Part shown: positions 1 to 64,000 of the stretch, piece after piece | How positions within the stretch are numbered: the first letter of the stretch is position 1 | Layout of the letters: every line of letters begins with the position of its first letter | Assembly: GCA_016783745.1 (NCBI GenBank) | Contig: JADHVZ010000005.1 | Coordinates: 1,178-65,177, forward strand | Direction of reading: 5' to 3' | DNA length: 64,000 bases | Origin: Candidatus Omnitrophota bacterium | Lineage (GTDB): Bacteria > Omnitrophota > Gorgyraeia > JAHIPI01 | The notes under the pieces: generated by a model | What the model saw: the letters and a program-made list of their open reading frames with translations, nothing else | Told to the model about the DNA's origin: nothing | The model's database searches: none | Program-made: the position numbers and the translations under genes

Positions 1-260
1 TCTGACCAGCTTCCTGCGGAATAAACCGAGTATTTAGCAAATACCCAGGCCGCATCCCAGTTTGCGGTAACGCTGGGAGCCCCGGTGATAAACCAGGAAT
101 TATCCCAGGCGACATCAAACTGGAGATCATAGGTATCATTGGTGGTATCCTGGTTTACCAGTGAGATATTCTCCACCACGATATTGTTGGCAAAGGATAT
201 CCCTGGTAACACCATTAAAAACCCCACCACCAAACCAATGTACGCCCCCTGGGCGTACAT
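1..260 (-). CDS. secreted hypothetical protein, N-terminal part (gene runs off window start)
   Basis: Minus-strand frame reads MYAQGAYIGLVVGFLMVLPGISFA/NNIVVENISLVNQDTTNDTYDLQFDVAWDNSWFITGAPSVTANWDAAWVFAKYSVYSAGSW with no stop down to position 1. N-terminus is Sec-signal-like. Absent from the ORF track because it has no in-window stop. Confidence 0.35.
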   Translation of the reverse strand, partial: MYAQGAYIGLVVGFLMVLPGISFANNIVVENISLVNQDTTNDTYDLQFDVAWDNSWFITGAPSVTANWDAAWVFAKYSVYSAGSWS

Positions 261-405
261 CCTCTTTTGTCTTCTATTCCTTGTCTGCACTGTCTGCCTC
301 CTTCTCCTGTCTATTGAGTTTCAAAATTCGTTCTATCTTGCTATATTCTACCTACTTCCAAACCCGCATTGGAGGTAAGTTCAGCAATCCTCCTTATCTT
401 ACCTT

Positions 406-1182
406 CTACGGTGCTGGGGTAAAATTCAACGAGGCCACTCCATAATAGTTAGTTCCGTCATAGTAGAAGCCGACAATATCTATGGCACTGACATCTGTGG
501 TCAGGGTCGGTGCTGTGCCTCCTGACCACTTTATTGTTGAGCCAGTAGGCCATGTTAAACTGTGGCCCCCTGTTGCATCCTGAACTATCTTTAATACCAG
601 ATTGCAGGCGTCATGCGGCGCGGTGAATGTTAAGGTACAATTGGTATTCAGGGTTATCTCCTGTTTATTGGAAGTGCCCCAATCAATCATCTCGGTGCTG
701 CCCGGGCTATCGTGGCCTACTTCTTCAAACACAATCCCGCCTTTGACAATCAGCGCATCCTCGGAGGCATCCCAGAGCAAGTATTTGCCGCTACCTGAGC
801 CGTAGAATTTTACGTCGTAGCCGGCGCCGTCGATGCCTGCGGTGATTGCGCCCTGGACGTCTAATTTGGTCTGTGGACTCGTCGTCCCGATGCCCACTGA
901 GCCATCAATAATGAGGTTTTCTGCAGTTGTGCATTCAACACCTGCTGAGTCAAGCCTTAGGCCTCCTTTGAGGATCATATTTCCATCTGTATCGATATGG
1001 GCTATTTCATTGGTGGTGTTGTCCTGGAAAGAGAAGGCACTTGAGCCATCAGCAGAATCCATCACTGTCTCAGTATCGTCGGCAAAAACAGGACAGGTTA
1101 GCCCTAAGGTTAGCCCTAACATGAACAGCCAGAAAAATAACGCCCTTGAGCTGGCCATGCCCACAAAATTTGCCTTTTTCAT
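406..1182 (-). CDS. secreted hypothetical protein (signal peptide; Gly/Thr-rich)
   Basis: 258-aa ORF. N-terminal MKKANFVGMASSRALFFWLFMLGLTLGLTCPVFA looks like a signal peptide. No recognisable catalytic motif. Confidence 0.5.
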   Translation of the reverse strand: MKKANFVGMASSRALFFWLFMLGLTLGLTCPVFADDTETVMDSADGSSAFSFQDNTTNEIAHIDTDGNMILKGGLRLDSAGVECTTAENLIIDGSVGIGTTSPQTKLDVQGAITAGIDGAGYDVKFYGSGSGKYLLWDASEDALIVKGGIVFEEVGHDSPGSTEMIDWGTSNKQEITLNTNCTLTFTAPHDACNLVLKIVQDATGGHSLTWPTGSTIKWSGGTAPTLTTDVSAIDIVGFYYDGTNYYGVASLNFTPAP

Positions 1183-1363
1183 TTTCTTCCTCCTGGTATA
1201 ATGTTCACCCTAGATATTTAGAGTGAACGGCTTAATGTTTTTATGTTAAAAACAAAAAACCCAAGTCCTCCCGCCCCAGCGGGAAAACTTGGGTTTCGAA
1301 AAAATATTTATATGAAGCCGGGTTATCCTCCCGACAAAAATTTCTACTTACTAAGGTGGAGTT

Positions 1364-1427
<64 letters not shown>

Positions 1428-1693
1428 TCTCTCATCACTGTTGCTCCAATGTAATATCAGATTCCTGATTATTTCTGCATCTTTAGTCTATCATACCTTT
1501 TACCTTAGAGTCAAAGAAAATCTGCAATTCTTCTCTAAGTGTTTTTCTCTAAGAGAAAAACACCAAGGTAAGGAAGAAGATCTGCGGTAACACGTTCTAA
1601 GTTAATTATTTTTATAGATTTTTTCTATAACGCCTTACCCTTATTGAAGGTGCTCAACACGTCTGACGTTTTACCTTTACTTTTTTTCATATA

Positions 1694-2365
1694 TTAATAC
1701 CCAAGTATTTTTTTTGAAAGGCTGTGTACTTCACTGTTGGCAAGTGCCGCTATTTTCTTTTTCACCCGTCTATAATAATATTCTCGTTCCGTTTTCGTCA
1801 TTTTTTCACCATTAAGCTTTTTAAAAAAAAGAGCTTTTTGCTTTGGAGAAAATATATGAGATAATGCAAATTCAAGAGAAAGTTGCTCATAGTTAGACTT
1901 TGTTTTTTCAGTGTTTGATTCTTCATATTGAAAATAATTTTTAAATACATCCTTAATATGTGCGGAATTAATTGTGTATTCCATAATCTTAAAATTATCG
2001 TCTTTTTTTAAATATTGTAAAAAATGATTTACTATTTCTTTGTTTTCATCAGACATTTTTTTATACATTTTATCAGCCCACCAAAATTTGAGATGGAAAT
2101 ATTTATACAAAGATATTGATAATATGATAAACTGCATTAATGTTCTTTTTTCATCTTCACTTTTGCAAATGTTAAGTAAAGCATTTACGTCGAAACCGGG
2201 ATGTTTTATTGCATTGGCTAAAATTACTGGAAAACCTTCCAAAAAACGCAAGTTGCCACTTTTGAGCGTTTGATAAATAGTCTCATTAACATCAATTCTT
2301 TTATCTGTTTCAAACAACGAAAATCCTAATGAACTAATATTTCTTAATAATTTTTCATTGTCCAT
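1694..2365 (-). CDS. hypothetical protein (AT-rich islet)
   Basis: 223-aa ORF in a markedly AT-rich segment. No recognisable motif. Positioned directly downstream of the nucleotidyltransferase-like gene. Confidence 0.4.
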   Translation of the reverse strand: MDNEKLLRNISSLGFSLFETDKRIDVNETIYQTLKSGNLRFLEGFPVILANAIKHPGFDVNALLNICKSEDEKRTLMQFIILSISLYKYFHLKFWWADKMYKKMSDENKEIVNHFLQYLKKDDNFKIMEYTINSAHIKDVFKNYFQYEESNTEKTKSNYEQLSLEFALSHIFSPKQKALFFKKLNGEKMTKTEREYYYRRVKKKIAALANSEVHSLSKKILGY

Positions 2366-2561
2366 AAATATTTTCCTCCTCGACTTTTAATATAAAATAT
2401 CGAAATTGCTTATTTACTCTGTCCTCAGCAGGTTCATATGAAGCCGTTTCCTTAAAACGTTTTTTTAAACGGCTTAAATCAATTTCATGGGCTTTGACTC
2501 TAACAAGAGCCAGGCAATCCTCAAAATCTTGCGAAGCACCTCTAAATATTTTACTAATCAT
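2355..2561 (-). CDS. small hypothetical protein, possibly the C-terminal part of a split nucleotidyltransferase gene
   Basis: 68-aa ORF beginning 47 nt after the stop of the 111-aa NTase-like ORF. Its stop (2355-2357) overlaps the first 11 nt of the 223-aa ORF that starts at 2365. Confidence 0.3.
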   Translation of the reverse strand: MISKIFRGASQDFEDCLALVRVKAHEIDLSRLKKRFKETASYEPAEDRVNKQFRYFILKVEEENIYGQ

Positions 2562-2608
2562 TAAATCATAATAGTTTAAAACTCCTAAATAAATATGAGA
2601 AAACTTTT

Positions 2609-2944
2609 TTAGGGTAATGTTATTTCCTTTATTAAGGGGGATTCTATCAATTTTGTTGTGTGTATACAGTTGTTTTGAAACAGATCAAATATAAAGATTT
2701 CATCTTTTCTTTTCCATCCGGATCCTGTAATTTGCACATATCCAAGATCCTGCAAGTTTTTAATTAAATAATTATAGTCGCTATTAATTGGAATCATAAA
2801 ATCTATATCTATTGTTGATTCCTTAATGTCGAGAAGTGTTAGTGCGGTTCCTCCGCATGCAATGAGATGTATCTTCTTGTGTAAAAATGTATTCCAATTA
2901 GTAAGTATTTTATTTAATTCAGATTTTGTTAGTCTATAATTCAT
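2609..2944 (-). CDS. minimal nucleotidyltransferase-fold protein (GG[ST]...DxD)
   Basis: IACGGTALTLLDIKESTIDIDFMIP matches the G[GS] ... DxD signature of pol-beta-type minimal nucleotidyltransferases. Only 111 aa, possibly truncated by a frameshift. Confidence 0.45.
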   Translation of the reverse strand: MNYRLTKSELNKILTNWNTFLHKKIHLIACGGTALTLLDIKESTIDIDFMIPINSDYNYLIKNLQDLGYVQITGSGWKRKDEIFIFDLFQNNCIHTTKLIESPLIKEITLP

Positions 2945-2958
2945 AACTGTTTACTGTA

Positions 2959-3001
2959 CGTTTTCGTACATATATATGTGCGTTTTCGTACATATATATG
3001 T
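2959..3001. promoter_or_regulatory. two tandem 21/22-bp repeats, each containing the palindrome ACATATATATGT (operator-like)
   Basis: cgttttcgtacatatatatgt(g) occurs twice back-to-back. It sits 15 bp upstream of the NTase-like start codon at 2944. Confidence 0.6.
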
Positions 3002-3267
3002 ATATATCTATACATCTGAATGAAGTATACACTAAGACTGTTGGATTGTCAAGTGGTAGTAGGTAATTACTTGACTTTATACTGACCCCTATTAACAAAT
3101 CAGGTGTTTTAAGGTAGAATATAGCTCTAGAAAGAAAGGAGCTATAGTCTATGAAAAAGCGTAACTACCTTAAAAATCAAATAGTTACGCGTAATTTATT
3201 GCTCTGTTTGGAGTTAGGGAAAGTGTGCCTGTTCAACTCCCCCTTCCGCACCAGTATCTAACGAAAT

Positions 3268-3657
3268 TTATATATAATCCCTTAATTGATCGTTACGTAG
3301 AGCGTCTATTATTTCCTCAATTTCTTTCAAGTATTCCAAAACCTGTTCGCGAAAAGGGCTCTCTGGATATAACTCAAGATTTATTTTAAATTCTACTATT
3401 GCGTTCATATAAGCTTTTGACTCAAAATAATACTCGCCTATTCTGAAGTGTGCTTCATCAGCATATTTAGAATCCGGATAGATAGATGCGATTGAAGTAA
3501 ATTTCATAAACGCAAAATTAGATCTCCCTTGCTTCATGTATTTTATAGCTTCTTTATAAAGTGTCCTAGCCGGGTCGCCACGGCCATCAGCTATGGCCGT
3601 ACATGCCAAGATTATAATGCTGGTAATAATTACTATGTGCTTTCGTCTTGTATTCAA
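3268..3657 (-). CDS. periplasmic TPR-like protein (YbgF/BamD-like fold)
   Basis: Signal peptide is followed by helical repeat sequence (YKEAIKYMKQGR..., FRIGEYYFESKAYMNAIVEF). Confidence 0.45.
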   Translation of the reverse strand: MNTRRKHIVIITSIIILACTAIADGRGDPARTLYKEAIKYMKQGRSNFAFMKFTSIASIYPDSKYADEAHFRIGEYYFESKAYMNAIVEFKINLELYPESPFREQVLEYLKEIEEIIDALRNDQLRDYI

Positions 3658-3873
3658 TTAAATATCCTCTAAGGGCATTGATGTTGTTCCCTTTACGGCG
3701 CGCTGCCTCCCTTTTTTATCATAGAATATTAAATAACCGTCAATAGCCCCGGCGCGCTCCTCTAAAAATAGATATGTCCGCTCTACTTCCATATCGCTGA
3801 TTATAGGCTGACTCGCAAAAGAAAGGTTAGCGATCGATAAGGCAGGAATCAAAGCTAAAAGTATTTTTTTCAT
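3658..3873 (-). CDS. small secreted hypothetical protein
   Basis: 71 aa with signal peptide MKKILLALIPALSIANLSFA. Abuts the neighbouring genes, which suggests co-transcription. Confidence 0.35.
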   Translation of the reverse strand: MKKILLALIPALSIANLSFASQPIISDMEVERTYLFLEERAGAIDGYLIFYDKKGRQRAVKGTTSMPLEDI

Positions 3874-3878
3874 CTTTC

Positions 3879-4412
3879 TCAGTCTCCAAAGATCTCTAAA
3901 TATTCTTTGTCAACAGCCTTGACTCCTTTTTTATGGAGTTCATACCAGTAAAAATCCCTCGATTTGTTATTTTTAATGGCCAGGGCGGTGTGCATGCTAT
4001 CGATATAGAGTATCGACCTCATCAATCCTATCAGCCGTCCGTACTTTTCAAAGTCATCTCCCGATAAAGAAAGAAGGAGGTTATGCAGCAATTTTCCAAG
4101 TGAGTCCATATCATCCAAAGATTCATTTTCGTTTTCTATGTTATATTTTGTCGTTATAGTGGGATCGGGAGGGTCAAAAATAACATTCTTAAAATCCCAG
4201 TATAATGCTTCTATAAGATCTTCTGTTATATCCTTTTCGGATAATTTCGCTATAGCTTCGGCGTCTTCCCATTTTCGCAGGCCTTCTTTTACCCCATCGG
4301 CCTCAAGCTCGACCAAAACTTTTACCGGATCCTCAAGATTTATCTCTCTCTTGTTCGCTTCCGCCACGTGCGGGATCATAAGCAAAAACGATATTACGAT
4401 AAGTGCTCTCAC
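3879..4412 (-). CDS. secreted hypothetical protein
   Basis: 177 aa. N-terminal MRALIVISFLLMIPHVAEA looks like a signal peptide. Confidence 0.45.
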   Translation of the reverse strand: MRALIVISFLLMIPHVAEANKREINLEDPVKVLVELEADGVKEGLRKWEDAEAIAKLSEKDITEDLIEALYWDFKNVIFDPPDPTITTKYNIENENESLDDMDSLGKLLHNLLLSLSGDDFEKYGRLIGLMRSILYIDSMHTALAIKNNKSRDFYWYELHKKGVKAVDKEYLEIFGD

Positions 4413-4428
4413 TTAAAAAGCTCCTTGA

Positions 4429-6342
4429 TTACTTCCTGTGCTCATTCAGACTCTCCAGGAACGCGGAATGGATCTCGACCCCATGCTCAATTGCTTTGTC
4501 ACAATGGTAGACGGCGCGCTCGTAATCGCCAGTTTGATAGTATGCAAATGACAGATTATTATGCGCTTCGCCGAAATCAGGGTCTATCTCCAGCGCTTTA
4601 CGATATTCAGCTATAGCCTCCGCGCGCATTTCCTTTTTAGAATAAACATTGGCCAGATTATAATGAGCCTCGGCAAAATCCGGATTGATCTCAAGCGCTT
4701 TTTTATATACAGCGGTCGCTTCGTCAAGCAGGCCTTTTCTGCGATAGGCTATCCCCAGATCGTTATAGGCCTGGTCAAAATCAGGATCTAACTTAATAGC
4801 TTCCTTATATTTTTCTATAGCCTCATCCACGCGATCCTTCCGGTTATACACAAATCCCAGATTATAATGCGCGTAGACGTGATCAGGCTTTATTTCAATC
4901 GCATTTTTATATTCCGCTACGGCCTTATCAAGCTCGCCGCTTCTGGCATAGGCAAGCCCAAGATTATAATGCGCTGTAGGAAAATAATTTTTTGAGTTAA
5001 CCGGGAAATAATCAATATTGACAAACACTGAAAATGCGATAAGCGCCGCTACGTAAAAAGACAGGTCCTTGATCTTTCGGTGTTTCAACAGCTCCCCGAG
5101 ATCAAAAACAGCATAAGAAGCCGAGATAATAAGAAAAGGCGCGCACGGAAAACGATATCTCGCGGACACAAAATAAAGCAACAGTGACAGCATATAAGCT
5201 GCGATAAAAATTATGATCAAGCTTGCGCCCGGCGGCCGCCGCTTAACGGCTAACACAAGCCCCAGCATAGCAAAAGGGGCGATCATGCCGAATGAAAAAA
5301 ACGGTATTTTTAAAACCGGGATATACTTCCTGCAGAAATAGAAGTTAAGGTTTGAGGCGAGCTCCACATTGTTCCAGAATAAAAGAAATTTTCTTCCTAA
5401 GAGAATCAAGAAAAGGCGCGGATTGCCGCCAATAAAACGAAGGCTTTTAGAAAACCAGTAGCGTGAAGCCTCGGAAGAGGTTAGCATCTCTCCGGATTCA
5501 TCCCGGGCAAGCCTTATTGAGTCAGTGATCGAGACAACCGGCAGGTCGGATACACCGCGGACAGGAACGTAGGATCCTGTGGCGCCCGGTGAGTTTCCGA
5601 TATAAAAATTGAACCCTCCCTGAACGGAAAATGGCGAAAATCTTCCCTCTATCGCGTAATTTCTAAATGAGAACGGTGTCAGGATCAGGAGAATTCCCGC
5701 CGTGAAAATAACCGGACGCAGTACCTTCTTAAGGCCTTTTCTATCGAGCGACGCAAACCATACCGCCAGAAGTGGTATAAAAAGAAGCGTATTCGACGTA
5801 ATAAGCGTTGAAGTGGCGGCTATTATGCCGGAGACGAGCCATAAAAAAGGCCTATCCCTGTCTTTAGCGTTAAGTAGAGAAAAGACCAGCAGCAGATTTA
5901 CAAAAACCGAGATCGTGGCCCGCATCAAGAAAGCCGTATAAAAAATTGCCATTGAGTAACAGGCATAGGTAAGGGCCGCCAGCAACCCTATGCCCTTCTT
6001 CTTGAAGGCTCTCACACAGATCATGTATAGTAAAACGCAGCTCAGGGAATCAAGCACGGCCTGTACTATCCCGACGCTTATCAGGCTTCGTCCGGCAACG
6101 GCATATGTCAAGGCAAGAAAGATCGGATAAACCGGGTTCATATAAACGGACTCCTTGAAGGCAATATTGCCTCCAAGGATCTCAAGCGCGATCCTGTTAT
6201 AATGCTGTGAATCCGCGGAAAAGAAATAAAATAGCGGGGTCGACGCTATCTGCCCAAGATAGATAAATCTCAGTATAAGCGCGAGAAACACTATGACAGT
6301 CAATATGACCCAGTGCCTTTTTAATTTGATAGTGATGTTCAT
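4429..6342 (-). CDS. GT-C fold membrane glycosyltransferase with C-terminal TPR array (TMTC-like architecture)
   Basis: N-terminal ~400 aa are multi-pass membrane. C-terminal ~220 aa hold at least 6 TPR units (AHYNLGLAYARSG, AHYNLGFVYNRK, AYNDLGIAYRRKG, AHYNLANVYSKK, AHNNLSFAYYQTG). Confidence 0.55.
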   Translation of the reverse strand: MNITIKLKRHWVILTVIVFLALILRFIYLGQIASTPLFYFFSADSQHYNRIALEILGGNIAFKESVYMNPVYPIFLALTYAVAGRSLISVGIVQAVLDSLSCVLLYMICVRAFKKKGIGLLAALTYACYSMAIFYTAFLMRATISVFVNLLLVFSLLNAKDRDRPFLWLVSGIIAATSTLITSNTLLFIPLLAVWFASLDRKGLKKVLRPVIFTAGILLILTPFSFRNYAIEGRFSPFSVQGGFNFYIGNSPGATGSYVPVRGVSDLPVVSITDSIRLARDESGEMLTSSEASRYWFSKSLRFIGGNPRLFLILLGRKFLLFWNNVELASNLNFYFCRKYIPVLKIPFFSFGMIAPFAMLGLVLAVKRRPPGASLIIIFIAAYMLSLLLYFVSARYRFPCAPFLIISASYAVFDLGELLKHRKIKDLSFYVAALIAFSVFVNIDYFPVNSKNYFPTAHYNLGLAYARSGELDKAVAEYKNAIEIKPDHVYAHYNLGFVYNRKDRVDEAIEKYKEAIKLDPDFDQAYNDLGIAYRRKGLLDEATAVYKKALEINPDFAEAHYNLANVYSKKEMRAEAIAEYRKALEIDPDFGEAHNNLSFAYYQTGDYERAVYHCDKAIEHGVEIHSAFLESLNEHRK

Positions 6343-7871
6343 CGCGGGCCTTCCGCAATAAGTTTCTCTGCTATGCTTCTGTCGTTCTGAAGGCGCGGTA
6401 CTTTATGCTGGCCGCCAAGCTTTCCCTCTGATTTCATCCAGTCGTAAAAAGCCCCTTTTCTCAGCTTGATGACTTCCGGAAGGCCGACACTGATATCTCT
6501 ACCTCTATGCGCGTCATAGTCCGCATTCCCCTCCCGTAAACGCTTGTCCAGATAACGTATGAATCCCTTCGCATCAGATGGCTCTCTGATAAACTCTATC
6601 AACCACTGATGACATGGCAACCTCGACAGATCTTTTCGAAAAAGAGGCGCTACGGTATAATCTTCTATTTTAGAGTCAGTCATTTTACACGCGTAAGATA
6701 TGGCATCATCGGCATCCTTCACTATAAGATGCTCGCCAAAGGCGCTCAAGAAATTTTTTATCCTGCCTGTTACTGTCAATCTGAGCGGATCAAGATCAAC
6801 AAACTTTACCGTGTCGCCAAGTACGTAGCTATACAATCCGCTGTTATTAGTTATTATGATGGCATAATTTTTATTCTTTTCGACTTCGGCAACCGTCAGA
6901 CGCGCGGGATGATCATTATTGATCTCCTCTTCCGGGACAAATTCATAAAAATTCTCATAATCAAGCATTAGAAGCATACCCGGGCCTTCTTTTTTATCCT
7001 GTATAGCCATAAATGCCTCCGAGGCCGGATATATCTCGAGATAATATACATCCTTACCGATGACCTCGCGCAAAAGCTCCCTGTAGGGTGAAAAACTTAC
7101 GCCTCCGTGCACCAGCAGCGAAAGATCAGGCCATACCTCCGCCACAGTCTTGACTCTATTGCCGCTTCTTTTTCCCGCCTCCTCAAGCAATTTACCAAAA
7201 AACACGATCAGCCAGGACGGCACACCGGACAGGCCCCGTATATCCTCATCCACATCTTTTTGCGCTATTTTGCTGATCTTCTCTTCCCAGTCAGGTATAT
7301 GCGCGATCTCTCTACCTGGTTCATAAATGGACTTGAACATCAAAGGTACGGCGCGGGATATTATGCCGCTTAAGTCGCCCGCAAAGGCGCCTTTCTTCAG
7401 CTGTTTTAAGGAGGTGCTTCCTCCTAAAAAAAGAAATTTTCCGTTTAAGATCCGGCGGTCACCGCTTTCGCTTAAATAAAAACTCAGGCAATCCAAAGCG
7501 GCTTTTTTACTGATGGCTATGGAATCTTTTGAGACAGGAATATATTTGTCTCCGGACGTCGTACCTGAGGTAAGAGCAAAATTCCATATCCTGCCCGGCC
7601 ACGTCACGTTAACTCCGCCTTTTATGGCCTTGGCTATCCACGTCCGCATATCTTCATATTGAAAAAGCGGTACGCGCTTACGGTAGGCATCTATTGATTT
7701 GATGGATTTGAAGCCGTATTCCCGCCCGAATTCCGTGTATCTGGCTTTATCCAGGATAGAAAAAAGCGCTTTTTCCTGAAGCCTTAACGGGCGAGAATAT
7801 GTATCTCTTATCTCTTTTACCCGTCTCCGGGCATGCCCGGTAAGGTAAAAGTTAACTATGTTTTTTAGCAT
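6339..7871 (-). CDS. GH3 family acyl-acid amido synthetase homologue (ANL-superfamily adenylating enzyme)
   Basis: ALTSGTTSGDKYIPVS (P-loop-like SGTTSG), YENFYEFVP, YSYVLGDTVKFV and FGEHL motifs are characteristic of the GH3 auxin-responsive family (PF03321). Confidence 0.65.
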   Translation of the reverse strand: MLKNIVNFYLTGHARRRVKEIRDTYSRPLRLQEKALFSILDKARYTEFGREYGFKSIKSIDAYRKRVPLFQYEDMRTWIAKAIKGGVNVTWPGRIWNFALTSGTTSGDKYIPVSKDSIAISKKAALDCLSFYLSESGDRRILNGKFLFLGGSTSLKQLKKGAFAGDLSGIISRAVPLMFKSIYEPGREIAHIPDWEEKISKIAQKDVDEDIRGLSGVPSWLIVFFGKLLEEAGKRSGNRVKTVAEVWPDLSLLVHGGVSFSPYRELLREVIGKDVYYLEIYPASEAFMAIQDKKEGPGMLLMLDYENFYEFVPEEEINNDHPARLTVAEVEKNKNYAIIITNNSGLYSYVLGDTVKFVDLDPLRLTVTGRIKNFLSAFGEHLIVKDADDAISYACKMTDSKIEDYTVAPLFRKDLSRLPCHQWLIEFIREPSDAKGFIRYLDKRLREGNADYDAHRGRDISVGLPEVIKLRKGAFYDWMKSEGKLGGQHKVPRLQNDRSIAEKLIAEGPR

Positions 7872-8625
7872 TATCGCTATTTTTTAAAAAATCTGTCAAA
7901 TGCCTGTTAAATTCATCCGGCTTTTCTATCATCGGGGCGTGCCCGCAGCCGTTTATAAAAACAAGTTTTGAGTTTCTTATGTTTGCGTTGAATATGTGGG
8001 CCACTTCCGACGGGGTGATAATATCGTTCTTGCCCCAGATAAGCAGTGTATCACATGTAATAAGCGATAGCTGGCCGGAGAGGTTATATCTTTTGGCTGA
8101 TTTAGACATCCGAATGATCTTCAATTTTAACATCCTGGACTTAAGCTGATTGTAAGCGCTTTCTATCAGCCTGTCGCTCACAAAACTTTTATCATAAAAG
8201 ACCTCCCCTATTTTTCTGGTAAGATATTCCCTGGTAGGATGTATCTGGACATCATCCGCGTAACCCCTTTCAAACAGCCCGGAACTCCCGGTTAAAACAA
8301 GATTCCTGATAGGCTCTTTATGGTTTATCGCGTAATCTAAGGCTATATGGCCCCCGAGAGAATTTCCGATCAACGTCACGTCACGAAGCCTTTTCTGATC
8401 TATGAAACGCGCCAGAAACTCCGTCATCACTCTCACTGAACACAATTTAGGCTCAAGCTCCAGATAAGGCAACCCCAGAACGATCGTCCTGTACGATTTA
8501 GATAGAGTTTTTACAACCGGGGCCCAGTTTGATAATTCGCCGAACATGCCATGCAGCATTATGATCGGACTACCCGCGCCTTCTTCAATATAATCATATT
8601 TTGAGTCTAATGACATTAACCCCAC
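7852..8625 (-). CDS. alpha/beta-fold hydrolase
   Basis: GNSLGG (GxSxG nucleophile elbow). HGMFG oxyanion region near N-terminus. His in GCGHAPM near C-terminus. Confidence 0.7.
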   Translation of the reverse strand: MGLMSLDSKYDYIEEGAGSPIIMLHGMFGELSNWAPVVKTLSKSYRTIVLGLPYLELEPKLCSVRVMTEFLARFIDQKRLRDVTLIGNSLGGHIALDYAINHKEPIRNLVLTGSSGLFERGYADDVQIHPTREYLTRKIGEVFYDKSFVSDRLIESAYNQLKSRMLKLKIIRMSKSAKRYNLSGQLSLITCDTLLIWGKNDIITPSEVAHIFNANIRNSKLVFINGCGHAPMIEKPDEFNRHLTDFLKNSDNAKKHS

Positions 8626-10385
8626 TACTCCTTGTTAGATATAAGAAATACCCGCTCTTTAAGTGAATGACGCAAGAGGTCTCTTTTTCCTTCAAAAATA
8701 TAGCCGGTCAGATCTAAAAAATACTGCATGTCCTGTTTGTGAAACTTCTTCCATACAGAAAATTCATCAAGAATATAAAGCCTTTCCCTCAATCCCTCTC
8801 CAAGGTATTCATAATAGTCATCTTTCGTGATAACACAAAATACCCTCCCTTCCGCCGGTAAAATGAAATTTACGATGAGATCCTTCTGCTGGGTCCACAA
8901 TGTTATGCGACTCGGCACCACCCTCACTACTTTATATTCTTCAAGCAACGCGTTCAACCTGTTATAACTGACTTCGCTCGAGGCGACACCCACTGAATCA
9001 TCCTGCTTGATGAGATACCTTATTTTGCCGGTGACATCTTCCAGAGGCTCTTTGCCGGCAGTAGGCACGATATATCCGGCAAAATACGCAAAAAAAGCGA
9101 ACGAAGCGGCAAAAAAACTTATAGGAAGCAATGTCCTATTTTTCTTTAAGTACGCGTAGAGCATAAACGCGGGTACTGCCAGCATAAGAAGCGACAAAGA
9201 AAAAATAGCCTCACCCAAAACATAAGAAACAAAACCCAGCCATAATAATGCGCCGAGAAAAAAGGCCGCGATCCCGAATAAGAAGGGTAGTTTATATAAA
9301 ATATTCTTCACAGGATCTCCATGCTCGGTAAGGCTTGAAAAATATCTTCCCAAAAGAAGGGATACCGGCACTGAAAGAGCAAGGACATAGTAGCTTTCTT
9401 TAGACCATACAAGTACCAAAGATATAAACACGGCAATACACCATGCGGCTATAAGGGTAAGTCCCCACTCCCTTCCCTTTTTTCTTAAAGCATATCTTTG
9501 CACGGTAACAAGCGAAGCAGGTAAAAATAATGACCAGGGTAGATGCCTTGCGAAAAGCATTCCAATATAGTAAAACGAGGCCTTAAAATAATGAACCGGT
9601 AGATTGATCTCGGTTCCCGACGAAAAATATTTCACTTTCTTCATTATCTCCATGGTCCACACATTGCCGATATAGGCATCTCCATGAAGAAGGGTCATTA
9701 CGATAAACCATGGCGCGCTGACCGCGGCAAATATGAGAAGGCCAAGAGGAAATCTGATCTCTCTGAGCGCCTTCCATTCTTTTCTCATCGCGAGAAACAG
9801 GCAAACCGTAAATATGGGATAAAAAAAACCCAAAGGCCCTTTTGTAAGCATGGCCAGGCCCATGGGTATATACATATATAAATACCTGGCGCCGCCCTTT
9901 ATATCGCCCCGATAAGCTTTAATAAACAAATAAACGGACGCGGTCATGAATAAATAAAATGTCATATCAGGCGTCGAAAAACGTGAATACATAAAGTATA
10001 CTTCGCTTGTCGAAAGAATAAAGGCGGAAAACAGTCCTGTCCTTCTGTTAAACAGGCTCGCCCCTATCAAATAGATCAGCACCACACAGCCCAGAGAGGC
10101 TAAGATAGAAGGAAATCTGGCGCCGTATATGCCCACGCCCCAGATTTTGTATGAGAGCATTATCAGCCAGTAGAACAGGATAGGTTTTTGAAAACGCAGT
10201 TTACCGTGGTATCGCGGAGTAACATAATCCCCGCTTTCTACCATCTCTTTTGTGCTTTGGATATATCTTTTTTCGTCCGGGATGGAATGGCCGAGGCGCA
10301 CCCTGTCCAGAGAATACAGCCCGAAAAGCGCCAGTACTAATACCAACACTATTATAGCCTCTTTGGACAGGTGCCTGAGATCCAT
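8625..10385 (-). CDS. ArnT/PMT_2-like GT-C glycosyltransferase (GT83/GT39-like), paralogue 1
   Basis: DEKRYIQSTKEMVESGDYVTPRYHGKLRFQKPILFYWLIM matches the ArnT/PMT signature (DE.RY...MxxxGDW..P...G..xxEKPPLxYW). About 12 TM segments. Confidence 0.75.
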   Translation of the reverse strand: MDLRHLSKEAIIVLVLVLALFGLYSLDRVRLGHSIPDEKRYIQSTKEMVESGDYVTPRYHGKLRFQKPILFYWLIMLSYKIWGVGIYGARFPSILASLGCVVLIYLIGASLFNRRTGLFSAFILSTSEVYFMYSRFSTPDMTFYLFMTASVYLFIKAYRGDIKGGARYLYMYIPMGLAMLTKGPLGFFYPIFTVCLFLAMRKEWKALREIRFPLGLLIFAAVSAPWFIVMTLLHGDAYIGNVWTMEIMKKVKYFSSGTEINLPVHYFKASFYYIGMLFARHLPWSLFLPASLVTVQRYALRKKGREWGLTLIAAWCIAVFISLVLVWSKESYYVLALSVPVSLLLGRYFSSLTEHGDPVKNILYKLPFLFGIAAFFLGALLWLGFVSYVLGEAIFSLSLLMLAVPAFMLYAYLKKNRTLLPISFFAASFAFFAYFAGYIVPTAGKEPLEDVTGKIRYLIKQDDSVGVASSEVSYNRLNALLEEYKVVRVVPSRITLWTQQKDLIVNFILPAEGRVFCVITKDDYYEYLGEGLRERLYILDEFSVWKKFHKQDMQYFLDLTGYIFEGKRDLLRHSLKERVFLISNKE

Positions 10386-10387
10386 CT

Positions 10388-10654
10388 TTACGCCTTAGCT
10401 TCTTTATGGCGGTTTATTAAAACGAGATTCCTCAGATAAATAATAACCCCGCAAGCTTGGCCGATAGTAAATACGATATCCTTACGGTAGAATGCGGCGT
10501 ATACGAACAGGATAACACTGCCTAATATGCTAAAATACCAGAAAGATACAGGGATAACACTCTTCTTTTGCCTTTCGGAATGCAGCCATTGAACAAAAAA
10601 CCTCATAAAGAAAAAGAATTGCCCTATGAATCCAAAAATGATCCAGTTATTCAT
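10388..10654 (-). CDS. small membrane protein, lipid-A-disaccharide synthase N-terminal (LAB_N)-like partner of GT2
   Basis: 88 aa, three predicted TM helices. Size and position (immediately downstream of the GT2 DPM1-like gene, upstream of a GT-C) match the LAB_N family commonly paired with such GT2 enzymes. Confidence 0.45.
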   Translation of the reverse strand: MNNWIIFGFIGQFFFFMRFFVQWLHSERQKKSVIPVSFWYFSILGSVILFVYAAFYRKDIVFTIGQACGVIIYLRNLVLINRHKEAKA

Positions 10655-10665
10655 CTCTCCTCCGT

Positions 10666-11367
10666 CTATATCCAGCTTTTTCGATTAAAAATCAACGTTA
10701 AAAAATCGTATGAGACTTTAAACGGCCTTGTGAAGCCGTATTTTGACTTGCCGTGATCGCGGGACCTGTGGTTAACTTTTATCTCAGAACCCTTCTTCCC
10801 CTTCATCATCAATAAATAGGGTATAAACCTATGGGCGCCGTTTCTCTTGAGGGGTAAGGCCTCTACAGCCTCTCTGGTATAAGCCCTCAACGTGCACGAT
10901 ATGTCATGAAGGTGGCTCTTAAAGACATTACCCTGTATAAGATTCGCTAATTTTGAGGTTATCTTCTTGGATGCCGGGTCTTTCCTGTTATAGCGCCAGC
11001 CGCATACAAAATCATAGCCCTTCTTTAATTCCTCTAAAAGGCTGGGTATATCCTGAGGATCATTCTGCATGTCACCGTCCAGAGACACGGCAACCTTTCC
11101 CCGCACTTTTCCGAAACCGGCCTCAAGCGAAACTGTCTGCCCCCGCTTCTTCTCAGAATGTACAAGTACTACCTTGTCATCGCGCTCTTTTATTTCCTTC
11201 AATAGCGGATAGGTGCCGTCGGTGGATCCGTCATTAATGAAAATAAGCTCGTAAGGGGCCCTTAACACGTCCATCGCCCTTTTGACGGACTCATAAAGTA
11301 TTGTCACGGACTCCTCTTCGTTATAAAAAGGGACAACTATTGAATATTCGATATTGGAATCGGCCAT
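10666..11367 (-). CDS. GT2 polyprenyl-phosphate glycosyltransferase (ArnC/DPM1/GtrB-like)
   Basis: YSIVVPFYNEEESV, FINDGSTDGT and DGDMQNDP (DxD) are typical of the GT2 DPM1-like family. Confidence 0.75.
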   Translation of the reverse strand: MADSNIEYSIVVPFYNEEESVTILYESVKRAMDVLRAPYELIFINDGSTDGTYPLLKEIKERDDKVVLVHSEKKRGQTVSLEAGFGKVRGKVAVSLDGDMQNDPQDIPSLLEELKKGYDFVCGWRYNRKDPASKKITSKLANLIQGNVFKSHLHDISCTLRAYTREAVEALPLKRNGAHRFIPYLLMMKGKKGSEIKVNHRSRDHGKSKYGFTRPFKVSYDFLTLIFNRKSWI

Positions 11368-11369
11368 CT

Positions 11370-13100
11370 CTACTCCCGGTTACTTACTACATAGATCTCG
11401 TTCTGAAAGATCTCTCTAAAAGCCCTCCCTAACGAATCTTGCAGCTCATCATCAAATCTTATCCTTCTTTTCCAAACGTAATAACTGCCCAGTATGCGCA
11501 GATCTCCTTTTTTCTTATCCGAAACAAAATCTTCGTAATCTTTTTTCTTTATAACGCAAAATATCTTTTTTTTAGAACCCAGAAACCTCTCAAGCGGATA
11601 TGCGGTATCGAGACCCGGTGTACCGTCAGCTTTACGCCTGGCCTTGACATTCTCTACAGGCGTGTCAAAAAAAGCCTGCAGCTCCTCCGGGATTATGCCG
11701 TGTGAGCCTATGCCTATGCCATCCCCCTCCTTGAATTCGCCCTTGATCACCAGCGCCGCCCGCTCCATCTTGTTTGTAAGCAGTCCAAAAGGCGCTGATA
11801 CTGTCATAGCGCAATACAGGATCGAAAGCGATAGAGCTATGCTTGCCGGCGCAAATATATCATTTCTATTGCGATATCCGAATATCAAGACAGCAGGCAC
11901 GGTAAGCAACACAAGTTTCCATGCGGGTATCATGCTGCCGTCCATAATAACGTCTGAAAAAATGAACGCTACGGCAAAAATCCCTAATCCGGCAAGGGTA
12001 ACTAAAAAAGGGATCCTAAAAAACGCCCGATTAAAAGACTTACCGTCAGAAAGAACAGCGCTGAACATGCTTCCAAGCAATATTGATATTGCCGGTGATA
12101 GCGCCAGTAAATAATGCGTTCTTCTTTCCGCCACAAACGTAAAAAATAAAAACACTGTGACGGCCCATAAACACAAAAAAAGATGAGCGTCTTTCACTCT
12201 CCCGGAAGACCCTTCTGAAGCACGGCCTGATAAAACAGAAGAGCTTCTTATGAGCGCGGCCGGCAAAAAAAGTGAGTACGGAAGAAATTTAGTCGCCAGA
12301 GCGCTGAGATAAAAGGCGAATCCCTTAAAGTACGTGATAAAAAAACATTCCCGGCAGTCCTGGCCCAGACGTTGAGATATTTCTCTGACCCAGATGTGGT
12401 TTAAGTATGCCTGTCCGTGCGTCCTGTACATCGTATAAAACCACGGTATTACAATGATAAAAAATACGGCAATACCGGCCAATATGTCAACAGCCCTGAA
12501 GGGATTCTCTCTCTTGACCAGACAAAAGATCGAGATTATAAGTAAAGGCACTATAATGCCGACCGGACCCTTGACTAAAAAGGCCGATGCCAGAGCCAGA
12601 AAAAAAATAAATAGGCTTTTTTTTCCGGTCCCATCCCCGCGTAACCTTAAGAAACTGTATAGCGCCGCTGTAATAAAAAAAATCAGCGCCATATCCGGAA
12701 GGGCAAGCCTCGCGTATCTGTAATAAAGAGGGGTCGTCATAAGAAGCAGAGACGCGATCACACCCGTTTTCTTGTCTCCAAAAAGTATATTCGATAATGC
12801 AAAAACTATTAGAGCAAGTAACGCGCCGAATATTATAGACGGCAGCCTGGCAGCATACCAGTTCGCGCCTAAAACCTTAAAAGAAGCGAGGATCATCCAG
12901 TAAAAGAAAACCGGTTTTTGAAAGCGGGGTTCGCCCATATACCGAGGCGTTAACAGGTCTCCGCTTTCCATCATCTCTTTCGCGCTTTCAAAGTAGAAAT
13001 TCTCGTCTCCTTTGAATTCATGGCTAAGCTTGCCGGCGCCGAAAGAAAATAAAAAAAGACTGAATGCGAGGATTATTATCCCGTAAGGCCGCTTGATCAT
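11370..13100 (-). CDS. ArnT/PMT_2-like GT-C glycosyltransferase, paralogue 2
   Basis: GDENFYFESAKEMMESGDLLTPRYMGEPRFQKPVFFYWMIL signature. Polytopic membrane protein. Confidence 0.7.
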   Translation of the reverse strand: MIKRPYGIIILAFSLFLFSFGAGKLSHEFKGDENFYFESAKEMMESGDLLTPRYMGEPRFQKPVFFYWMILASFKVLGANWYAARLPSIIFGALLALIVFALSNILFGDKKTGVIASLLLMTTPLYYRYARLALPDMALIFFITAALYSFLRLRGDGTGKKSLFIFFLALASAFLVKGPVGIIVPLLIISIFCLVKRENPFRAVDILAGIAVFFIIVIPWFYTMYRTHGQAYLNHIWVREISQRLGQDCRECFFITYFKGFAFYLSALATKFLPYSLFLPAALIRSSSVLSGRASEGSSGRVKDAHLFLCLWAVTVFLFFTFVAERRTHYLLALSPAISILLGSMFSAVLSDGKSFNRAFFRIPFLVTLAGLGIFAVAFIFSDVIMDGSMIPAWKLVLLTVPAVLIFGYRNRNDIFAPASIALSLSILYCAMTVSAPFGLLTNKMERAALVIKGEFKEGDGIGIGSHGIIPEELQAFFDTPVENVKARRKADGTPGLDTAYPLERFLGSKKKIFCVIKKKDYEDFVSDKKKGDLRILGSYYVWKRRIRFDDELQDSLGRAFREIFQNEIYVVSNRE

Positions 13101-13104
13101 GATA

Positions 13105-13797
13105 TCATTCTTTATTTTGCTTTATACCGGTATTAGCGAGCGCGGATATAAATGCCGCCAGAAAGAACGATTCCCCCATGACCTTCGCGGAGTCTTCGGC
13201 CATCCTGAAAATATCCCGTGTGTGCAATAAATCGGAGTAAGGGGCATCTGAGAAGAACTGAGTAAATGACTCAACGCTGTTTGTGATATAGTCCAGGCAG
13301 AACATGGTAAAGAACATGAGAAACCCGCATACCAGCATAAGGATCATGTAAGGGTGTTTCCTGAATTCCCTGATAAAATCCTTTATAAAAACTATTGCCA
13401 CCAGTCCGTAGATCAAAACGATAACATCGTCAATATGATCGGTCATGGTAGTCTCTTTGATAAACAATACATGGTGTATTAATTTATCTATATTCTCATG
13501 AAGGGACAGTATCTCATCCAGCCCCAGAAAAATAAAACCTATTCCGCATATAAGAAATGGGCGCGCCGAGGCGTTCTTTCGCCAGTTTAAAGAAAATTCA
13601 GGTTCAACGGCCTTACAAATAAGATAGCACGTAAAGGCAGTGGCAAGCAGCTGTAAAAACGAGTATATAGTCACAAGCCTCACGTCCGCAAAATGGTAAA
13701 AGAACGGCCCTGTATTCCATGATATTAAAAGTACGGCGGCGGCCGCCAAAACGGTTAAGCTTATATAAAGATTTATTTTAACATTTTTATTTGGCAA
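13105..13797 (-). CDS. polytopic membrane protein, hypothetical
   Basis: 230 aa, 6-7 hydrophobic segments. No recognisable motif. Embedded between two ArnT-like genes. Confidence 0.45.
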   Translation of the reverse strand: MPNKNVKINLYISLTVLAAAAVLLISWNTGPFFYHFADVRLVTIYSFLQLLATAFTCYLICKAVEPEFSLNWRKNASARPFLICGIGFIFLGLDEILSLHENIDKLIHHVLFIKETTMTDHIDDVIVLIYGLVAIVFIKDFIREFRKHPYMILMLVCGFLMFFTMFCLDYITNSVESFTQFFSDAPYSDLLHTRDIFRMAEDSAKVMGESFFLAAFISALANTGIKQNKE

Positions 13798-15553
13798 TCG
13801 TGAGCTCCTTGCTTGTTAAAAGATATATTTCATGCCTAAGCACATCTTTCAGGATGTCTTTTTCGCCCCGCAATATCTGCAATATTACGTCCTTGCCAAA
13901 ACTTCTCTTAAGCCTTGTTTTCCAGGTTTTGCGGTTATCCATAAGGTTCAACCTGACCCTCAATTCATCCGGCAGAATCGTTTCGTAATCCTGCCTGGAG
14001 ATCACCAGATAGACATCGCTGCCTGAGTTCATAAATTCCGTCAGTCTGCTCTGATGCAGCCCCTTAGGATCATACCCCTTCTTCCATCTTACATTTGGTT
14101 CATCGATGCGCTTGTCCAAGTATATAGAAAGCCTCTGCTGGCTTATATTCATCGATCCTACGCCTACCCTATCGCCTTCCCTCAATTCCCGCTCTATCTC
14201 TTCCGCAAAGCCCCGCATCGTGTTATCATTCAAAAGAGGGATGGCCCTTCCCCCTAAAAATGCCATCAATATGCCCATCGCTATGGGAATCGCCGCAAGA
14301 ATCATTTTTTTCCTCTTCATCATGTAGGGGACGATCAGAATAAGAGGGCTAAAAAGAATAGCGTATTCATAGAAAGCTACCGTGTTCGGATAAAGATGGT
14401 TCATCGTATAAAGCAGGATGACTAGAGTCAATATATAAACTATGACAATTAAGAAAAACGGGATCCTGAAGCCCCAGCTTTTAAATAAGGCGCCTCGTTC
14501 CTGCAGGTTGATCAGATATCTTGCCACAAGCAGGGCAAGCGCGGGGGCTATAGGCAGCATATAATGGTACTCTTTCACGGAGATCACCGTAAAAAATAAA
14601 AATATTCCGAAGAAATAGCTCAGCACGAGCTTATATGAATCTTTTTCGCGGGAATATGTATTCTTGCTTCTGAACGCGTCAAAAATGGACTGCGGCAGAA
14701 ACAGAGAATACGGAGCAAGCCATCCCGCTAAAATAGGGATATAATACAGGATCCGCTTAAAATAGATCTTTACGAATTCCAGGCCTTTTTCATTGTCCGG
14801 GGCGTAAAACATCCTCATCATAGTCTCCCGCACGACAATATGGTCAAGATACTTCTGGCCGTGCAGTTTATACATGACGATATACCATGGCAGCCCTATA
14901 GCGAGGATGATCAAAAAACCCATGGGCAAATTCATGGATTTGAGAAGCTTCCATTTTTTCGTGCTGCACACAAACAACAGTACTATAATAAGCGGGAGCG
15001 CAAAACCTACATAACCTTTGTTTAAAGTGGCAAGGCCCAAAACGATGAAAAAGAAGATAAAAAACCTCCTGCCTCCATCCATGCTCTTCGAGCCTTTTAA
15101 AAACAGGTACATCGAATAAGCTACGAAAAACGTCAAGACCATATCGGGAGAAGCGTATCTGGCGTACATAAAAAATAAAGCGATAGTCGCGAGTATGCCG
15201 GCCGCCAGAAAACCGGTCTTGCGGTCGAATAGCCTGCGGCCTATGTTGAAGGTAAATATGACTGTAAGCATTCCGAAGATGGCTGAAGGAAAGCGGACCC
15301 CGAAATTATCGATCCCGAAGATAGCGTAAGAAGCACTGACCAGCCAGTAGAAAAGAATGGGTTTTTGGAATCTGAAGCGTCCCTGGTAGTAAGGCGTGAT
15401 AAAGTCGTGCCTGGCAAACATCTCCTTTACGCTTTGAAAGTAAAACTTCTCACTCTCTATAATAGGCAAGGCGGTGCCCAGGTGATATGTAAACAATATA
15501 CCGCAAAAAACCAACAATATTATTTTTATAAGTAACTCTCTTCTTCTCAACAC
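13787..15553 (-). CDS. ArnT/PMT_2-like GT-C glycosyltransferase, paralogue 3
   Basis: SEKFYFQSVKEMFARHDFITPYYQGRFRFQKPILFYWLVS signature. Confidence 0.7.
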   Translation of the reverse strand: MLRRRELLIKIILLVFCGILFTYHLGTALPIIESEKFYFQSVKEMFARHDFITPYYQGRFRFQKPILFYWLVSASYAIFGIDNFGVRFPSAIFGMLTVIFTFNIGRRLFDRKTGFLAAGILATIALFFMYARYASPDMVLTFFVAYSMYLFLKGSKSMDGGRRFFIFFFIVLGLATLNKGYVGFALPLIIVLLFVCSTKKWKLLKSMNLPMGFLIILAIGLPWYIVMYKLHGQKYLDHIVVRETMMRMFYAPDNEKGLEFVKIYFKRILYYIPILAGWLAPYSLFLPQSIFDAFRSKNTYSREKDSYKLVLSYFFGIFLFFTVISVKEYHYMLPIAPALALLVARYLINLQERGALFKSWGFRIPFFLIVIVYILTLVILLYTMNHLYPNTVAFYEYAILFSPLILIVPYMMKRKKMILAAIPIAMGILMAFLGGRAIPLLNDNTMRGFAEEIERELREGDRVGVGSMNISQQRLSIYLDKRIDEPNVRWKKGYDPKGLHQSRLTEFMNSGSDVYLVISRQDYETILPDELRVRLNLMDNRKTWKTRLKRSFGKDVILQILRGEKDILKDVLRHEIYLLTSKELTIAK

Positions 15554-15640
15554 TTCTGCCCCTGCCTTTATAAATTATATATTAAGATAACATACTATTA
15601 TCTTTATTTCAAGGCTAAAATTAGCATGTAATATAATTAT

Positions 15641-15752
15641 AAGGGGACAGACACTTTTTTTGAAGCATAGGGACAGACACTTTTTTGAGGCTACGTACAG
15701 AGCTTCAAAAAAGTGTCTGTCCCTGACAACGCTACAAAAAAAGTGTCCCCTT
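15641..15752. terminator. nested long palindrome (19-bp perfect inner stem plus about 17-bp outer stem), possible bidirectional terminator/regulatory hairpin
   Basis: gggacagacacttttttga ... tcaaaaaagtgtctgtccc are perfect inverted repeats. The outer pair aaggggacagacacttttttt ... aaaaaaagtgtcccctt is also inverted. Lies between the stop of the TMTC-like gene and the start of ArnT paralogue 3. Confidence 0.45.
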
Positions 15753-15757
15753 ATTCC

Positions 15758-17560
15758 CTAATTAACTTCCCTGAGGATCGCGGCGGATTTTTCTATATAA
15801 CCGGCATTATAATATGCCTTACTGAGATTGGAGCAGGAAGATCCGTTCCTTCGAATAGAAAGAGCCTTTTCGAAATGGTATATGGCATCGTCAAACATAT
15901 CCCGCTTGTCGAACAAGAAGCCAAGATTCGCATGTGCTTCATAAAATCCCGGCAATAGAGTTACGGCTTTTTTATACTCGGCCAGAGCCTCATCCTCCTT
16001 CCCTTTCTTCTCATAAAGCCAGCCAAGGCCGTTATGAGCGAAGGGGTGTTCAGGGTCGATCTCAAGAGCCTTTTTAAAATTCTTCTCCGCGATACCGTAG
16101 TCTTCAATGCTCATACTGGCTGTTGCGATATTAGTATAGATTTCTGCCTTTTCCGGCCCGCTATTCAAAGCATAATTATAATATGTCAGGGCTTTCTCAA
16201 AATCCTTGTTCTTTTCATAGATAGTACCGATATTGTAATACATCTTCGCTTTTTTGGGAGATGACTTAAGCGTGGCGGAATATATTGAAAGGTCGTCCTT
16301 CCAGTCCCTGTTGCGCATGAATGTCCTGAATGAATAAAGCGAGACTATGACCGCAAAAAAAGCTATAGCAAATTTAAGATCTATTTTCAGAGACTGGAGC
16401 CTTAAAAGCATCACGCTTATTATCATAAGAAAACCTATTGAGGGTATATACAGCCAGTGCTCAGCCATCTGCGCGCTCAGAGGCACTATATTCGAAAAGG
16501 GTATTAAAAAAGTTAAAAACCACGCTATTCCGAAAAATATCGCGCGTGATCTTTTATATGCGGCCACAGCTAAAAATATGATAAAAGCTAATCCCAGTAT
16601 TGAAAACACGCTATTCATATCAAAGATCGAGCGAGCCAGAGGAATGGCCCTCTCCATATGAAGGTCCGCCGGATAAAGGAGAAGCCCGATATAATCCATG
16701 ACTGTGCGGCACATCGTCAGAAGCTGCGCGCTTACAGTGGAGATGTTAGAAAAAACGTCGTTTTTCGGGGAAAAATCGAATATTGTAAGGCGTAACGTTA
16801 TATAAACCGCGCTGACCAGCAGATAGGGCCGTAATTTTCTGAACCGGGAAAGCCTGTTGCTTCCTCCTCTGTCAACGCTGACCCGTTTGCCATATGTAAG
16901 ATCATGCAATGCGAGCACCAGGGGAAATATTATAACAGACGCCTTCGACAGGAGGGCAAGGATATACATCGCTACAGATATCGGATAAAGCGCTCTTTTT
17001 TTTCTGGCGATGACATTATGCACGGAGTCCGGCTCATCATCCTTCTTTACAAGCTTCTCCTCAGGCGCTATCGAATAACGCCCCACATACGCTATGAAAG
17101 ACAATAAAAGAAAAAAGCACGCGAGGATATCAGAACGGCCCGTTAAATAATTAACCGCTCCGGTATGAACCGGGTGCACCAAAAAAAGTATGCTTGTAAG
17201 CAATGAGGCCATCCGGGATTTGCATAAAAAAAAGATGGTGAAAAAAACCAGTACGCCATTGGCAAAATGCAGCAGCACGTTAGTCAGATGGAAGCCGAAG
17301 GGGTTCAGTTTCCAAATATGGTAATCGATCAAAAACGAAACAGCCTGGACAGGCCTGTAATAATTACTATGGTCGAGCCCGAATTTTTCCACGTGCGAGT
17401 GATACAGGTCAGTAACAAATATTTTAGGGATGTATTTTACGTGAGTTATCAAGTCGTTATTCTCGATTGTGAGATGGTCATCCCACACAAAGGAATGGCT
17501 TAGTGAATTAAAATACACGGTCAGCGTGATCACGGCAAGCAGAAGAATTATTTTTTTCAT
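15758..17560 (-). CDS. TMTC-like membrane protein: N-terminal GT-C-type polytopic domain (FVWDDH acidic motif) plus C-terminal TPR array
   Basis: FVWDDH close to the N-terminus, followed by about 10 TM segments. C-terminal TPRs (AKMYYNIGTIYEKN, AEIYTNIATASMS, AHNGLGWLYEKKG, AHANLGFLFDKR). Confidence 0.55.
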   Translation of the reverse strand: MKKIILLLAVITLTVYFNSLSHSFVWDDHLTIENNDLITHVKYIPKIFVTDLYHSHVEKFGLDHSNYYRPVQAVSFLIDYHIWKLNPFGFHLTNVLLHFANGVLVFFTIFFLCKSRMASLLTSILFLVHPVHTGAVNYLTGRSDILACFFLLLSFIAYVGRYSIAPEEKLVKKDDEPDSVHNVIARKKRALYPISVAMYILALLSKASVIIFPLVLALHDLTYGKRVSVDRGGSNRLSRFRKLRPYLLVSAVYITLRLTIFDFSPKNDVFSNISTVSAQLLTMCRTVMDYIGLLLYPADLHMERAIPLARSIFDMNSVFSILGLAFIIFLAVAAYKRSRAIFFGIAWFLTFLIPFSNIVPLSAQMAEHWLYIPSIGFLMIISVMLLRLQSLKIDLKFAIAFFAVIVSLYSFRTFMRNRDWKDDLSIYSATLKSSPKKAKMYYNIGTIYEKNKDFEKALTYYNYALNSGPEKAEIYTNIATASMSIEDYGIAEKNFKKALEIDPEHPFAHNGLGWLYEKKGKEDEALAEYKKAVTLLPGFYEAHANLGFLFDKRDMFDDAIYHFEKALSIRRNGSSCSNLSKAYYNAGYIEKSAAILREVN

Positions 17561-18351
17561 AGAAGGCTCTTTTTGGCAAAATCGACGCCGTTTCTAAAAA
17601 TGTCGAGTCCGTGCCCTTCTTCCTTCAAGTCCTCTCGCGTCCACCTCGGATGCTGCGTTCTTCGGATGAATCTCTCGGGGTGAGGCATCATTCCCAATAT
17701 CCTGCCCGTAGAATCCGAAATGCCCGCTATATCATCCATGGAACCATTGGGGTTTCCCGGATAAGAAGTTTTCCCGCCGGTGGAATCAGAGTACCGGAAA
17801 ACGACCTGCTTATTTTTTTTCAGTTCATCCAGCACCGATTTGTCTTTTGTTATGAATTTCCCTTCCGCGTGCGCGACAGGTAAATATATAAGTTCCGGCA
17901 CCCCTTTAGTCCAAACGCATATATTTTCATCCGATTGCCTGAGATAGCACCATCTATCCTCAAACTTGGCCGAATCGTTAAGATTTAACGTAACCTCCAT
18001 ATTCCACATCTCCCCGCCCAGGCCCGGAAGCAATCCCATTTTAACCTGAACCTGAAAGCCGTTACATATACCCAGCATTAACTTACCGTCTGAAATAAAC
18101 CTCTCTACATCGTCACGAAGTTTATATTTGATCTCGTTCGCAAGGATCTTTCCGCTCGCTATGTCATCGCCGTAAGTGAAGCCGCCTGGAATGGCAAGAA
18201 TATGATAAGAGGAGAGCTTTTTGTCCTTTGATATAAGTTCGTTTACATGGACCAGTTCAGTGTCAGCGCCTACTTTAGAGAAAGCAAACGCCATCTCATT
18301 ATCACAGTTTGTCCCGGCTGTACGCAGTATTATTACTCTTACTTTTCTCAA
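17557..18351 (-). CDS. purQ: phosphoribosylformylglycinamidine synthase, glutamine amidotransferase subunit PurQ
   Basis: LGICNGFQ catalytic Cys motif, plus HPER near the C-terminus (the His/Glu of a class-I glutamine amidotransferase triad). Confidence 0.85.
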   Translation of the reverse strand: MRKVRVIILRTAGTNCDNEMAFAFSKVGADTELVHVNELISKDKKLSSYHILAIPGGFTYGDDIASGKILANEIKYKLRDDVERFISDGKLMLGICNGFQVQVKMGLLPGLGGEMWNMEVTLNLNDSAKFEDRWCYLRQSDENICVWTKGVPELIYLPVAHAEGKFITKDKSVLDELKKNKQVVFRYSDSTGGKTSYPGNPNGSMDDIAGISDSTGRILGMMPHPERFIRRTQHPRWTREDLKEEGHGLDIFRNGVDFAKKSLL

Positions 18352-18373
18352 GCTTTCTCTCCCGGTAATCCGG

Positions 18374-21259
18374 CTACCACTTCGAAAAAGGCATTTGCCA
18401 GGCCTTCTTTAACTCGTCTATATCCGCATCTATCACTGTGCTGCCGGAACCCCCCTTTACTTTGAAATCCTTGCCATCTGTCACTCTGCCTATAAGAGCG
18501 GTATCCGTGCCCTTCAGCAGAGCCTCAAACTCGCTCCTTTTGTCTGCGTCTACTTCGACTACAAACCGGCTATTTGACTCAGAGAACAATATCACATCGT
18601 CGCGACTGTCACTTCCCTTGAACGGGACAGCCTTAAGGTCGATCTCCATGCCCAATCCGCCGCTGAAGGCCATTTCCGCGGCAGCCACCGCAAGGCCTCC
18701 TTCAGAGCAATCGTGGATAGCCATGACCAGGCCTTTTTCATTCGCTTCGCTTAATCTATTCATCAATGATCTTGCTTTATCTACATCCACCTCGGGTACA
18801 TTATTGCCGATAAGGCCGTTTATCATCATATAGTGAGAACCACCAAGCTCATCTTTTGTAAGGCCTGCGATGTAGACCGGATCTCCGGATCTTTTGGCGT
18901 CCATACTGACGGCGCGGTTTACGTCTTTCATGACCGATATAGCCGATATTAAAAGCGTGGGTGGTATAGATATGGTCTCGCCGCCCACGTTATATTCATT
19001 ATTAAGGCTGTCTTTCCCTGAGATAAAAGGAACACCGAAACCCTTTGCTATGTCATAACACGCCAGCGCCGCGCGCACCAGTGAACCCAGCCTGTCCGGC
19101 TTGTCGGTATTTCCCCAGCAGAAATTATCGAGTATAGCCACTCTTGAGAGGTCTCCTCCGCAAGATATTATCTGCCTCAGGGCCTCATCAATAGCCGAAG
19201 CGGCCATCCAATACGGGTCTATCAATCCGTACTTAGGATTTATTCCGCAGGAAAGAATAATACCTCTGTCGGAATCGAGCACAGGCCTGAAAATGCAGCC
19301 GTCGCCAGGGCCGTCATTAGCGCTTCCCTGCAGGGGCTTTAACACGTTCCCCCCTTGGACTTCGTGGTCGTACTGGCGGATCACCCATTCCTTGCTGCAT
19401 ACATTCCAGCTTGAAAGTATCTTTTTCAAGTGCGGTGTCAAGTCAGACGGACTCTCAAAGTCCATATCTTTGTGTTTCGGTCTTTTCCATACGGCTTTTC
19501 TTTTTACATCAGGGAGGCCGTTATGAAGAAATTCCATGTCAATATCAGCCACTTTCTCACCCTTGTAAAAAAGCCGGAGTTTTTTATCCGTAGTAAATGT
19601 ACCTATGACTGTAGCCTCCACGCTTTCGGTGGCAAATATTTGTTGTATCTCACCGATATTCTCCGGCGGAACGGCAAGAACCATTCTTTCCTGAGCCTCT
19701 GATATCCATATCTCACTATATGAAAGCCCGTGATATTTTAGCGGCACCTTCTCCAGATGCACTTCCACTCCGGTCTCTTCACCCAACTCTCCGACAGCTC
19801 CGGAAAGCCCTCCTGCCCCGCAATCTGTTATCGAGCTGTACAGATTCTTATCCCGCGCCTTTAAAAGAGCATCGGTCACTTTTTTCTCGGTAATAGGATT
19901 GCCTATCTGAACGGCCTGGCCCGAGATCTCTTCCGACTCGGTATGAAGTTCTCCGGAAGAAAACGTCGCCCCGTGTATTCCGTCGCGTCCGGTGCGGCCA
20001 CCCACCAATAAGATAAGGTCGCCCTCATTTACTTTCTTTGTAGCCATATTTTTTGGGATAAGGCCTACATTCCCGCAATATACAAGAGGATTGCCGATGT
20101 ATCTCTCATCGAAAAGGACCGCGCCGTTTGAAGTAGGAATACCCATCCTGTTTCCGTAGTCTCTTACTCCGGCTACTACACCCTTCATCACCCTCTTTGG
20201 ATGCAGGGTACCCTTCGGCAATTTATCAAAAGAATAGTCCGGAGGCCCAAAGCAGAAAATGTCCGTATTCACGATGGGCTTAGCGCCCAACCCTGTCCCC
20301 AGCGAGTCCCTTATTACTCCGCCGATACCTGTTCCGGCCCCTCCGTACGGCTCTATCGCGGACGGGTGGTTATGTGATTCCACCTTGAAGCAAACATCGT
20401 AGTCTTTATCGAATCTTATTATTCCTGAATTGTCTTTGAATACGGAAACACACCAATCCCTCGCCAGCTCATCCGTTACCTTCATCACTGTCTCTTTGAG
20501 GAGATTATCTATGAGCCTGCCTTCGTATTCCACTTTCCCCCTAAAGGTCTTATGCTTACAGTGTTCTGACCACGTCTGCGCGATAGCCTCAAGCTCCACG
20601 TCGACAGGGTCACGGCCCAGCTTTTTAAAATAATTCTGTATGGTAAGCATCTCGGCAAGGTTCAGAAATAATTGCCCATCATCGCTTATTCTTATGAGGC
20701 CTTCTTCGTCCTTATCGAGTATCTTTACAGTGACATGCTTAAATTGATAGGAAGGATTTTCGGTTTGTGATTCTGAGAACGCGCCTTTTACGATATGCTG
20801 TATGGTTTTGTTGCAAAGTAATTTCTCTGATATGGTATTCAGCTTCTCAGGGGTCAGAGCGCCTTTAATTATATATTTCTTAGCGGTGCGGACATTTTCC
20901 ACGCCCTCGAGGCCAAGATCCCTTATGCCCTTCATGGTGCTTTCATCGACCGGATCCATTACCCCTGGATTATAGGCGACCTCTATGACATGCAGATCCC
21001 TTGACTCTCTTCTCTCAGGATTTATATGATAGCCTTGAGTAACTTTATCGATCAGCAGTTCCTGGGATATTAATCGAGCGTCACTTTCGCTTAATCGGCC
21101 GCTGATCCGGTATATCTGATAGAAGTCGACTCCGCGGGCGCCGGTTATACCGAAATCGGTTATGCCCTTTTTTATTTCTTCTCCGGCAGCGTCAAACACA
21201 CCGTCTTTATTAAATACTTCGACTGTCCACATTTTATGATCGGCTTTATTCCCACTCAA
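18374..21259 (-). CDS. purL: phosphoribosylformylglycinamidine synthase PurL with N-terminal PurS-like domain(s)
   Basis: 961 aa. The N-terminal ~170 aa resemble two PurS-like units. The remainder has an AIR-synthase-related fold typical of PurL (DSLGTGLGAKPI, GGRTGRDGIHGATFSS). Confidence 0.85.
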   Translation of the reverse strand: MSGNKADHKMWTVEVFNKDGVFDAAGEEIKKGITDFGITGARGVDFYQIYRISGRLSESDARLISQELLIDKVTQGYHINPERRESRDLHVIEVAYNPGVMDPVDESTMKGIRDLGLEGVENVRTAKKYIIKGALTPEKLNTISEKLLCNKTIQHIVKGAFSESQTENPSYQFKHVTVKILDKDEEGLIRISDDGQLFLNLAEMLTIQNYFKKLGRDPVDVELEAIAQTWSEHCKHKTFRGKVEYEGRLIDNLLKETVMKVTDELARDWCVSVFKDNSGIIRFDKDYDVCFKVESHNHPSAIEPYGGAGTGIGGVIRDSLGTGLGAKPIVNTDIFCFGPPDYSFDKLPKGTLHPKRVMKGVVAGVRDYGNRMGIPTSNGAVLFDERYIGNPLVYCGNVGLIPKNMATKKVNEGDLILLVGGRTGRDGIHGATFSSGELHTESEEISGQAVQIGNPITEKKVTDALLKARDKNLYSSITDCGAGGLSGAVGELGEETGVEVHLEKVPLKYHGLSYSEIWISEAQERMVLAVPPENIGEIQQIFATESVEATVIGTFTTDKKLRLFYKGEKVADIDMEFLHNGLPDVKRKAVWKRPKHKDMDFESPSDLTPHLKKILSSWNVCSKEWVIRQYDHEVQGGNVLKPLQGSANDGPGDGCIFRPVLDSDRGIILSCGINPKYGLIDPYWMAASAIDEALRQIISCGGDLSRVAILDNFCWGNTDKPDRLGSLVRAALACYDIAKGFGVPFISGKDSLNNEYNVGGETISIPPTLLISAISVMKDVNRAVSMDAKRSGDPVYIAGLTKDELGGSHYMMINGLIGNNVPEVDVDKARSLMNRLSEANEKGLVMAIHDCSEGGLAVAAAEMAFSGGLGMEIDLKAVPFKGSDSRDDVILFSESNSRFVVEVDADKRSEFEALLKGTDTALIGRVTDGKDFKVKGGSGSTVIDADIDELKKAWQMPFSKW

Positions 21260-22784
21260 TAGTGCTTGGCGGCTTAGTGCTTATATCGTAAACAACTCTA
21301 TTTACGCCCTTTACTTCGTTGATAATATTGCTGGATATCTCCGCAAGGACTTCATGCGAAAGCCTGGCCCAATCCGCGGTCATGCCATCCATGCTGGTCA
21401 CAGCCCTTATCGCGATGACATTTTCGTACGTTCGTTTATCACCCATAACACCTACTGTCTTCACAGGAAGGAGAATGCCGAAGGATTGCCATAATTTATT
21501 ATAAAGCCCGGACATCTTTATCACATCCATCAGCCTGAAATCCGCTTCTTTAAGAATACGGAGCCTTTCTTCCGTGACTTCACCTATAATTCTAACAGCG
21601 AGCCCCGGCCCCGGAAACGGCTGGCGCCATAATGCGCTGTAAGGCATTTTCAACTCTTTGCCGAGTGAGCGGACTTCGTCCTTAAAAAGATATTTCAGGG
21701 GCTCTATCAGCTTCAGACGCATTTTCTTAGGAAGCCCGCCGACATTATGGTGTGTTTTTATTGTAGCGCTCGGGCCGCCGAATGCGGACTGAGATTCGAT
21801 GAGGTCGGGGTAAAGCGTGCCTTGCGCCAAAAATTTTACGCCCCGGATCCTTTTGGATTCCCTCTCAAAAACCTTAATAAACTCATTCCCTATGATCTTC
21901 CTCTTTTTTTCGGGACCCGCTACACCCTTCAATCTCTTCAGGAAGGCCTTTTTCGCGTCCACCACTTTAAGGTTCAGATGAAAATTATCCTTAAAAAGTT
22001 TCTTTACGCGGCCGGCTTCATCTTTCCGCAGAAGCCCGTTATCCACGAATATGCAATACAGCCTTTTGCCGATCGCTTTATCGATGAGGACTGCCGTAAC
22101 AGAAGAATCCACTCCTCCGCTCAGGCCAAGAACCACCTTACCGCCTCCCACCTCTTCTTTTATAGCTTTGACTGATTCGTTTATGAATGAACGCATAGTC
22201 CATGATGATCGACAGCCGCAGACTTCCTTAACAAAGTTTTTTATAATGGTATTTCCTCTTTCCGTATGGACTACTTCCGGGTGAAATTGTACGCCGTAAA
22301 AACCGCGTGATGCGTCCGCCATTGCCGCATTCGCGGTATTTGCGGTATGCGCCGTTGTTTTAAATCCTTCCGGAAGCCGCTTTATATGATCGCCATGGCT
22401 CATCCAGCATCGGATCCTATCAGGCAGTGATTTAAATATGCCGGCCATGGAATCAAGCGTCAAAGCGGCATGTCCGTATTCTCTCTTCTTTGAATGAGTA
22501 ACCTTGCCTCCGAGCGCCTTTGTCATCAATTGCATGCCGTAGCATATGCCCAATACCGGTACGCCTGATGAGAATATTTCTTTGTCTAATCGCGGGGAAT
22601 TCTTCTGGTAAACGCTCGCGGGCCCGCCTGAAAGTATGATCCCATTCGGCTGTGTCGACCTGATAACGGCAAGGCTTCCGCGCGGCGGGATTATCCTGCA
22701 GAATACATTGTTCTCCCTTACCCTGCGGGCTATAAGTTGATTATACTGTGAACCCAGGTCTATTATAATGATACCTTTTTTCAT
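21246..22784 (-). CDS. guaA: GMP synthase (glutamine-hydrolysing)
   Basis: N-terminal GATase (GICYGMQ), ATP-PPase SGGVDSSV P-loop, and C-terminal dimerisation domain ending ...STIEWE. Confidence 0.9.
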   Translation of the reverse strand: MKKGIIIIDLGSQYNQLIARRVRENNVFCRIIPPRGSLAVIRSTQPNGIILSGGPASVYQKNSPRLDKEIFSSGVPVLGICYGMQLMTKALGGKVTHSKKREYGHAALTLDSMAGIFKSLPDRIRCWMSHGDHIKRLPEGFKTTAHTANTANAAMADASRGFYGVQFHPEVVHTERGNTIIKNFVKEVCGCRSSWTMRSFINESVKAIKEEVGGGKVVLGLSGGVDSSVTAVLIDKAIGKRLYCIFVDNGLLRKDEAGRVKKLFKDNFHLNLKVVDAKKAFLKRLKGVAGPEKKRKIIGNEFIKVFERESKRIRGVKFLAQGTLYPDLIESQSAFGGPSATIKTHHNVGGLPKKMRLKLIEPLKYLFKDEVRSLGKELKMPYSALWRQPFPGPGLAVRIIGEVTEERLRILKEADFRLMDVIKMSGLYNKLWQSFGILLPVKTVGVMGDKRTYENVIAIRAVTSMDGMTADWARLSHEVLAEISSNIINEVKGVNRVVYDISTKPPSTIEWE

Positions 22785-22835
22785 AATATCCTAATTAAGG
22801 CCTGATTATATCAAAGATATTTTATAATATCAAGA

Positions 22836-23774
22836 TTATATTTGGAGTAGTGTGATGAATAGGGGGACGGTAATAATGCTCGAGATATGTGTGGCGAAAA
22901 CGCCCGCTGCCGCAAGCTGGCTGTCACCGCCGAATCTGCTGATAAAAATGGGCGTAGTCGACGCGGACGGCATCGCGGATTGCAGAACTATGATGGCTCG
23001 CGCAAGCGGCGAAAGGAAGCCGCATAAGCCCGTGATCAAGAGTGCCAGGCCCGGAACCAGTATCAGCCTGCATAATACGATAAGTAAAATAGGATTTTTG
23101 TAAGCTTTAAGGTTCCCCACTTTGCCTTTAGACATCATAGAACCGACGACAAGCAGGGCTAGGGGTATTGTGGCAGAACCCATTATTTTTGCCGCGTCTA
23201 ACATAAAAAGGGGCAGTCTTATCGCGGTAAAACCTACGATTATACCGCCTAAAAGTCCGATAGTCCCGCTGTTTATAAGATTCCTCAACGGAGAAGCGCC
23301 TTTTTTATCAGTAGCAGCGCTGCCATTCCTCAGCGTCCACACCCCCAGAGTCCAGTACAGAAGGTTAAATCCTACATTAAAAAAGACTACTCTCATGACG
23401 CCGTCAGTTCCGTAAAGCGCGTTGGCTATCGGAATGGCAAGAAAGCCGCAATTGGTAAAAGTAGCCAGGTAGATAAACGTCGCCTTGCCCGGGCGATCCA
23501 GCCGTGTAAACCGGGAGAGATATTTTGCCAGCAAATATCCCGCGGCCACCATGCCAACGGCGAAAACAGGCAGGACCCATACGCTCCTAAGCAATTCCCG
23601 GGTAAAATTAGTGGCAAGTGAATGGAAATACAAGAAAGGCAGCGCTATGACTAATACAATTTTTGCCAGAGCCCTGGTAGAGTCCCCGTCCAATAACTTC
23701 TTATTCCGGGCAAGCGCTCCTATGGCAAGCACTATGAATAAAACGCTGATTTTAGATAAGACTTCTATAAACAT
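22836..23774 (-). CDS. AEC (auxin-efflux-carrier) family membrane transporter
   Basis: 312 aa with about 10 TM segments. Two-repeat architecture typical of the AEC/malate permease family. Confidence 0.6.
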   Translation of the reverse strand: MFIEVLSKISVLFIVLAIGALARNKKLLDGDSTRALAKIVLVIALPFLYFHSLATNFTRELLRSVWVLPVFAVGMVAAGYLLAKYLSRFTRLDRPGKATFIYLATFTNCGFLAIPIANALYGTDGVMRVVFFNVGFNLLYWTLGVWTLRNGSAATDKKGASPLRNLINSGTIGLLGGIIVGFTAIRLPLFMLDAAKIMGSATIPLALLVVGSMMSKGKVGNLKAYKNPILLIVLCRLILVPGLALLITGLCGFLSPLARAIIVLQSAMPSASTTPIFISRFGGDSQLAAAGVFATHISSIITVPLFITLLQI

Positions 23775-23789
23775 CGCCGCATTTGAGGT

Positions 23790-23830
23790 TTAAAAAAGGG
23801 GACAGCTCCCGAACAGGCGCTGTCCTCCTA
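23790..23830 (-). terminator. Rho-independent terminator (for the 75-aa gene)
   Basis: On the - strand: aggaggacagc-gcctgttcggga-gctgtcccct followed by tttttt. Confidence 0.5.
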
Positions 23831-23851
23831 GTGATAAAAAAATTAAGGATC

Positions 23852-24079
23852 CTACCTACTCATCTCTTCGGCTTTTCTCTTCTCCCTCAGGCTCACTTTG
23901 AAGCTGCCATCTTCCTCGTCAACGACAATATGGCCTTCCCTGGATAGCCACCCAACGCTCATAAGTATAAGATATTCAGGCCTGTCCAGCTTGATAACGA
24001 TATTTTTTAAGCTCATTATGTCATTGGCTTCCAATAGCTGCCATATCTCGCCTGCAACTATCCCGATCCGAGTTATCAT
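23852..24079 (-). CDS. small hypothetical protein
   Basis: 75-aa ORF followed by a terminator. No motif recognised. Confidence 0.35.
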   Translation of the reverse strand: MITRIGIVAGEIWQLLEANDIMSLKNIVIKLDRPEYLILMSVGWLSREGHIVVDEEDGSFKVSLREKRKAEEMSR

Positions 24080-24179
24080 ATTGACCCCCTATGCCTTAAA
24101 TATATCATAAAAAAGGAGTATTGTCAAGAAAACTATGGCTTAAACCCGCCTTGAAGCCCCGGACGGCAATTATGCGGTT

Positions 24180-27100
24180 TTATGCCAATTCAACATTGAT
24201 TTTGTCGTAGAAACCGTCTCTTATTTTGACTGCATAGGGAGATGGCACCTTCCCCCCATTCAATTTAACGTCAGATCGGCCTTTTTTCCGCAAAATCACA
24301 CTGACCGGCGCTACACCATTTCTTCCGAACGTATTGCGCCGTTTAGGGTTACGATAAATAAGCGGAGTTTTTCCAAGGAGGCAACATGTGTAAGTATTTT
24401 TAGCCAGTATAAGCTTTTTTTTGGCCCAATCCCCGGCATGCAATTCTGTAATGCTCTCTTCCTGCGTAAAAAGCCATCCCGGGATAGTCGGATCCGGTTC
24501 GAAACACAGGCGTCCATCGGCATCAAGCTTAAATGGATCCTTACCAAGGGCCATTAGCAGCCAAATGGTCAAATATTCCGTTGTTGTACCCGTGAGCCTC
24601 GCGACAAAGCCATTACCATGAATGGAGCTGGCGGGGTATGAGCTGCTTGCTATAAACGAGGAATTTTCCAATATACTTCGACCGTAACGGGCCGGATCTT
24701 GAAATGCCACAAGACAGTTTTTAAAATCTACGAAAAATTCATCAAAAAGCCCGCTTTTCAGGACCTCTAATAGGTATTTATACTCCATATGAAGCCAGAC
24801 AGACTCATTTTCCAGCCAGCCGGGAGTAAAGATAGCGGAACGGCCGATCTCAAGAGGCATCCCCTTAAGTGACTCATTCATCTTGTACATCTTCAGTTTA
24901 TGGTCAAACATATCGCTTTTTCGGACGGCGTTGTACAATGATCTCGCTTCATCCTTTTTCATGACTCTCATTGCATGCACCGGCCCTTCCAGGAATAATG
25001 AAAGCGGCTTATGGCTGAATGACAATGCCTTGACCGTAGCTTGACCTTCCTTATTGAGTTTTTTCTTTCCTCCTTCACGGATAAAGCCGAACTGTTTGAC
25101 TTCATTTATGTAATAGGAATAAGTCATCCCGTCCTTTTTGCTGAAACCCTTCTTGAGGCCTTTTTTCAGCTTGAGAAGGAATCTATCCAGGATCCTTTCG
25201 AGATCACCTGCCGAGACCGCCTTTTCCCGTCCGCTAAACCCCGGCCAGACTTCCTTTCTATATTTTTCTTTTCTAGTCTGCGAATATTCCCAGTAAAGGA
25301 AATCGCCTCTTTTCGATCCCGCAGTAAGGTTTTTATTCACCGATTTTTCCAGGTCTGTTAGAAAGCCGTACAATTCGTACGGCAAACTCAGCTTGTGAGT
25401 TTTATTCACTTTTAACTTTTCCATGGAAGACCTTACAAATAAGATCATCCTCTTGATCTCGAATACCTCGCATAGAGACGATCCCAATATTCCGGGCAGG
25501 CCATTGAGGCCGTCACACCATCCGGGCTTTCCCGCCTCCATCTCTATTCCGACGCCAAACGGATCCAGGGAAGCCATTTTATTGGCGATGATACAGATAA
25601 GTTTTGTCAAAAGATCCGTTTTATAGACCTTGCCCTTTCCGAAATCCGTCCTGACTTTGTACTTCTCTCTGTCCCGCGCTTCTATGATATTTTTCTTGGC
25701 CTCGTCTTCGATCACAGCGCCGGATTGCCTTACCTTGCCGTTTATATATACATATTTCTCGTCTCTGGGCATAACCCGAAGGTAGGTATCATAAAATGTG
25801 AAATCCCTCCTGCCTAAAAGTAAAGCCCTTAATTTATCGGGATAACACGCCAGGTAGTTTTCAAGCAAGTCTATATTATAGGTCCAGTGATCCACCCAAT
25901 ATCCTTCTCCGGGCGAGATCACTTCCTCTTTCACGCTTAAAGTGAGTACCCGCGCTAAAAGCCCATCCCTTTTGTTTTTTGGCAGGATACCTTCCTTCTC
26001 CAGAAGAAACATAAGGCTGCCCGGCGTAAAAGAAGTAAGCAAGAGACCTTTGACCTTTTCTCTGCCTGAGGCGTACTTTACATATTTTCTTAAGACCTTA
26101 TTCAATGCCGCGCTGTTTTTCACTGTGAGCTTTATGCCCTGGATACGGTGCGGATTGAACCCGTCAGGCTGTATGGCGTCCACAAATGTACGTATATTCT
26201 CGTCTTTTACATCGGGATTCAAAAGTGCGTCATTGCGTCTATTCTGATTCATATCCCGGTAAGCGCCGTTTCCCTGTGAATAATAGGCCGGCTGCAAAAG
26301 AAACGCGTTATAATCCCTCTCCAGGTCTCCGTGTTTACGCGCGTAGGCGTAATATACAAAAGGTCCTCTGGGTGTATCAAGCGAGATCGGCACACCCCCC
26401 CTTAGCAGATTATCCAGATAGGTTTGGCGTGTATAGAAATCGAACTCCTCACTTGAACTCTTAGTGAATATTCTTCCCTCAAGCCGCTTTATAATCTCTT
26501 CGTTTTCCAATAACTTTTCTTCAAAATAATCGGCATTGCCATTGATCTTTCTTCTTATCGCGGACACGGAGCTCACATCACCGGCATTACCTATTAATGA
26601 CACCAGCTTCTTTTTTCCCTCCGCATTAATGCTGAATTTCACATAGGCCATTGCGGAAGGCGTCTTGCCTTCTGTTCTCTGATCCCGCAGCGCGGAGGAA
26701 AACCCGTCTTCTACAAAAACTCTCGGATATGAGATATCACCGTTAGAGCCAAACACAACGTCAGGGTCTACTAATGGCTTTAGCATGACGGCCCTTTTGC
26801 CATCTACCCGGCAGGCCATGTAAAAGTTGCCGCGTTCAATATATTCAAGCTCCGGGGTGTCCTGAGGATCTACCTTTAGATTATAAAATGGCGCGGCATT
26901 TTCGGCATTAAGGACTCTCATCCAGGCCTCGATCGTACGGCTCATATGCTTCTGATGCCATTCCGTCATGCCGAATGTAGCTATGTGAGGAAGCCCGTCC
27001 ACGACTTCCGCTTCGATTTTCTTATTTGATATGTTTTCTATCACTACTCTTCTGGCCAGTCCGGCGAAGGATTCGCCCGGGACTGTGATATAGGTCACTT

Positions 27101-27485
27101 CTATCTTGATGCCTAAACGCTTGTTTATCTCTTCCAGGCGCAGGCTGGACGGGTTTATTATCATTTTTGTCGATATGCCCTTGCCCCCGGCCCTGAAAGG
27201 TTCATAGAAAATAGACCCTGCCCTGACCTTGAGCTTTAGAAAAGTCCTGAAGCCTTTGAGCGGCGTCATATTATAAGCCTGGTTTGCCGGCATAAACTCA
27301 AGTATGGCGCTGTCCTTATTCTCTATCCCGAAACTGGCCATGCACTGTCCTCTGTTTACGTAAAAGGCCCAGAGCGGTATACCGTGTAAGCCCGCTATAC
27401 CCGGGAAGAAGCTTGAAAACGCCTTGGCCCTGTTGTAATCTTCTATTACAAAATCACCGTTTTTTTCGAGTTTATACTTGACCAT
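24180..27485 (-). CDS. large (1101 aa) cytoplasmic hypothetical protein, possibly a glycoside hydrolase/phosphorylase-type enzyme
   Basis: Long uninterrupted ORF with no signal peptide. Context is next to a GH5 gene. No catalytic motif could be recognised by eye, so the function call is weak. Confidence 0.3.
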   Translation of the reverse strand: MVKYKLEKNGDFVIEDYNRAKAFSSFFPGIAGLHGIPLWAFYVNRGQCMASFGIENKDSAILEFMPANQAYNMTPLKGFRTFLKLKVRAGSIFYEPFRAGGKGISTKMIINPSSLRLEEINKRLGIKIEVTYITVPGESFAGLARRVVIENISNKKIEAEVVDGLPHIATFGMTEWHQKHMSRTIEAWMRVLNAENAAPFYNLKVDPQDTPELEYIERGNFYMACRVDGKRAVMLKPLVDPDVVFGSNGDISYPRVFVEDGFSSALRDQRTEGKTPSAMAYVKFSINAEGKKKLVSLIGNAGDVSSVSAIRRKINGNADYFEEKLLENEEIIKRLEGRIFTKSSSEEFDFYTRQTYLDNLLRGGVPISLDTPRGPFVYYAYARKHGDLERDYNAFLLQPAYYSQGNGAYRDMNQNRRNDALLNPDVKDENIRTFVDAIQPDGFNPHRIQGIKLTVKNSAALNKVLRKYVKYASGREKVKGLLLTSFTPGSLMFLLEKEGILPKNKRDGLLARVLTLSVKEEVISPGEGYWVDHWTYNIDLLENYLACYPDKLRALLLGRRDFTFYDTYLRVMPRDEKYVYINGKVRQSGAVIEDEAKKNIIEARDREKYKVRTDFGKGKVYKTDLLTKLICIIANKMASLDPFGVGIEMEAGKPGWCDGLNGLPGILGSSLCEVFEIKRMILFVRSSMEKLKVNKTHKLSLPYELYGFLTDLEKSVNKNLTAGSKRGDFLYWEYSQTRKEKYRKEVWPGFSGREKAVSAGDLERILDRFLLKLKKGLKKGFSKKDGMTYSYYINEVKQFGFIREGGKKKLNKEGQATVKALSFSHKPLSLFLEGPVHAMRVMKKDEARSLYNAVRKSDMFDHKLKMYKMNESLKGMPLEIGRSAIFTPGWLENESVWLHMEYKYLLEVLKSGLFDEFFVDFKNCLVAFQDPARYGRSILENSSFIASSSYPASSIHGNGFVARLTGTTTEYLTIWLLMALGKDPFKLDADGRLCFEPDPTIPGWLFTQEESITELHAGDWAKKKLILAKNTYTCCLLGKTPLIYRNPKRRNTFGRNGVAPVSVILRKKGRSDVKLNGGKVPSPYAVKIRDGFYDKINVELA

Positions 27486-27501
27486 GTCAATCCTTTGCGA
27501 T

Positions 27502-29748
27502 TTATTCCAGTTTTAGCCGGCCCCAGACCGCAGAGTCTTTATATCCGGCTTCCGTTCCGTTCCAGACGATCTTCCCCTCTCGCGTCCCGGCCTCGTCCGC
27601 GTCACCAATAGCGATATCAAAGCCAAGTATATCACCTTTTTTAAATTTTATGAAGGGCTTGTCGTAAAAATTCGCTATATTTATTCTGGCTTCAAGAATA
27701 TACCCATCCTTACCCTTATTCGCGATAGCCCGGCTTGCTTTAGGGACATCGTTTCTCACCCCGCCTTTTACCTGGCCGGGTATCCACATCTCAGTATTTG
27801 CGCCTATTAATATCTGAAAATCCGCGGCCGAATATCCTGTTTCAGGGATCCTGGCGGGATCTACGCTGATAAAGAGTTCAACGCAGTCTCCGTTCCAGAC
27901 ATTATTGCCGGAATACCTGTTCACGGCAGGCACATCATCCTTGATATCAGCCAATAAATATAAGTTTTCCTTATCCCATACCACCCTGACCTTCGCGCTA
28001 AGATCACTATCACTTTCTATGGTGCCCTCTCCGAAGTTCGTGTCAATATTTAATTCGATTATTTCCGTGCTGAGCCAGGCTTTATCTATTATACCGTCGA
28101 TCTTTATGTCTTCCGTGAATACGGAAACCAGTTCTTTGACCGGTAGTCCTCCCGCAAAATCCGCTCCCACGTATCCCATCACGCCATCCTTGCGCTTATA
28201 ACCGTAATCCTCTACGTCGGCGCCGGCCCAGTACACGTAGTACCAACTATCGAGCTTTCCGGCTACGGGAGTCCTTTTTGTGAAATATCCCCGCTCATCG
28301 GTTTTACCTTCCCACTGCCTTGTATGACTATTTATGGCGTTGAATATACCCAGCCGGACATCGTAATCCTTGAGCGGCTCCCCCTCTCTATTGGTCACTC
28401 TCGCGGTTATGGAGGCAATATCACCGTTTTTATATCGAGGCTTATCTACCGTCACCTCGATATTGACCGGAGGCAGCAGATCATGACCGTCTTTACATTT
28501 TATTATATTTACACTCCGGGTGATCTCGCTTTTATCTTCCGTTCCCATTACCGTAAACGTATGCAATCCGGCCTGTAACTTTGAAGCATCGAGTTCTGCC
28601 CGCCACCAATCGCCTTTATTCGTCAGATCATGCCACTTGCCCCGGCCTATCCTGTACCGTACGCCTCTGACCTGAGAAACGGCATTGACTTCTATAAGAG
28701 CTTTATCCGGTATTCTCTGGCCCTCCCTGGGCTCCGTAACGATCAGTTTAAACTCTTCCTTTAAAGCGTAATACGCCTTTCTCGGCGTACCAAGGATATC
28801 CTGCTTGCTTTCAATGCCGACTATACCGAACCACTCTTCCGGATGCGTGTCATGCCTCTCGGGCTTTTTTGCTTTCCACCACTCATCGTTCCATTCAAAA
28901 ACACAGCCGCCCGCGGCGCCCCCTTCAAGCAATCCCCGGAAACATGATATTATTCCGTCAGCCTGCTCCTCTTGGGAATTCCCGCCGTATGCATATCCGC
29001 CGTCTCCGTCGGGAGAAACACTGTATCCGAACTCTGTCACCACAAACGGCCTCCCCTGAGCATGAAGCGATCTTGTGCCTTTTACAAAGTTCGCGTATCC
29101 GATATCACCCGATATTGAAGGGGCATAAGCATAAGTATTAAATGACACGATGTCCCACATGGACTGGTCAAGCCACAGCGACCAGTAGGCATTCGCCATG
29201 CTGACCGGCCTGTTCGGATCTTCCTCCCTGGCTATGCTCGCCAATCTCCTGTAAAGATCCAATGTCTTATCCACGCCTGATGACATCAAGCGGTCGGCGT
29301 GCGGCTCGTTCATCATCAGGTACATGATTATATTAGAGTGTTTCTTACCTATCCTGCACATCTGCCTGACGCTGCTCTCGGCAAGGCGTATAAAACCGCT
29401 ATATCCGAAGTCCACATCCGACTTTAATGGGACCGCCTGTATGACCATCAGATCATATTTTTCCGCCATCTCTAGCTGGTCCTCCGGCATTGTGCCCCAG
29501 ACCCGCAATGTGTTGAAGCCGGCATCTCTTATCCTCTTAAAATCTGCCTCTAGCGTCCTGGGGGGAACGCTGGCTCCCGGCCACTGGCCGGGCCTATACG
29601 GACTGTAGCCGATCCCTTTGATAAAAAATTTCTCGCCGTCTATATAAATACTGCCGTCTTTAAGTTGTATCCGGGGATTTTCCTCCGCATAAAGGGCGCT
29701 TACGCCGAGCAGCACCGTCATGACCAGAACTATGATCCTCTGCCTCAA
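27502..29748 (-). CDS. secreted GH5-family glycoside hydrolase with C-terminal carbohydrate-binding (CBM9-like) domain
   Basis: Signal peptide. MNEPHAD (GH5 acid/base NEP) and VVTEFGY (nucleophile Glu). C-terminal beta-rich domain rich in W/Y/D. Confidence 0.6.
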   Translation of the reverse strand: MRQRIIVLVMTVLLGVSALYAEENPRIQLKDGSIYIDGEKFFIKGIGYSPYRPGQWPGASVPPRTLEADFKRIRDAGFNTLRVWGTMPEDQLEMAEKYDLMVIQAVPLKSDVDFGYSGFIRLAESSVRQMCRIGKKHSNIIMYLMMNEPHADRLMSSGVDKTLDLYRRLASIAREEDPNRPVSMANAYWSLWLDQSMWDIVSFNTYAYAPSISGDIGYANFVKGTRSLHAQGRPFVVTEFGYSVSPDGDGGYAYGGNSQEEQADGIISCFRGLLEGGAAGGCVFEWNDEWWKAKKPERHDTHPEEWFGIVGIESKQDILGTPRKAYYALKEEFKLIVTEPREGQRIPDKALIEVNAVSQVRGVRYRIGRGKWHDLTNKGDWWRAELDASKLQAGLHTFTVMGTEDKSEITRSVNIIKCKDGHDLLPPVNIEVTVDKPRYKNGDIASITARVTNREGEPLKDYDVRLGIFNAINSHTRQWEGKTDERGYFTKRTPVAGKLDSWYYVYWAGADVEDYGYKRKDGVMGYVGADFAGGLPVKELVSVFTEDIKIDGIIDKAWLSTEIIELNIDTNFGEGTIESDSDLSAKVRVVWDKENLYLLADIKDDVPAVNRYSGNNVWNGDCVELFISVDPARIPETGYSAADFQILIGANTEMWIPGQVKGGVRNDVPKASRAIANKGKDGYILEARINIANFYDKPFIKFKKGDILGFDIAIGDADEAGTREGKIVWNGTEAGYKDSAVWGRLKLE

Positions 29749-30608
29749 CTGTTTGTCTCCTTTTTTACAGTATCCCTGTATAATTTGTGAATATTTCGCG
29801 TTACGGGTCCGACCCTCCCGCTGCCTATTCTTATACCGTCGACCTCGATCACAGGGATGATCTCGATAAGTGAGTTTGTGATAAATACTTCGTCACACTC
29901 GTTCAGTATATCATCCTTGAACATGCCTTCCTCCACGCCTACACCGGCAAATGACGATAATTCCAGCACCGCTTTTCTCGTTATGCCCGGCAGGATTCCG
30001 CAGTCAACCGACGGAGTCATGAGCCTGCTTCCCTTTACCATAAATACATTAGATACCGTTCCTTCGCATATATGGCCGGATTCGTTCAGAAAGAAAGTCT
30101 CAAAAGAATTCCTGGAAACGGCTTCATTTCTGGCAATAATGCTTTCAAGATAATTCGATACCTTAAAACGCGTCACCAGACTGCGGCTGCTTTTTCTGTA
30201 GCGGGAGATATCGGTTTTTATCCCGCTATCATAAAATTTAGCGGGCCGCGGCAGAAAATTTGCCGCGGTGATCACCGCGCTCGCGGCTTCGTTTTGCGAT
30301 ATATTAAACCCTCTGTTTTTTGAAATACCCCGGGACATGGTGACCCTGATCGAGGCGTCTTTAAGTTTATTAAGGCGCAGCAGTTCATATATTATCTTTT
30401 CCGTCTCCTTATTCGAAAGGCCCTGGCGGATCTTCATGCTTTTCATGGATGAAAAAAGCCTCTCGATATGGTCATTCAAGCGGAATACGATACCGCTATA
30501 ACTTCTCATCGTCTCGATGACCGCGTCTCCGTAAAGGAAACCCCTGTCAAAAACAGAGATCTTCGCGTTGTTTTCGTCGAGCATCACTCCGTTTACGAAT
30601 ACCTTCAT
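29745..30608 (-). CDS. pabC: class IV aminotransferase-fold protein, likely aminodeoxychorismate lyase PabC
   Basis: ETFFLNESGHICEGTVSNVFMVKGSRLMTPS...GILPGITR is a class IV PLP-enzyme signature. Translationally coupled to pabB upstream. Confidence 0.6.
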   Translation of the reverse strand: MKVFVNGVMLDENNAKISVFDRGFLYGDAVIETMRSYSGIVFRLNDHIERLFSSMKSMKIRQGLSNKETEKIIYELLRLNKLKDASIRVTMSRGISKNRGFNISQNEAASAVITAANFLPRPAKFYDSGIKTDISRYRKSSRSLVTRFKVSNYLESIIARNEAVSRNSFETFFLNESGHICEGTVSNVFMVKGSRLMTPSVDCGILPGITRKAVLELSSFAGVGVEEGMFKDDILNECDEVFITNSLIEIIPVIEVDGIRIGSGRVGPVTRNIHKLYRDTVKKETNS

Positions 30609-30618
30609 CTCGCGCTCC

Positions 30619-32094
30619 TTATCGCTGCCGGGTCGGGATCGAATGGGCCGCGGCCTGATGGAAGTAGATCGCCTGCGCCAGCGCGCGGCCCTTATCCAGC
30701 GTCTCCTGATACTCCATCTGTGGATCCGAATCCGCCACTATGCCGCCTCCGACCTGAAAATATGATTTTTTACCTTTTACGACTATTGTCCGTATCACTA
30801 TGGAAAGGTCCGCGCTGCCGCTAAAATCTATATAACCGATCGCGCCCGTATATATACCTCTTTTTGTGGGCTCGAGTTTCTCTATTATCTCCATGGACCG
30901 TATCTTAGGAGCGCCTGTTATTGAACCTCCGGGAAAGCAGTTTTTAAGGCAATCAACCGCATCTCGGCCTTCCCTTAATTTGCCGCTGACTGTGGAGACC
31001 AGGTGATATACGGTCGGATAAGTCTCAAGTCCCATGAATTCCGTCGGGCTTACAGAGCCGTATTCGCACACCCTTCCGAGATCGTTCCTCTCGAGATCCA
31101 CTATCATCAAGTGCTCGGCCCTGTCTTTAGCGCTGGACAATAGCTCATTTTTAAGCGCAAGGTCTTTTTTACTGTCTTCTCCGCGGGGCCTGGTGCCTTT
31201 TATCGGCCTCGTCTCTATATATCTGCCGTTTATTTTTATAAACCTCTCCGGGGATGAACTCACTATTTTAAAATCGTCGAAATTCAGATAAGCGGCGAAC
31301 GGCGCCGGATTTATTTTTCTTAGTCCCGCATAAAGCTCAAAGGCATCCCCGCTGAAATCACACTCGAATCTCTGTGAAAGGTTCACCTGATAGATATCCC
31401 CGCAAGCTATATACTCTTTCGCGCGGTCAATAGCCTTGCAATAATCCTGTTTAGAAAAATTTGAAGTCAGCCCGGAGTCCGGGAGCGCATTGATACCCCC
31501 TTCAAGATCGTCTGCATATGCGTTGAGCCTGCCGGTGCCTGTGCCTGTATGACGGTTTATTCTGCTTTTGACTTCATCCAGCCGCTTTTCGGCCCTCTCG
31601 CGATTTTCGTTCCCATCGCGCAATGGCAGGCCCGAGGAGGATATATATGACTTTTTCAACAGATTATCGAATATTATGATCACATCATAAAAAGCAAGCA
31701 AGAGATCCGGCATTTTTATATCATCATGGGACGTATCCGGCAACTCCTCCAGAAAAAATCTAAGGTCGTATGAAAAATACCCAATACACCCGGAGTTCAA
31801 AGGCAGGTCATCTCTTGCTTTCTCTACTTTATACCGGGATAAGACCTGTCTTAGAAATTGAAACGGATCGCCGGTAATACCCTCAACGCCGTCTTTAGTG
31901 GAAACCGTTATTTGCTCTCCCTTACTGCGGACTACCATGAACGGGTCATGGCCTATAAATGAGAACCTGCCGAGCCTGGCCGCGTCCATACCGCTGTCAA
32001 GAAACGCGCTATAGGGCTCATCCTTAAAGGCGCTATAGACGGTCAGCGGATCCGGGAAGTGGTCCAGTTCGTGTATGATTGGTATTATGTGCAT
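30619..32094 (-). CDS. pabB: aminodeoxychorismate synthase component I (chorismate-binding enzyme)
   Basis: PGGSITGAPKIRSMEIIEKLE and GIYTGAIGY motifs of the TrpE/PabB family. Adjacent to the class IV enzyme. Confidence 0.7.
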   Translation of the reverse strand: MHIIPIIHELDHFPDPLTVYSAFKDEPYSAFLDSGMDAARLGRFSFIGHDPFMVVRSKGEQITVSTKDGVEGITGDPFQFLRQVLSRYKVEKARDDLPLNSGCIGYFSYDLRFFLEELPDTSHDDIKMPDLLLAFYDVIIIFDNLLKKSYISSSGLPLRDGNENRERAEKRLDEVKSRINRHTGTGTGRLNAYADDLEGGINALPDSGLTSNFSKQDYCKAIDRAKEYIACGDIYQVNLSQRFECDFSGDAFELYAGLRKINPAPFAAYLNFDDFKIVSSSPERFIKINGRYIETRPIKGTRPRGEDSKKDLALKNELLSSAKDRAEHLMIVDLERNDLGRVCEYGSVSPTEFMGLETYPTVYHLVSTVSGKLREGRDAVDCLKNCFPGGSITGAPKIRSMEIIEKLEPTKRGIYTGAIGYIDFSGSADLSIVIRTIVVKGKKSYFQVGGGIVADSDPQMEYQETLDKGRALAQAIYFHQAAAHSIPTRQR

Positions 32095-32139
32095 ATGTAC
32101 TCACTGAGGTTACGAAAGGTTACAATATCCCTGGTTGTT

Positions 32140-32265
32140 GGTTGTTCGCATATCGTTAATCGTTTATTGTTGATCGTATATTCGGTTTTCGGTTTTCGGT
32201 TTACGGTTTTCGGGAAAAGAATCCGAGAACCGAACACCGAGAACCGATAACCGAGTTACGAGCGT
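32140..32265. repeat. heptad-repeat imperfect palindrome element, copy 1 ((CGGTTTT)n / (CCGAGAA)n arms around a GGGAAAAGAATCC loop), preceded by CGTTAATCG motifs
   Basis: ttcggttttcggttttcggtttacggttttcggg-aaaagaa-tccgagaaccgaacaccgagaaccgataaccgag. A 57-nt core is identical to the copy at 46971-47045. Confidence 0.85.
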
Positions 32266-32334
32266 CTCTGCGAGATAACAAACAATTCGAGAGCACATGC
32301 AATATTTATGGAGCGAGAGGATTATCAACATCGC

Positions 32335-32802
32335 TTACTTAGGCAACAGCTCTTCAAACAGCAATTTCAGCTCTTCGCGCCTCTTCGTCAGTATATCACT
32401 GAGCGGAGTGTTCATGGCGCACTTGCCCGGTTGAATACCCAGCAAGTATACCTCAGCCTTTGTCTCCGCCTTCAGAAAATCGAAAAATAATGCCAGGGAC
32501 GCGTTATGCGTAGATAAGCCGTATAAGGGAATATCCTTCTTCCTCAGCAACTTCATGTCCCCTATATTAGCGCCAAGATCAGCGGCGTCTACCATAAGTA
32601 CCGTGTCGGGCTTAGAGTTTCTGATCGCCTTAATGTGATTTTCAGGCGTAGGCCCTGCGTTCAACACCTCAGCTGAGGTCTTACCCTTCAGATCATCAAT
32701 AAGCCCGGGACCAAAGCCATCATCCCCCATCATTGTATTGCCGACTCCGACAATAGTGACCCTTCCCCTTAATATATCCTGTAATTCCATCCTAATATCC
32801 AT
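32335..32802 (-). CDS. hycI: hydrogenase maturation endopeptidase (HycI/HyaD family)
   Basis: TIVGVGNTMMGDDGFGPGLIDDL is the signature of the hydrogenase maturation protease family. Confidence 0.75.
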   Translation of the reverse strand: MDIRMELQDILRGRVTIVGVGNTMMGDDGFGPGLIDDLKGKTSAEVLNAGPTPENHIKAIRNSKPDTVLMVDAADLGANIGDMKLLRKKDIPLYGLSTHNASLALFFDFLKAETKAEVYLLGIQPGKCAMNTPLSDILTKRREELKLLFEELLPK

Positions 32803-32864
32803 AATAAATCAGGGACAGGCACCGATTGAATGGCACCTGTCCCTCTATTGTACCTTCTTCTCCC

Positions 32865-33488
32865 CTATTTTTCAAGGGTGGTTTTTCTTCGGCACGAAGC
32901 GCAGAGTATCTTTATCCTGTCAGACCTGCCAAGCTCTTTCGCGGCCTCGACCAGGTCTTCGGTCACCACACCCAACATCTTTAAATCCGCAAGATAAACT
33001 GTGGGGCTTGAATAAGCGAGAGTATCCAGCTTCCTCGCTATCCATCGCAAGTGAGAATACGTACTGATTATATCCGAACAGGATTCGCAAAGAGCCAACT
33101 CATTTTCCGACGAATCGCTTACCGCGTGCCTGTCGCTGCGGTCAAGATAAGCGCTTTCAAATTTGGTGGTATGGCTGATCCCGGGCGGATCCTCGTCCTT
33201 CGTAGAACACCAGAGAGTACAATTGCCGCAGAAATTACACATATCATAATTGATGACCATCTTGCGTTCAGGAGGATCCTGGCCAATATCATCCTTAACC
33301 TCAATAGCTCCGGACGGGCAGACAAACTTACATGCTGTACAGCCTATGCAGTTCTCATCGCTGAATTCCACCATGCCCCTGAATCTCTTATGCGGTATAT
33401 GCGGCTTAAAGGGATACATGTTTGTATATGGGCCCTTTATGACCGCTTTTATAGCTTCTTTTAGTTCTCTTAGCTTTGGTTTTTTCAT
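32865..33488 (-). CDS. NuoI-like 2x[4Fe-4S] ferredoxin subunit with Cys-containing C-terminal extension
   Basis: CIGCTACKFVCP and CNFCGNCTLWC. Extra CESC ... CASC pair in the C-terminal ~70 aa. Confidence 0.6.
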   Translation of the reverse strand: MKKPKLRELKEAIKAVIKGPYTNMYPFKPHIPHKRFRGMVEFSDENCIGCTACKFVCPSGAIEVKDDIGQDPPERKMVINYDMCNFCGNCTLWCSTKDEDPPGISHTTKFESAYLDRSDRHAVSDSSENELALCESCSDIISTYSHLRWIARKLDTLAYSSPTVYLADLKMLGVVTEDLVEAAKELGRSDRIKILCASCRRKTTLEK

Positions 33489-33492
33489 CTTT

Positions 33493-33527
33493 AACCTACT
33501 ACCTACAACCTACTACCTACAACCTAA
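33493..33527. repeat. 2.5 tandem copies of the 14-mer AACCTACTACCTAC in the leader/RBS region of the ferredoxin gene
   Basis: Direct read of the sequence. Confidence 0.8.
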
Positions 33528-33862
33528 TTCCCGTCTTCTTCGTATTTATCTATTACGCTGGATTCGCAAAGCTTAACACCTGACTTATGCGCGGCCCTGG
33601 CTAAGGCGTGCGCTGCTACAGGCGAAGTAAGCAATAAAAAAATTATACACAATATAGCTTTTATTCCCGCCGCCGTAAAACCGACTATGAGTAACATGCC
33701 AAAAAGAATACTGCAAGTCCCCAGCGTGATACATTTTGTCGCGGCCTGAAGCCTGTTATAAACATCCGGCAGTCTCAACAGCCCCAGGCAGCCAAAGACA
33801 TCAAAGGCCAGGCCTATGCTTATAAATATAAATCCGATTATGTGAATCACATTAATCATCAA
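33524..33862 (-). CDS. mrpG: Mrp antiporter subunit G-like
   Basis: 112 aa, 3 TM. Position is last in an MrpA-G-ordered block. Confidence 0.55.
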   Translation of the reverse strand: MMINVIHIIGFIFISIGLAFDVFGCLGLLRLPDVYNRLQAATKCITLGTCSILFGMLLIVGFTAAGIKAILCIIFLLLTSPVAAHALARAAHKSGVKLCESSVIDKYEEDGN

Positions 33863-34223
33863 AGTCTTTCCCCTCCAGATACTTTGCCAAAGCCAGTGTA
33901 CTTATAAAACTTTGCAATGCCCATGCTATACCTATATCGATATACCACTGCCTGCCCGTAGAAATACTTAAAACAGCGCAAAAGCCTATGACAAGTATGC
34001 CGAACATGTCTAGCGATACGATTCTGTCGGCCGGCGTAGGCCCCTTTACTATCCTAAAGAGGCATAAGACCGCGCACAAGATGAGCACAAACAGGGCCCT
34101 TTTAACAAAATTGAGATACACCAGCCCCGGGAAGATGTAGATATCCGGCGTAAAAAATAAGATTACGATAAATAAAGCCGCCAGTATGATCAGGCCTATA
34201 ATATAGCTAAGTGTCTTATTCAT
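33852..34223 (-). CDS. mrpF: Mrp antiporter subunit F-like
   Basis: 123 aa, 3 TM. Position in the Mrp block. Confidence 0.5.
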   Translation of the reverse strand: MNKTLSYIIGLIILAALFIVILFFTPDIYIFPGLVYLNFVKRALFVLILCAVLCLFRIVKGPTPADRIVSLDMFGILVIGFCAVLSISTGRQWYIDIGIAWALQSFISTLALAKYLEGKDFDD

Positions 34224-34714
34224 TCAAAAATCCTTGTCAATATCCGCTCAAACCGATAGGCTATCCTCTCGGTTGCCCCTTTTACATCCTTATCCTTGAC
34301 ATCTATCCAATGGACGTATATATAACCTTTTTCCCGGTCAATATCTACGCTTAAGGTCCCGGGCGTAAGTGTTATCGAATTGGCAAGAAATGTCAGGCCT
34401 GTATCAGATTTGAGCGATGTCTTGACCTTCACTATTCCGGGTTTTATCGGAAGACTCGGATGAGCTACCCTGTAGGCAACATCGATATTCGCCTTAAGCA
34501 TCTCCCAGATGAAAATCGGAATATAATAGAGGAACCAGAGATACCTCTCGACGTGTTTAAATAGATGCGGCCTTTGCACAAACATATCACCAGTCAGATA
34601 TGCTACTAACGCCGCCACAAAAACACCCACAACAAGATGCTGCCAATCCGGTATCCAGTTAAGCAGCGCCCATACGACAAACGCCAGAACAAAAAGAATC
34701 ATCCTGCTTTTCAT
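34220..34714 (-). CDS. mrpE: Mrp antiporter subunit E-like
   Basis: 164 aa, 2 N-terminal TM helices plus a soluble domain. Position in the Mrp block. Confidence 0.5.
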   Translation of the reverse strand: MKSRMILFVLAFVVWALLNWIPDWQHLVVGVFVAALVAYLTGDMFVQRPHLFKHVERYLWFLYYIPIFIWEMLKANIDVAYRVAHPSLPIKPGIVKVKTSLKSDTGLTFLANSITLTPGTLSVDIDREKGYIYVHWIDVKDKDVKGATERIAYRFERILTRIFE

Positions 34715-36243
34715 AATCCTAGGCCCCCGAAGACCGTTGCCGCATAATCCTTGCCCGCCATCAACGCGTCTGTAGCCGCCTTAAGAAAATTCTGGGAAAA
34801 GCGCGGCGCTATAAGTAAACCGCCAAAGATACATATGATCGCAAGGATAATAACCGGGACCTTCATAAAAACCGGGGGTTCCTTTATATCATCCCATTTT
34901 TTAGTCACTTTCCCGTCGCTTGCGGTTAAAGCGCCGGAAGGTGATCCGAAGAAGACATTCTTTTGTACGGTCGCGAAATACGCAAGCGTTACCACGCTGA
35001 CCAGGGCGGCCAGAAAGGCATACCCTATATATCCCGCCTGCACGGCCGCGAATATTATTATCAATTTACTGAAAAATCCGTTAAACGGCGGAACGCCGGC
35101 TATAGACATCGAAGCGATGAACGAGGTCCTGCCTGTAACAGGCATCTTTTCTTTCAGGCCTCCCATAAGCCGCATATCCCGCGTGCCTGTCGCATATTCC
35201 AGCGCGCCGGAGTTAAGAAACAGTAGTGACTTAAATACCGAATGGTTGAATAGATGAAAAAGCGCGCCGAGGATAGCCAGAGGCGTACCTATAGCCAAGC
35301 CCAATATGATGTAACCTATCTGGCTTATAGAGCTATAAGCCAGCAGGCGTTTAAAGTCCCACTGCCCACTCGCCAATAGCGCCCCTACGACCATGGATAA
35401 GGCGCCGAATATTAAAAGCACTTCCGTGAATTTAGCGCCCATTCCGAATACGTTATAAAAGATCCTTGCTATTGTGTAAATGCCGAGGCTCTTTATGAGT
35501 ACACCCGAAAGCATAGCGGAAATCGGCGCCGGTGCCGACGGGTGCGCGTCCGGCAGCCAGGCGTGAAACGGGACAATGGCCGCTTTCAATCCAAACCCCA
35601 TCAAAAAGAGGACGCCGGTAAACAGCGTAATATTGCCCGCTCCTTTTTGCGTTAAAACAGCGGCCATGTCCGCCATATTGAGTGTAGACGTATAACTATA
35701 CATAAACACTATTCCGAGAAGCACAAAAAGCGAACCCACCGTGCTCATTATCAAATATTTGAAAGAAGCTTCAAGCTCTTCCTCTTCAGTTCCGAATGCC
35801 ACGAGGGCGTAACTTGCGACCGACGCGATTTCCATGAATACAAAAAGGTTGAACATGTCGCCTGTTACGATGACCCCGTTCATACCCGCAAGCATCAAAA
35901 GGAAAAGCGTGTAAAACGTCCATTTTGAGGTGAACTTCTCCATATAGTTAACCGAGTAGACCGTTACCAGAAAGGCTACAAGGTTGACGGTCACGAGCAT
36001 AAAACTCGTAAATCCGTCCATTACCATTGTTATGCCTATGGGTGGCACCCAGGCACCGACTTTATATACTAAGACGCCGCATTTACTCACAAAGGATATC
36101 GAAAGAAGAGAAGCGATCAGCAGGCACGCTGTTGAGAGATTGCCCAACATGTCCGGCACCCCTTTTACCTTCTTCCCGATAAGGGAAGTCAGGAACGCGC
36201 CTGCGAGCGGTATTATCACGAATATAGGGATTATATTATGCAT
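34711..36243 (-). CDS. mrpD: MrpD/NuoN-like proton-translocating antiporter subunit
   Basis: 510 aa, about 14 TM. Conserved WLPDAHPSAPAPISAMLSGVLIK motif of the NuoL/M/N-MrpA/D family. Confidence 0.75.
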   Translation of the reverse strand: MHNIIPIFVIIPLAGAFLTSLIGKKVKGVPDMLGNLSTACLLIASLLSISFVSKCGVLVYKVGAWVPPIGITMVMDGFTSFMLVTVNLVAFLVTVYSVNYMEKFTSKWTFYTLFLLMLAGMNGVIVTGDMFNLFVFMEIASVASYALVAFGTEEEELEASFKYLIMSTVGSLFVLLGIVFMYSYTSTLNMADMAAVLTQKGAGNITLFTGVLFLMGFGLKAAIVPFHAWLPDAHPSAPAPISAMLSGVLIKSLGIYTIARIFYNVFGMGAKFTEVLLIFGALSMVVGALLASGQWDFKRLLAYSSISQIGYIILGLAIGTPLAILGALFHLFNHSVFKSLLFLNSGALEYATGTRDMRLMGGLKEKMPVTGRTSFIASMSIAGVPPFNGFFSKLIIIFAAVQAGYIGYAFLAALVSVVTLAYFATVQKNVFFGSPSGALTASDGKVTKKWDDIKEPPVFMKVPVIILAIICIFGGLLIAPRFSQNFLKAATDALMAGKDYAATVFGGLGL

Positions 36244-36244
36244 T

Positions 36245-36583
36245 CTATCCGTGCAACTTTCTTATTTTTGTAATATCGAACGTCCCGTATTTATCGTAAA
36301 TCCTGATAGCTATAGCGACCATCATGGCCGTGACCGCCAATCCGATAACGATCGCGGTAAGGACCAGGGCCTGAGGAAGCGGATCCACCATATTGAATAT
36401 GTTTTCACTCGGCGTGAATATAGGCGAACGGCCTTCGGCGCGGTAACCCACAAGCGCAAAAAACAGATGGACGGCATACTCAGCGATTATGATACCGATA
36501 ATGATCTTGATGAGATTCCTCTTCCTTAATATACAAAAGATGCCGATCGAGAAAAGGACCAGGCATAAAAAATAGAGAAGCAT
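36245..36583 (-). CDS. mrpC: MrpC/NuoK-like subunit
   Basis: 112 aa, 3 TM. NuoK-like. Confidence 0.55.
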   Translation of the reverse strand: MLLYFLCLVLFSIGIFCILRKRNLIKIIIGIIIAEYAVHLFFALVGYRAEGRSPIFTPSENIFNMVDPLPQALVLTAIVIGLAVTAMMVAIAIRIYDKYGTFDITKIRKLHG

Positions 36584-36586
36584 AAA

Positions 36587-37069
36587 CTAATTTCCTTTCT
36601 TACCGTCCACTGTAAACTTCAGCATTACCAGTATGACAAATATACTGAATAATCCGGCGCCCACTTTTAAACTGATCGCTATGTTGCAAAGCGGGATTAT
36701 TCCGGCGCTGAATAACTTAAAAGGCTCGCCTTTATCAGCAAAGAAGTTCAAGAAGAAAGACCCGCCCGTGAAACCGATGACCGCTATTAATAAGAAAAGC
36801 AAGGCGCCTAAACTTTCAAAAAAAGACGCCGCCCGCATAGACAGCTTCTTCAATGCCACATCTTTGCCGAACGCCAGCATTATATGTATAAACGAAAGCG
36901 CCACAATAACTCCGCCGGCAAAACCGCCGCCGGGCGAGACGTGGCCATGAGACAGTATATATATACCGTATAGCAGGATCAGGCCGACCGTGAGGCGTGT
37001 TATGGTCTTTACGATAATGGTCATGCCTTTATTAGGATCCGGGACAGCGGCTTCTTTTTTATTATTCAT
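36587..37069 (-). CDS. mrpB: MrpB (MnhB-domain) subunit
   Basis: 160 aa, 4 TM. Position in the Mrp block. Confidence 0.5.
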   Translation of the reverse strand: MNNKKEAAVPDPNKGMTIIVKTITRLTVGLILLYGIYILSHGHVSPGGGFAGGVIVALSFIHIMLAFGKDVALKKLSMRAASFFESLGALLFLLIAVIGFTGGSFFLNFFADKGEPFKLFSAGIIPLCNIAISLKVGAGLFSIFVILVMLKFTVDGKKGN

Positions 37070-37604
37070 CTTCCTCTACTTCCTCCCCCACCTTCTTGCG
37101 GCCGACTCTCCTCATAATAGCGATAACGCCTATTACCGCCGTAAAAAGTATCGTTGCCTCACCCAGCGTATCATATGCCCTGAAGTCCAATATGACAGCC
37201 GCTACCAGATTAGACGCTCCCGTTTTTGACAATCCCGTTTCAAGGTAGATATTAGCGACCTTCATGATAGGCTGCCCGAAAACAGGAAGATCCTTTAAGC
37301 AGTAATATCCGATCCCTAAAAAAGTAACCGTGAATACGGCTACTACGAGTGTATTAAAAAACCACCTGCCGGAGGTAGAAAACGGCAGGTCTTTTTTGAG
37401 CGTCGCCCTTATTAATATTATCAAGCATAATATTTCGACGACCAGCTGCGTTATCGCGAGATCGGGCGCCTTCAATACTAAAAACGCTATGGAGAGAGCC
37501 AGGCCGACGGCGCCCACAGCTATAACAGCCGAAATAAGGTCTTGCATCTGAACGGCCGCTATTGCGCCTATGATCATGATTATCAAAAGAATATACAGGA
37601 TCAT
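37062..37604 (-). CDS. Mrp-module membrane subunit (MrpB N-terminal / DUF4040-like); start re-set to the ATG overlapping the mrpA stop (ATGA)
   Basis: Track ORF starts at 37655 inside mrpA. The internal ATG at 37604 overlaps the mrpA TGA, a classic translational coupling, giving MILYILLIIMIIG... Confidence 0.45.
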   Translation of the reverse strand: MILYILLIIMIIGAIAAVQMQDLISAVIAVGAVGLALSIAFLVLKAPDLAITQLVVEILCLIILIRATLKKDLPFSTSGRWFFNTLVVAVFTVTFLGIGYYCLKDLPVFGQPIMKVANIYLETGLSKTGASNLVAAVILDFRAYDTLGEATILFTAVIGVIAIMRRVGRKKVGEEVEEDE

Positions 37605-39412
37605 CCCATGCACCTCAACATAAATATGAATAAGACCAGCATCCCTATGAGACACCAGGTAATATACGTAGACAAAACACCGTTATGGAGATATTGTAAC
37701 ACCCGCGTAACGCTAAAGATAAATCTACGGCAAAGCTGATAGATGTCGAAAAGCCCTTCCCCTGCCATCCCATATATTTTTCCGAATATGGGGATATCCG
37801 CGATCGTATTATAGAATTCCGTCCCCGTCGGCCTTTCTTCAACCGGCAACACCTCTCCGCCGATAAAAGGTTCGGCTGTCCTCGCGGTCTTTATAGTTCC
37901 CAGTAAATATATAGCGGCTCCCACAGCCAATCCGGCAATAATAAATATGGTCGCCGATCCGGGCTGCCATAATCCGGCATAAGAAATATCTCCGAAGACA
38001 GCGGGTATTATAAAATATTTCAGCGGTATACCAAAAGCGAATACCCCGAATACTATACAAAGAACGGCAAGTATTCCCATCGGTACCCACATCGATGCCG
38101 GGACTTCCTTGACCTGCCTGTCACTACCCGCGCCTTGCTGTCCCAAAAACACGGCATGCAGCAATTTCATGAAGCTCGCGAGAGTCAGCGCGCTTCCGAA
38201 CATAGCGGTGGCAAGCCATATGATCCAGAGCCTGCCGCCGTCTTTACCCAGGTCTATTATACTCTGATATATCATCCATTTTGAGACGAAACCGTTAAAA
38301 GGAGGTATGCCCGATATCGCGAGCGAACTTATCAGGCAGCATAAAAATGTGATCGGCATAAAGTGCGCGATTCCGCCAAGCTTGTCAAGCTGTGTCGTAC
38401 CTGTTTTTTTCTCAACGGCACCGGCTGATAAAAATAACGCGTTTTTGTAAATAGCGTTGTTCAGCATATGAAATAACCCGCCGGCAATACCGATCGGATT
38501 AGCCGTTCCGATCCCTACCACCATATAGCCTACCTGACTTACCGCGTGATATGACAAGAGACGCTTCATATCATGCTGAACAAGGGCCATCATAACACCC
38601 GCGATAATAGTGAAAGACCCGGTTATCAATAATAACAGGCTCAATCCGCTATTCGGCACTACCACGAATATCCCACAAACAATTCTTGCCAGAAAATATA
38701 TACCTAAAAGTTTATCCAGGCTCGCCGGCAAAAATGCCATCACGGGAACCGGCGCGGCCTTTGCCGAATCAGGGATCCATGTGTGCAGAGGCATGACGCC
38801 TCCCTTAGCGAACGCGCCGACTAAGAGACAAACGAAAGCAATGACCATAGAACCATTGTTAAGCAATAAGGCGTATTCATCCATTCTAAACGACCCGGTG
38901 GCCCTCCACAGGATCGCGACCCCGACCAGCATAATGGCATCGGAACCGCCTACTATTATGAATGTCTTTTTTGCCGCATCCTTAGCCCCATCTCCCCCGA
39001 TCCCTATCAATAGATACAGGGTTATCCCCAGGAATCCCCAGAATACCATAAAGAGGAGGATGTTATTTGCCAGGACTGCCCCTATAGAACCGGCTATAGT
39101 CGCGAGAATATAGGCATAATAATTTCCTATATTTATTCTATCCTTCATGAAACCGGCAGAATAAAGGATCGCCAGAACGCCGAAAAAGGCTATAAAGATA
39201 AGAACAAATGCCGAGAGGCTATCTACCCTTAACAGGCCTGGGATCCCGTAGATACTCCATATGACAGGATTCATCCTGAAGATCTCTATGGAGCCGAATA
39301 GTACGAAAGCAGAAACTACCAGGGCAAAGACAGGTTTGATTTTTCGCGGTAGAAACGCGCAGATCACGCTCGCCATGAAGGTGACTGATATAAGAGTCAC
39401 AGGGTTATTCAA
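37601..39412 (-). CDS. mrpA: MrpA/NuoL-like antiporter subunit
   Basis: 603 aa, about 16 TM. HTWIPDSAKAAPVPVMAFLPASL motif of the NuoL/MrpA family. Confidence 0.75.
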   Translation of the reverse strand: MNNPVTLISVTFMASVICAFLPRKIKPVFALVVSAFVLFGSIEIFRMNPVIWSIYGIPGLLRVDSLSAFVLIFIAFFGVLAILYSAGFMKDRINIGNYYAYILATIAGSIGAVLANNILLFMVFWGFLGITLYLLIGIGGDGAKDAAKKTFIIVGGSDAIMLVGVAILWRATGSFRMDEYALLLNNGSMVIAFVCLLVGAFAKGGVMPLHTWIPDSAKAAPVPVMAFLPASLDKLLGIYFLARIVCGIFVVVPNSGLSLLLLITGSFTIIAGVMMALVQHDMKRLLSYHAVSQVGYMVVGIGTANPIGIAGGLFHMLNNAIYKNALFLSAGAVEKKTGTTQLDKLGGIAHFMPITFLCCLISSLAISGIPPFNGFVSKWMIYQSIIDLGKDGGRLWIIWLATAMFGSALTLASFMKLLHAVFLGQQGAGSDRQVKEVPASMWVPMGILAVLCIVFGVFAFGIPLKYFIIPAVFGDISYAGLWQPGSATIFIIAGLAVGAAIYLLGTIKTARTAEPFIGGEVLPVEERPTGTEFYNTIADIPIFGKIYGMAGEGLFDIYQLCRRFIFSVTRVLQYLHNGVLSTYITWCLIGMLVLFIFMLRCMG

Positions 39413-40637
39413 TTTTCCGTCCCATTTTTTTAGTCAATTCACTATCCGAAAAACCCATGGATTTGCCCAGATCCCACGTCTTATGCTGCGAGAGATGGAT
39501 CAGCCTCTCGGCTCCGCATACAATATTGTTTTTCTTATGATCGATCGCCGTTAACCTCTCCGTGCAGCAATAGCACGGATCGATCGCCGCCAATATTATG
39601 GTAGCGTCCGAGATGGTCTCGCCCACGACCGTTTTTTTAAAGCTCGGGAAATTCATGAACGTAGGGGCGCGCACTTTATGCCTGACCGGACGGTTTGTCC
39701 CGTCGCTTCTCACTATATGTATGACCTCGCCCCTCGGCGCTTCATGATGTCCTATGCCGTCACCCGGGGATATATGCTTCGGCTTACAATCAATGGGGCC
39801 GGCGGGCAGTTTATCAAAACACTGATTTAAGATCTTAATGGACTCGAACATCTCAAGGATCCTTATCACGGCCTTAGCAAACACATCACCTTCATACTGC
39901 AGGATCACTTTCCAGTCGACCCTGTCGTAAGCGGCATATGGCTCATCTCGCCTTACATCTATATCATATCCGGAAGCCCTCGCTGTCGGCCCGAGAACGC
40001 TATAATCGACCGCGTCCTCATGCTTCAGCACTCCCACTCCCTTTAGCCGCGCCGCTAAAACCGGATCATCCAGCACCGCGCCCTTGAACATCTCCACAGC
40101 GGGCAGGAGTTCGTCATTTATGACTTTTTTGTAATACGGTATCTCGCTATTATCTATATCCCTTCTTACTCCGCCGGGCTTCATCATAGCATAGTTATTT
40201 CTATTGCCTGAAATAGCTTCAAGCACGTCCAGAATAGGCTCTCTATAGCGCCATGCCCACATGAATACCGTATTGTATCCAAGGAAATGGCCGGCCAGTC
40301 CGAGCCACAGCATATGCGAATGCAGTCTTTCAAGTTCGCCTGTTATTGTCCGGATATAAAGCGCTCTTTCCGGGACTTCCATCTCATCGATATCCTCAAC
40401 GGCGTTTACGAACGCGATAGGATGGCTTGTCGAGCAAATACCGCAGATCCTCTCGACCAGGTAAGCTGACTGGTCAAAACTTTTGGATTCGGAGAGCTTC
40501 TCGATGCCTCTGTGATTCCAGCCGATCCTGACATCTATATCGACGACCCTCTCACCGTCTACGACGAGCTTATAAAATTCCGGCTCTTCCTGCAGCGGAT
40601 GATACGGGCCGATGGGTATGGTGACTTTGTGGCTCAT
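39405..40637 (-). CDS. [NiFe] hydrogenase group 4 large subunit (NuoD/HycE/EchE-like)
   Basis: N-terminal RICGICSTSH and C-terminal DPCYCCTER Ni-Fe ligating cysteine motifs. Confidence 0.85.
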   Translation of the reverse strand: MSHKVTIPIGPYHPLQEEPEFYKLVVDGERVVDIDVRIGWNHRGIEKLSESKSFDQSAYLVERICGICSTSHPIAFVNAVEDIDEMEVPERALYIRTITGELERLHSHMLWLGLAGHFLGYNTVFMWAWRYREPILDVLEAISGNRNNYAMMKPGGVRRDIDNSEIPYYKKVINDELLPAVEMFKGAVLDDPVLAARLKGVGVLKHEDAVDYSVLGPTARASGYDIDVRRDEPYAAYDRVDWKVILQYEGDVFAKAVIRILEMFESIKILNQCFDKLPAGPIDCKPKHISPGDGIGHHEAPRGEVIHIVRSDGTNRPVRHKVRAPTFMNFPSFKKTVVGETISDATIILAAIDPCYCCTERLTAIDHKKNNIVCGAERLIHLSQHKTWDLGKSMGFSDSELTKKMGRKIE

Positions 40638-40800
40638 TTGTCCTTACTCCTATAACGTCATTGCGAGGAGCCTTGCCGCCAAAGGCGGCAGGGCGACGAA
40701 GCAATCTCAATCTGGGATTGCTTCGGCACTTCGTGCCTCGCAACAAGTTCGACCATACAACTTATGTTCACTTTCGTTCCATAAGTTGTGGTCTCACTTG
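40638..40800. mobile_element. 163-bp highly structured insertion flanked by 13-bp direct repeats CTTTGTGGCTCAT (MITE-like element or structured RNA)
   Basis: 13-mer at 40625-40637 (large-subunit start codon region) is duplicated at 40801-40813, overlapping the NuoC-like stop. Insert contains three inverted-repeat pairs (ttgcgagg/cctcgcaa, gaagcaatc/gattgcttc, caacttatg/cataagttg) and gccgcc-aaa-ggcggc. Confidence 0.5.
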
Positions 40801-40809
40801 CTTTGTGGC

Positions 40810-41283
40810 TCATCGGCTCGACTCCTTCTGAGAATTCAAACTAAACTCTTTTCGCATCGGGTATTTATCCTTCGGCCAATCATCAGGCAGGAGAAGCGGC
40901 TTCATGTCAGGATGGCCCTTAAATTCGACCCCGAAAAGCTCATGCATCTCCCTCTCTATCCATCCCACGGCATTCGCTACCGGCACCAGAGACTCGACCG
41001 CGCAATCATCCTTCGGCGCGTATATCCTCAATGTGATGATCAGTCCGAGCCTATCCACATTAAAGTGATACATGATCTCTATATTTTCCGGATGGTCCAC
41101 CGCGGTCGCGGTATTAAACCTCGCCTCAAGGTCTTTGAACACATAACTCGCGAATTCGACTATATCTTTTCTGTCAAGGTCTATATATACCCGCTTGGAT
41201 GACTTCTCCTGAAAGCGTTTTATCTTGCCGCCGAATTTTTTCTTAATACTCGCTATAACCGCGCTTCTATCCATTTTGATCAC
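40810..41283 (-). CDS. NuoC-like (30-kDa) hydrogenase subunit
   Basis: 157 aa. Fold and position match NuoC/HycE-N/EchD. Located between the small- and large-subunit genes. Confidence 0.65.
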   Translation of the reverse strand: MIKMDRSAVIASIKKKFGGKIKRFQEKSSKRVYIDLDRKDIVEFASYVFKDLEARFNTATAVDHPENIEIMYHFNVDRLGLIITLRIYAPKDDCAVESLVPVANAVGWIEREMHELFGVEFKGHPDMKPLLLPDDWPKDKYPMRKEFSLNSQKESSR

Positions 41284-41705
41284 TTGCCTTTCGCCTTGAC
41301 CAGCTTTACGATGCCGTCTATTATCGCCTCAGGCTTCGGCGGACAGCCCGGTATATAGGCGTCGACCGGGAGGACCTTATCCAGCGGCTCCGCCTCATCT
41401 ACCATATAGGTATTGCTGAACATGCCCCGCCCTGCCGTGCAGGTCCCCACCGCGATTACGAAGCCGGGTTTCGGCATCTGGTCATACATCTTTTTTACTA
41501 TCGGCTTGCATTGCTTATTTAGAATCCCCGTGACTAAAAGTACGTCGGCGTGCCTTATAGACCCGACCAGCAATATCCCGAAACGCTCCACATCGTGCCT
41601 TGGCGTCAATAGATCCAGTATTTCTATGTCACAGTTGTTGCAGCTTGCCGTAGACAGATGGAACACCCAGAGTGACTTTGTTAATGCCTTGATCTTGACT
41701 GACAT
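41280..41705 (-). CDS. [NiFe] hydrogenase group 4 small subunit (NuoB-like)
   Basis: CNNC...GTCTAG...IPGCPP cysteines of the proximal [4Fe-4S] cluster. Confidence 0.8.
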   Translation of the reverse strand: MSVKIKALTKSLWVFHLSTASCNNCDIEILDLLTPRHDVERFGILLVGSIRHADVLLVTGILNKQCKPIVKKMYDQMPKPGFVIAVGTCTAGRGMFSNTYMVDEAEPLDKVLPVDAYIPGCPPKPEAIIDGIVKLVKAKGK

Positions 41706-41717
41706 GATTTACCTTTA

Positions 41718-42653
41718 CTAAAGTCCAAATAACGCTAGCACTACTCCGATCACTGCCAGAACCGTGACGCGGCCCCAGAAGAACCTGAGCGCCTGATCGA
41801 TCCTCAGGCGGGGATTCGTATTTCTTATCAATACTATCACTACCAGCAAAGCTACATATTTCAATATGCCCCAGAGAAGCGATAGCCCGCTTACGCTGAT
41901 GCCGCCCATGAAGGCTACTATCAAGAACATGGGCATTGTAAACAATAACATGGCTTTTGTCAATTTAAAGACGGCCAGAGGCCCGCCTGAGTATTCGATT
42001 ATAGGCCCGCCCATGAGCTCTGTCTCCGCCTCAGAAACATCAAAAGGAACAAGCCCTAATTTAGCCTGCATACATAATATTGCTACTATCAGCGCTATCG
42101 AACCAGAAAAACTTCCCACTACTATACCGTTGGCAGCCTGATAATTCAATATTCCGCCTATTGTCAGTATCCCGCCCGATTTTATTATAGGTACGGCAAG
42201 GGCTAATATAAAAGGAAGCTCATACGATAATACCAATTTCATCTCACGCGAAGCGCCGAGACTCGCGTAGGAATTGTTTGACGCGAAACCGCCCAATATC
42301 AAACTTAATGCCGGAAGGGTCAGAAGATATAAGACGACTATAATATCGCCTATAAAACCGCCTGCCGGATCAAGATTCGATAGCCATAATATCATCGAGA
42401 CCAATGTTACTCCTGCCAGGCCGATAAGCGGAGCGGTAAAAAAGAGCAATTGTGAAGAACCGGCCGGCATAAGCGTCTCTTTGCCGAGCAGCTTGACTAT
42501 ATCGGCTAACGGTTGATACCACGGCGGGCCTACCCTGTATTGTACGCGCGCAGTGACCTTCCTGTCGATCCAGCTCGCCAGCAGCCCTATCGCGGCTGTG
42601 AACAAAAAACCCGGAAATATTAAAAATTGTAATACAGAGACGGCCATCTTCAT
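41718..42653 (-). CDS. NuoH/HycD/EchB-like membrane subunit
   Basis: 311 aa, 8 TM. NuoH-like. Confidence 0.7.
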   Translation of the reverse strand: MKMAVSVLQFLIFPGFLFTAAIGLLASWIDRKVTARVQYRVGPPWYQPLADIVKLLGKETLMPAGSSQLLFFTAPLIGLAGVTLVSMILWLSNLDPAGGFIGDIIVVLYLLTLPALSLILGGFASNNSYASLGASREMKLVLSYELPFILALAVPIIKSGGILTIGGILNYQAANGIVVGSFSGSIALIVAILCMQAKLGLVPFDVSEAETELMGGPIIEYSGGPLAVFKLTKAMLLFTMPMFLIVAFMGGISVSGLSLLWGILKYVALLVVIVLIRNTNPRLRIDQALRFFWGRVTVLAVIGVVLALFGL

Positions 42654-43141
42654 TTAGACTTAACTCCGTTCCTCTCCCAACGCTCCGCCTTTACCAGTAT
42701 GTTATCACTAACGGCGTATATCTTCTTAGCTTCGTCTTCTTTAAAATCACCGTACATTAATACGCCTTCCGCGGAGCCCTTTATGCACGCGGGCTCTTCT
42801 CCGTCCATAAGTTTATCCAGGCATAGGTCGCAACGAGGCATAAGATACGTCATCATCTCTGTGTAGATCACTCCGAAAGGACAGGCGTGGCTGCAGGATT
42901 TACAGCTTGTGCACCTCATATTGTATCTCTCTAATATCTTATCATCCCTTTTCTCAAGGGCCTCGTTCGGACAGGAAGTGACACAGGCCTCAAGTTCGCA
43001 TTTTCTGCAGACAATAGCGTATGTCGCCAACTCCAGCAAGGACCTGACGCCTTTATTGTCCGAATGATAAAAATAACTGCAGCCGAGATCCTTATCCTTA
43101 TACTCAGTATATAGATCCAAGTCGATCAGTAATTTTTTCAT
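42650..43141 (-). CDS. HycB/HydN-like multi-[4Fe-4S] electron-transfer protein
   Basis: CRKCELEACVTSCP, CTSCKSCSHACP and CDLCLDK...PACIKG cysteine clusters. Confidence 0.6.
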   Translation of the reverse strand: MKKLLIDLDLYTEYKDKDLGCSYFYHSDNKGVRSLLELATYAIVCRKCELEACVTSCPNEALEKRDDKILERYNMRCTSCKSCSHACPFGVIYTEMMTYLMPRCDLCLDKLMDGEEPACIKGSAEGVLMYGDFKEDEAKKIYAVSDNILVKAERWERNGVKSK

Positions 43142-43142
43142 C

Positions 43143-43964
43143 TTATTCCCAGATCGTATGATATTCTTTTATCTTATCGTAAGTAAAGACCGGGCCGTCC
43201 TTGCAGGCATAGTACGGGCCGATCCTGCAGTGCCCGCATTTTCCTATTCCGCATGACATATTCTTTTCCATCGATAGAAACAGGTCTTTATCTTTATACC
43301 CCAGTTCCACCAGCTTAAAAGTGGCGAATTTCATCATGATCGGAGGCCCGCACACTATAGCCGCGCTGTTACTTATGTCTACTCCGATATCTTTTCTTAA
43401 GAGCGTTGTGATGAGACCCACATTGCCTTTCCAGTCTTCACCGCTTTTGTCTACGGTTATTTCTATATCCAGATCCTTATTTCCGGCCCACTCCTTCAGC
43501 TGATCTTTATAAACAAGGTCCTCGGGAGAACGCGCTCCGTACTTTACCATGATCCTTTTATATTTACCCGCCTCGTCAAGTAAGGCCAGGATAAGGCTTC
43601 TAAGAGGAGCAAGCCCTACACCGCCGCCCACTATTAAGACCTCTTTACCTTCGAAATCCTTCAGAGGATATCCCGTCCCGTAGGGCCCTCTTACGCCTAC
43701 GACCGCGCCTTTCCCTATTTCATGCAGCCGCGATGTCACTCGCCCCACGCTCATTATCGTTATTTCCATGCTATCTTCGATCTTCGGATTAGATGAGGGC
43801 GTAAATGGCGCCTCTCCCACGCCGGGCACAGTCAATTCTACAAATTGCCCCGTCTTAAAAGAGACGGGCTTTTCCGGCTTGACCGCGAATGTCTTGATAG
43901 TAGGCGTCTCTTCGATGATATCTGTTATTTCAGCTTTTACAGGACAATACGGATTTTCTACCAT
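43143..43964 (-). CDS. FAD/NAD(P)H-binding oxidoreductase subunit with C-terminal [2Fe-2S] (HydG/AsrB/PyrK-like)
   Basis: FNR-like fold (GQFVELTVPGVGEAPFT, VGGGVGLAPL) plus C-terminal CGIGKCGHCRIGPYYAC. Confidence 0.65.
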   Translation of the reverse strand: MVENPYCPVKAEITDIIEETPTIKTFAVKPEKPVSFKTGQFVELTVPGVGEAPFTPSSNPKIEDSMEITIMSVGRVTSRLHEIGKGAVVGVRGPYGTGYPLKDFEGKEVLIVGGGVGLAPLRSLILALLDEAGKYKRIMVKYGARSPEDLVYKDQLKEWAGNKDLDIEITVDKSGEDWKGNVGLITTLLRKDIGVDISNSAAIVCGPPIMMKFATFKLVELGYKDKDLFLSMEKNMSCGIGKCGHCRIGPYYACKDGPVFTYDKIKEYHTIWE

Positions 43965-45019
43965 TATGCCTTAGCTTTCTTCTTTTCCGCTACCAGATCC
44001 TTCAAGACCCTTCGTATATCGATCTTAGCGGGACAACCGGAAATACATCTGCCGCAACCGGTACACGCGTACAGCCCGTTGACCTCGGGAAAATAGTCGA
44101 ACTTCTTTTCGAACCGGTTTCTCAGCCTCTCCCAGAGATGCTGTCTGGGATTTGCGTTGCCTGCGACACGGGCAAACCGCTTATACATACATGAATCCCA
44201 GATCTTATAACGCGTTTCTCCGCCAGCCTTTTTCTGAATATCCGCGAGATAAAAACAATGACAGGTAGGGCAAGCCACGTTACAACCGCCGCATTCCACG
44301 CAATTCTCTGCCTCTCGCTCCCAGATCTCCGATTCCAGGCTTTTCTTAATAACATCTTTATATTCCGTCTGGCGCGGTATTTCAGACTTTTTAATGCCTT
44401 CCTCTACCTGAGCGCCGGATATACTTCTTATGTGGTCTCTTTCTTCTATATGTTTTTCGCCGGAGTCAGCAAGGATATCACTATTTTCATTCAGCAGTTT
44501 TTTCCCCTTCCAGGTAACGGACTCCAGTAAATATCCGTCACGTAATTCAGAGATCAGAACATCATGGTTCTTTTGAGGAAAATGCTCATGGCCTAAAGCG
44601 TGGCAGAAGCACGTATCTATGGCATGAGTGCAATCCGCGGCGATGATCAGGTTCTGCTCGCGTTTACTGACATAAAATGGGTCTTTAAAGTCCCCTTCCG
44701 AAAATACGCTATCTAAAATATTTAAGCCGGCGAGATCGCAGTTCTTCACGCCCAATACACACAATGGCTTTCCTCCGGCTTTAGGATCAGCCGGCCTGCC
44801 TAAGCCGTCAATCACCCGTTCGCGGGCGAAAAAGAAAAAATTCTTAAGGGGTTCGAACGGCCTCACACCGCCTATCAGGGGATCTTTAAGGCCATCCGAA
44901 TATTTGACAATATGAGGACTGGCGCCTTTACCCTTACGAAGGTAATAAAGGGAGTATTCTTTAGAAATGCCGTAAGCGAACATTTCCAGGTTTTCTCTTT
45001 TTAGAAACACTTGCTCCAC
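43964..45019 (-). CDS. Fe-S subunit related to sulfhydrogenase beta / anaerobic sulfite reductase A (HydB/AsrA-like)
   Basis: 351 aa with CVECGGCNVACPTC and CTGCGRCISGCP motifs. Translationally coupled to the HydG-like gene. Confidence 0.55.
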   Translation of the reverse strand: MEQVFLKRENLEMFAYGISKEYSLYYLRKGKGASPHIVKYSDGLKDPLIGGVRPFEPLKNFFFFARERVIDGLGRPADPKAGGKPLCVLGVKNCDLAGLNILDSVFSEGDFKDPFYVSKREQNLIIAADCTHAIDTCFCHALGHEHFPQKNHDVLISELRDGYLLESVTWKGKKLLNENSDILADSGEKHIEERDHIRSISGAQVEEGIKKSEIPRQTEYKDVIKKSLESEIWEREAENCVECGGCNVACPTCHCFYLADIQKKAGGETRYKIWDSCMYKRFARVAGNANPRQHLWERLRNRFEKKFDYFPEVNGLYACTGCGRCISGCPAKIDIRRVLKDLVAEKKKAKA

Positions 45020-45025
45020 TTTGAT

Positions 45026-45661
45026 TCAGCCTTTCGCGGAAGTCAGGATAAATGAGAAATTCTCAAGCTCGTTTGACAGATCTATGTTCCTTACCGTTAC
45101 TCCTTCGTCCACTTTCAAGATCACAGGCGAGAAATTCAGGATGCATATTATTCCATACCGGGTGACCTCCTCCGCTACATCTTGAGCGCTGTCAACCGGA
45201 ACGGTTATTATAGCGATTTTGATCGACCTGTCCTTCTCGATGTCATTTATCTGTCTTACATCTTTTACAGTGACTTCTCCATAACACTTGCCGATCTTCT
45301 TCTGATCGATGTCAAAGGCTTCCTTTATTATAAAACCCTGGTTTTTAAAACCAGGGTATCTGAGTAATGCCGAACCTATATTCCCGGCACCGATCAAAAC
45401 TATATGCCATATATTGTCTTTTCCAAGCAGATCCCTGAGAATATTCTTTAACTTGAGGATCTCGTAGCCCGATCCTGATGTCCCGAACTGGCCGAAGTAA
45501 GAAAGATCTTTTCTCACCTGCGCGTCAGTAAGTCCGGTCAACTCACCTAGTTCCACGGAAGAGACCTTGTCTCCTCCCTCGTCTTCCAGGCGGCTTATCT
45601 CTCTTAGATATAGCGACAATCTTGACGCCACGCTTTTCGGTATTTTCTTTTTCTCTTGCAT
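45026..45661 (-). CDS. rex: redox-sensing transcriptional repressor Rex (start re-set to the internal Met)
   Basis: MQEKKKIPKSVASRLSLYLREI... is the winged-helix N-terminus. IVLIGAGNIGSALL is the Rossmann NADH site. Track ORF (to 45817) carries a 52-aa non-Rex N-terminal extension. Confidence 0.75.
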   Translation of the reverse strand: MQEKKKIPKSVASRLSLYLREISRLEDEGGDKVSSVELGELTGLTDAQVRKDLSYFGQFGTSGSGYEILKLKNILRDLLGKDNIWHIVLIGAGNIGSALLRYPGFKNQGFIIKEAFDIDQKKIGKCYGEVTVKDVRQINDIEKDRSIKIAIITVPVDSAQDVAEEVTRYGIICILNFSPVILKVDEGVTVRNIDLSNELENFSFILTSAKG

Positions 45662-45669
45662 CGAGAGAT

Positions 45670-45687
45670 TTGTGATTTTTTTCACGA
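45670..45687. promoter_or_regulatory. candidate Rex operator TTGTGA-N6-TCACGA
   Basis: ttgtgatttttttcacga is 9-26 nt upstream of the rex start. One mismatch to the 18-bp Rex consensus TTGTGAAnnnnTTCACAA. Confidence 0.45.
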
Positions 45688-45771
45688 AGTAGGTTAAAAA
45701 AAAATTGTTTTGGTTATATCTCTTTCTTTGAGATGATTCTATCAAAAAATATGACTTTGTCAAGAAAAAAA

Positions 45772-46179
45772 TTAAAACTTTACCAGCATGGCGCGCGGCG
45801 GACAGGTCTTCACGCACAGTTCACAAGCTATGCACTTATTAGAATCGAAGTTCACCTTCATGGTGTCTTTTTCCAGGCTAAGCGCTCCGGTCGGGCATAT
45901 TGTTATACAGGCTGTGCAATGCGTACATTTATTGTCATCGCGCGAGATATCCTTACTCAAAGCCTGTATTGTAACGCCTAATTCGTTAAGGTATTTCACG
46001 CCGTTATCATAGTCTTCCTTCTTGCCGCTAAGCTCCAGGACCAAAAGCCCTTCTTCTTCAGGAGTAACTCTTGCCTGAAGGATGTTAAACATAAGATTAA
46101 AATCTTTCACTAATTTAAAAACCACAGGCTTATCAAGTAGATTATGCGGAAACGTAAGGACTATTCTTTTGGATATCAT
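45772..46179 (-). CDS. NIL-domain protein fused to 2x[4Fe-4S] ferredoxin
   Basis: N-terminal ~75 aa NIL-like domain. C-terminal CTHCTACITICP and CIACELCVKTCP. Confidence 0.55.
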   Translation of the reverse strand: MISKRIVLTFPHNLLDKPVVFKLVKDFNLMFNILQARVTPEEEGLLVLELSGKKEDYDNGVKYLNELGVTIQALSKDISRDDNKCTHCTACITICPTGALSLEKDTMKVNFDSNKCIACELCVKTCPPRAMLVKF

Positions 46180-46194
46180 GTATACCTCCTGAGA

Positions 46195-46911
46195 TTACAG
46201 TAACTCAACCTCTCCCCAACTCGCCAATTTGCTTCCGATTATGACCAGCGCGCCTGTCACACCTTCTATCGATCTTGCGTAATCTATAGCTGCTTGCAGG
46301 TCATCGGCGTTTTTAACCAGGTTTCCGGCCTGAGTCGCCACACAATCGGCAAGCACGGCATCACGCGCTATTATGGTGGCCGCATCCGCCTTTCCGAAAC
46401 TCTTAGAATGCCCCACTGTTCCGCTGGAGGTGCAAATGCCAAGCGGCACCCCGGATGGAGCTATCTTAAGATTTATTTTGCCTGAAAGCGGGGAATCGCC
46501 GGCGTATATACTAAGCCTGCGCTCGGTATCAGATTTAATAAATATATCTCCCCCGTTTTCTATTAAGACCTGCGAACATTGATCCAGAAGATCCATTCCG
46601 GTATATTGGGCTATTGCGCCGGCCACCCCAGCCATAGGGCCGACACCGGCAATAGCGGATTTATCTATCATATCCCTGACTATTTCCGGAGCGCTGCCAT
46701 CGGCTTCTATCGGCTTCAGAGAATCCTTAAAAAATCTATTCGCCTCGATATAGTCAAGTATCTGCTTCCGATACTCATAAACAGCCTTTTCCGCTTCATT
46801 TTTTAGCGGTTTATCGCAGAGCATCGAAAGATCGGTCTCGAAAACCTTGACCTCGAAACTTATCAGATCTTCGCTTTTTACCCAGTTTCTGTAGAATCTA
46901 TGTTGATGCAT
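46195..46911 (-). CDS. UPF0280/ApbE-like family protein
   Basis: 238 aa with a GVGPMAGVAGAIA motif. Family assignment is from memory only. Confidence 0.35.
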   Translation of the reverse strand: MHQHRFYRNWVKSEDLISFEVKVFETDLSMLCDKPLKNEAEKAVYEYRKQILDYIEANRFFKDSLKPIEADGSAPEIVRDMIDKSAIAGVGPMAGVAGAIAQYTGMDLLDQCSQVLIENGGDIFIKSDTERRLSIYAGDSPLSGKINLKIAPSGVPLGICTSSGTVGHSKSFGKADAATIIARDAVLADCVATQAGNLVKNADDLQAAIDYARSIEGVTGALVIIGSKLASWGEVELL

Positions 46912-46924
46912 TTTATTGTTTATT

Positions 46925-47048
46925 ATTCGTTAATCGTCTATCGTTAATCGCGTTTCGTTCGATTACCTTTGTTCGGTTCTCGGTTTTCGGTTTACGGTTT
47001 TCGGGAAAAGAATCCGAGAACCGAACACCGAGAACCGTAAACCGCACA
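46925..47048. repeat. heptad-repeat imperfect palindrome element, copy 2
   Basis: ...cgttaatcgtctatcgttaatcg...ttcggttctcggttttcggtttacggttttcggg-aaaagaa-tccgagaaccgaacaccgagaaccgtaaaccg. Same orientation as copy 1. Confidence 0.85.
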
Positions 47049-47088
47049 TATAATAAACGAGTACCCAAAGGCCGTACTACCAACTAAA

Positions 47089-48096
47089 TCAACAAATCCT
47101 TGGAAGCGCTTCCTTGGAGAGCATATCGGCAATCCTCTCACCGCCTACCCTCGTTCTTACGATCACCCTTCCCGCGTAGTCGCTTGTTACCTCGCCGATG
47201 ATCCTCGCCCGCCTTCCCAATCTGTGCGACCTCATCGCCGCTACGGCCCTACCGGCCTCCTTCTCAGGCAGGATCATCACCACCTTGCCCTCGTTACCTA
47301 TATATAAAGGATCCAGCCCCAATAATTCACAGGCGGCCTTGGTCGATTCGTTAAGCGGGATATTCTCCTCAAAGAGCCTTATGCCAAACGGCATACCCGA
47401 GGCGATCTCATTCATCGTAGTCGCCAGGCCACCGCGCGTCGGGTCACGCATGAATTTTACATTACTACATTTTTTCAGTACCGTCAAGATTAATCGATGA
47501 AGCGAGGCACAATCGCTTTTTACTCCGCCTTTAAAACCCAATTCCTCGCGGGCAAGCAAAACAGATATTCCGTGGTCCGCTATGGTCCCGTTTATCACTA
47601 TCTTATCCCCCGCCTTGATCCTGTCCGTAGAAATAGGTTTCTTGTACCTGACTATCCCTATACCGCTTGTATTTATGAATATCTTGTCGGCGTTTCCCCT
47701 CTCAACCACTTTAGTATCACCGGTTATTATTAGAACTCCGGCCGCTTTTGCCTCTTTAGCCATTGAATCTATTATCCTTGAAAGCAATGCCTTATCCAGC
47801 CCTTCCTCGATAATAAGTGAGCACGATATGTAAAGCGGGACGGCGCCCGATACCGCAAGGTCGTTCACTGTGCCGCAGACGGATAACTTTCCTATATCAC
47901 CACCCTCAAAGATAACCGGATCTACCACGAAGGAATCAGTGGTAAACGCCAAACGCCCGGCCTTTTTCAATTCAAAGACAGCGGCATCGGACAGGTTCCT
48001 CAAAATAGTGTTTCCGTATTTTTTTAATATGACATTTTTAATGAGGTCATGCGTTAGTTTACCGCCGCTTCCGTGCGCAAGCAGTATTTTCGACAT
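47089..48096 (-). CDS. hypE: hydrogenase maturation factor HypE (start re-set)
   Basis: MSKILLAHGSGGKLTHDLI... AIR-synthase-like. Track ORF carries a 42-aa N-terminal over-extension. Confidence 0.85.
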   Translation of the reverse strand: MSKILLAHGSGGKLTHDLIKNVILKKYGNTILRNLSDAAVFELKKAGRLAFTTDSFVVDPVIFEGGDIGKLSVCGTVNDLAVSGAVPLYISCSLIIEEGLDKALLSRIIDSMAKEAKAAGVLIITGDTKVVERGNADKIFINTSGIGIVRYKKPISTDRIKAGDKIVINGTIADHGISVLLAREELGFKGGVKSDCASLHRLILTVLKKCSNVKFMRDPTRGGLATTMNEIASGMPFGIRLFEENIPLNESTKAACELLGLDPLYIGNEGKVVMILPEKEAGRAVAAMRSHRLGRRARIIGEVTSDYAGRVIVRTRVGGERIADMLSKEALPRIC

Positions 48097-48113
48097 TGCC
48101 AGATCCCTTCTTT

Positions 48114-49211
48114 TTACCTGCCGGCCCCGTACTTGTAATGTATGCTGCAGCTGCCCTCGCTCGAGACCATACAAGGCCCTTTGGGGCCTTCCGGAGTGCA
48201 CGCCTTGGCAAAGTGCCTGCATTCCTCAGGCGAATTCTTGCCTTTTAGTATTTCCGCGCAAAGACAGTATCTTTGGCCTGTTGCCCGGCTCACCCTTTTT
48301 ATCCTAAAGTGCCTTTCCGCGTCAAGATCCCCGAATTCACGCCTGAGCTTCAGGCCGCTCCGGGGAATAGTGCCCAGCCCTCTCCAGTCAGCGTCAGAAA
48401 CAGTAAATACCTTATCAAGTATGCGCTGGGCCCGCGTATTCCCTCTTTTTTTTACAACCCTGTTATACTGGATCTCTATCCTGGCCTCATCGGCCTTTAA
48501 CTGACGTATCAGCATTAACACACCCTGCATCATGTCCAGGGGTTCAAACCCGGATATAACACCCGGTATCCGCGCCTTCCTTAGAAAGCCGTACGCATCC
48601 GCCCCGATGATCGTGCTGACATGAGCGGGTAACATAAAACCGTCTATCCTGGCGTCTTTATCTTTCAACAGGGCCTTCATCGCGGGAGGTATAAGTTTAT
48701 GCGCGGAATATATAAAAAAATTCTTTATTTTTTTATTTTTCGCTTCCAGCGCCGCTAAGGCAACAGTGGGAGACGTAGTCTCAAAACCTACCGCCAAAAA
48801 TATGACTTTTTTTGACGGGTTTTGTACGGCGATATTCAACGCATCAAGAGTGGAATAAACTATTCTTATATCGCGCCCCTCAGACCGTTCTTCATATAAA
48901 GAAGATGATCCGCCCGGTACCTTTAACATATCGCCGAAAGTGACGATTATAACATCCTTGGATCTCGCGAGTAATATAGCGTTGTCTATGTAAGGGGTAT
49001 CCGTGACGCAGACCGGGCAGCCGGGCCCCGATATAAGGCGGACGTTTTCCGGCAGCAGGCTCTTCAGGCCAAACCTGAAGAACGTATTTGTATGAGTTCC
49101 GCAGACCTCCATGAACTTATAGCTTCGCTCTTCTCTACCGGCAAAATCCTTTATTTTGCGGGATAGCCTCCCGGCCAGCTTAAGATCCCTGTATTCATCC
49201 ACATATCTCAC
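48114..49211 (-). CDS. hypD: hydrogenase maturation factor HypD
   Basis: GPGCPVCVTD and C-terminal CxxH...C cysteine motifs. Confidence 0.85.
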   Translation of the reverse strand: MRYVDEYRDLKLAGRLSRKIKDFAGREERSYKFMEVCGTHTNTFFRFGLKSLLPENVRLISGPGCPVCVTDTPYIDNAILLARSKDVIIVTFGDMLKVPGGSSSLYEERSEGRDIRIVYSTLDALNIAVQNPSKKVIFLAVGFETTSPTVALAALEAKNKKIKNFFIYSAHKLIPPAMKALLKDKDARIDGFMLPAHVSTIIGADAYGFLRKARIPGVISGFEPLDMMQGVLMLIRQLKADEARIEIQYNRVVKKRGNTRAQRILDKVFTVSDADWRGLGTIPRSGLKLRREFGDLDAERHFRIKRVSRATGQRYCLCAEILKGKNSPEECRHFAKACTPEGPKGPCMVSSEGSCSIHYKYGAGR

Positions 49212-49420
49212 AGGCTTATCTCCTTAATAATATCGAGGGTCTCTTTGGCGCGTTTCTCATCCACTTTCTCGATGGCAAAACCGGCGTGTACTATCACATA
49301 GTCCCCTACGCGGATATCCTTAAGCAGGCCTATACCTATCTGCCGGGCCGTCTTATCGGATCTGACCTCTGCCTTATCCCCTTTTTTACTTACGACCTTC
49401 ATCGGAATACCCAGACACAT
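49208..49420 (-). CDS. hypC: hydrogenase maturation factor HypC
   Basis: MCLGIPMKVV N-terminus. 70 aa. Confidence 0.8.
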   Translation of the reverse strand: MCLGIPMKVVSKKGDKAEVRSDKTARQIGIGLLKDIRVGDYVIVHAGFAIEKVDEKRAKETLDIIKEISL

Positions 49421-49423
49421 CTT

Positions 49424-50560
49424 TTATTCTCCCTTTGAGGCGGCAATAACAGCCTGGCCGATCGGCAGGCCGCTGTCAGCGCATGATGTCTTAGAATGTG
49501 TGTATACGGAAAAATGAGCTCTCTCAAGCCTCACTCTGGCTTCATACGATAATATCTTATTCTGAAATACCCCGCCGCTAAGCACAACATATTTCAGCTT
49601 CGTCTTATCGCGCAATTTCAACGCGGTGTCTTTTATGGCTTCAGCGACTGTATTGTGAAATTTACGGGAAATCAAGCCCGGACGCTTTTTATTATTAAGA
49701 TCGGATATTATCATTTTTATCATCGGTGAAAAATCTAATATATGCTCCTTACCGCGCTTTTCTATCTTAAAGCCGTATATTCCCCCAACGGCGCTTACAG
49801 CTATTTTTTCAAGTTCAATAGCGGCTTCGCCTTCAAATGATATGCGGTCTCTTATGCCGATCAGCGATGATACCGCGTCAAAAAGCCTGCCGGCGCTTGA
49901 CGTAAGCGGTGAATTAAGCCCCTTATCTATGATCTTGAGAAGAAGGGAACGCCTTGCCTTTCCCATCCTTCTTAAAACACCGGAGCTCAGATTGCCGATG
50001 CCTCTGCCGTATGCCTTGTAAATATATGAAAGCGCCATTCTCATCGGCTCAAGCACAGCCTTATCGCCTCCGGGCATGGGCACATAGGCCAGATGGGCCT
50101 TCCGCTCGAATCCGCCGTAATCAGCTATCATAAACTCCCCGCCCCATATGTTTCCGTCTAAGCCGTATCCCGTACCGTCAAATGCCACTCCTATGACCTT
50201 ATTTTGTAGCCCGTTCTCCGCCATGCAGGCCGCTATATGGGCATGGTGGTGCTGGACACCCGCAAGGCCTTTGCTTTTTCTTTTTATTTTTTCGAATATC
50301 TCCCCGGCATATTTTGTCGACATATATTCCGGGTGAAGGTCATGCGCTATTATACCGCGCTCAAAGCTTTTCTTCTTCGATAAAATCGCCTTTTTATAAC
50401 TATCGAATTCCGCGGGGTCTTTCAAGTCGCTAAAAATTCGGCTTACGGAAACGCGGTCACCGGACAGTACGGCGAAACCGCTCTTTGACTCGGATCCCAC
50501 CGCTAATACCGGCGAGCTGAAGGAAAGTGGAAGCTTGATATCCCTGTTTGATCTATCCAT
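49424..50560 (-). CDS. hypF: carbamoyltransferase HypF, C-terminal Kae1/YgjD-like domain only
   Basis: LPLSFSSPVLAVGSESKSGFAVLSGDRVSVSRIFSDL plus GVQHHHAHIAA and AFDGTGYGLDGNIWGGEF match the HypF C-terminal domain. No acylphosphatase, Zn-finger or YrdC-like domains are present. Confidence 0.7.
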   Translation of the reverse strand: MDRSNRDIKLPLSFSSPVLAVGSESKSGFAVLSGDRVSVSRIFSDLKDPAEFDSYKKAILSKKKSFERGIIAHDLHPEYMSTKYAGEIFEKIKRKSKGLAGVQHHHAHIAACMAENGLQNKVIGVAFDGTGYGLDGNIWGGEFMIADYGGFERKAHLAYVPMPGGDKAVLEPMRMALSYIYKAYGRGIGNLSSGVLRRMGKARRSLLLKIIDKGLNSPLTSSAGRLFDAVSSLIGIRDRISFEGEAAIELEKIAVSAVGGIYGFKIEKRGKEHILDFSPMIKMIISDLNNKKRPGLISRKFHNTVAEAIKDTALKLRDKTKLKYVVLSGGVFQNKILSYEARVRLERAHFSVYTHSKTSCADSGLPIGQAVIAASKGE

Positions 50561-50565
50561 AATAT

Positions 50566-50600
50566 GAAAAATAAATTTACCCCGCTAAGGGCGGGGTAAA
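50566..50600 (-). terminator. Rho-independent terminator downstream of pdaD
   Basis: - strand: tttaccccgc-cctta-gcggggtaaa followed by tttattttt. Ends 6 nt before the hypF' ATG. Confidence 0.55.
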
Positions 50601-50635
50601 TGTGTAGTTTAAGACGTTTCCGGACGTCCTTATTG

Positions 50636-51208
50636 CTAAAATATAAATACCGCTACGGCGATCACGGTGGAATAGTCGCCGCTGGCGCTTATAACTGTGG
50701 ATTGTGTGATATTAGTGGCCCTGACCACCTTATCCGTACCTATCATATACTCTTCTTTATTCTCGTCCCAACTCTTATCTTCGTCGAACTCTATACCGAG
50801 AGTAGACGCTAACATAGCCGCGGCTAAATCCTCAGAATATTCGCCCGCCGTCTTTTCAGTCTCCCCGAAAGCGTGGTGTTCGCTGAGATATCCGTGCGCA
50901 TTTGTATCCGCCGGTATTGCCGCTCCGATAGAAGCGGCGATAAGCCTGTGCGGTTCGTCGCTGGAACATCTTGCCATTACGCAAAATGTAAGCATGCCCG
51001 GTATCAATTCCTTAAGTCCCTCATTTCTGGATATAGTCTGGCAGCCGGGCGGCAATATACTTGAGACCTGCACTAGATTGCACTTTTCAATCCCGGCATC
51101 GCGCAGGGCAAGCTCGAACGAACGAAGCTCATATTTATGAGATCCTACACCCTTTGTAAAAAACAGTTTTCGCGGAACAAGCAGCTTGTTCCTGGGAATA
51201 TTCAACAT
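50636..51208 (-). CDS. pdaD: pyruvoyl-dependent arginine decarboxylase
   Basis: Family-typical N-terminus (FFTKGVGSH...) and QVSSILPPG region; the proenzyme self-cleavage Ser is expected near TKGVGSH. Confidence 0.7.
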
Positions 51209-51232
51209 ATGACGCTGCCTTTCGATACTGGC

Positions 51233-52114
51233 CTATTTTTTCTTTTTTCCGAAAAATACATAGCTAAGTAATCTATATATAAGTTTGCTGGCAAGAAAAT
51301 CAGGTGTGATGTTTCCGCTCAGGGGCGAAAGTTCAACGACGTCAAAACCCACGATCTCCTTATTTTGAGCGACGAGCTTTAATATATCAAGGATAAGATA
51401 CCAGCCCAGTCCGCCCGGCTCCGGAGTGCCGACGGCCGGCATAATAGATATATCAAGGACATCCAGGTCAATAGATATATAGACCTTATCCTTAAGGCTT
51501 TCCAGCGCTTTCCTGTCCCACAACGTGTCATTTAATATATCATAGGCGCTCACGATCCTGGCGATATTATTCTGCGAGGACAGGAATTCTTTGCCTTCCC
51601 TGGAAATGCTTCTCATCCCCAGCTGCACTAAAGGCGCGATCTCCTGCATACGCCTGCCTACACATGCATGGCTATTTTTTGAACCTTCATATTCATCCCG
51701 CAAGTCATGATGGGCATCCATGTGTAATACGGATATATCTCCCGCTATATCTTTGGCCGCCTTCACCGCGCCGATACTTGCGGTGTGTTCACCGCCTATT
51801 AAAACAGGGAATTTTCCCGCGGAAAGTATGTTCCTCTGTACATTGTACACTGTCTTTATCACCGCCTCGGGCGATAAGCCATCCACATCGAGCGGAGACA
51901 TAGTGTGGATACCGACCTTAAAAGTCTCGACACCAAGCTCCTCGTCAAATAATTCCATATACCTTGAGGCTTCAAAAATGGCGCAGGGGCCGTTTTTCGT
52001 GCCTTTTTTATATGTCACCGTACCTTCGTAAGGGACAGGTACTATGATGACCCTGGCCTTATCATAATCGACATAAGAAATATCTGCGCCGCCGTATCTT
52101 ACGGAATTAACCAT
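51233..52114 (-). CDS. speB: agmatinase (arginase/ureohydrolase family)
   Basis: LHMDAHHDLRD and SIDLDVLD Mn-binding motifs. Confidence 0.8.
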   Translation of the reverse strand: MVNSVRYGGADISYVDYDKARVIIVPVPYEGTVTYKKGTKNGPCAIFEASRYMELFDEELGVETFKVGIHTMSPLDVDGLSPEAVIKTVYNVQRNILSAGKFPVLIGGEHTASIGAVKAAKDIAGDISVLHMDAHHDLRDEYEGSKNSHACVGRRMQEIAPLVQLGMRSISREGKEFLSSQNNIARIVSAYDILNDTLWDRKALESLKDKVYISIDLDVLDISIMPAVGTPEPGGLGWYLILDILKLVAQNKEIVGFDVVELSPLSGNITPDFLASKLIYRLLSYVFFGKKKK

Positions 52115-52117
52115 CCC

Positions 52118-53173
52118 TTAACGTATTATCCTTTCCTTCGCAAGCTGCGAAAAATCAACGCAGCGGGTTATCACACTCTCTGCTTCTTCTCCGCTCAACG
52201 TCCCGCATCCGCAACTTGGCGTTATGAGGGAAGAATTTATTATCTTTTTCCTGTCTATGCCTTTCTGCGCCAGGATCCCGATATAGGACTCAAGCCTCTC
52301 TAATATATTTCCGATATCTTCTTTCAGGCTCTCAGGCGCGGTAGGAACCATTCCCCAGGCTATTATACCACCCCTTTCAAAAAATTTAGCAATACTTTCA
52401 CTGTTTTCCGCAAATGACCTGCCGTAGTTATAGGCATCAAAGCTGATCAGATCGATATCAGTAGATAGCGCAAAATCCCAGTCCGCATCGGCGCAACAGT
52501 GTAAACCGGCAAAACACGCCTCGGTGTGGATAGCGGACACCACTGTGTTAATATGTGAGGCGAGGTCTTCCTTCTTTATCTTAGATCTTGAGCCGGCCTG
52601 CTTAAAAAATACCAGCGACGGCTCATCAATAAATATGATGACATCCTGGAATATCTCCTTAAGCCTCGCGGCCTGCCACCTGGCTTTTAACGCTAATGTC
52701 TTGATCGCGGCGCCGCAGAGCTCTTTATCGAAATAAAGCGGTATACCGTTAGAGTCGGTCACGCTAAAGGCAAAGCTGACCGGCCCGGTCACCTGCCCTT
52801 TGAGGTAATCCAGCATCGTTTTATCGAGGTTTTTGAGCCTGTACATATATTCGTAGAAACCGGCCGCATGATCTTCGCTGAAAGAAAAATATTCCAAGTC
52901 ACCCGATTCATAATGCTCATTCAGTTCATCGATCTCCTTCCTGATATCGCGGTTTCTATTTACAGAGACCTTTTTCGCGCTCGCATCCGCCTCGATGCCC
53001 GGCATCCTCTCTACAAACTGAGCCATCATATCCTCAAGAAATGATTTATTGACCAGCTGAGGCCAGAATGGTATTCTTTTAAACTTTGAAAAAATTAAGT
53101 CACATGCCTCCCTTTCGCTATTGTAAGGGATGCTGCCTATTCCGGTCGCCTCAAAATGATTTTTTAATTTCAT
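52118..53173 (-). CDS. cobalamin-independent methionine synthase C-terminal-domain-like (Meth_synt_2/URO-D-fold) protein
   Basis: GIGSIPY N-terminus. GLHCCAD and TPSCGCGTL resemble the Zn-ligand motifs (H.C ... C) of the MetE catalytic domain. Confidence 0.4.
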   Translation of the reverse strand: MKLKNHFEATGIGSIPYNSEREACDLIFSKFKRIPFWPQLVNKSFLEDMMAQFVERMPGIEADASAKKVSVNRNRDIRKEIDELNEHYESGDLEYFSFSEDHAAGFYEYMYRLKNLDKTMLDYLKGQVTGPVSFAFSVTDSNGIPLYFDKELCGAAIKTLALKARWQAARLKEIFQDVIIFIDEPSLVFFKQAGSRSKIKKEDLASHINTVVSAIHTEACFAGLHCCADADWDFALSTDIDLISFDAYNYGRSFAENSESIAKFFERGGIIAWGMVPTAPESLKEDIGNILERLESYIGILAQKGIDRKKIINSSLITPSCGCGTLSGEEAESVITRCVDFSQLAKERIIR

Positions 53174-53186
53174 ATCAGGTCCTGCC

Positions 53187-54023
53187 TTATATCCTTTTTA
53201 ATCTCTCTATCCTTTTTCCCACCGGCGGATGCGTACTGAAAAGGCTTGCTATAAAATCACCCCTCAAAGGGTTAACGATAAAAAGATGGGCTGTTTGAGG
53301 GTTCGCATTCATCCTGTAATGAGCCGAGGCCTTGTGTAATTTATGCAAAGCGCTTGCCAGTCCCGCGCCTGAACCGGCAAAATGCGCCCCTCCGTTATCC
53401 GCTCCGTACTCGCGGGAGCGGGAGATAGCAAGCTGTATCACTATTGCCGCAAGAGGCGCAAAAATAGCTACCGCTAAAAGGCCTATTATGCCGCCCCTAT
53501 TGCGGTCTCTTCCGCCGAAACCTCCGAATATAGCCGCCCAACGCGCCATATACGCGATCATCATAACAGCGCTTGCCAGCGCCGCCGCAACAGTCATTAT
53601 CAAAGTATCTCTGTTTTTGATATGGGACATCTCGTGCGCTATTACGCCTTTTAATTCCTCTCTGTCCAAAAGATCAAGTATCCCCCGCGTAACGCATACT
53701 ACGCCATGTTCGGGGCTCCTCCCCGTAGCAAATGCGTTCGGGGCATCACTTGGAGCTATATAGACTTTGGGCACGGGCATGCCGGCTTTCGAGGCTATCT
53801 CTTTAACGATACCATAGACCTGTGGAAATTGGCCCTCCGGTAATTCCTGCGCTCTGTACATACCAAGAACTATCTTGTCGCTGAACCAATAGCTGCCAAA
53901 GTTCAGAAGAAGAGCAAAGATAAAAGCTATGGAGGCGCCGCGCGGCCCCCCAAAGACTCCTCCGATCCAGATCAAAAGCGCGGCCAGCAATATCAGCAGT
54001 ATTACAGTCTTAAAGTAGTTCAT
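53187..54023 (-). CDS. htpX: zinc metalloprotease HtpX (M48)
   Basis: HEMSHI (HExxH) plus downstream Glu. 4 TM segments. Confidence 0.8.
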   Translation of the reverse strand: MNYFKTVILLILLAALLIWIGGVFGGPRGASIAFIFALLLNFGSYWFSDKIVLGMYRAQELPEGQFPQVYGIVKEIASKAGMPVPKVYIAPSDAPNAFATGRSPEHGVVCVTRGILDLLDREELKGVIAHEMSHIKNRDTLIMTVAAALASAVMMIAYMARWAAIFGGFGGRDRNRGGIIGLLAVAIFAPLAAIVIQLAISRSREYGADNGGAHFAGSGAGLASALHKLHKASAHYRMNANPQTAHLFIVNPLRGDFIASLFSTHPPVGKRIERLKRI

Positions 54024-54035
54024 ATAGATACCTCG

Positions 54036-56333
54036 TCAAATCTTTTTAATCCTTGTGTTAAAACCGCCTTTATTATTTCTTCTGACTATGATCTCATACA
54101 TCTTACCTCGGAAAAGGCGCCGTACCTTAAAACCACGCCAATTATCCGGGATGCATGGATCTACGGTGAGGCCGTCTTTGCCGGGCCTCACTCCCAATAT
54201 CCAATCAACGATCACGCGCAACATCCAGGTGGCGGAACCCGTATACCATGTCCATCCTCCACGGCCAAAATTCGCCGAATCAGGCCCGTCAATATTGCCG
54301 GGCATGACATAAGGCTCAGCTTTATATAGATCCGGCTTCTCGCTTCTCGAGGGCGGTATCATCTTCCTGTACATGTTATACGCTGTTTTATTTCTTTTCA
54401 ATATGCACTCCGCCTGGATAGCCCAAGCGGCGGCATGGGAATAAACACCGCCGTTCTCTCTTATGCCCGCGGCATATCTGGTAAGATATCCTATCTCAGG
54501 ATCCGGCACAGAATATGCCGGATAAAAAAGTAACGGCCCGTATTCCCTGTCAAGGTACTTTTCGGCTGATTTTACGGCGATCTCTCCGCGCCTGCCTTCA
54601 GCAGTCTTATTTATGACTGACCAGCTTTGCGCGTTAAAGTATATCTTGCCTTCTTTTGATCTCGAGCTTCCCAGTATCTCGCCATTATCGCTCACTGCCC
54701 TGATATACCATTTTCCGTCCCATCCATATTTGTTTATGGCCTTTTTTAGGGCATCCTTTCTTTTTTTGAAGACCGCGCGGCTTCTAAGATCCTTCTTCAT
54801 CGCGCATATCTCATCGAATCTGTCAAGTATCCCGTAAAGAAAATGTCCCAGCCAGATGCTTTCGCCTTTCCAGTTTACGCCAACGCTGGACATCCCGTCA
54901 TTCCAGTCTCCCTCTCCTATGAGCGGGAGGCCTCTCTTGGTGAATCTCGAAAGGGCCTTATTGATGGCCCTCAGGCAGTGTTTATAAAGGGATTCGGACG
55001 ACGCGTCAAGATAGCCGGCGTGTTCATTTAATATCTTACGGTCTCCTGTCTCGTCAAGGTAGTTCAATGTTATATACGGCAGCCACAGAAGGTCGTCAGA
55101 AAAACCCGTATCGAGCCCCCATTCCGTAAGGGCATGCCACCAGTGGTAAACAGTGCCGGCTTTATATTGATGCGCGGCATGCAGAAGGATCTGCTTCTTC
55201 GTCAGATCAGGATCGAGGTAAAAGAATATCTGGCTGTCCTGCAACTGGTCCCTGAACCCAAAAGCGCCGCTTGACTGATAATAAGCGCAACGCGCCCAGA
55301 GCCTTCCGGATATCGCCTGATATTTCAACCACGTGTTCACCATGATGTTCATCGCCTGGTCAGGCGTATCTATTTCCAGGCCTGATAACGTCCTTTCCCA
55401 GCGCTCTTTGACCTTCTCCAGCGCGTTATCTATATTTTCGGGTTTTTTATATTTCTCGATGATCCGTCTTGCCTCATTTTTATTTTTTGTCTCGCCAAGG
55501 ACGAATGAAACGGTCTTCTCCGAATTCGCCGGTATGCTTACCTTCACCTGAAGCGAACATATGGGGTCAGACCAGCGGCCAGTCGTATTAGTCAGCTTAT
55601 TTTCGACAACAGCCTTAGGCCGCACTATTGAGCCGTAATTACCCAGGAAATTCTCCTTATCGCCCTCATACGCTTCCGGTTTTATCGATGATGAGTGAAA
55701 AATATTACACGGCCATTCACTCAAGTGCTTATCATCTATCTTTCTGTTCACCTCACGCCTTTTATCGGCGAACAGGGCGCCCAGAGACTTATCATACCGG
55801 GTACCTATAAATGTCTTGTGGTACTCTCTGTGCACCGCATTGGGATTACCAAGACAGAGCTCAAAATACGTAAAAAGACTCAAGTCTCTCTTTTTGTCTG
55901 TTTTGTTTCTGAGCGTGACCTTCCAGATCTCGGCCGGTTCGTTCATGGTAACAAACTGCAGGGTCTCGGCCTCTATGCCGTTTGTCCTGTTCTTGATCAC
56001 TGTATAGCCGATCCCGTGCCTGACTTCATATTTTGCGTATTTCGCGCATGTCGGTTTCCATCCCGCGGACCATATCTCCTCTGAATGGTCATCTCTTATG
56101 TAGATAAATTTTCCATAATCATCTTTGATCAGATCCTGCAGCCAGGTGTTTATCCGACATAAGTTCGAATTACCTCTAAAACTATAACCGGAACCGGTTT
56201 GCGATATTACCGTTCCATAATCGCCATTTGAGAGTACATTGACCCATGGTCTCGGTGTATCCGGCCGGGTTATCACATATTCTTTCCCATCTTCAGTAAA
56301 GTAACCGTATTTCGTCTTAAATAACTTCTTCAT
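54036..56333 (-). CDS. GH94-family glycoside phosphorylase (cellobiose/chitobiose phosphorylase-like)
   Basis: PLIGEGDWNDGMS matches the GH94 catalytic-acid motif. FGFRDQLQD present. Length 765 aa. Confidence 0.6.
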   Translation of the reverse strand: MKKLFKTKYGYFTEDGKEYVITRPDTPRPWVNVLSNGDYGTVISQTGSGYSFRGNSNLCRINTWLQDLIKDDYGKFIYIRDDHSEEIWSAGWKPTCAKYAKYEVRHGIGYTVIKNRTNGIEAETLQFVTMNEPAEIWKVTLRNKTDKKRDLSLFTYFELCLGNPNAVHREYHKTFIGTRYDKSLGALFADKRREVNRKIDDKHLSEWPCNIFHSSSIKPEAYEGDKENFLGNYGSIVRPKAVVENKLTNTTGRWSDPICSLQVKVSIPANSEKTVSFVLGETKNKNEARRIIEKYKKPENIDNALEKVKERWERTLSGLEIDTPDQAMNIMVNTWLKYQAISGRLWARCAYYQSSGAFGFRDQLQDSQIFFYLDPDLTKKQILLHAAHQYKAGTVYHWWHALTEWGLDTGFSDDLLWLPYITLNYLDETGDRKILNEHAGYLDASSESLYKHCLRAINKALSRFTKRGLPLIGEGDWNDGMSSVGVNWKGESIWLGHFLYGILDRFDEICAMKKDLRSRAVFKKRKDALKKAINKYGWDGKWYIRAVSDNGEILGSSRSKEGKIYFNAQSWSVINKTAEGRRGEIAVKSAEKYLDREYGPLLFYPAYSVPDPEIGYLTRYAAGIRENGGVYSHAAAWAIQAECILKRNKTAYNMYRKMIPPSRSEKPDLYKAEPYVMPGNIDGPDSANFGRGGWTWYTGSATWMLRVIVDWILGVRPGKDGLTVDPCIPDNWRGFKVRRLFRGKMYEIIVRRNNKGGFNTRIKKI

Positions 56334-59300
56334 GTTCTCCTGATACGTGTAAAACGTCCCTTTGTTTTGTTTTTAATAAGCCTTGTGTCGCATTTTATTA
56401 TTTGAAATACCCGCAGCGTATCACGAAGCAGCGTCCCTTGACCAAACGACCTGCTTATATCCTCAAAGATTATATATATACTGGGCACTAAAATCAAGGT
56501 CAAAATCGTTGAAAATGAAAGACCGCCTATGACAGTGATCGCCAGCGGCGCCCACAGGCTTGATGCTTCGGAACGGTCAAGCGCCATAGGTATAAGCGCG
56601 AGGATAGTAGTGCTTGTCGTAAGCATGATCGGCCTCAGCCTATCCTTACCCCCGCGCAAAACCGCTTTTAACAGTTGGCAATTTTCTTTTCTAAGGCGGT
56701 TGATCTTATCCACCAGCATAATGGCGTTATTTACCACAATGCCGGCCAGCATTATAGCTCCGATGATGACCCCTATTCCTATCGATTTCTTCGTCAGCCA
56801 CAGGGTAAAAGCCGCCCCGACTAACGCAAGCGGAATGGATATCATAATGATAAAAGGCTGGTAATATGACTCAAATAAAGAAGCCAGGATCATATAAACA
56901 AGTATTACGGCCAGTAATAACGCGAAGGCCAGCTGCCGCTGATTTTGAAGCTGCTTTTCATAATCACCGCCGAATTCCCAGTAATAATCGCGGGGCAATT
57001 TCAAATCCTTGAGGGCGTCCTTGATCCTTCTCACCGCCTGTGACAGAGATAATCTGGTAGACGTCCCGCTTAACTCGATGAATCTATTCTTATTTTTCCG
57101 ATGGATCTCGCTCGGCCCGATAGCCGGCTTAAAATCGGCGACTTGCTTAAGGTAGATATTGTCCCCTTCCGGCGTGGTTATTAAAAGATTTTTTATATCA
57201 TCAAAATCCTTTCTATGCTCTTCTTTGAGCCGGGCTACAGTTTCCACTTCTTTAGACTCTGTGTGAAATAACATAGCCCTGAGCCCTCGCATTTCCGCAT
57301 GCGCTATATCGGCAATATCCCTCATCGCGATCCCGTAGTATGCCGCCTTTTCCTTATTAACGATAACCCTGTATTCCGGCCTTCCGGGCTCTATTGAACG
57401 CTTCAGGTCCACCATACCAGGCACCGCTGCCATGCCGTCCCCCAGCTGGGCGACAAATTCATTCAGTTTTTCATAATCATGGCCGTACACATCAAGCGAG
57501 ACTTCCGGCATGCCCGGAGCCTGAACTTCCGAAAAATAAATAAATCCCCCTTTATATTTTTTCTCGATCGTTTTCAATTTAGGCCTCAACCACTCTATCA
57601 CACTTTCTGTCGTCTCCCGCCTTTTGTCAAAAGGCACCAGACTTACATAAACTGTCGAAGACCATCCTTCGACCCTTGATGAAAAATTCTCGATCGCCGG
57701 ATGACGGATAAGGAGCTCTTCTATCTCCTTTACCATAGTATCTGATTTTTCAAGCTTGGCCCCTGCTTCCAGCCTCGCGTGAATGGTGAATTTGCCCTGT
57801 TCGGTCTGGCCTAAAAATTCTCTATCAAGGCCCCTGAATACAAAAAGAGCAAGAAAAAATACCGCGAAAGCCAGCACTACAGAAAGATATCTCATCCTTA
57901 ACACATAAGACAGGCACATCTGATATTTATTTCTTATCCATGAAAGATCAAGGCCCAGCCTGGACATATTTAAAAGGTAAGCGGAAAGGCAGGGAATCAA
58001 AGTCAATGCTACGATCAAAGACGCTAAAAGCGAAAATGTGACAGTCATGCCCAGGCTGCCGTATAACTTTTTTATGTCATCTGAAACAAATATTATAGGC
58101 AGGAAAACCACAATGGTAGTGATCGTAGACGCCGATATGGCCAAGAAAACTTCCTTCGTGCCTGTAATAGCCGCCTCATGCGCGGATATTTTCTTTTCTC
58201 TTTTGGAAAAAATATTTTCCAGGACGACTATGGAATTATCCACCAGCATGCCTATGCCTAGCGCCAGCCCGCTCAGCGTCATGACATTTATAGACATCTG
58301 GCTTTGTGGAAAAAAAGAATTTCTAAAATACATCAAAGTAAACGTGGCTACGACCGAAGTCGGTATGGAAGTGAATATGATAAAAGTGGACCTGTAATTT
58401 CTTAAGAAAAAGAAAAGTATAAAGGCGGCTAATATCGCCCCGAATAGTAAAGATCTCTTCACCGTATCTATGGCATTAACGATAAAGCTGGCCTGATCGC
58501 TTACAATATCGATATTGATATCCTCTTCCGAGACAAGGCCTAATTCCGCCAGTTTTTCTTTTATGGGGCCTTCTATCTGTTTTTTTACTGCGTTAACGAC
58601 TTTCACGGTGTTAGCTTCGGCCTCTTTATGGATATAAAGAGAGACGATATCCGTGGGGATCGCCACCGGCGGAGCCCCGAGGCGGGCATAATTTTCCGGA
58701 TCCAGAAATGAATCTTCTATACTCGCGATATCCTTGAGCTTTACAAGTGAACTCGACGGTGTAGTGGCAACGACAATATTTTCGATCTCTTCGATGGTCT
58801 CGAATTCACCCATAGTCCGCAACAAATATTTATCGCGCTTGCCTTCAACCTTACCGGCCAGGAGATTCAGATTATTCATCCCCAATTTATCTATTACCTT
58901 AAGGATCGGCAAGCTATGCGCGTTGAGTTTATCCTGATCAAATTCAACAAGTATCTTTCTCTCTCTTCCGCCGTACGCCTCTACATTGGCTACACCATCC
59001 ACCCTCATGAGATATTCCTTGATATCCTCGTTGATCACCGTCCTTAGATACTCGGTGGTATATTTCTTGCTGGTCACGGCTGATATCATCACGTAAATAT
59101 CTGTTTCCTCGTATCTTGCTATAACCGGCCTTTCGATCTCTCTGGGAAGGTCATTTTTTATCCTCGCGAATTTCTCCCTGACCTCAAGCGCCGCGAAATC
59201 CATGTCAGTCTCAGACTCAAATTTGATGACGACCTGTGACTCGCCCTTCTCGGATTTCGAAAATATCTCTTCTACGCCGTTCACCATAGATACGGCGTCT

Positions 59301-59506
59301 TCTATGGGTTTTGTGACCATTTCTTCGACTTCAGTGGGAGGCATCCCGCCTCTGACACGTGTGATTATAGTTATCTTCTTGTATCCGACATTAGGCATGA
59401 GTTCGACGGGAAGTTTGGTAAGGGATATTATGCCGATGAGCATGACGGCGGCAAATATCATCAATATCGTGATCGGACGCTTTACTGCTGTTCTGGATAT
59501 ATCCAT
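56330..59506 (-). CDS. RND efflux transporter (AcrB/AcrD family), pump 2
   Basis: 1058 aa with 12-TM and 2 large periplasmic loops. RND signature regions. Confidence 0.85.
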   Translation of the reverse strand: MDISRTAVKRPITILMIFAAVMLIGIISLTKLPVELMPNVGYKKITIITRVRGGMPPTEVEEMVTKPIEDAVSMVNGVEEIFSKSEKGESQVVIKFESETDMDFAALEVREKFARIKNDLPREIERPVIARYEETDIYVMISAVTSKKYTTEYLRTVINEDIKEYLMRVDGVANVEAYGGRERKILVEFDQDKLNAHSLPILKVIDKLGMNNLNLLAGKVEGKRDKYLLRTMGEFETIEEIENIVVATTPSSSLVKLKDIASIEDSFLDPENYARLGAPPVAIPTDIVSLYIHKEAEANTVKVVNAVKKQIEGPIKEKLAELGLVSEEDINIDIVSDQASFIVNAIDTVKRSLLFGAILAAFILFFFLRNYRSTFIIFTSIPTSVVATFTLMYFRNSFFPQSQMSINVMTLSGLALGIGMLVDNSIVVLENIFSKREKKISAHEAAITGTKEVFLAISASTITTIVVFLPIIFVSDDIKKLYGSLGMTVTFSLLASLIVALTLIPCLSAYLLNMSRLGLDLSWIRNKYQMCLSYVLRMRYLSVVLAFAVFFLALFVFRGLDREFLGQTEQGKFTIHARLEAGAKLEKSDTMVKEIEELLIRHPAIENFSSRVEGWSSTVYVSLVPFDKRRETTESVIEWLRPKLKTIEKKYKGGFIYFSEVQAPGMPEVSLDVYGHDYEKLNEFVAQLGDGMAAVPGMVDLKRSIEPGRPEYRVIVNKEKAAYYGIAMRDIADIAHAEMRGLRAMLFHTESKEVETVARLKEEHRKDFDDIKNLLITTPEGDNIYLKQVADFKPAIGPSEIHRKNKNRFIELSGTSTRLSLSQAVRRIKDALKDLKLPRDYYWEFGGDYEKQLQNQRQLAFALLLAVILVYMILASLFESYYQPFIIMISIPLALVGAAFTLWLTKKSIGIGVIIGAIMLAGIVVNNAIMLVDKINRLRKENCQLLKAVLRGGKDRLRPIMLTTSTTILALIPMALDRSEASSLWAPLAITVIGGLSFSTILTLILVPSIYIIFEDISRSFGQGTLLRDTLRVFQIIKCDTRLIKNKTKGRFTRIRRT

Positions 59507-59509
59507 TTA

Positions 59510-62500
59510 TTAACTTTTACGTCTCGCGAGAATATCCGCTGCTATTAGATATACCGATGGTATGACGACAAGCGTTAAAAATGTCGAAACCAGGAGCCCG
59601 CCCATTACGGTTATGGCAAGCGGCGATATAAGCTCTCCGCCTTCACCGAGCCCTAACGCCAAAGGCAAAAGGCCTAAGACGGTGGTAAGCGTGGTCATTA
59701 AAATAGGCCTGAGCCTGGTGGCCGCCGCTTCCACTACCGCGTCATATACACCCCTCCCGGAATTTAAAAGGGTGTTTATATAGTCTACCAGGACTATCGC
59801 GTTATTCACGACTATTCCGCCAAGAACTATGACACCAAGGATGGCGACGACACTAAGCGTAGTTTTAGTAATAAATAAAGCCAGGGCAACTCCCACTATC
59901 GACAGCGGCACCGTGAACATTATGACAAAGGGCTGCCATAATGATTCGAATTGAGCGGCCATGATCATATAGACGACAAGGATTGCCATGATAAGAGCGA
60001 ATCGCAGGCTGTTAAACGATTGGCTCATCTGTTCACGTTCACCTGTCAGTTTAGGCTTTGGATATCCCGAAGGGACCTCCAGTCTATCTAAAAAATTCGA
60101 TACATCTTTTATGACTTCGATTATTTTTCGGTCGAAAATATTCGCATACACCAATATGGTCCTTGCTTTATCGATCCTTTTTATTTCACTCGGGCCCCTC
60201 CCGGGCTTAAATTCAGCGACTTCTCCTAAAGGAACTTTTATATTGTTAGGCGAGATGATCCTCATTTGTTTTATAATAGAAAGGTCCTTTCTGTCCTCTT
60301 CCCTCATCCTCACTCTTATGTCGATCTCCCTTCCTTCCTCCTTAAAAGTCGTCGCGATCCAGCCGTCTATGGCGATCTGGGCAGTTTGGGCTATGTCCCT
60401 GACCGAAAGATTATAAAGAGCGGCCTTATTCTTGTTCACAATTACTTTTGTTTCCGGAGCGGGTTCCTCTGAGCTGCTTTTCACGTCATAGATCCCTTCT
60501 ATCGAGCTGATACCGGAAATTATATCATCGGATATAGCTGTAAGCTCTTCCAGGTCCGCACCGCTGACTTCGATGACAATAGGGGATCCTTCTTCGCGAA
60601 AGGCGGACTGGATGACATTTTGAGAAAGGATAAACTTTATCTCGCCTGCCTCTAAATTAATGGAATCTATTCTATCCTTCAGGTTCTGCACAAAGACATC
60701 CGTACCGATCCCTCTCTTCTCCTTAAGAGTTACGACTATCTGCGCCTGGTTGTCTTTAAGCATTTCGACGCTGCCGGATGCCGAGGCTTCTTCTCTATTA
60801 GACCCTACTGTGGCAGTGACATTATTGACAAAATCCATGCCCATGATCTCCGCCTCAATACGTTTAGAAACTTCATTGGTAACGTCCAATTTTGTGCCTG
60901 CCGGCATATCAAGCTTTGTTATAAACTGCCCTTCATCTACCTTCGGCATAAATTCTTTTCCTATATGCTGAAAGAGGAAGAGGCTTGATATAAATAGGAT
61001 GAATATCATCAACAGGCAAGGCCTTCTATGGGCAAGAAAACTTCTTAATATTTTGGAATATACGCTTGCCATTTTATCGATCCAGTCACCGGAGGTTTTT
61101 TGCGGCGGAACCTTCATCTCCTTGCCCATGATAGCAAGCCTGGGTATAAGCGAAAGAGCCACAAAAAGTGACGCTAAAACAGAGAAGGTGATCGTAAAAG
61201 CCAGATCCTTGAATATCTGTCCTGCTATTCCTATGACAAACGCCAGCGGCAAAAACACAGCTATAGTAGTCAATGTACTTGCGGTTATCGCGGCATTTAC
61301 TTCCTCCGTCCCTGTAGTAGCCGCGTCTTTGGTGGATCTACCCGCAGCGCGGTGCCTGAATATATTTTCAATAACGACTATCGCGTTATCCACAAGCATG
61401 CCTATTCCCAGCGCTAACCCGCCGAATGAAATAATATTTACCGATATACCGGAAAAATACATGAGGCTGAATGCGGCCATAACCGACACCGGTATAGCAA
61501 AAGCGACGATAGCTGAATTTTTGAAATTTCTTAAGAACAAAAGAAGTATCAATACCGCCAGCATGCCCCCCTGAAGCGCGGCGCCCGCGACTCCGCTGAT
61601 GGCGTCTCTTATAAACTTCGATTGATCGTAATCTATATTTACGCTGACTCTCTCGGGCAGGATATTCTTTACTTTTTCCAGTTCCCTGGCAACCTTCTGA
61701 GCGGTCCTTATAACATTGGCATCTGCCTGCTTCTGAATAGAGACCAAGACATTCTCACGCCCATTATAGCGGGCATAGCTGGTCCTCTCCTTAAAACCGT
61801 CCTTAACCGTCGCAACATCACTTAATCTAACAAAGCGTCTTTTCTTGATCATTTGCTCATCTTCACTTTTACTTCCGTATTGGGCTTCCTCGGATTCGAT
61901 AAGCGCGATAACCGTATCTTCAATATCCGAGATAGCCTCAAACTCTCCCATAGTCCTGATAAGCCACTCAAAAAATTCCTCTTTGGTGGTACCGGCCGGA
62001 TAATTCAGGTTTGAATCGCGTAAAGAATCTACGATCGCGAGCAGATCTATGTCCGAATTCTGAAGCACTCCGCCGTTGACGTCTACATGGATCTCCCTTT
62101 CTATGCCTCCTGAAATAGAACATGACGCAACGCCTTCCACCTTCTCCAGCCTGCCCTTTACATATCTTGTGGATATCTCAAATAATTCGTTGAGCGACCT
62201 GTCGCCGCTGACATTTAGCGTCATGATAGGGGTGGCAAAAGGATTAAATTTCATTACAATCGGCTCTTCCGCGTCTCTAGGTAATCTCTCCTTGACAATG
62301 TCGATCTTCTCCCTCATCCCAAGCGCCGCGAAATTCATATCAGTCCCCCAGCTGAACTCGACTATTACGATAGAGGTGCCTTCGCGGGATGTAGAGATAA
62401 CGCGCCTGGCGTTTTTTACCGTACCGACAGCCTCTTCCATCAATTTAGTGATGAGACTTTCGACTTCTTCAGGCGCGGTATTTGTATAATTAGTGACTAC

Positions 62501-62638
62501 GGTAAGCTGAGGGTAGGTTACCTCCGGAAAAAGCTCTTGCGGAAGGCGGGTCAATGATATGATCCCAAGAAGGATCACACCTAAGAATATCATTGTTACT
62601 GTTACCGGCTTTTTTACTGAAAAGGATGGCAGGCTCAT
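59510..62638 (-). CDS. RND efflux transporter (AcrB/AcrD family), pump 1
   Basis: 1042 aa. Same architecture as pump 2. Confidence 0.85.
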   Translation of the reverse strand: MSLPSFSVKKPVTVTMIFLGVILLGIISLTRLPQELFPEVTYPQLTVVTNYTNTAPEEVESLITKLMEEAVGTVKNARRVISTSREGTSIVIVEFSWGTDMNFAALGMREKIDIVKERLPRDAEEPIVMKFNPFATPIMTLNVSGDRSLNELFEISTRYVKGRLEKVEGVASCSISGGIEREIHVDVNGGVLQNSDIDLLAIVDSLRDSNLNYPAGTTKEEFFEWLIRTMGEFEAISDIEDTVIALIESEEAQYGSKSEDEQMIKKRRFVRLSDVATVKDGFKERTSYARYNGRENVLVSIQKQADANVIRTAQKVARELEKVKNILPERVSVNIDYDQSKFIRDAISGVAGAALQGGMLAVLILLLFLRNFKNSAIVAFAIPVSVMAAFSLMYFSGISVNIISFGGLALGIGMLVDNAIVVIENIFRHRAAGRSTKDAATTGTEEVNAAITASTLTTIAVFLPLAFVIGIAGQIFKDLAFTITFSVLASLFVALSLIPRLAIMGKEMKVPPQKTSGDWIDKMASVYSKILRSFLAHRRPCLLMIFILFISSLFLFQHIGKEFMPKVDEGQFITKLDMPAGTKLDVTNEVSKRIEAEIMGMDFVNNVTATVGSNREEASASGSVEMLKDNQAQIVVTLKEKRGIGTDVFVQNLKDRIDSINLEAGEIKFILSQNVIQSAFREEGSPIVIEVSGADLEELTAISDDIISGISSIEGIYDVKSSSEEPAPETKVIVNKNKAALYNLSVRDIAQTAQIAIDGWIATTFKEEGREIDIRVRMREEDRKDLSIIKQMRIISPNNIKVPLGEVAEFKPGRGPSEIKRIDKARTILVYANIFDRKIIEVIKDVSNFLDRLEVPSGYPKPKLTGEREQMSQSFNSLRFALIMAILVVYMIMAAQFESLWQPFVIMFTVPLSIVGVALALFITKTTLSVVAILGVIVLGGIVVNNAIVLVDYINTLLNSGRGVYDAVVEAAATRLRPILMTTLTTVLGLLPLALGLGEGGELISPLAITVMGGLLVSTFLTLVVIPSVYLIAADILARRKS

Positions 62639-62710
62639 TATTTAACCTTTGGTAAATACAAAAATAGCGTATAGGGGTCGGTATTTTCCTATGCGCTAAA
62701 CTCAAAAATC

Positions 62711-63832
62711 CTATTCCTCTATTATCTCGATCCTGACACCGTCTTTGATCGTTTCCTTTGCCCTTGGTGATTCTAGAACGATCTCCTGGCCTTCTTTAAG
62801 GCCCTCGAGTATCAGCGCAAGGTCTTCCGATGCCCTTTCCACTTTAACCGGAATGGTCCTGGCTGTGATATTTCCGGGATCCTGTCCGCTTATCCCCTGC
62901 CTTATCACGCCGAATACAACATAACCGTCTTCTGTCTTTTTCAGGGTCTTTCGCGGAACGACCAGGGCATTCTTTTTTTTGAAAGTGGTGATCTCTGATC
63001 TAGCGAACATTCCCGGTTTTATCACGCTCTTATCGTTCGGGATCAGTATACGTACTGTCTGGGTGCGGCTTCTTCCCTCTATCATAGGCGAAACCGAATC
63101 TACGGCTCCAACGAAAACCGCATCAGGAAACCTATCCAGAGTGATCTTTACGGCCTGGCCCACCTTGACCTTGCCTATATCTTTCTCTATTATGCCTACT
63201 TCGCAAAAAACATTAGTAATATCCAGAAAAGTCGCCACGACATCATTAGGCTCTACAAGTTCGCCTTCGTTCACTTTACGGGTTCCCATGATGCCATCGG
63301 ACGGGGCGTGAAAACTCCTCTTTTTAATATCAAGCTCCGTCGATGTCACCTCAAGTTCCCGCTGCCTGAGCGCGTCTTTGGTAATAGCCCCGAGATCGTA
63401 GAGCTTTTTATGTTTGATGTATTCGATTTCCGCGTATTCAAATCTCAGATTTTCCTCATTTTGATCCTGGGAGACTACTATCTCGCCGCTCTCTATTTCA
63501 TCACCCTCTTTAAAATAAAACCCTGCGATCATGCCGCTTTCCTTAAATTTTATAGGTATTTCCCCGAAGCCCTTTATTATCCCAAAAGAGGTGATAATGT
63601 CTTCATAGTCAGCTCTTGTTACGGTTGTGACCCTGACCGGAATAACCTCTTCAGATCTTCCTTTCGTGACCGCGCCTAAGATCCCTTCCGGCGCTTTACT
63701 TTTAAACAGTCTCTCTTTCAGGGCCTCCAATGACACACTATCTGTCATCATCGCCTTTCCCCGCATAATAAGAAGAGAACCCGCTAAAATAAGTATAAAG
63801 ATGATCGCTTTTTGTCTTTTTGGAATAGTCAT
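62711..63832 (-). CDS. RND efflux membrane fusion protein (periplasmic adaptor, HlyD/AcrA family)
   Basis: Signal/anchor N-terminus. Coiled-coil, lipoyl and beta-barrel regions. Immediately upstream of the RND genes. Confidence 0.8.
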   Translation of the reverse strand: MTIPKRQKAIIFILILAGSLLIMRGKAMMTDSVSLEALKERLFKSKAPEGILGAVTKGRSEEVIPVRVTTVTRADYEDIITSFGIIKGFGEIPIKFKESGMIAGFYFKEGDEIESGEIVVSQDQNEENLRFEYAEIEYIKHKKLYDLGAITKDALRQRELEVTSTELDIKKRSFHAPSDGIMGTRKVNEGELVEPNDVVATFLDITNVFCEVGIIEKDIGKVKVGQAVKITLDRFPDAVFVGAVDSVSPMIEGRSRTQTVRILIPNDKSVIKPGMFARSEITTFKKKNALVVPRKTLKKTEDGYVVFGVIRQGISGQDPGNITARTIPVKVERASEDLALILEGLKEGQEIVLESPRAKETIKDGVRIEIIEE

Positions 63833-63835
63833 TTT

Positions 63836-64000
63836 TTAAAAATAGTCCTCCAGGCCTATAGCTCTGTTTAATGCCGCTATAGATATGCTTAATTCCATTT
63901 CGGCTTCCAGATAAACTTTTATTGCTTCGGCGATTCCGAGCATACTATCAAACACTTCGGAAAGTTCGGCATCTCCTGCGCTATGCTTGGCCTCTATTAT
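63836..64000 (-). CDS. outer-membrane efflux factor (TolC-like), C-terminal end, partial
   Basis: - strand frame reads ...AGDAELSEVFDSMLGIAEAIKVYLEAEMELSISIAALNRAIGLEDYF* with its stop 4 nt before the MFP ATG. Position is typical of OMF genes. Confidence 0.4.
   Translation of the reverse strand: MIEAKHSAGDAELSEVFDSMLGIAEAIKVYLEAEMELSISIAALNRAIGLEDYF

Follow-up and report, generated by a model that had tools for sequence, protein, structure and literature searches.

RESULTS

The locus is a densely packed minus-strand array

The window is a 64,000-nt stretch of DNA from a Candidatus Omnitrophota bacterium (contig JADHVZ010000005.1). All ten open reading frames (ORFs) of 4429–17560 were present at their claimed coordinates, on the minus strand throughout. 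Pfam and NCBIfam searches identified three ArnT/PMT_2 paralogues, a GT2 enzyme, a LAB_N protein, a GH3 protein, an alpha/beta-hydrolase (ABH) and two TPR-tailed membrane proteins, and this HMM check bore out the ArnT-like, GT2, LAB_N, GH3 and hydrolase assignments of the initial annotation; the TM230 ORF (13105–13797) was missing from its listing.

15758–17560, minus strand: TPR-GT-C 2, GT-C residues 1 to about 420 and a C-terminal TPR array (strong TPR).
15630–15757, minus strand: nested inverted-repeat element inside the 204-nt gap between ArnT3 and TPR-GT-C 2.
13787–15553, minus strand: ArnT-like GT-C paralogue 3 (ArnT3), 588 aa (PMT_2 81 bits, PMT 77 bits).
13105–13797, minus strand: TM230, 230-aa polytopic membrane protein of an unnamed family, between two ArnT paralogues.
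11370–13100, minus strand: ArnT-like GT-C paralogue 2 (ArnT2), 576 aa (PMT 74 bits, PMT_2 66 bits).
10666–11367, minus strand: short GT2, 233 aa, DGDMQND motif (Glycos_transf_2 111 bits).
10388–10654, minus strand: LAB_N small membrane protein, 88 aa, about 3 TM segments (LAB_N 105 bits).
8625–10385, minus strand: ArnT-like GT-C paralogue 1 (ArnT1), 586 aa (PMT_2 84 bits, PMT 70 bits).
7852–8625, minus strand: alpha/beta-hydrolase, about 254 aa (Abhydrolase_1 75.5 bits; Ser-Asp-His triad).
6339–7871, minus strand: GH3-family ATP-dependent amide synthetase, OlsH-like (GH3 N, M and C domains).
4429–6342, minus strand: TPR-GT-C 1, 637 aa, GT-C domain and C-terminal TPR (PMT_2 36.9 bits, strong TPR).
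3268–4412, minus strand: three small ORFs (177, 71 and 129 aa), tightly packed after TPR-GT-C 1.

From 15553 downwards the genes form one packed unit: intergenic spacing from ArnT3 to the 177-aa ORF is −20 to +16 nt, with overlaps of 1 nt (ArnT1/ABH), 20 nt (ABH/GH3) and 4 nt (GH3/TPR-GT-C 1). TPR-GT-C 2 is set apart by the 204-nt gap with its very stable nested hairpin (15630–15757; RNA minimum free energy −66.9 kcal/mol, z −12.7), so the initial view of a single unit held for the genes below 15553 but not for 15758–17560. The 15-mer AAAAGTGTCTGTCCC occurs three times in this element and nowhere else in the window (0.07 expected). Promoter-like hexamers lie just downstream of the repeat (15664–15636 and 15612–15584), and a related locus, L020, has a classical terminator hairpin in the same position. 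The inverted repeat is likely to be a terminator or attenuator that ends a guaA-pur-TPR-GT-C unit. TPR-GT-C 2 is coupled to purQ, with a 4-nt overlap between the purQ stop and its own start, and the strong hairpin separates it from the remaining cluster.

At the other end, the 177-aa ORF has a signal-like N terminus, the 129-aa ORF has a weak YfiO/TPR match (31 bits), and a terminator-like hairpin (3190–3159) lies beyond the three small ORFs. No match to the 177-aa or 129-aa ORF was found by tblastn in L005 or L016–L083, and gene calling downstream in L084 yielded none of the three. The small ORFs are probably outside the system: every relative whose sequence continues past TPR-GT-C 1 lacks them.

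The window also encodes RND pumps together with a membrane-fusion protein, and one match there is weakly BamD-like; both observations fit a two-membrane (diderm) cell.

Three ArnT-like paralogues accompany a short GT2 and a LAB_N protein

ArnT was the best NCBIfam match of all three ArnT-like proteins (110–142 bits; 110 for ArnT2, 142 for ArnT3), and these are true paralogues with 30–31% mutual identity (blastp E 1e-79 to 1e-89). The sole PDB sequence match of ArnT1 was C. metallidurans ArnT (5EZM/5F15, E 2.2e-24), with which its PDE.RY...KP..W loop aligns. The signature DE..Y...M.SGD..TPRY.G..RFQKP..FYW, initially described as common to the three, is complete in two of them, but ArnT3 deviates (SEK for DE., ARHD for SGD and TPYY for TPRY). 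ArnT3 also has no Asp in the place of ArnT D55, and the ArnT E84 position is Gln in every paralogue. Each paralogue has its own orthologue in related loci at 45–72% identity (66–72% for ArnT3 in L016, L019, L020 and L022), compared with ~30% between paralogues, which suggests that they are non-redundant.

The GT2 is predicted to be a polyprenyl-phosphate monosaccharide synthase of the ArnC/GtrB/DPM1 type. Its best NCBIfam match was ArnC (156 bits), confined to the catalytic part of that profile (positions 8–226 of 316), so the protein lacks the C-terminal TM hairpin; zero TM segments were predicted in it. In metagenomes, 39 of 49 LAB_N loci have a GT2 gene immediately upstream (median gap 1 nt, median GT2 length 237 aa) and an ArnT-like gene is found downstream in 29 of 43; the GT2-LAB_N-ArnT triad is widespread. 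LAB_N would be a conserved partner of the short GT2, with a putative role in anchoring or flipping, neither of which is known for LAB_N proteins. The LAB_N profile has been grouped with PQ-loop/MPDU1 proteins (PMC3281891), a grouping taken from the literature, and a direct sequence match between LAB_N and PQ-loop proteins was not obtained. TM230, with eight invariant residues (D94, H100, E101, D104, H108, E115, D120 and D123), may be a lineage-specific accessory of this glycosylation kit.

A six-gene core is syntenic in related Omnitrophota

The initial annotation had proposed a search for a conserved neighborhood, and the order ArnT3-TM230-ArnT2-GT2-LAB_N-ArnT1 is indeed kept in seven related loci (L016, L019, L020, L021, L022, L084 and L085; the L020 contig ends in GT2 and the L021 contig starts in TM230). 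This six-gene core is syntenic across related Omnitrophota. The guaA-ArnT3 interval varies among relatives, with purL or purQ and TPR-GT-C 2 present or absent, as does gene content downstream of the cluster. Such variability, together with the separate occurrence of the modules, would be expected if the genes were merely chance neighbors, without shared regulation, in a changeable region of the chromosome that follows guaA and pur. We consider this very improbable: gene order and close spacing in the core persist among relatives with orthologues 45–72% identical, and GT2 and LAB_N adjoin, at the same 1-nt median gap, in those 39 of 49 unrelated loci.

The GH3/hydrolase pair resembles an aminolipid route

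The GH3 protein scored 468 bits (E 3.6e-140) on the NCBIfam OlsH model and is far closer to this fatty-acid-using enzyme than to any other NCBIfam entry. Its motifs TSGTTSGDKY (position 101), YPASE (281) and GLYSYVLGD (345) correspond to OlsH M1–M3, and these nucleotide-binding motifs retain the two serines that were targeted by mutation in the study of OlsH. It is predicted to be an N-acyl amino acid (lyso-aminolipid) synthetase. The hydrolase GNSLGG, D and H are kept in five orthologues, each directly upstream of GH3; it scored only 95 bits on OlsI, equaled by unrelated alpha/beta-hydrolase models, and is a candidate O-acyltransferase by analogy with OlsI. The best match for the pair as a whole appears to be OlsI/OlsH, from an ornithine-lipid pathway described in 2025.

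The two genes overlap or adjoin wherever the pair is conserved. ArnT1-ABH-GH3 order is kept in L005, L016, L084 and L085, and the core glycosyltransferases (module 1) run into the pair (module 2) through overlapping stop and start codons both in the window and in the three relatives closest to it (L005, L084 and L085), so a functional link between the modules is still conceivable. In a single integrated pathway, the target of GH3 and the hydrolase would be either the lipid-linked donor or the product of glycosylation; one scheme would have GH3 join an amino acid to the carboxylate of a uronic acid by an amide bond, with the hydrolase transferring or removing an acyl group. The conserved order, the ArnT1/ABH, ABH/GH3 and GH3/TPR-GT-C 1 overlaps and the ATP-dependent carboxylate and amine chemistry of GH3 would all permit this, but the pair stands without a GT-C or GT2 neighbor in two more distant relatives, L017 (beside a Na/Pi cotransporter and PhoU) and L018, and no ABH or GH3 was detectable after ArnT1 in L019, L021 and L022, which carry the core. 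With the affinity of GH3 for fatty-acid-using OlsH also against it, we regard the integrated pathway as quite unlikely, and the earlier suggestion of an additional modification step in glycosylation is weakened. Cluster genes were likewise absent from the neighborhood of Bacteroidota GH3 homologues.

The TPR-tailed GT-C proteins are variable accessories

Pfam detected strong TPR in 15758–17560 and left its N terminus undetected; this part has a GT-C fold according to profile comparison and a structure model of high confidence, and the fold is close to those of yeast Pmt2 and Pmt4. The protein carries DD, YRP, VHPxHT, D/K and AE(H) motifs as in human TMTCs, and fold, C-terminal TPR and motifs support its description as TMTC-like. 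The same description, initially applied to both TPR-tailed proteins, did not extend to 4429–6342, where the TMTC DD motif is not present. This protein exceeds the PMT_2 cut-off (36.9 versus 26.1 bits), matches the ArnT profile in hhalign (79% probability, E 1.6e-5) and is a TPR fusion of another PMT_2 subfamily. Its gene follows GH3 in L005 and L084 and is missing in L016; the TPR-GT-C genes are variable accessories, present or absent between relatives.

The Pmt2/Pmt4-like fold and TMTC motifs of 15758–17560, the common peptide binding of TPR domains and the top Pfam placement of four of the five GT-C proteins in PMT and PMT_2 raise the possibility of a bacterial counterpart of PMT/TMTC O-mannosylation, in which all five enzymes would act mainly on periplasmic proteins chosen by the TPR arrays and the ArnT-like C-terminal domains. 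We judge this unlikely. The lipid A transferase ArnT is the sole PDB and best NCBIfam match of the ArnT-like paralogues, characterized bacterial multi-paralogue sets (Rgt) act on LPS, the TPR-GT-C genes are the variable part of the cluster, and the conserved core encodes no candidate acceptor protein.

DISCUSSION

Given the observed families, folds, motifs, synteny, modularity and packing of the cluster genes, we favor, with somewhat better than even confidence, a composite envelope-remodeling array built from separable modules rather than one new pathway. The function we consider most probable is glycosylation of envelope acceptors with a polyprenyl-phosphate-linked sugar, in the manner of Arn/Rgt, alongside aminolipid synthesis. 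None of the NCBIfam equivalog cut-offs was reached (ArnT, 110–142 versus 567 bits; ArnC, 156 versus 529; OlsH, 468 versus 620; OlsI, 95 versus 385), so the proteins cannot be called orthologues of characterized enzymes. Neither sugar-nucleotide synthesis genes nor lpx genes were seen within the window, and context therefore anchors neither the sugar nor an LPS acceptor.

In our best explanation, in which the sugar donated, its acceptors, the amino acid used, the topology in the membrane and the LAB_N role are all inferred, module 1 (15553 to 8625) would be a polyprenyl-phosphate-sugar glycosylation kit. The TM-less GT2 would make a polyprenyl-phosphate monosaccharide on the cytoplasmic face, with LAB_N as its obligate membrane partner replacing the C-terminal TM hairpin of ArnC and GtrB; LAB_N may also help to expose the product on the other face. 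There, three anciently diverged ArnT-family enzymes would transfer the sugar on the periplasmic face, each to a separate acceptor position, most likely on lipid A/core or another envelope glycoconjugate as with ArnC/ArnT and RgtE/RgtA-D,F. Supply of several GT-C enzymes by one ArnC/DPM1-type GT2, as originally proposed, fits the families, the tight packing and the Arn/Rgt/Gtr precedents. Module 2 (8625 to 6339) would be an OlsI/OlsH-like pair, in which GH3 activates a fatty acid by adenylation and couples it to an amino acid through an amide bond, after which the hydrolase-fold enzyme adds a second acyl chain to give a phosphorus-free aminolipid. Module 3 would comprise the two variable TPR-tailed enzymes, probably sharing the same kind of lipid-linked donor, with TPR arrays that would select macromolecular, possibly protein, acceptors.

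The cluster is a new arrangement of known parts, a widespread lipid-linked-sugar kit and a two-enzyme aminolipid route, and novelty is limited to the arrangement, the proposed LAB_N partner role and TM230. The initial statement that the combination is not a described pathway must be narrowed accordingly: OlsH/OlsI aminolipid synthesis is the counterpart of GH3 (468 bits on OlsH) and the hydrolase (PMC12493201), several ArnT-like paralogues on one GT2 are precedented in rhizobial Rgt, and the GT2-LAB_N-ArnT order is common in metagenomes.

Comparison with known systems

The cluster shares with ArnC/ArnT an ArnC-type GT2, a first periplasmic GT-C loop that aligns with ArnT, and equivalents of ArnT D158, K85 and Y345. 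It differs in scoring far under the equivalog cut-offs, in its GT2 without a TM hairpin, in having three ArnT paralogues instead of one, with Gln for E84 and no D55 equivalent in ArnT3, and in lacking the ArnA, ArnB and ArnD sugar-tailoring genes and the ArnE/F flippase.

RgtA, B, C and D are ArnT-like galacturonosyltransferases, each with its own acceptor position. The rhizobial system, which also includes RgtF, pairs such enzymes with the GT2 RgtE for LPS core and lipid A (PMC5644692). As in our cluster, the genes are grouped and one GT2 lipid-sugar synthase serves several ArnT-like paralogues, a likeness at the family level; the cluster adds LAB_N and TM230, and an LpxE/LpxF-type PAP2 phosphatase was not detected here.

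Omnitrophota and planctomycetes are both PVC-related. In the ornithine-lipid pathway of Singulisphaera acidiphila, the GH3 amide synthetase OlsH and the alpha/beta-hydrolase OlsI are encoded in one operon (PMC12493201). Here, a GH3 amide synthetase that shares all three nucleotide-binding motifs with OlsH likewise adjoins an alpha/beta-hydrolase, but scores fall below the cut-offs (468 versus 620, OlsH; 95 versus 385, OlsI), the order is hydrolase to GH3, the olsG methyltransferase is missing and a glycosyltransferase array surrounds the pair.

TMTC1–4 are eukaryotic protein O-mannosyltransferases (PMC7801869). The 15758–17560 protein resembles them in its GT-C membrane domain with C-terminal TPR, DD in the first loop, HSNYYRP (SHKSYRP in TMTC), ILFLVHPVHT (LLFAVHPIHT in TMTC3) and D169 and K219 equivalents. 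It has no DUF1736 match or DW motif, carries AEHW for AERV, and its donor would be a bacterial polyprenyl-phosphate sugar.

Gtr O-antigen glucosylation uses the GT2 GtrB, the flippase GtrA and a Gtr-type GT-C; the ER counterpart is DPM1/DPM3 with MPDU1, in which DPM1 has no TM segment of its own. Both resemble the cluster, as interpreted here, in a cytoplasmic-face GT2 that produces a lipid-phosphate monosaccharide, a small membrane helper and a GT-C that transfers the sugar on the far side. LAB_N differs from GtrA (PF04138), and GtrB carries its own two TM helices, whereas the cluster GT2, like DPM1, has none. MPDU1 belongs to the PQ-loop family (PMC3281891), with which LAB_N is likewise grouped.

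The cluster divides into three modules

The genes called by the initial annotation were found where it had placed them, all on the minus strand, and Pfam and NCBIfam assigned them to the PMT_2, GT2, LAB_N, GH3, hydrolase and TPR families it had named. One further membrane protein, TM230, was absent from its list.

Genes of the cluster and the small ORFs that follow it, in order of transcription
15758-17560, minus: TPR-GT-C2, GT-C membrane protein with a strong TPR C terminus (Pfam TPR)
13787-15553, minus: ArnT3, PMT_2/PMT GT-C protein (Pfam, NCBIfam)
13105-13797, minus: TM230, 230-aa polytopic membrane ORF between two ArnT-like genes
11370-13100, minus: ArnT2, PMT_2/PMT GT-C protein (Pfam, NCBIfam)
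10666-11367, minus: GT2, closest to ArnC (Glycos_transf_2, 111 bits; NCBIfam ArnC, 156 bits, under the cut-off of 529 bits)
10388-10654, minus: LAB_N protein (Pfam LAB_N, 105 bits)
8625-10385, minus: ArnT1, PMT_2/PMT GT-C protein (Pfam, NCBIfam)
7852-8625, minus: alpha/beta-hydrolase (Pfam)
6339-7871, minus: three-domain GH3 protein (Pfam GH3 N, M and C domains)
4429-6342, minus: TPR-GT-C1, with a weak PMT_2 match above threshold (36.9 bits) and strong TPR matches (Pfam)
3268-4412, minus: three small ORFs of 177, 71 and 129 aa

Comparison with related loci showed a conserved neighborhood: the order of the six-gene core (ArnT3-TM230-ArnT2-GT2-LAB_N-ArnT1) recurs in relatives, and synteny with guaA is conserved. 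Given this synteny and a cluster GC content of 43-45%, against 45-50% in the remainder of the window, horizontal transfer is not favored.

Gene order in related loci (GH3 identity is amino acid identity to the GH3 protein of the window)
L084: GH3 76%; ten-gene order identical to that of the window
L085: GH3 68%; order identical up to the contig limit
L005: GH3 73%; ArnT1-hydrolase-GH3-TPR-GT-C1
L016: GH3 61%; ArnT3-TM230-ArnT2-GT2-LAB_N-ArnT1-hydrolase-GH3 kept, without both TPR-GT-C genes
L019, L021 and L022: core, with no detectable hydrolase or GH3 after ArnT1 (the L021 contig begins in TM230)
L020: core up to GT2, where the contig ends; upstream TPR-GT-C2 absent
L017 and L018: GH3 49% and 47%; hydrolase-GH3 alone, far from any GT-C gene
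Bacteroidota loci: GH3 about 35%; no other cluster genes in the vicinity

These gene arrangements divide the cluster into three modules: a conserved six-gene glycosylation core, a self-contained hydrolase-GH3 pair, and two variable TPR-GT-C accessories. The hydrolase-GH3 pair joined the core only in one subclade.

An inverted repeat separates TPR-GT-C2 from the remaining genes

The cluster had been proposed to form one common unit. From ArnT3 through the hydrolase and GH3 genes to the 177-aa ORF, the genes are indeed tightly packed, with gaps of -20 to +16 nt, but TPR-GT-C2 is set apart: it overlaps purQ by 4 nt and lies 204 nt away from ArnT3. Within this gap lies a nested inverted repeat (15630-15757, minus) with three exact copies of the 15-mer AAAAGTGTCTGTCCC, found nowhere else in the window, and a predicted RNA minimum free energy of -66.9 kcal/mol (z = -12.7); the repeat may act in termination or attenuation, or serve as a protein operator. 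A textbook terminator hairpin with a similar GGGGACAG stem occupies the equivalent position in one relative (L020, 8030-8100), and none was found there in four other relatives. Promoter-like hexamers follow the repeat, and a terminator-like hairpin (3190-3159) follows the last small ORF; these calls, which are pattern matches, suggest two units, one of guaA-pur-TPR-GT-C2 and the other running from ArnT3 to about 3160. An Rfam scan of the window found nothing.

Three ArnT-like paralogues retain some of the key residues of ArnT

All three ArnT-like proteins matched Pfam PMT_2 (66-84 bits) and PMT (70-77 bits), so a PMT/PMT_2-type GT-C N-terminal domain is present in each. The best named match was the NCBIfam ArnT model, at 129 bits for ArnT1, 110 for ArnT2 and 142 for ArnT3, all under the equivalog cut-off of 567 bits. 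The proteins are 30-31% identical to one another over their full length. In a sequence search of the PDB, ArnT1 matched solely the C. metallidurans ArnT structures (5EZM; E = 2.2e-24), with which its first periplasmic (catalytic) loop aligns. Of the catalytic and lipid-phosphate-binding residues of ArnT, the equivalents of K85, D158 and Y345 (K67, D140 and Y333, respectively) are invariant among the paralogues, that of D55 is present in two and absent from ArnT3, and glutamine occupies the E84 position in all three; R270 is possibly replaced by K268. The signature DE..Y...M.SGD..TPRY.G..RFQKP..FYW, thought to be common to the three, is complete in two of them, and only a variant form occurs in ArnT3. 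Each paralogue has its own conserved orthologue, and the three are therefore non-redundant.

A GT2 enzyme without membrane helices is paired with LAB_N

The GT2 protein carries a DXD-type motif (DGDMQND) and aligns to positions 8-226 of the 316 in the ArnC model, that is, the catalytic part, stopping at the equivalent of position 226. The C-terminal pair of transmembrane (TM) helices of ArnC/GtrB is absent, with 0 predicted TM segments. A metagenome scan with the LAB_N profile returned 63 loci, of which 49 had enough upstream sequence to count GT2; in 39 of these 49 a GT2 gene lies directly upstream of LAB_N, with a median gap of 1 nt and a median GT2 length of 237 aa. An ArnT-like gene follows LAB_N in 29/43 loci, with two or three such genes in some. 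LAB_N orthologues scored 104-105 bits against Pfam LAB_N.

In L033-L055 (contig names ODxx/OEGN and ERZ77xxxx), GT2-LAB_N precedes two or three ArnT-like genes; there, GT2 and LAB_N are about 38% and about 55-60% identical to the proteins of the window, respectively. Many of these assemblies appear from their record names to be from human gut, and L048 is labeled human gut metagenome.

From the adjacency of the two genes and a TM-less GT2 whose match to ArnC is confined to the catalytic part, we infer that LAB_N is probably the membrane partner of GT2, replacing the TM hairpin of ArnC/GtrB. A Pfam clan would place LAB_N with the PQ-loop proteins. LAB_N profiles have been assigned to the PQ-loop grouping, to which MPDU1 also belongs; every GT-C reaction that depends on a Dol-P-monosaccharide requires MPDU1 (PMC3281891). 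A search for a PQ-loop/MtN3/SemiSWEET relation gave no Pfam match at E<=10, and the LAB_N profile had no match in the PDB; because the relation was not reproduced at the sequence level, a flippase-like role is put forward as a hypothesis only. In chlamydiae, LAB_N is fused to LpxB, which favors an anchoring role at least as much. We regard as rather doubtful the fuller reading, that GT2 and LAB_N form a two-subunit polyprenyl-phosphate-sugar synthase in which a half-size, PQ-loop-type LAB_N both anchors GT2 and passes the lipid-linked sugar across the membrane, as a bacterial counterpart of DPM1 plus MPDU1. If true, the pair would offer a simple genetic system for how Dol-P-Man and Und-P-monosaccharides reach GT-C enzymes. 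No experimental study of the pairing was found in the literature searched; being near-obligate and widespread upstream of ArnT-like genes, it supplies a testable hypothesis on the synthesis and presentation of lipid-linked monosaccharide donors. RgtF was considered as a small partner protein and rejected, since the literature describes it as a 549-aa GT-C protein.

TM230 represents a sizeable, as yet unnamed family of membrane proteins

TM230 had no match in Pfam or NCBIfam, and comparison of its structure model (pLDDT 79.7) with the PDB gave no specific relative. The protein spans the membrane with about five or six TM helices; by the positive-inside rule, its invariant cluster of Asp, Glu and His residues (D94, H100, E101, D104, H108, E115, D120 and D123) probably faces the periplasm. 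A word-index search found 21 homologues, and all those whose contig was inspected share the cluster synteny; an exhaustive profile search reached 1035 cluster representatives. Three distant family members lie in unrelated contexts. One distant member from the profile search, P0307 (409 aa), is fused to a GGDEF diguanylate-cyclase domain, a hint that the TM230-type membrane domain can serve as a sensory or ligand-binding input module and is not necessarily an enzyme.

Only one of the two TPR-tailed GT-C proteins resembles TMTCs

Both TPR-fused proteins had been likened to TMTC protein O-mannosyltransferases. In TPR-GT-C2, a GT-C membrane domain is followed by a TPR array, as in TMTC proteins. 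Its N-terminal 435 residues had no Pfam match even at E<=10, DUF1736 included, and most of the >1100 homologues collected are annotated merely as Omnitrophica TPR proteins. In their alignment, FVWDD, YRP, HP, R..D and AEHW are invariant or near-invariant, and a profile of the N-terminal region matched the ArnT-paralogue profile at 93% probability (E = 2.7e-7). The TMTC motifs of TPR-GT-C2 (FVWDD, HSNYYRP, LVHPVHT, D144 and K206) are invariant or nearly so among 68 homologues. In the motif list published for human TMTC1-4, SHKSYRP stands in place of HSNYYRP and LLFAVHPIHT (TMTC3) in place of ILFLVHPVHT, and the DD motif (loop 1) and the D/K pair (loops 2 and 3) are common to both. The DUF1736 loop with its DW motif, a feature of human TMTCs (Pfam E<1e-30), is absent from TPR-GT-C2, and the AERV of TMTCs, with its arginine, is AEHW. 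Despite these differences, the shared DD, YRP, VHPxHT and D/K motifs make TMTC-like a fair label for this protein, as judged from its sequence. TPR-GT-C1 has none of these motifs, aligns with the ArnT profile in hhalign at 79% probability, and is instead a different, PMT_2-type TPR fusion.

The hydrolase-GH3 pair is putatively OlsH/OlsI-like

In 2025, work on the planctomycete Singulisphaera showed that OlsH and the alpha/beta-hydrolase OlsI make up a third pathway for ornithine-lipid synthesis (PMC12493201). OlsH converts a free fatty acid, ATP and ornithine to N-acyl-ornithine, to which OlsI attaches the second acyl chain; in planctomycetes both genes lie in one operon, and homologues outside that group may use other amino acids (PMC12493201). 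The GH3 protein of the window scored 467.9 bits (E = 3.6e-140) on the NCBIfam model for OlsH (lyso-ornithine-lipid synthetase), under the equivalog cut-off of 620 bits. Its nucleotide-binding motifs M1-M3 (TSGTTSGDKY, YPASE and GLYSYVLGD) match those reported (PMC12493201), and the equivalents of S115 and S293, the serines mutated in the OlsH study, are present. A hydrolase with an intact, conserved Ser-Asp-His triad always lies directly upstream of GH3, yet its score against OlsI was only 95 bits (the model's cut-off is 385 bits), no better than on unrelated hydrolase models. We therefore regard the mechanism of the pair as putatively OlsH/OlsI-like, without assigning either protein to the corresponding equivalog family. 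In L016 (9235-10020), gene calling splits the hydrolase into two pieces of 80 and 149 aa, and tblastn nevertheless aligns 248 residues; a frameshift, a pseudogene or an assembly error is possible.

In L017 (9270-13395), another Omnitrophica contig, the pair lies directly upstream of genes for a Na/Pi cotransporter and PhoU, neighbors that fit a phosphorus-free aminolipid made under phosphate limitation. The putative hydrolase-GH3 aminolipid module extends into Omnitrophota, and its location in an envelope operon here and beside phosphate-transport genes in a relative suggests coordinated envelope remodeling.

Genomic surroundings

A 77.7-kb ENA metagenome contig matches the window at 99.9% identity, and proteins identical to its GH3, TPR and TM230 are listed at NCBI under 'Candidatus Omnitrophica bacterium'. 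Directly upstream of the cluster are guaA, purSL and purQ. Otherwise the window carries ordinary chromosomal genes: those of a membrane-bound hydrogenase with hyp genes, of polyamine synthesis, and of two RND pumps and a membrane-fusion protein. A two-membrane envelope would be consistent with the RND system and with a weak BamD-like match. The membrane-bound, Mbh/Mrp-type [NiFe] hydrogenase set (32300-45000 and 47089-50560) includes hypD, hypE and a C-terminal fragment of HypF, of which the window has only the Kae1-like part (378 aa), and a Rex regulator lies at 45026-45817. A 1101-aa ORF (24180-27485, minus) with no Pfam match at E<=1e-5 adjoins a GH2-TIM/CBM9 protein (27502-29748).

A low-GC stretch at 2001-4000 (32.8% versus 43-50% elsewhere) contains small uncharacterized ORFs. 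In L005 and L084, the sequence after TPR-GT-C1 yielded none of the 177-, 71- and 129-aa ORFs. Positions 1-290 (minus) are the 5' part of the first gene of a diversity-generating-retroelement-like cassette that lies just past the window start (L001, 17734-21300) and encodes a 530-aa FGE-sulfatase-fold protein, bAvd and an RVT_1 reverse transcriptase; phage-like genes (Phage_phiTE_241_C and BppU_IgG) adjoin it.

Proposed mechanism and comparison with known systems

In the scheme proposed here, the families, folds, motifs, synteny and gene packing are observed, and the sugar, acceptors, amino acid, topology and LAB_N role are inferred. GT2 with LAB_N would make a polyprenyl-phosphate-monosaccharide, and the three non-redundant ArnT-family enzymes would move this sugar, on the periplasmic face, to three acceptor positions, most likely on LPS or another, related glycoconjugate of the envelope, by analogy with Arn and Rgt. 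The TPR-GT-C enzymes would use similar donors on macromolecular acceptors. The hydrolase-GH3 pair would make an aminolipid independently; a less likely possibility is that this co-operonic lipid is itself one of the glycosylation acceptors in this clade of Omnitrophota, a candidate phylum of which very few members have been cultured.

The cluster shares an ArnT-type GT-C and an ArnC-type GT2 with the Arn system, but arnA, arnB and arnD (Ara4N synthesis) and arnE/arnF are all lacking among the cluster and flanking genes. In the three-component Gtr system, the flippase is of the GtrA family (PF04138) and GtrB has TM helices of its own, whereas the cluster has no GtrA-family match, and LAB_N and a TM-less GT2 occupy those places. 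The Lgm system of Bordetella may include a LAB_N-like protein, although the lgm papers examined do not describe its small proteins. The initial annotation had regarded the combination as an undescribed pathway, a claim that falls because each part is of a kind already described: glycosylation like that of ArnC/ArnT and Rgt, aminolipid synthesis like that of OlsH/OlsI, and a TMTC-like GT-C. The locus reduces to two recognizable biochemistries, lipid-linked-sugar glycosylation and GH3-dependent aminolipid synthesis; what is new is their composite arrangement in Omnitrophota, the putative GT2-LAB_N partnership, and TM230.

What the first reader, a model, noticed from the sequence alone, without database searches (positions are those of the whole stretch)
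32335..46911. Composite operon: Rex, HydB/HydG-like NAD(P)H module, group-4 [NiFe] hydrogenase and complete MrpA-G module in one transcription unit
Gene order on the - strand is: UPF0280-like, NIL-ferredoxin, rex, HydB/AsrA-like Fe-S, HydG/AsrB-like FAD/[2Fe-2S], HycB-like, NuoH-like, NuoB-like, NuoC-like, NuoD-like [NiFe] large subunit, MrpA, B(N), B(C), C, D, E, F, G, NuoI-like ferredoxin, HycI protease. The junctions I resolved (mrpA/mrpB-N ATGA overlap; HydB-like/HydG-like stop-start at 43964; 6 nt between rex and the HydB-like gene) are tight. Canonical Mbh/Ech enzymes take electrons from ferredoxin. A pyridine-nucleotide-binding HydBG-type module encoded in-operon suggests an NAD(P)H-linked, ion-translocating hydrogenase, a respiratory-type NAD(P)H:H+ oxidoreductase. 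The in-operon Rex implies direct NADH/NAD+ control. The gene order differs from Pyrococcus Mbh.
Basis: partly seen in the sequence, partly recalled or inferred. Interest (0 to 1): 0.7.

Follow-up and report, generated by a model that had tools for sequence, protein, structure and literature searches.

The report
Rex-controlled Hun membrane hydrogenase operon
This is an Omnitrophota copy of the already described "Hun" operon, a membrane-bound nickel-iron hydrogenase joined to a sodium/proton antiporter module and an NAD(P)H-type electron module; here it sits behind a promoter with a binding site for the NADH sensor Rex, and its real electron partner has never been measured.

Summary
The gene content and order are real. 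Profile searches confirm all 20 genes on the minus strand. The HydB/HydG-like pair are full-length homologues of the P. furiosus sulfhydrogenase I beta/gamma (NADPH) subunits, and the large subunit is a true [NiFe] protein closest to MbhL.

It is not new. rex is followed by exactly the 16 genes of the "Hun" supercomplex (Glass 2021; "Mbh-Mrp-oxidoreductase" in Méheust 2020; Matheus Carnevali 2019), including the CGIC/CYCC signature. That complex was already reported in Omnitrophica.

In the 80 species-representative loci kept as best matches to this HydB, every locus whose contig continues past it has HydG-HycB-NuoH-B-C-D next, across more than 10 phyla by record title.

The unit starts at rex, not at UPF0280. 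A near-consensus promoter and the window's only Rex-box-like site lie between the NIL-ferredoxin gene and rex. Rex boxes are strongly enriched upstream of hun operons, mainly in Omnitrophota-like lineages. UPF0280 and NIL-ferredoxin are the known homocysteine-synthesis pair.

NAD(P)H coupling is the most parsimonious reading but is unproven and was already suggested. Energetics argue against NADH-driven ion pumping. I favour a reversible, gradient-coupled NAD(P)H:H+ valve. Interest is moderate to low.

The parts
45736..45763 (-). Sigma-70-like promoter TTGACA-16 nt-(TG)TAGAAT in the NIL-ferredoxin/rex gap
   Evidence: Best promoter match between 31.8 and 51 kb, 11 of 12 with an extended -10. 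The -35 and -10 are conserved in L004 and L005 while the flanks diverge.
45670..45687 (-). Rex operator TTCGTGAAAAAAATCACAA (2 mismatches to TTGTGAANNNNTTCACAA), ending 8 nt before the rex ATG
   Evidence: It is the only site with 3 or fewer mismatches in the 64-kb window. It is conserved in L004 and L005. Rex boxes are enriched upstream of rex/hunA in related loci: 25 of 32 sites with 2 or fewer mismatches lie in 2.1% of the sequence.
45026..45661 (-). rex, the redox-sensing (NADH/NAD+) transcriptional repressor
   Evidence: NCBIfam NF003995 at 242 bits (cut-off 126) and NF003993 at 219 bits (cut-off 217). Pfam Put_DNA-bind_N plus CoA_binding Rossmann domain. Start codon fixed by sequence reading.
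43964..45019 (-). hunA: HydB/ShyB/AsrA-like poly-[4Fe-4S] subunit
   Evidence: PF17179 at 7e-31. Matches 9nez_B, sulfhydrogenase I beta, at 1.7e-40. NCBIfam scores: ShyB 173, HydB 157, AsrA 118 bits, all below cut-offs.
43143..43964 (-). hunB: HydG/AsrB-like FAD / NAD(P) / [2Fe-2S] subunit
   Evidence: FAD_binding_6, NAD_binding_1 and DHODB_Fe-S_bind. Matches 9nez_C, sulfhydrogenase I gamma, at 2.8e-54 over residues 3-265. Motifs are kept in at least 95% of 78 homologues.
42650..43141 (-). hunC: HycB/CooF/DmsB-type multi-cluster connector ferredoxin
   Evidence: Fer4_11. Solved-structure matches are to DmsB-type, FdnH, NrfC, HycB3/4 and FHL subunit 2. Its start lies 1 nt after the hunB stop.
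41718..42653 (-). hunD: NuoH/MbhM-like membrane subunit
   Evidence: PF00146 at 2.8e-67.
41280..41705 (-). hunE: NuoB/MbhJ-like small subunit
   Evidence: PF01058 at 9.9e-30.
40810..41283 (-). hunF: NuoC/MbhK-like subunit
   Evidence: PF00329 at 2.3e-27.
40638..40809 (-). 172-nt structured insertion between hunF and hunG, flanked by the direct repeat ATGAGCCACAAAG
   Evidence: Sequence. RNA fold of -76 kcal/mol, z = -7.4. No Rfam match. L005 has an insertion at the same site with the same flanking repeat, and the first hairpin changes on both arms by my reading of the two sequences. Other relatives have the ancestral ATGA overlap.
39405..40637 (-). hunG: [NiFe] hydrogenase large subunit (L1 RICGICSTSH, L2 DPCYCCTER, C-terminal extension)
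   Evidence: PF00346 and PF00374. Best solved relative is 6cfw_L MbhL at 1.8e-88, then FHL HycE at 4.2e-79. CGIC and CYCC are present in all 120 listed homologues.
37601..39412 (-). hunH: MrpA/NuoL-like antiporter subunit
   Evidence: Proton_antipo_M at 2.6e-54. NCBIfam hits are to Mrp A/D and NuoL/M families, all below their cut-offs.
37062..37604 (-). hunI: MbhD + MbhE domains (C-terminal MrpA / N-terminal MrpB part)
   Evidence: PF13244 and PF20501. ATGA overlap with hunH.
36587..37069 (-). hunJ: MnhB
   Evidence: PF04039 at 2e-25.
36245..36583 (-). hunK: MnhC/NuoK-like
   Evidence: PF00420 at 1.3e-26.
34711..36243 (-). hunL: MrpD/NuoM-N-like antiporter subunit
   Evidence: Proton_antipo_M at 6.3e-69.
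34220..34714 (-). hunM: MnhE
   Evidence: PF01899 at 1.4e-48.
33852..34223 (-). hunN: MrpF
   Evidence: PF04066 at 8.2e-18.
33524..33862 (-). hunO: MnhG
   Evidence: PF03334 at 5.7e-26.
32865..33488 (-). hunP: NuoI/HycF-like 2x[4Fe-4S] subunit with a Cys-rich C-terminal extension
   Evidence: Fer4_7. Best solved relative is FHL subunit 6, 7z0s_F, at 1.3e-12.
32811..32844 (-). Strong hairpin (13-bp stem, 8 G-C pairs) filling the hunP/hycI gap
   Evidence: Terminator-like scan. It ends 10 nt before the hycI ATG.
32335..32802 (-). hycI-type large-subunit maturation endopeptidase
   Evidence: PF01750 at 9.3e-13. It follows hunP in relatives as well.
45772..46911 (-). Neighbours, probably not part of the enzyme: UPF0280/COG2122 ApbE-like gene (46911-46195) and NIL/ferredoxin gene (46179-45772)
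   Evidence: NF003323 at 285 bits (cut-off 271), NIL plus Fer4. They lie upstream of the Rex-controlled promoter. The pair is present only in Omnitrophota-like loci. COG2122 and NIL/ferredoxin act with DUF39 in homocysteine synthesis (PMC5764234).
47089..50560 (-). hypF (C-terminal half only), hypC, hypD, hypE maturation genes
   Evidence: TIGR00143 matched at profile positions 382-740 only. HypC, HypD and AIRS/AIRS_C. Same arrangement in L001 and L003.

Best explanation
The locus is a Hun-type, Mrp-linked membrane-bound [NiFe] hydrogenase operon of a Candidatus Omnitrophota bacterium. HydDB calls this type 'group 4g' according to the literature. Its layout is rex, then hunA-P (16 structural genes), then hycI.

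Shown:
- Transcription most likely starts at a near-consensus promoter between the NIL-ferredoxin gene and rex.
- A Rex operator lies between that promoter and the rex start codon.
- All junctions from rex to hunP are at most 35 nt or overlap, apart from one 172-nt inserted structured element.
- HunB and HunA are full-length homologues of the NADPH-binding gamma subunit and the Fe-S beta subunit of P. furiosus sulfhydrogenase I.
- In the relatives sampled, HunAB always precede this hydrogenase and have co-diverged with it.

Inferred mechanism:
- HunB (FAD, [2Fe-2S]) exchanges hydride with NAD(P)(H).
- Electrons then run through the [4Fe-4S] clusters of HunA, the HycB-like connector HunC and the HycF-like HunP to HunE and the Ni-Fe site of HunG.
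- The layout is that of formate hydrogenlyase, with HunAB in the place of formate dehydrogenase.
- The NuoH-like subunit plus a full Mrp set couple this near-equilibrium reaction (NAD(P)H + H+ <-> NAD(P)+ + H2) to Na+/H+ movement.
- Rex releases the promoter when NADH/NAD+ is high, so the physiological role is most likely a reductant relief valve that turns surplus NAD(P)H into H2.
- This reaction would be pulled by low ambient H2 and, when needed, pushed by the ion gradient. It would not be an NADH-driven ion pump. The enzyme should be reversible. Extra input from ferredoxin is not excluded.
For: - Domain content of all 20 genes.
- 9nez_B and 9nez_C are the best solved relatives of HunA and HunB, and the gamma alignment keeps GRVT, RGPYG, GGxGxAPLRS, CGPP and CGIGKCGHC...C.
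- These motifs are kept in at least 95% of 78 HunB sequences.
- NCBIfam names the closest families 'NAD(P)-dependent hydrogenase/sulfhydrogenase beta/gamma' and AsrA/AsrB.
- The large subunit is closest to MbhL and HycE and has all four Ni-Fe cysteines. hyp genes and hycI are adjacent.
- HunC belongs to the HycB/DmsB connector family, and HunP is closest to HycF.
- In every one of the 80 species-representative loci kept as best HunA matches whose contig continues, hunA is followed by hunB-hunC-nuoH-B-C-D (79/76/72/67/64/61 loci reach each successive gene). No gene is inserted between hunB and hunC.
- Pairwise-identity matrices of HunA and HunB correlate with that of the large subunit (r = 0.86 and 0.85) as well as NuoH does (0.86).
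- Promoter and operator.
- Twelve of 14 Rex sites with 1 or fewer mismatches, and 25 of 32 with 2 or fewer, lie in the roughly 330 nt upstream of rex/hunA, which is 2.1% of 1.2 Mb. This includes loci with no adjacent rex.
- rex is adjacent in about 20 of 80 loci.
- In Ace Lake Omnitrophota each genome has a single hydrogenase, of group 3b, 3d, A3 or 4g (PMC8542988). The first three groups are NAD(P)-linked types by established knowledge.
Against: - No biochemical data exist for any Hun enzyme. Glass et al. proposed ferredoxin as the donor.
- NADH to H2 costs about +18 kJ/mol under standard conditions (E0' -320 against -414 mV, textbook values). It is only about -5 to -10 kJ/mol at 1-10 Pa H2, too little to pump ions. 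The elaborate Mrp arm is therefore easier to explain with a low-potential donor such as ferredoxin.
- Rex also controls a ferredoxin-dependent Ech-type hydrogenase in C. bescii.
- Neither a rex gene nor a Rex box was found upstream in the Desulfobacterota, Nitrospirota, Fermentibacteria, Elusimicrobia, Sumerlaeota and Hydrogenedentota loci.
- The related loci are not independent, and intergenic DNA is AT-rich, which inflates the enrichment statistic.
- NAD versus NADP specificity could not be read from the sequence.
Confidence: 0.6

Rival explanations
1. Ferredoxin-only Hun, the published model. Reduced ferredoxin donates to HunABC. Electrons reduce protons at HunG, and the exergonic reaction drives Na+/H+ export through the Mrp arm, as in Pyrococcus Mbh. 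The NAD-binding domain of HunB would be vestigial or regulatory.
For: - Glass et al. 2021 propose this model.
- HydDB describes group 4g as putatively ferredoxin-coupled.
- The large subunit is closest to ferredoxin-dependent MbhL.
- Energetics fit an ion pump.
- Rex can control ferredoxin-dependent hydrogenases.
Against: - Mbh needs no HydBG-like module.
- HunB keeps every FAD and NAD(P) motif in 78 sequences over more than 10 phyla, which argues for a used nucleotide site.
- Its closest characterised relatives (sulfhydrogenase I gamma, AsrB, PyrK, NfnA) are pyridine-nucleotide enzymes by NCBIfam name or established knowledge.
- The cited analogy rests on AsrAB taking electrons from ferredoxin. 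From my own knowledge, the Salmonella enzyme is described as NADH-linked.
Confidence: 0.17
2. Dual-input (confurcation-like) enzyme. Reduced ferredoxin and NAD(P)H both feed the same Fe-S chain. The exergonic ferredoxin branch pays for the NAD(P)H branch and for ion export, in effect Rnf plus Mbh merged into one complex.
For: - A 2026 survey proposes bifurcation or confurcation among H2, NADPH and a third substrate for group 4b clusters that carry sulfhydrogenase beta/gamma homologues plus an Fdh-like protein (PMC13582414).
- Bird et al. write 'ferredoxin or NADH'.
- This model resolves the energetic objection.
- HunC and HunA offer several peripheral clusters.
Against: - No third branch protein is present here: no gene lies between hunB and hunC in 76 loci.
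- No bifurcating-flavin subunit of the NfnB or HydB(FMN) type is present.
- Nothing in the sequence identifies a ferredoxin docking site.
Confidence: 0.15
3. H2-uptake respiratory enzyme. H2 is oxidised at HunG and NAD(P)+ is reduced at HunB. The exergonic reaction exports ions and supplies NAD(P)H to an acetogenic (Wood-Ljungdahl) metabolism.
For: - P. furiosus sulfhydrogenase I works physiologically towards NADPH (established knowledge; 'reversible NADPH-oxidizing', Xiao 2025, cited).
- Many Omnitrophota with this hydrogenase are predicted acetogens (PMC10066038).
- H2 to NAD+ is exergonic.
Against: - The logic of Rex points the other way. De-repression at high NADH/NAD+ fits an NADH-consuming enzyme, not an NADH-producing one.
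- Group 4 enzymes characterised so far are mainly H2 evolvers.
Confidence: 0.06
4. HunAB is a sulfur-compound reductase output module, by analogy with the S0-reducing activity of sulfhydrogenase or with sulfite reductase. In this model the complex would be an H2- or ferredoxin-driven sulfur or sulfite reductase.
For: - Homology to AsrA and AsrB (118 and 230 bits).
- Bird et al. mention 'and/or reduce sulfur compounds'.
Against: - No AsrC or siroheme subunit was found among the Pfam-scanned ORFs of the window.
- Scores are below the Asr equivalog cut-offs, and HunA scores higher against ShyB/HydB.
- The Ni-Fe site, the hyp genes and hycI are intact, so the enzyme is a true hydrogenase.
Confidence: 0.02

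Closest known systems
Hun supercomplex (Glass et al. 2021, bioRxiv 10.1101/536078). Also described as the 'Mbh-Mrp-oxidoreductase type' (Méheust 2020) and as the 'enigmatic' group 4 hydrogenase with cooF/asrA/asrB (Matheus Carnevali 2019).
   Same: - The same 16 genes in the same order (AsrAB-like HunAB, HunC, NuoH, NuoB/C/D, eight Mrp-type genes, NuoI-like HunP).
- The same large-subunit CGIC/CYCC signature.
- The complex was already reported in Omnitrophica, Atribacteria, Elusimicrobia, Firmicutes and Kosmotoga.
   Different: - Here rex is the first gene, behind a Rex-boxed promoter. The word 'rex' does not occur in the Glass paper.
- A 172-nt structured element splits hunF from hunG.
- The published model names ferredoxin as the donor. 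I favour NAD(P)(H).
Pyrococcus furiosus Mbh (group 4d, PDB 6CFW)
   Same: - It is the closest solved large subunit (1.8e-88).
- It has NuoB/C/D/H/I-like core subunits and Mrp-derived membrane subunits, including MbhD/E domains.
   Different: From established knowledge:
- Mbh has 14 subunits, a single antiporter-like subunit and Mrp genes first in the operon.
- It takes ferredoxin directly at MbhN.
- It has no HydBG-like or HycB-like subunits.
E. coli formate hydrogenlyase (group 4a, PDB 7Z0S)
   Same: - The same modular logic: a soluble dehydrogenase feeds a HycB-type connector, then HycF, HycG and HycE.
- HunP is closest to HycF, and HunC hits HycB.
- The large subunit matches HycE at 4.2e-79.
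- HycI processing is present.
   Different: - The input module is a flavin/Fe-S pair, not a molybdopterin formate dehydrogenase.
- The membrane arm is a full Mrp set.
P. furiosus soluble sulfhydrogenase I, beta/gamma subunits (group 3b, PDB 9NEZ), and Salmonella AsrAB
   Same: - HunA and HunB are homologous over their full length.
- The FAD, NAD(P) and [2Fe-2S] motifs and the Cys motifs are conserved.
   Different: - In Hun they are attached to a membrane-bound group 4 enzyme, not to a group 3 alpha/delta dimer or a siroheme AsrC.
- Scores fall well below the equivalog cut-offs, so they form a separate clade.
Respiratory complex I
   Same: - An NADH-type input, an Fe-S chain, a NuoB/C/D/H/I core and antiporter-like subunits.
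   Different: - The nucleotide module is of the FNR/PyrK type, not NuoEFG.
- The acceptor is H+ at a Ni-Fe site, not quinone, so the free-energy span is close to zero.

Membership tests
Hun supercomplex (Glass et al. 2021) | 16 co-oriented genes hunA-P in the published order | tested here: met
   Exactly 16 genes lie between rex and hycI, with the expected domains and order (compared).
Hun supercomplex (Glass et al. 2021) | Large subunit with L1 CGIC and L2 CYCC | tested here: met
   RICGICSTSH and DPCYCCTER in the window protein. Both motifs occur in all 120 listed homologues.
Hun supercomplex (Glass et al. 2021) | AsrAB/HydBG-like pair directly upstream of the hydrogenase core | tested here: met
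   The arrangement is conserved in all sufficiently long loci.
Hun supercomplex (Glass et al. 2021) | HydDB class 'group 4g' | not testable with these tools
   HydDB is not available here. The literature assigns Omnitrophota and Atribacteria enzymes of this type to 4g. A 2026 tree finds 4g polyphyletic.
True [NiFe] hydrogenase (as opposed to Ehr/Mbx-type relatives) | Four Ni-Fe cysteines, a C-terminal extension, a maturation protease and hyp genes | tested here: met
   Both CxxC motifs and a roughly 45-residue tail. HycI. hypF(C-terminal half), hypC, hypD and hypE. hypA and hypB were not seen in the window.
Pyrococcus-type Mbh (group 4d) | 14-gene mbhA-N order, one antiporter-like subunit, no extra soluble module | tested here: not met
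   The window has two antiporter-like subunits (603 and 510 aa), a different gene order and the extra HunA/B/C. The Mbh features themselves come from established knowledge.
Group 3b sulfhydrogenase beta/gamma (HydB/HydG, ShyB/ShyC) | Score above the NCBIfam equivalog cut-offs and partnership with group 3 alpha/delta subunits | tested here: not met
   Scores of 173 and 157 bits against cut-offs of 690 and 750, and 188 and 183 bits against 650 and 600. No group 3 subunits are in the locus.
Anaerobic sulfite reductase AsrAB | Score above the TIGR02910/TIGR02911 cut-offs and an adjacent AsrC | tested here: not met
   117.7 bits against 323 and 229.6 bits against 288.6. No siroheme subunit was found among the Pfam-scanned ORFs of the window.
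FNR/PyrK-type NAD(P)-binding flavoprotein (HunB) | FAD-binding motif, GGxGxxP and CGP nucleotide motifs, C-terminal 4-Cys [2Fe-2S] | tested here: met
   Present in the window protein and kept in at least 95% of 78 homologues. Actual binding of NAD(P)H is not testable here. NAD versus NADP specificity is inconclusive.
Rex regulon member | A Rex protein plus an operator matching TTGTGAANNNNTTCACAA in the promoter region | tested here: met
   Rex scores above the cut-offs. A 2-mismatch site lies between the promoter and the ATG. The site is conserved in L004 and L005. Boxes are enriched family-wide. Binding itself was not tested.
Homocysteine-synthesis pair COG2122 + NIL/ferredoxin (upstream neighbours) | A UPF0280/ApbE-like protein and a NIL + 2x[4Fe-4S] protein, acting with DUF39 | tested here: inconclusive
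   Both proteins are present. No DUF39 gene was found among the window ORFs scanned. The pathway is from PMC5764234. That UPF0280 equals COG2122 is from my own knowledge.

The most novel reading that the evidence does not exclude
Hun enzymes are Rex-gated, reversible NAD(P)H:H+ oxidoreductases whose Mrp arm uses or makes an ion gradient. This would be a membrane-coupled route for turning NADH into H2, alongside confurcating [FeFe] hydrogenases and Rnf plus Ech. It would be used by Omnitrophota, Atribacterota, Spirochaetota and other mostly uncultured anaerobes. It is testable in cultured carriers such as Desulfosarcina variabilis.
Probability: 0.4. Interest if true: 0.65.

Novelty: new member of a known kind. 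Interest (0 to 1): 0.35.

Why it matters
How fermenters and syntrophs dispose of NADH as H2 against an unfavourable potential is a central question of anaerobic energetics. The known answers are electron-confurcating [FeFe] hydrogenases, or Rnf combined with a ferredoxin-dependent hydrogenase.

A membrane hydrogenase wired directly to an NAD(P)H module, and able to borrow or store energy in an ion gradient, would be a third answer. It would be encoded in phyla that are prominent in anoxic sediments, groundwater and the deep subsurface.

That idea is already in the literature, so this window adds no new kind of system. What this analysis adds is comparative:
- The NAD(P)H-type pair is an obligatory, co-diverging part of this hydrogenase clade.
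- Its nucleotide motifs are under constraint.
- In Omnitrophota-like and a few other lineages the operon sits behind Rex operators.

These points sharpen an experiment that can be done in cultured carriers.

Tried and rejected
- Rfam search of the operon (E-value mode) and of the whole window (gathering scores) found nothing. The window has no tRNA genes.
- I looked for a terminator or promoter at the hunB/hunC junction.
- I looked for the molybdopterin/Fdh-like gene that some published variants carry between hunB and hunC. It is absent from the window and from all 76 loci; the largest gap is 519 nt.
- I tried to read NAD versus NADP specificity from the segment after the second strand of the nucleotide domain. 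It always holds a K or R followed by T/N/S, as in NADPH-linked sulfhydrogenase I gamma. This is not decisive.
- I considered the UPF0280 and NIL-ferredoxin genes as flavin-transfer or electron-carrier accessories of the complex. I rejected this in favour of the documented homocysteine-synthesis role, and because they lie upstream of the Rex promoter and are absent outside Omnitrophota-like loci. Their fixed place between hyp and hun remains unexplained.
- HydDB classification could not be run.
- A library search for the sulfhydrogenase I structure paper found nothing. It is cited only through.
- Searches for biochemical work on Hun or Kosmotoga returned only the Glass preprint.
- A relaxed Rex consensus (TTGT[G/T]AA...) added only two Spirochaetota sites with 1 mismatch. 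Atribacterota loci with an adjacent rex gene showed no box with 2 or fewer mismatches.
- No multi-subunit structure prediction is available here, so cluster-to-cluster distances could not be checked.

Full report
OBSERVATION

All ORFs of 180 aa or more that have a family match lie on the minus strand of the window.
- UPF0280 (NF003323, above its cut-off)
- NIL + 2x[4Fe-4S]
- Rex
- a HydB/AsrA-like Fe-S protein (PF17179)
- a HydG/AsrB-like protein with FAD_binding_6, NAD_binding_1 and the PyrK-type [2Fe-2S] domain
- a HycB-like ferredoxin
- NuoH-, NuoB- and NuoC-like subunits
- a NuoD-like large subunit with both Ni-Fe cysteine motifs (RICGICSTSH, DPCYCCTER)
- a complete split Mrp set (MrpA-like, MbhD/E, MnhB, MnhC, MrpD, MnhE, MrpF, MnhG)
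- a NuoI-like ferredoxin
- HycI

Four things need correcting or adding:
- rex starts at ATG 45661, not at the upstream GTG.
- There is a 110-nt gap before rex.
- There is a 172-nt gap between nuoC and the large-subunit gene.
- A strong hairpin lies before hycI.

In addition, hypF (C-terminal half only), hypC, hypD and hypE sit directly upstream.

ORGANISM

The large subunit and the HydB-like protein are each 100% identical to proteins of a 'Candidatus Omnitrophica bacterium' MAG. Their nearest relatives are overwhelmingly Omnitrophota.

TRANSCRIPTION UNIT AND REGULATION

From rex to the NuoI-like gene, every junction is an overlap or a gap of at most 35 nt, except the 172-nt insertion.

The best sigma-70-like promoter between 31.8 and 51 kb is TTGACA-16-TAGAAT with a TG extension, at 45763-45736, in the gap between the NIL-ferredoxin gene and rex. 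The only site in the 64-kb window within three mismatches of the Rex consensus TTGTGAANNNNTTCACAA (consensus from PMC6391272) is 45670-45687. It lies between that promoter and the rex ATG. The -35, the -10 and the box are all conserved in the two closest loci, L004 and L005, while the rest of the spacer has diverged.

The operon is therefore best read as P(Rex-box)-rex-hunA...hunP-(hairpin)-hycI. The UPF0280 and NIL-ferredoxin genes lie upstream of this promoter. No canonical terminator follows them, so read-through cannot be excluded.

These two genes are the COG2122 + NIL/ferredoxin pair that acts with DUF39 in homocysteine synthesis (PMC5764234). They accompany the operon only in Omnitrophota-like loci.

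RELATIVES

I scanned one genome per GTDB species with a HunA alignment. tblastn with the window's proteins gave these results:
- hunA is followed by hunB, hunC, nuoH, nuoB, nuoC and the large subunit wherever the contig continues. The numbers of loci reaching each successive gene are 79, 76, 72, 67, 64 and 61.
- The Mrp genes usually follow.
- In several Spirochaetota loci the Mrp genes are instead transcribed divergently upstream.

By record title, the carriers include Omnitrophota, Spirochaetota, Atribacterota, Desulfosarcina variabilis (a cultured strain), Desulfococcus, Elusimicrobia, Nitrospirota, Sumerlaeota, Hydrogenedentota, Fermentibacteria, Aegiribacteria and Tritonobacter. Several MAGs are labelled Planctomycetia or Clostridia, and those labels may be unreliable.

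Two large-subunit relatives looked up by exact protein show the same order, preceded by hypF-C-D-E, UPF0280 and NIL-ferredoxin, but without rex.

Pairwise-identity matrices of HunA and HunB correlate with that of the large subunit (r = 0.86 and 0.85) as strongly as NuoH does (0.86) across 58 loci. The pair has therefore travelled and diverged with the core enzyme.

rex is the adjacent upstream gene in about 20 of the 80 loci. Across 1.2 Mb of loci, 12 of 14 Rex sites with 1 or fewer mismatches, and 25 of 32 with 2 or fewer, fall in the roughly 330 nt upstream of rex/hunA. That region is 2.1% of the sequence (binomial p about 3e-36, inflated by relatedness and by AT-rich spacers). The sites include loci with no adjacent rex.

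The Rex link is concentrated in Omnitrophota-like lineages. It is also seen in Atribacterota (gene only), Tritonobacter, one 'Clostridia' MAG and two Spirochaetota. It was not seen in the Desulfobacterota, Nitrospirota, Fermentibacteria, Elusimicrobia, Sumerlaeota or Hydrogenedentota loci.

WHAT IS ALREADY KNOWN

- Glass et al. 2021 named this 16-subunit operon 'Hun'. They described HunAB as AsrAB-like. They noted the large subunit's CGIC/CYCC signature and its HydDB group 4g call. They listed Atribacteria, Firmicutes, Omnitrophica, Elusimicrobia, Bacteroidetes and Kosmotoga as carriers, and proposed ferredoxin as the donor. The window's protein and all 120 listed homologues carry CGIC and CYCC.
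- Matheus Carnevali et al. 2019 described an 'enigmatic' group 4 hydrogenase with Mrp, cooF, asrA and asrB. Its closest relatives were in Zixibacteria and Omnitrophica.
- Méheust et al. 2020 called it the 'Mbh-Mrp-oxidoreductase type' and stated that the function of the oxidoreductase is unknown.
- Bird et al. [quoted passage not shown]
- A 2026 survey notes homologues of sulfhydrogenase I gamma/beta, 'involved in NADPH oxidation', next to some group 4b clusters, and proposes bifurcation or confurcation.
- Two Omnitrophota studies list a 'group 4g, Mrp-linked' hydrogenase and assume ferredoxin.
- In the papers I could read, I found no biochemical characterisation and no mention of Rex in connection with this operon. 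'rex' has 0 occurrences, and one search returned nothing.

HOW IT MOST LIKELY WORKS

Shown:
- HunB aligns end to end with the NADPH-binding gamma subunit of P. furiosus sulfhydrogenase I (9nez_C, 2.8e-54) and keeps its flavin, nucleotide and [2Fe-2S] motifs.
- Those motifs are kept in at least 95% of 78 HunB sequences.
- HunA matches the beta subunit (9nez_B, 1.7e-40).
- HunC belongs to the HycB/DmsB connector family. HunP is closest to HycF of formate hydrogenlyase.
- The large subunit is closest to MbhL and HycE.

Inferred:
- The peripheral arm is built like formate hydrogenlyase, with HunAB in the place of formate dehydrogenase.
- The electron path is NAD(P)H, then FAD and [2Fe-2S] in HunB, then the clusters of HunA, HunC and HunP, then HunE and the Ni-Fe site.

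Energetics, from textbook potentials: NADH to H2 costs about +18 kJ/mol under standard conditions. It becomes slightly favourable (about -5 to -10 kJ/mol) only at 1-10 Pa H2. With NAD(P)H as sole donor the Mrp arm therefore cannot be a strong outward pump. It would instead let the ion gradient assist H2 formation, or conserve energy in the reverse direction.

Rex releases DNA at high NADH/NAD+. That fits an NADH-consuming, H2-evolving relief valve better than an H2-uptake enzyme.

A supporting point from the literature: each Ace Lake Omnitrophota genome carries a single hydrogenase, of group 3b, 3d, A3 or 4g. The first three groups are NAD(P)-linked types by established knowledge.

I put about 0.6 on NAD(P)(H) being a physiological partner in this way. 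The identification as a Hun-type operon is close to certain.

RIVALS

- Ferredoxin-only input is the published model. It fits the energetics of a pump, and Rex also controls the ferredoxin-dependent Ech of C. bescii. It leaves the conserved nucleotide site of HunB unexplained.
- Dual input of ferredoxin plus NAD(P)H would solve the energy problem. It cannot be excluded, but no third branch or bifurcating flavoprotein is encoded here.
- H2 uptake to NAD(P)+ is possible but runs against the logic of Rex.
- A sulfur- or sulfite-reducing output role is unlikely. No AsrC was found, the scores are below the Asr cut-offs, and the hydrogenase site is intact.

VERDICT

This window is an Omnitrophota member of the published Hun family.

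The points that may be new are regulatory and comparative: Rex operators upstream of hun operons, the obligatory linkage and co-divergence of HunAB with the core, and the constraint on the nucleotide motifs. They make the open question of the electron partner easier to test. Cultured carriers exist for that test.

SIDE OBSERVATIONS

- The 172-nt element between hunF and hunG is flanked by a 13-nt direct repeat. The repeat re-creates the ancestral ATGA stop/start overlap seen in relatives.
- The element folds far better than shuffles (z = -7.4).
- It occupies the same site in L005, with a diverged interior. By my reading of the two sequences, the first hairpin changes on both arms there. In L005 an ORF that starts at the left repeat copy runs through the whole insertion and ends on the hunG ATG.
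- The element shares hairpin modules with intergenic DNA of other Omnitrophota loci.

Noticed in passing
window 40638-40809 (-); L005 about 8212-8418: A 172-nt highly structured element (-76 kcal/mol, z = -7.4) is inserted between nuoC and the large-subunit gene. It is flanked by the direct repeat ATGAGCCACAAAG, which duplicates the ancestral ATGA stop/start overlap. L005 has an insertion at the same site with the same flanking repeat and a diverged interior, and its first hairpin changes on both arms by my reading of the sequences. In L005 an ORF from the left repeat copy runs through the insertion and ends on the real ATG. Similar hairpin modules occur in intergenic DNA of L020, L024, L025, L032, L034 and L066. 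There is no Rfam match. It looks like a small palindromic (REP/MITE-like) element of Omnitrophota tolerated inside an operon.
   Followed up: partly
window 32811-32844 (-): A 13-bp-stem hairpin (8 G-C pairs) fills the 62-nt gap between the NuoI-like gene and hycI and ends 10 nt before the hycI ATG. hycI has no visible ribosome-binding site. The hairpin could be an attenuating terminator or an mRNA 3' stabiliser that lowers protease expression.
   Followed up: no
window 45772-46911 (-); L001, L003-L005, L054, L058-L060, L065-L067, L069, L074, L075, L077: A UPF0280/COG2122 (ApbE-like) gene and a NIL/ferredoxin gene, known with DUF39 as the homocysteine-synthesis set, are fixed between the hyp genes and the hun operon in Omnitrophota-like genomes only. 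No DUF39 gene was found among the window ORFs scanned. Why this pair keeps this position is unexplained.
   Followed up: partly
window 49424-50560 (-); L001 739-1875; L003 1112-2203: HypF is only 363-378 aa long. In the window protein it matches positions 382-740 of the HypF model, and in L001 and L003 it carries only the HypF_C domains. The acylphosphatase, zinc-finger and YrdC parts are not encoded here. A pyruvoyl arginine decarboxylase gene lies directly upstream. This truncation is conserved in relatives.
   Followed up: partly
window 46912-47088 (-): The 177-nt gap after hypE holds a long imperfect palindrome built from CGGTTCTCGG/CCGAGAACCG-like units (-56.6 kcal/mol, z = -3.4). In relative L001 a hypA gene occupies this position, and the window has none here.
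   Followed up: partly
L012, L015, L017, L029, L032, L034, L041 (upstream of rex): Many rex-first loci carry two Rex-like boxes whose starts are exactly 21 nt apart (two helical turns). This suggests binding of two Rex dimers. The window has only one recognisable box.
   Followed up: no
L008, L021, L038, L039, L083 (Spirochaetota and unclassified); L035: These loci show variant operon layouts. In L008, L021, L038, L039 and L083 the Mrp genes are transcribed divergently upstream of hunA, and nuoI-hycI follow the large subunit directly. In L035 nuoI-hycI also follow the large subunit, but nuoH and the Mrp genes come after hycI on the same strand.
   Followed up: no
L018, L019, L063: A second, distant group-4-like gene set (NuoH, NuoI and HycI at 30-39% identity) lies just upstream of the hun operon in two Atribacterota loci and one Omnitrophota locus. 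This agrees with reports of flanking complexes in Atribacteria.
   Followed up: no
window 1240-3100: A low-GC stretch (0.33 against about 0.46) holds only short ORFs or ORFs without Pfam matches. A short tandem repeat translating as ASKQ repeats lies near 1241-1438. This may be foreign or decaying DNA.
   Followed up: no
window 1-64000: Every ORF with a family match is on the minus strand, and GC skew is negative throughout. This indicates a long co-oriented chromosomal stretch. No tRNA genes and no Rfam family were found in the 64 kb.
   Followed up: partly

Follow-up and report, generated by a model that had tools for sequence, protein, structure and literature searches.

A probable non-autonomous structured mobile repeat at the stop/start overlap of an Omnitrophota [NiFe] hydrogenase operon

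The CGTC-tagged REPs are bacterial palindromes composed of an unpaired CGTC (or TGTC/CCTC) tag, an 8-9-bp stem which starts with A-T, a 4-5-nt loop and a CCA tail (PMC3733652). They occur mostly as inverted dimers, have no associated transposase and belong to a superfamily which includes dRS3 from Neisseria and RPE-4/RPE-6 from Rickettsia (Di Nocera et al., 2013; PMC3733652). Bacterial MITEs, such as Correia/NEMIS, ERIC, RUP and Nezha, are non-coding elements of about 90-200 bp which are dispersed, strongly folding and often co-transcribed. The IS1634/IS1549 group of the IS4 family consists of autonomous DDE elements with inverted ends, which duplicate their target at every insertion, the duplications being tens of bases long and of no fixed length.

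The window analyzed here is a 64-kb stretch of DNA from a Candidatus Omnitrophota bacterium, in which an Omnitrophota operon codes for a membrane-bound [NiFe] hydrogenase of the Mbh/Mrp type. The large subunit possesses both ligand motifs (RICGICSTSH and DPCYCC), along with CxxC motifs at residues 65 and 355. The junction between this gene and the upstream NuoC-like gene is organized as follows, in the direction of transcription:

40810-41283, minus strand: NuoC/MbhK-like gene (Complex1_30kDa), the upstream host gene, assigned by Pfam and NCBIfam matches.
40801-40813, minus strand: upstream copy of the target duplication, ATGAGCCACAAAG, an exact 13/13 repeat.
40658-40813, minus strand: 51-codon candidate "bridge" ORF (MSHKASETTTYGTKVNISCMVELVARHEVPKQSQIEIASSPCRLWRQGSSQ, then stop), extending from the duplicated ATG to a point 20 nt upstream of the large-subunit start.
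40744-40800, minus strand: module A, a 57-nt irregular hairpin, supported by a covariance model and compensatory changes.
40713-40743, minus strand: U' unit, a REP-like palindrome, defined by inverted repeats I1 and I10, with the architecture of a dispersed family.
40656-40706, minus strand: U unit, inverted partner of U', an exact match to the dispersed pattern GATTGCTTC N4-34 CTCGCAATGAC.
40638-40655, minus strand: 3' tail of 18 nt, TTATAGGAGTAAGGACAA, read from the sequence.
40625-40637, minus strand: downstream copy of the target duplication and true large-subunit start (MSHK...), orthologs beginning with the same ATGAGCCAYAARG.
39405-40637, minus strand: large subunit of a group-4 [NiFe] hydrogenase (NuoD/MbhL-like), the downstream host gene, with Pfam Complex1_49kDa and NiFeSe_Hases matches.

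A sequence-only reading of this locus had drawn attention to a 13-mer containing the large-subunit start codon, which recurs exactly at the end of the NuoC-like gene, and this observation was confirmed. Two exact copies of the 13-mer (CTTTGTGGCTCAT, or ATGAGCCACAAAG on the coding, minus strand) are present in the 64-kb window (40625-40637 and 40801-40813), with exactly 163 bp between them. No third copy with up to one mismatch was found in the window, and the count was equaled in none of 100 shuffles. In the upstream copy, the NuoC-like gene ends on the TGA, and the ATG opens the 51-codon ORF which runs through the element. Since the spacer is identical in two independent assemblies (ENA ERZ24794672 and ERZ24794666), it is not an assembly artefact. 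A purely local origin, in which the start region underwent a small tandem duplication and hairpins then grew de novo without any mobile element, would agree with the single copy present in the window, where BLAST, pattern and covariance-model searches retrieved no other copy of module A or of the insert. By our own estimate, however, the chance of the 13-mer recurring within 200 bp is about 3e-6, no shuffle reproduced it, and both modules of the insert match, with high significance, families found at many other loci. Such a local event is extremely improbable.

Two separate repeat families, module A and an inverted REP-like doublet, make up the composite insert, which ends with the 18-nt tail. 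On the coding strand, the RNA fold of the spacer reaches -79.7 kcal/mol (z = -6.6 versus 200 dinucleotide shuffles). The four inverted repeats named earlier were all found: 40757-40766/40780-40789, 40697-40709/40713-40725, the enclosing 40661-40668/40736-40743, and 40670-40680/40684-40694, which corresponds to the gccgcc-aaa-ggcggc palindrome with extended arms. Instead of the three independent hairpins which had been proposed, they build two modules, a long hairpin and an inverted REP-like doublet with one inner hairpin per arm.

From its base outward, module A contains the helix P1a (CAAGU/ACUUG), an internal loop made of tandem G.A/A.G in which UGA...GAA is invariant, the helix P1b (GACC/GGUC), an AU bulge, the helix P2 (ACAACUUAUG/CAUAAGUUGU) and a 13-nt loop. 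The tandem G.A core is present on one of the two strands only. On inspection, the UGA...GAA core satisfied neither the hammerhead nor the K-turn consensus. Two other readings of the region were also rejected. In the first, the GTGAGACCACAA which directly follows the upstream 13-mer was taken for a third, degenerate gene start, but at unrelated loci the element has ATGAGACC as its conserved 5' end. The second was a switch in which the right arm of the left hairpin would pair with the NuoD start; read in three genomes, the complementarity extends over 5-7 bp only, with mismatches.

The inverted doublet U'-U spans 40656-40743. The U' unit has a degenerate CTTG tag, a TTGC/GCAA closing stem, a GAGG...CCGAA internal loop, the inner hairpin GGCACgaaGUGCC and a CCCA tail. 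The U unit is laid out as GATTGCTTCG, an inner hairpin (GCCCTGCCGCC ttt GGCGGCAAGGC) and CTCGCAATGACG, with a CTCA tail and its CGTC tag on the plus strand at 40656-40659. Closing-stem variants of module B include ATCCC/GGGAT, ATTGC/GCAAT and ATCGC/GCGAT. The U-unit pattern matched at least 120 viral contigs and, in 1.27 Mb of related bacterial loci, 10 copies versus 0 in shuffles, its hosts being Omnitrophota, Syntrophaceae-like genomes and phage contigs. Many copies of this dispersed palindrome read CGTCATTGCGAG, in many of them CCA follows GCAAT, and the commonest 26-mer of the family has a GCGAAGC mini-hairpin. Inverted doublets with outward tags are common, and the composite of module A with a U'-U doublet was also found at unrelated loci (L225/L230, L229/L248 and L271).

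These units are reminiscent of the CGTC-tagged REPs. They share the CGTC tag, a stem starting with A-T then T-A (ATTGC...GCAAT) and a CCA-type tail, they are mostly inverted dimers which can be folded into one long hairpin, and the family is extremely dispersed, without flanking duplication or linked transposase. In contrast to the published elements, the U units possess a 5-bp closing stem; a conserved internal loop rich in GA (GAGG / CCGAA) comes next, and then an inner hairpin whose length varies from 7 to 27 nt. The stem sequence of the U units is absent from the text and supplements of PMC3733652. While the published families are mainly from Proteobacteria (PMC3733652), the U family was found in the Omnitrophota, Syntrophaceae-like and phage sequences mentioned above. 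In addition, the U units of the window are joined to module A, for which no counterpart was found in the REP literature.

Module A is a covarying hairpin family which has no Rfam entry and for which no published description was found. A pattern search of metagenomes matched at least 120 loci; among the matches listed, about 90 carry the hairpin, with at least 75 distinct flanks, while about 30 correspond to expected chance matches. The existence of copies at unrelated loci, which had been anticipated for a mobile element, was thus established. A covariance model built from 17 family copies identified module A as its sole match in the window (81 bits, E = 5e-18), recovered an untrained copy in L175 (E = 1e-6) and found the L161 copy, located at another junction of the same operon. 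In the alignment, 96% of the cells are paired and 13 of the 20 pairs show a compensatory change, a result reached by 0 of 500 shuffles, and slid controls gave 24-43% pairing. For instance, P1b, which is GACC/GGUC, is replaced by GCAA/UUGC in L004, GCAC/GUGC in L278 and GACU/AGUC in L175. Judging from these substitutions, the structure of module A is under selection.

The family occurs in at least two phyla. Its members have one precisely fixed end (5') and one variable end (3'), and in 24 of 75 copies the upstream ORF terminates on the TAA of the element itself. In an abundant subfamily, the medium form has imperfect inverted termini (TGAGACCCAAATTT / AAATTTGGGTCTAA), and the long form ends with a terminator-like hairpin, a part which is missing from the window copy. 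Since two patterns gave 0 matches in viral contigs, module A, unlike the U unit, is not obviously phage-borne. No recurrent protein or transposase was present within 2.5 kb of 90 copies, clustering of the neighbors yielding only housekeeping families. Against Rfam 15, the window region scored at best 14-18 bits for gathering scores of 35-56, and eight family loci gave sub-threshold noise only (24 bits versus 55). Literature searches by sequence strings returned unrelated primers only, and nothing relevant was found for Omnitrophota combined with MITE or REP.

The sequence-only reading had also considered that the segment could be a native cis-regulatory or intercistronic RNA which sets the ratio of membrane-arm to catalytic subunits. 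On this view, the 13-mer repeat would be part of its design. Such a function would be in line with the very stable fold, with a structure conserved through covariation and with an element located between cistrons in the orientation of the operon, and REP-type hairpins are known to modulate the stability of operon mRNAs (reviewed in PMC3733652). However, most orthologous operons, including those of the nearest relatives, are devoid of the element, while the same element is found beside unrelated genes at unrelated loci, where the family occurs in both orientations, and is reversed in L161. Besides the lack of an Rfam match, searches for -35/-10 hexamers and for GC-rich hairpins followed by a T-run returned 0 promoter-like and 0 terminator-like sites in 40300-41300, and G-U pairs account for 2 of the 326 cells of the module A alignment, which would be unusual for a structure selected only as RNA. 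A native regulatory role is therefore very unlikely, even if a secondary effect of the element on the mRNA may exist.

In the orthologous operons of most of 80 species, the NuoC/NuoD spacer ranges from -4 to +4 nt, which corresponds to an uninterrupted ATGA/ATG overlap. Uninterrupted junctions also exist within the clade of the window (L003, L130 and L008), and the alignment of the window with L003 (88% identity of the large subunit) continues as far as the ATGA. Because most of the about 80 orthologous operons, closest relatives included, are uninterrupted, the 163-bp segment is an insertion, as had been predicted from the expected coupling of the two genes.

In the host tree, subclades A1 and A2 both include operons with a related insert at this junction. 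The module A of the window shares 79-86% identity with copies from unrelated loci and 61-65% with same-junction copies in relatives, and the truly orthologous modules of L006 and L132 are 86% identical. Furthermore, the duplications of the window (13 nt) and of L004 (17 nt) have different boundaries at both ends, and AAAG is present in both copies of the window 13-mer at a position occupied by AAGG in the relatives L003 and L004. Because the window copy is closer to unrelated-locus copies than to same-junction copies, this pattern argues for repeated independent insertions into the junction. Alternatively, a single insertion in the ancestor of the clade might have been inherited vertically, the spacers of the window, L004, L006/L007 and L132 being fast-diverging orthologous remnants. 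In L003, L130 and L008, an excision occurring precisely between the direct repeats would then have removed the insert and re-created the ATGA overlap. This possibility takes support from the same-architecture composites found at one junction in A1 and A2 and from the similar left junctions of the window and L004. Moreover, palindromes located between direct repeats can be precisely deleted by replication slippage. However, it accounts neither for the identity values given above, when L006 and L132 have kept 86%, nor for a duplication which differs at both ends, and it requires at least three independent precise losses. In addition, the upstream repeat is missing in L006, L132 and L133, from which the perfect ancestral-type overlap of the sister L008 could not be regenerated. 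A single ancient event is thus considered unlikely and recurrent insertion is preferred.

Other copies are flanked by repeats different from that of the window, another expectation for a mobile element which was borne out: 32 nt in L161, 14, 24 and 52 nt in L278 and 17 nt in L004, while control pairings never exceeded 10 nt. With the window included, the lengths are 13, 14, 17, 24, 32 and 52 nt, and at all these copies the duplication adjoins the first base of P1a, the 5' end of the element. The 32-nt duplication of L161 spans an overlapping stop/start and those of L278 regenerate the 5' end of a tRNA-Arg. The duplication-bearing copies also have short 3' tails unrelated to that of the window, whose 18 nt are absent from other family copies. 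Flanking duplications of at least 8 nt are lacking in about 65 of 72 family copies, so that duplication is either not an obligatory product of the mechanism, or two mechanisms operate. No short duplications were visible in the abundant subfamily, and no empty site was found for the L260 copy, synteny breaking downstream of the element. A "TTTAA" sequence preceding most copies was examined as an IS200/IS605-type target and rejected as host sequence, because its bases lie inside the duplication boundary in duplicated copies and covary with the 3' strand of P1a.

The earlier proposal of a MITE-type insertion with target duplication holds in part. A small non-coding mobile element, a duplication and a junction formerly coupled as ATGA are retained, as are the properties shared with bacterial MITEs: size, dispersion, folding, filled and empty sites among relatives, and the imperfect inverted termini of the medium form. 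In contrast to classical MITEs, the window element lacks terminal inverted repeats, its ends (CAAGTGAGACC... and ...GTAAGGACAA) not being complementary, and it is composed of two families. Most copies of the module A family have no duplication, and the duplications which do occur are long and of variable length (13-52 nt), unlike the short ones of set length in MITEs. Only one end of the element is fixed, and no candidate parent insertion sequence was seen within 2.5 kb of 90 copies. Long duplications of variable length are a likeness to the IS1634/IS1549 group, from which the family differs by its many copies without duplication and by the absence of a linked transposase.

Alternatively, the whole insert could belong to the REP/REPIN type and be mobilized in single-stranded form by a tyrosine transposase of the HUH class (RAYT or IS200/IS605-like). 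Since such enzymes leave the target unduplicated, separate repair or slippage would have to account for the flanking repeats. The published CGTC-REP features of the U units (tag, A-T stem start, CCA-type tail and inverted dimers), the majority of copies without flanking duplication or terminal inverted repeats, the conservation of hairpins in which one strand carries unpaired or mismatched bases, and the single precisely fixed end are all consistent with this type of mobility. On the other hand, at least five independent copies have duplications which start exactly at the first base of the element and regenerate an essential feature, and a separate later event would not set the element precisely between the two copies. 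No RAYT gene was seen within 2.5 kb of 90 copies, nor any other recurrent transposase, and CGTC REPs are themselves reported without one (PMC3733652). HUH-driven transfer is therefore regarded as rather improbable.

Collectively, the most probable explanation is that a non-autonomous structured mobile repeat inserted into the ancestral ATGA overlap of the NuoC-like and large-subunit genes. A 13-nt target sequence (ATGAGCCACAAAG) would have been duplicated on integration, so that the NuoC stop is kept in the upstream repeat and the large-subunit start in the downstream one. Because both codons were preserved, the insertion would have been survivable at such a sensitive site. Weighing against this explanation are the single copy in the 64-kb window, the absence of terminal inverted repeats, the scarcity of duplications, the lack of a recurrent neighboring protein and the same-junction inserts of both subclades, which could represent one old insertion followed by precise losses.

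Expression of the large subunit is probably maintained by two features of the insert. The 3' tail contains a predicted Shine-Dalgarno sequence (AGGAG/AAGGA) for the large-subunit gene, and the 51-codon ORF would let ribosomes melt the hairpins. An analogous ORF of 69 codons, linked ATGA-to-ATGA at both ends, is present in L004. The putative function of the bridge ORF rests on these two open frames, whose joint chance probability we estimate at about 0.003. Like RPEs and intragenic REPs, the element is a structured repeat tolerated at or inside genes with reading frames or gene ends preserved. Unlike RPEs, which are translated in frame within the host protein, it is located between genes, and duplication of the junction keeps both intact. 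We favor the view of the element as a selfish passenger; by analogy with REP elements, stabilization or processing of the mRNA, if any, would be incidental.

By duplicating the junction, a selfish repeat of this kind can enter a 4-nt stop/start overlap in a respiratory-type operon, which ranks among the most constrained sites of a bacterial genome, and kill neither gene. The CGTC-type REP-like palindrome to which module A is joined is very widespread, and common in phage contigs as well. More tentatively, module A might define an undescribed class of structured non-autonomous mobile elements, common to Omnitrophota and Syntrophaceae-type Desulfobacterota, with a non-canonical integration characterized by a precise 5' end, a variable 3' end with short foreign tails and duplications of 0 to more than 50 nt. 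If this doubtful but possible view is correct, the integration pattern would be typical of target-primed or template-switch (replicative) insertion and not of DDE or HUH transposition. The elements would colonize overlapping gene junctions and tRNA genes without inactivation, with NuoC/NuoD-type junctions as recurrent landing sites. Neither the long variable duplications nor the fixed-5'/variable-3' anatomy fits standard bacterial transposition, so that a new integration mechanism becomes testable with this family. Finally, the small ORFs which gene callers predict in these elements (51-aa and 69-aa "proteins") are spurious annotations, and knowledge of the family will help the annotation of candidate-phylum MAGs. 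As a minor observation on gene context, the gene neighboring the L248 copy is GvpN.

The hydrogenase operon of the window, which comes from a Candidatus Omnitrophota MAG, is organized in the order Rex, ShyB/ShyC-like, ferredoxin-type protein, NuoH-, NuoB-, NuoC- and NuoD-like subunits, followed by Mrp-type antiporter subunits. The large (NuoD-like) subunit has both nickel-ligand motifs (RICGICSTSH and DPCYCC). The junction between the NuoC-like and large-subunit genes comprises the following features:

40810-41283, minus strand: NuoC/MbhK-like gene, 3' end ...GAGCCGATGA
40801-40813 and 40625-40637: the two copies of the 13-mer ATGAGCCACAAAG (plus strand CTTTGTGGCTCAT)
40744-40800: module A, a hairpin forming the left third of the insert
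40656-40743: right two-thirds of the insert, a palindromic unit GATTGCTTCG-x-CTCGCAATGAC and its complement (U and U'), arranged as an inverted doublet
40638-40655: 18-nt tail
39405-40637, minus strand: group-4 [NiFe] hydrogenase large subunit, start ATGAGCCACAAAGTCACC

The sequence-only reading had described a structured insertion bounded by a 13-bp duplication, and this observation as a whole is correct: the 13-mer occurs exactly twice in 64 kb, its copies are separated by 163 bp, and every inverted repeat that had been listed is present in the spacer. The coding strand of this spacer folds at -79.7 kcal/mol (z = -6.6), and an identical spacer is found in two independent assemblies. No promoter-like or terminator-like sites were found in it.

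Comparison with metagenome contigs holding close homologs and with 80 species-representative genomes indicated that, in most junctions, the stop of the NuoC-like gene and the start of the large subunit overlap or lie no more than 4 nt apart. Such uninterrupted junctions, which the sequence-only reading had proposed to look for, also occur inside the well-supported clade of the window, in the related operons L003 (88% large-subunit identity), L130 (87%) and L008 (81%), and the NuoC 3' ends of L003 and the window can be aligned as far as the ATGA (...cctcaggaagggtcacgctcATGAGCCACAAGGTCACC). The ancestral state was thus a coupled junction, to which the window has added 163 bp and a second 13-nt copy.

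A search for further copies of the insert had also been proposed, and module A, the U-type unit and the whole composite do recur at unrelated loci. A search of JGI metagenomes for module A (TGAGACC N30-55 ATGGTCGAA N6-9 CGAGG) returned at least 120 loci; among the matches listed, ~90 form the hairpin expected and represent 75 distinct flanks, the other ~30 being chance matches, as expected. The composite in exactly this form (module A, then the U'-loop-U doublet) is present at the unrelated loci L225/L230, L229/L248 and L271, and in L248 it is placed between two co-directional genes, like the window copy. The GATTGCTTCG-x-CTCGCAATGAC pattern matched at least 120 viral contigs, often with several matches in one contig. 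The viral matches listed hold 181 unit copies, the 26-mer GATTGCTTCGCTTCGCTCGCAATGAC being the commonest form; many are paired inversely with CGTCATTGCGAG as outer ends, and no flanking duplication was found beside these pairs. A fuzzy search of 1.27 Mb of Omnitrophota-type loci retrieved 10 U-type copies, versus none in shuffled sequence; among the 10 are doublets located elsewhere in this operon, at different gene junctions, in L161 and L146.

Several unusual arrangements of the U units were observed. In L161 (2990-3230), the arms of a U'-U doublet lie ~170 bp apart, the gap being filled by ~5 copies of CCGCCTGTCCCG followed by ~5 copies of GAGCGAAGTCGAGGG, in effect a minisatellite within a REP-like dimer; further L161 doublets are located at 2830-2940, 7735-7853 (NuoH/NuoB junction) and 16590-16709. 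In viral contig L055 (2695-2818), four U units follow one another head to tail every 33 nt; they form a tandem array, not inverted dimers, and CRISPR-like spacers are absent. In several phage contigs, including L012, L013, L015, L099, L101 and L117, a lone U' unit directly precedes a Shine-Dalgarno sequence and start codon, at a nearly fixed distance (...GAAGCAATC tcaaaaggaggaaaccATG), which suggests that this unit often belongs to 5' leaders. Relative to module A, the window doublet (40656-40743) resembles the reverse complement of that of L248 (6690-6775), with the inner hairpins GGCACgaaGTGCC and CCTGCCGCCtttGGCGGC exchanged between arms (identity 70% flipped versus 65% direct); the doublet may invert, or insert beside module A in either orientation.

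The module A hairpin consists, from the base outward, of P1a (4-6 bp), a tandem G.A/A.G internal loop, P1b (GACC/GGUC), a 2-nt bulge, P2 (10 bp) and a loop. The internal loop (UGA...GAA) is invariant. Across 17 diverse copies, 96% of cells are paired and both partners have changed in 13 of the 20 pairs; none of 500 shuffles matched these values, and pairing dropped to 24-43% when partners were slid. P1b is wholly swapped with compensation in L004 (GCAA/UUGC), the second element of L278 (GCAC/GUGC) and L175 (GACU/AGUC). Likewise, the closing stems of module B, the second, U-like hairpin, read ATCCC/GGGAT, ATTGC/GCAAT and ATCGC/GCGAT in copies located solely via module A. G-U pairs are nearly absent from module A (2 of 326 cells), suggesting that it is at the DNA level, or on both strands, that complementarity is important, the G.A core being strand-specific. 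A covariance model built from module A copies scored 81 bits on the window copy, with no second match inside the window, and, in 1.23 Mb of related genomes, retrieved L161, L131 and L132 together with a new copy, not used for training, in L175. No Rfam family matched module A or the doublet module.

Copies with different direct repeats, also to be looked for, were identified. In L161, likewise an Omnitrophota genome, the ShyC-like/ferredoxin junction of the same operon, an overlapping junction as in the window, contains an 88-bp module A+B element in opposite orientation; the 32-nt repeat on either side of it (97% identical) holds the downstream start codon and the end of the upstream gene. 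L278 (6300-6680, minus strand) has a nested pair of related elements ahead of a tRNA-Arg(CCG), the second having a P2 with a tandem G.A loop of its own; the tRNA 5' end and ~38 nt upstream are duplicated over 14, 24 and 52 nt, leaving one tRNA intact. At the NuoC/NuoD junction of L004, the repeat is 17 nt long and contains a single mismatch. As a control, left and right flanks were paired in 1,420 combinations, and the longest shared word did not exceed 10 nt. In every duplicated case (window, L161, L278, L004), the repeat boundary is exactly the first base of P1a, and a short non-family tail separates the last hairpin from the second repeat. A duplication of at least 8 nt is absent from ~65 of the 72 copies examined, and none at all was found in the abundant subfamily, whose left end is perfectly fixed while the right end occupies at least three alternative positions. 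In 24 of 75 copies, the TAA within P1a is the exact end of a long same-strand ORF.

Metagenome copies of the abundant subfamily (L221, L222, L235, L244, L251, L256, L288 and others) contain nested 20-22-nt mini-insertions in the GAA-containing loops of both hairpins, always at CGAA|G (e.g., TAACCTAAAGGTCACTATAG, TACCCTGAAGGGCATCTTCGA), at times in both loops of one element or stacked (L237, L288); they look like a second, still smaller mobile or templated unit targeting GAA loops. An alcohol-dehydrogenase-like gene shared by contigs L216, L252, L272 and L309 (83-96% identity) terminates on a short-form element, past which the sequence differs among three of the four contigs; the element may mark rearrangement breakpoints.

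Filled and empty NuoC/NuoD junctions are mixed in each of the two host subclades (A1, bootstrap 74%; A2, bootstrap 100%) and could reflect a single old insertion followed by precise losses or independent insertions. The window module A is closer to copies at unrelated loci (L248 86%, L229 83%, L225 81%, L276 80%, L232 79%) than to those at the same junction (L004 65%, L006 61%, L132 61%), and the truly orthologous modules of L006 and L132 have kept 86% identity. Duplication boundaries differ at both ends between the window and L004, and both window 13-mer copies read AAAG versus AAGG in relatives L003 and L004. Furthermore, L008 has a perfect ancestral overlap and could not have reverted from the state of its sisters L006 and L133, since these are devoid of the upstream repeat. 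Collectively, these sequence data favour independent insertions and make a single insertion with precise losses improbable.

Unrelated structured inserts occupy this junction in other lineages (L005, L133, L135, L140, L186). The junction is thus a site of recurrent insertion, and seems to be a general landing pad for palindromic repeats:

L005, 2402-2500: hairpin GGGGTCAGACCCTC...GAGGGTCTGACCCC
L133, 979-1050: CCAGGTTAGA...TCTAACCTGG
L140, 6085-6216: AT-rich palindrome of TTCGAAAT-type repeats
L186, 322-420: junction insert

Published CGTC-tagged REPs are characterized by a CGTC tag, a stem starting with A-T pairs, a CCA-type tail and inverted dimers without transposase (PMC3733652). The U unit shares all these features, but its stem and loop are built differently, and the published CGTC-REP sequences (PMC3733652) do not include it. 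The whole element behaves similarly to a MITE, and the proposal of a MITE-type mobile element was essentially right as to mobility, given the dispersed copies, uninterrupted relatives and other duplications; it is however not a classical MITE, as it lacks terminal inverted repeats and its duplications are not of fixed length. No transposase recurs in the 2.5 kb around 90 family copies. The alternative proposal, a regulatory RNA specific to the hydrogenase operon, does not hold, because the element is also present at unrelated loci and most orthologous junctions are without insert. The element combines a REP-like doublet with a previously undescribed covarying hairpin module, and its insertion produced an unusually long target duplication. 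One may speculate that it integrates by a replicative template-switch or target-primed process, which would fit its fixed 5' end, its variable 3' end with foreign tails and its variable duplications. The abundant subfamily is hosted by Syntrophaceae-type Desulfobacterota, since a neighbouring protein is 94% identical to one of a Syntrophaceae MAG, and the window-like subfamily is hosted by Omnitrophota (the L248 host being ambiguous); the family thus covers at least two phyla.

Both ORFs are intact because the duplication leaves the NuoC-like TGA in the upstream 13-mer copy and the large-subunit ATG in the downstream one, and the true start codon is preceded by AGGAG/AAGGA, supplied by the 18-nt tail. 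A 51-codon frame (40658-40813, minus strand) begins at the duplicated ATG, which continues to overlap the NuoC stop; this frame spans all hairpins and terminates 20 nt short of the true start codon. Similarly, L004 (2295-2504) has a 69-codon frame with ATGA-to-ATGA linkage at both ends. Such bridging frames would keep translational coupling via termination and reinitiation, and ribosomes translating them would hold the hairpins melted. The joint chance of both frames being open, ~0.003 by our own estimate, is suggestive only. A REP-like effect of the element on mRNA stability is also possible. Gene callers annotate the 51-aa and 69-aa element-spanning frames as hypothetical proteins; peptides such as ...VARHEVPKQSQIEIASS... 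are translated REP-like units and will probably turn up in other MAG annotations as spurious "hypothetical proteins".
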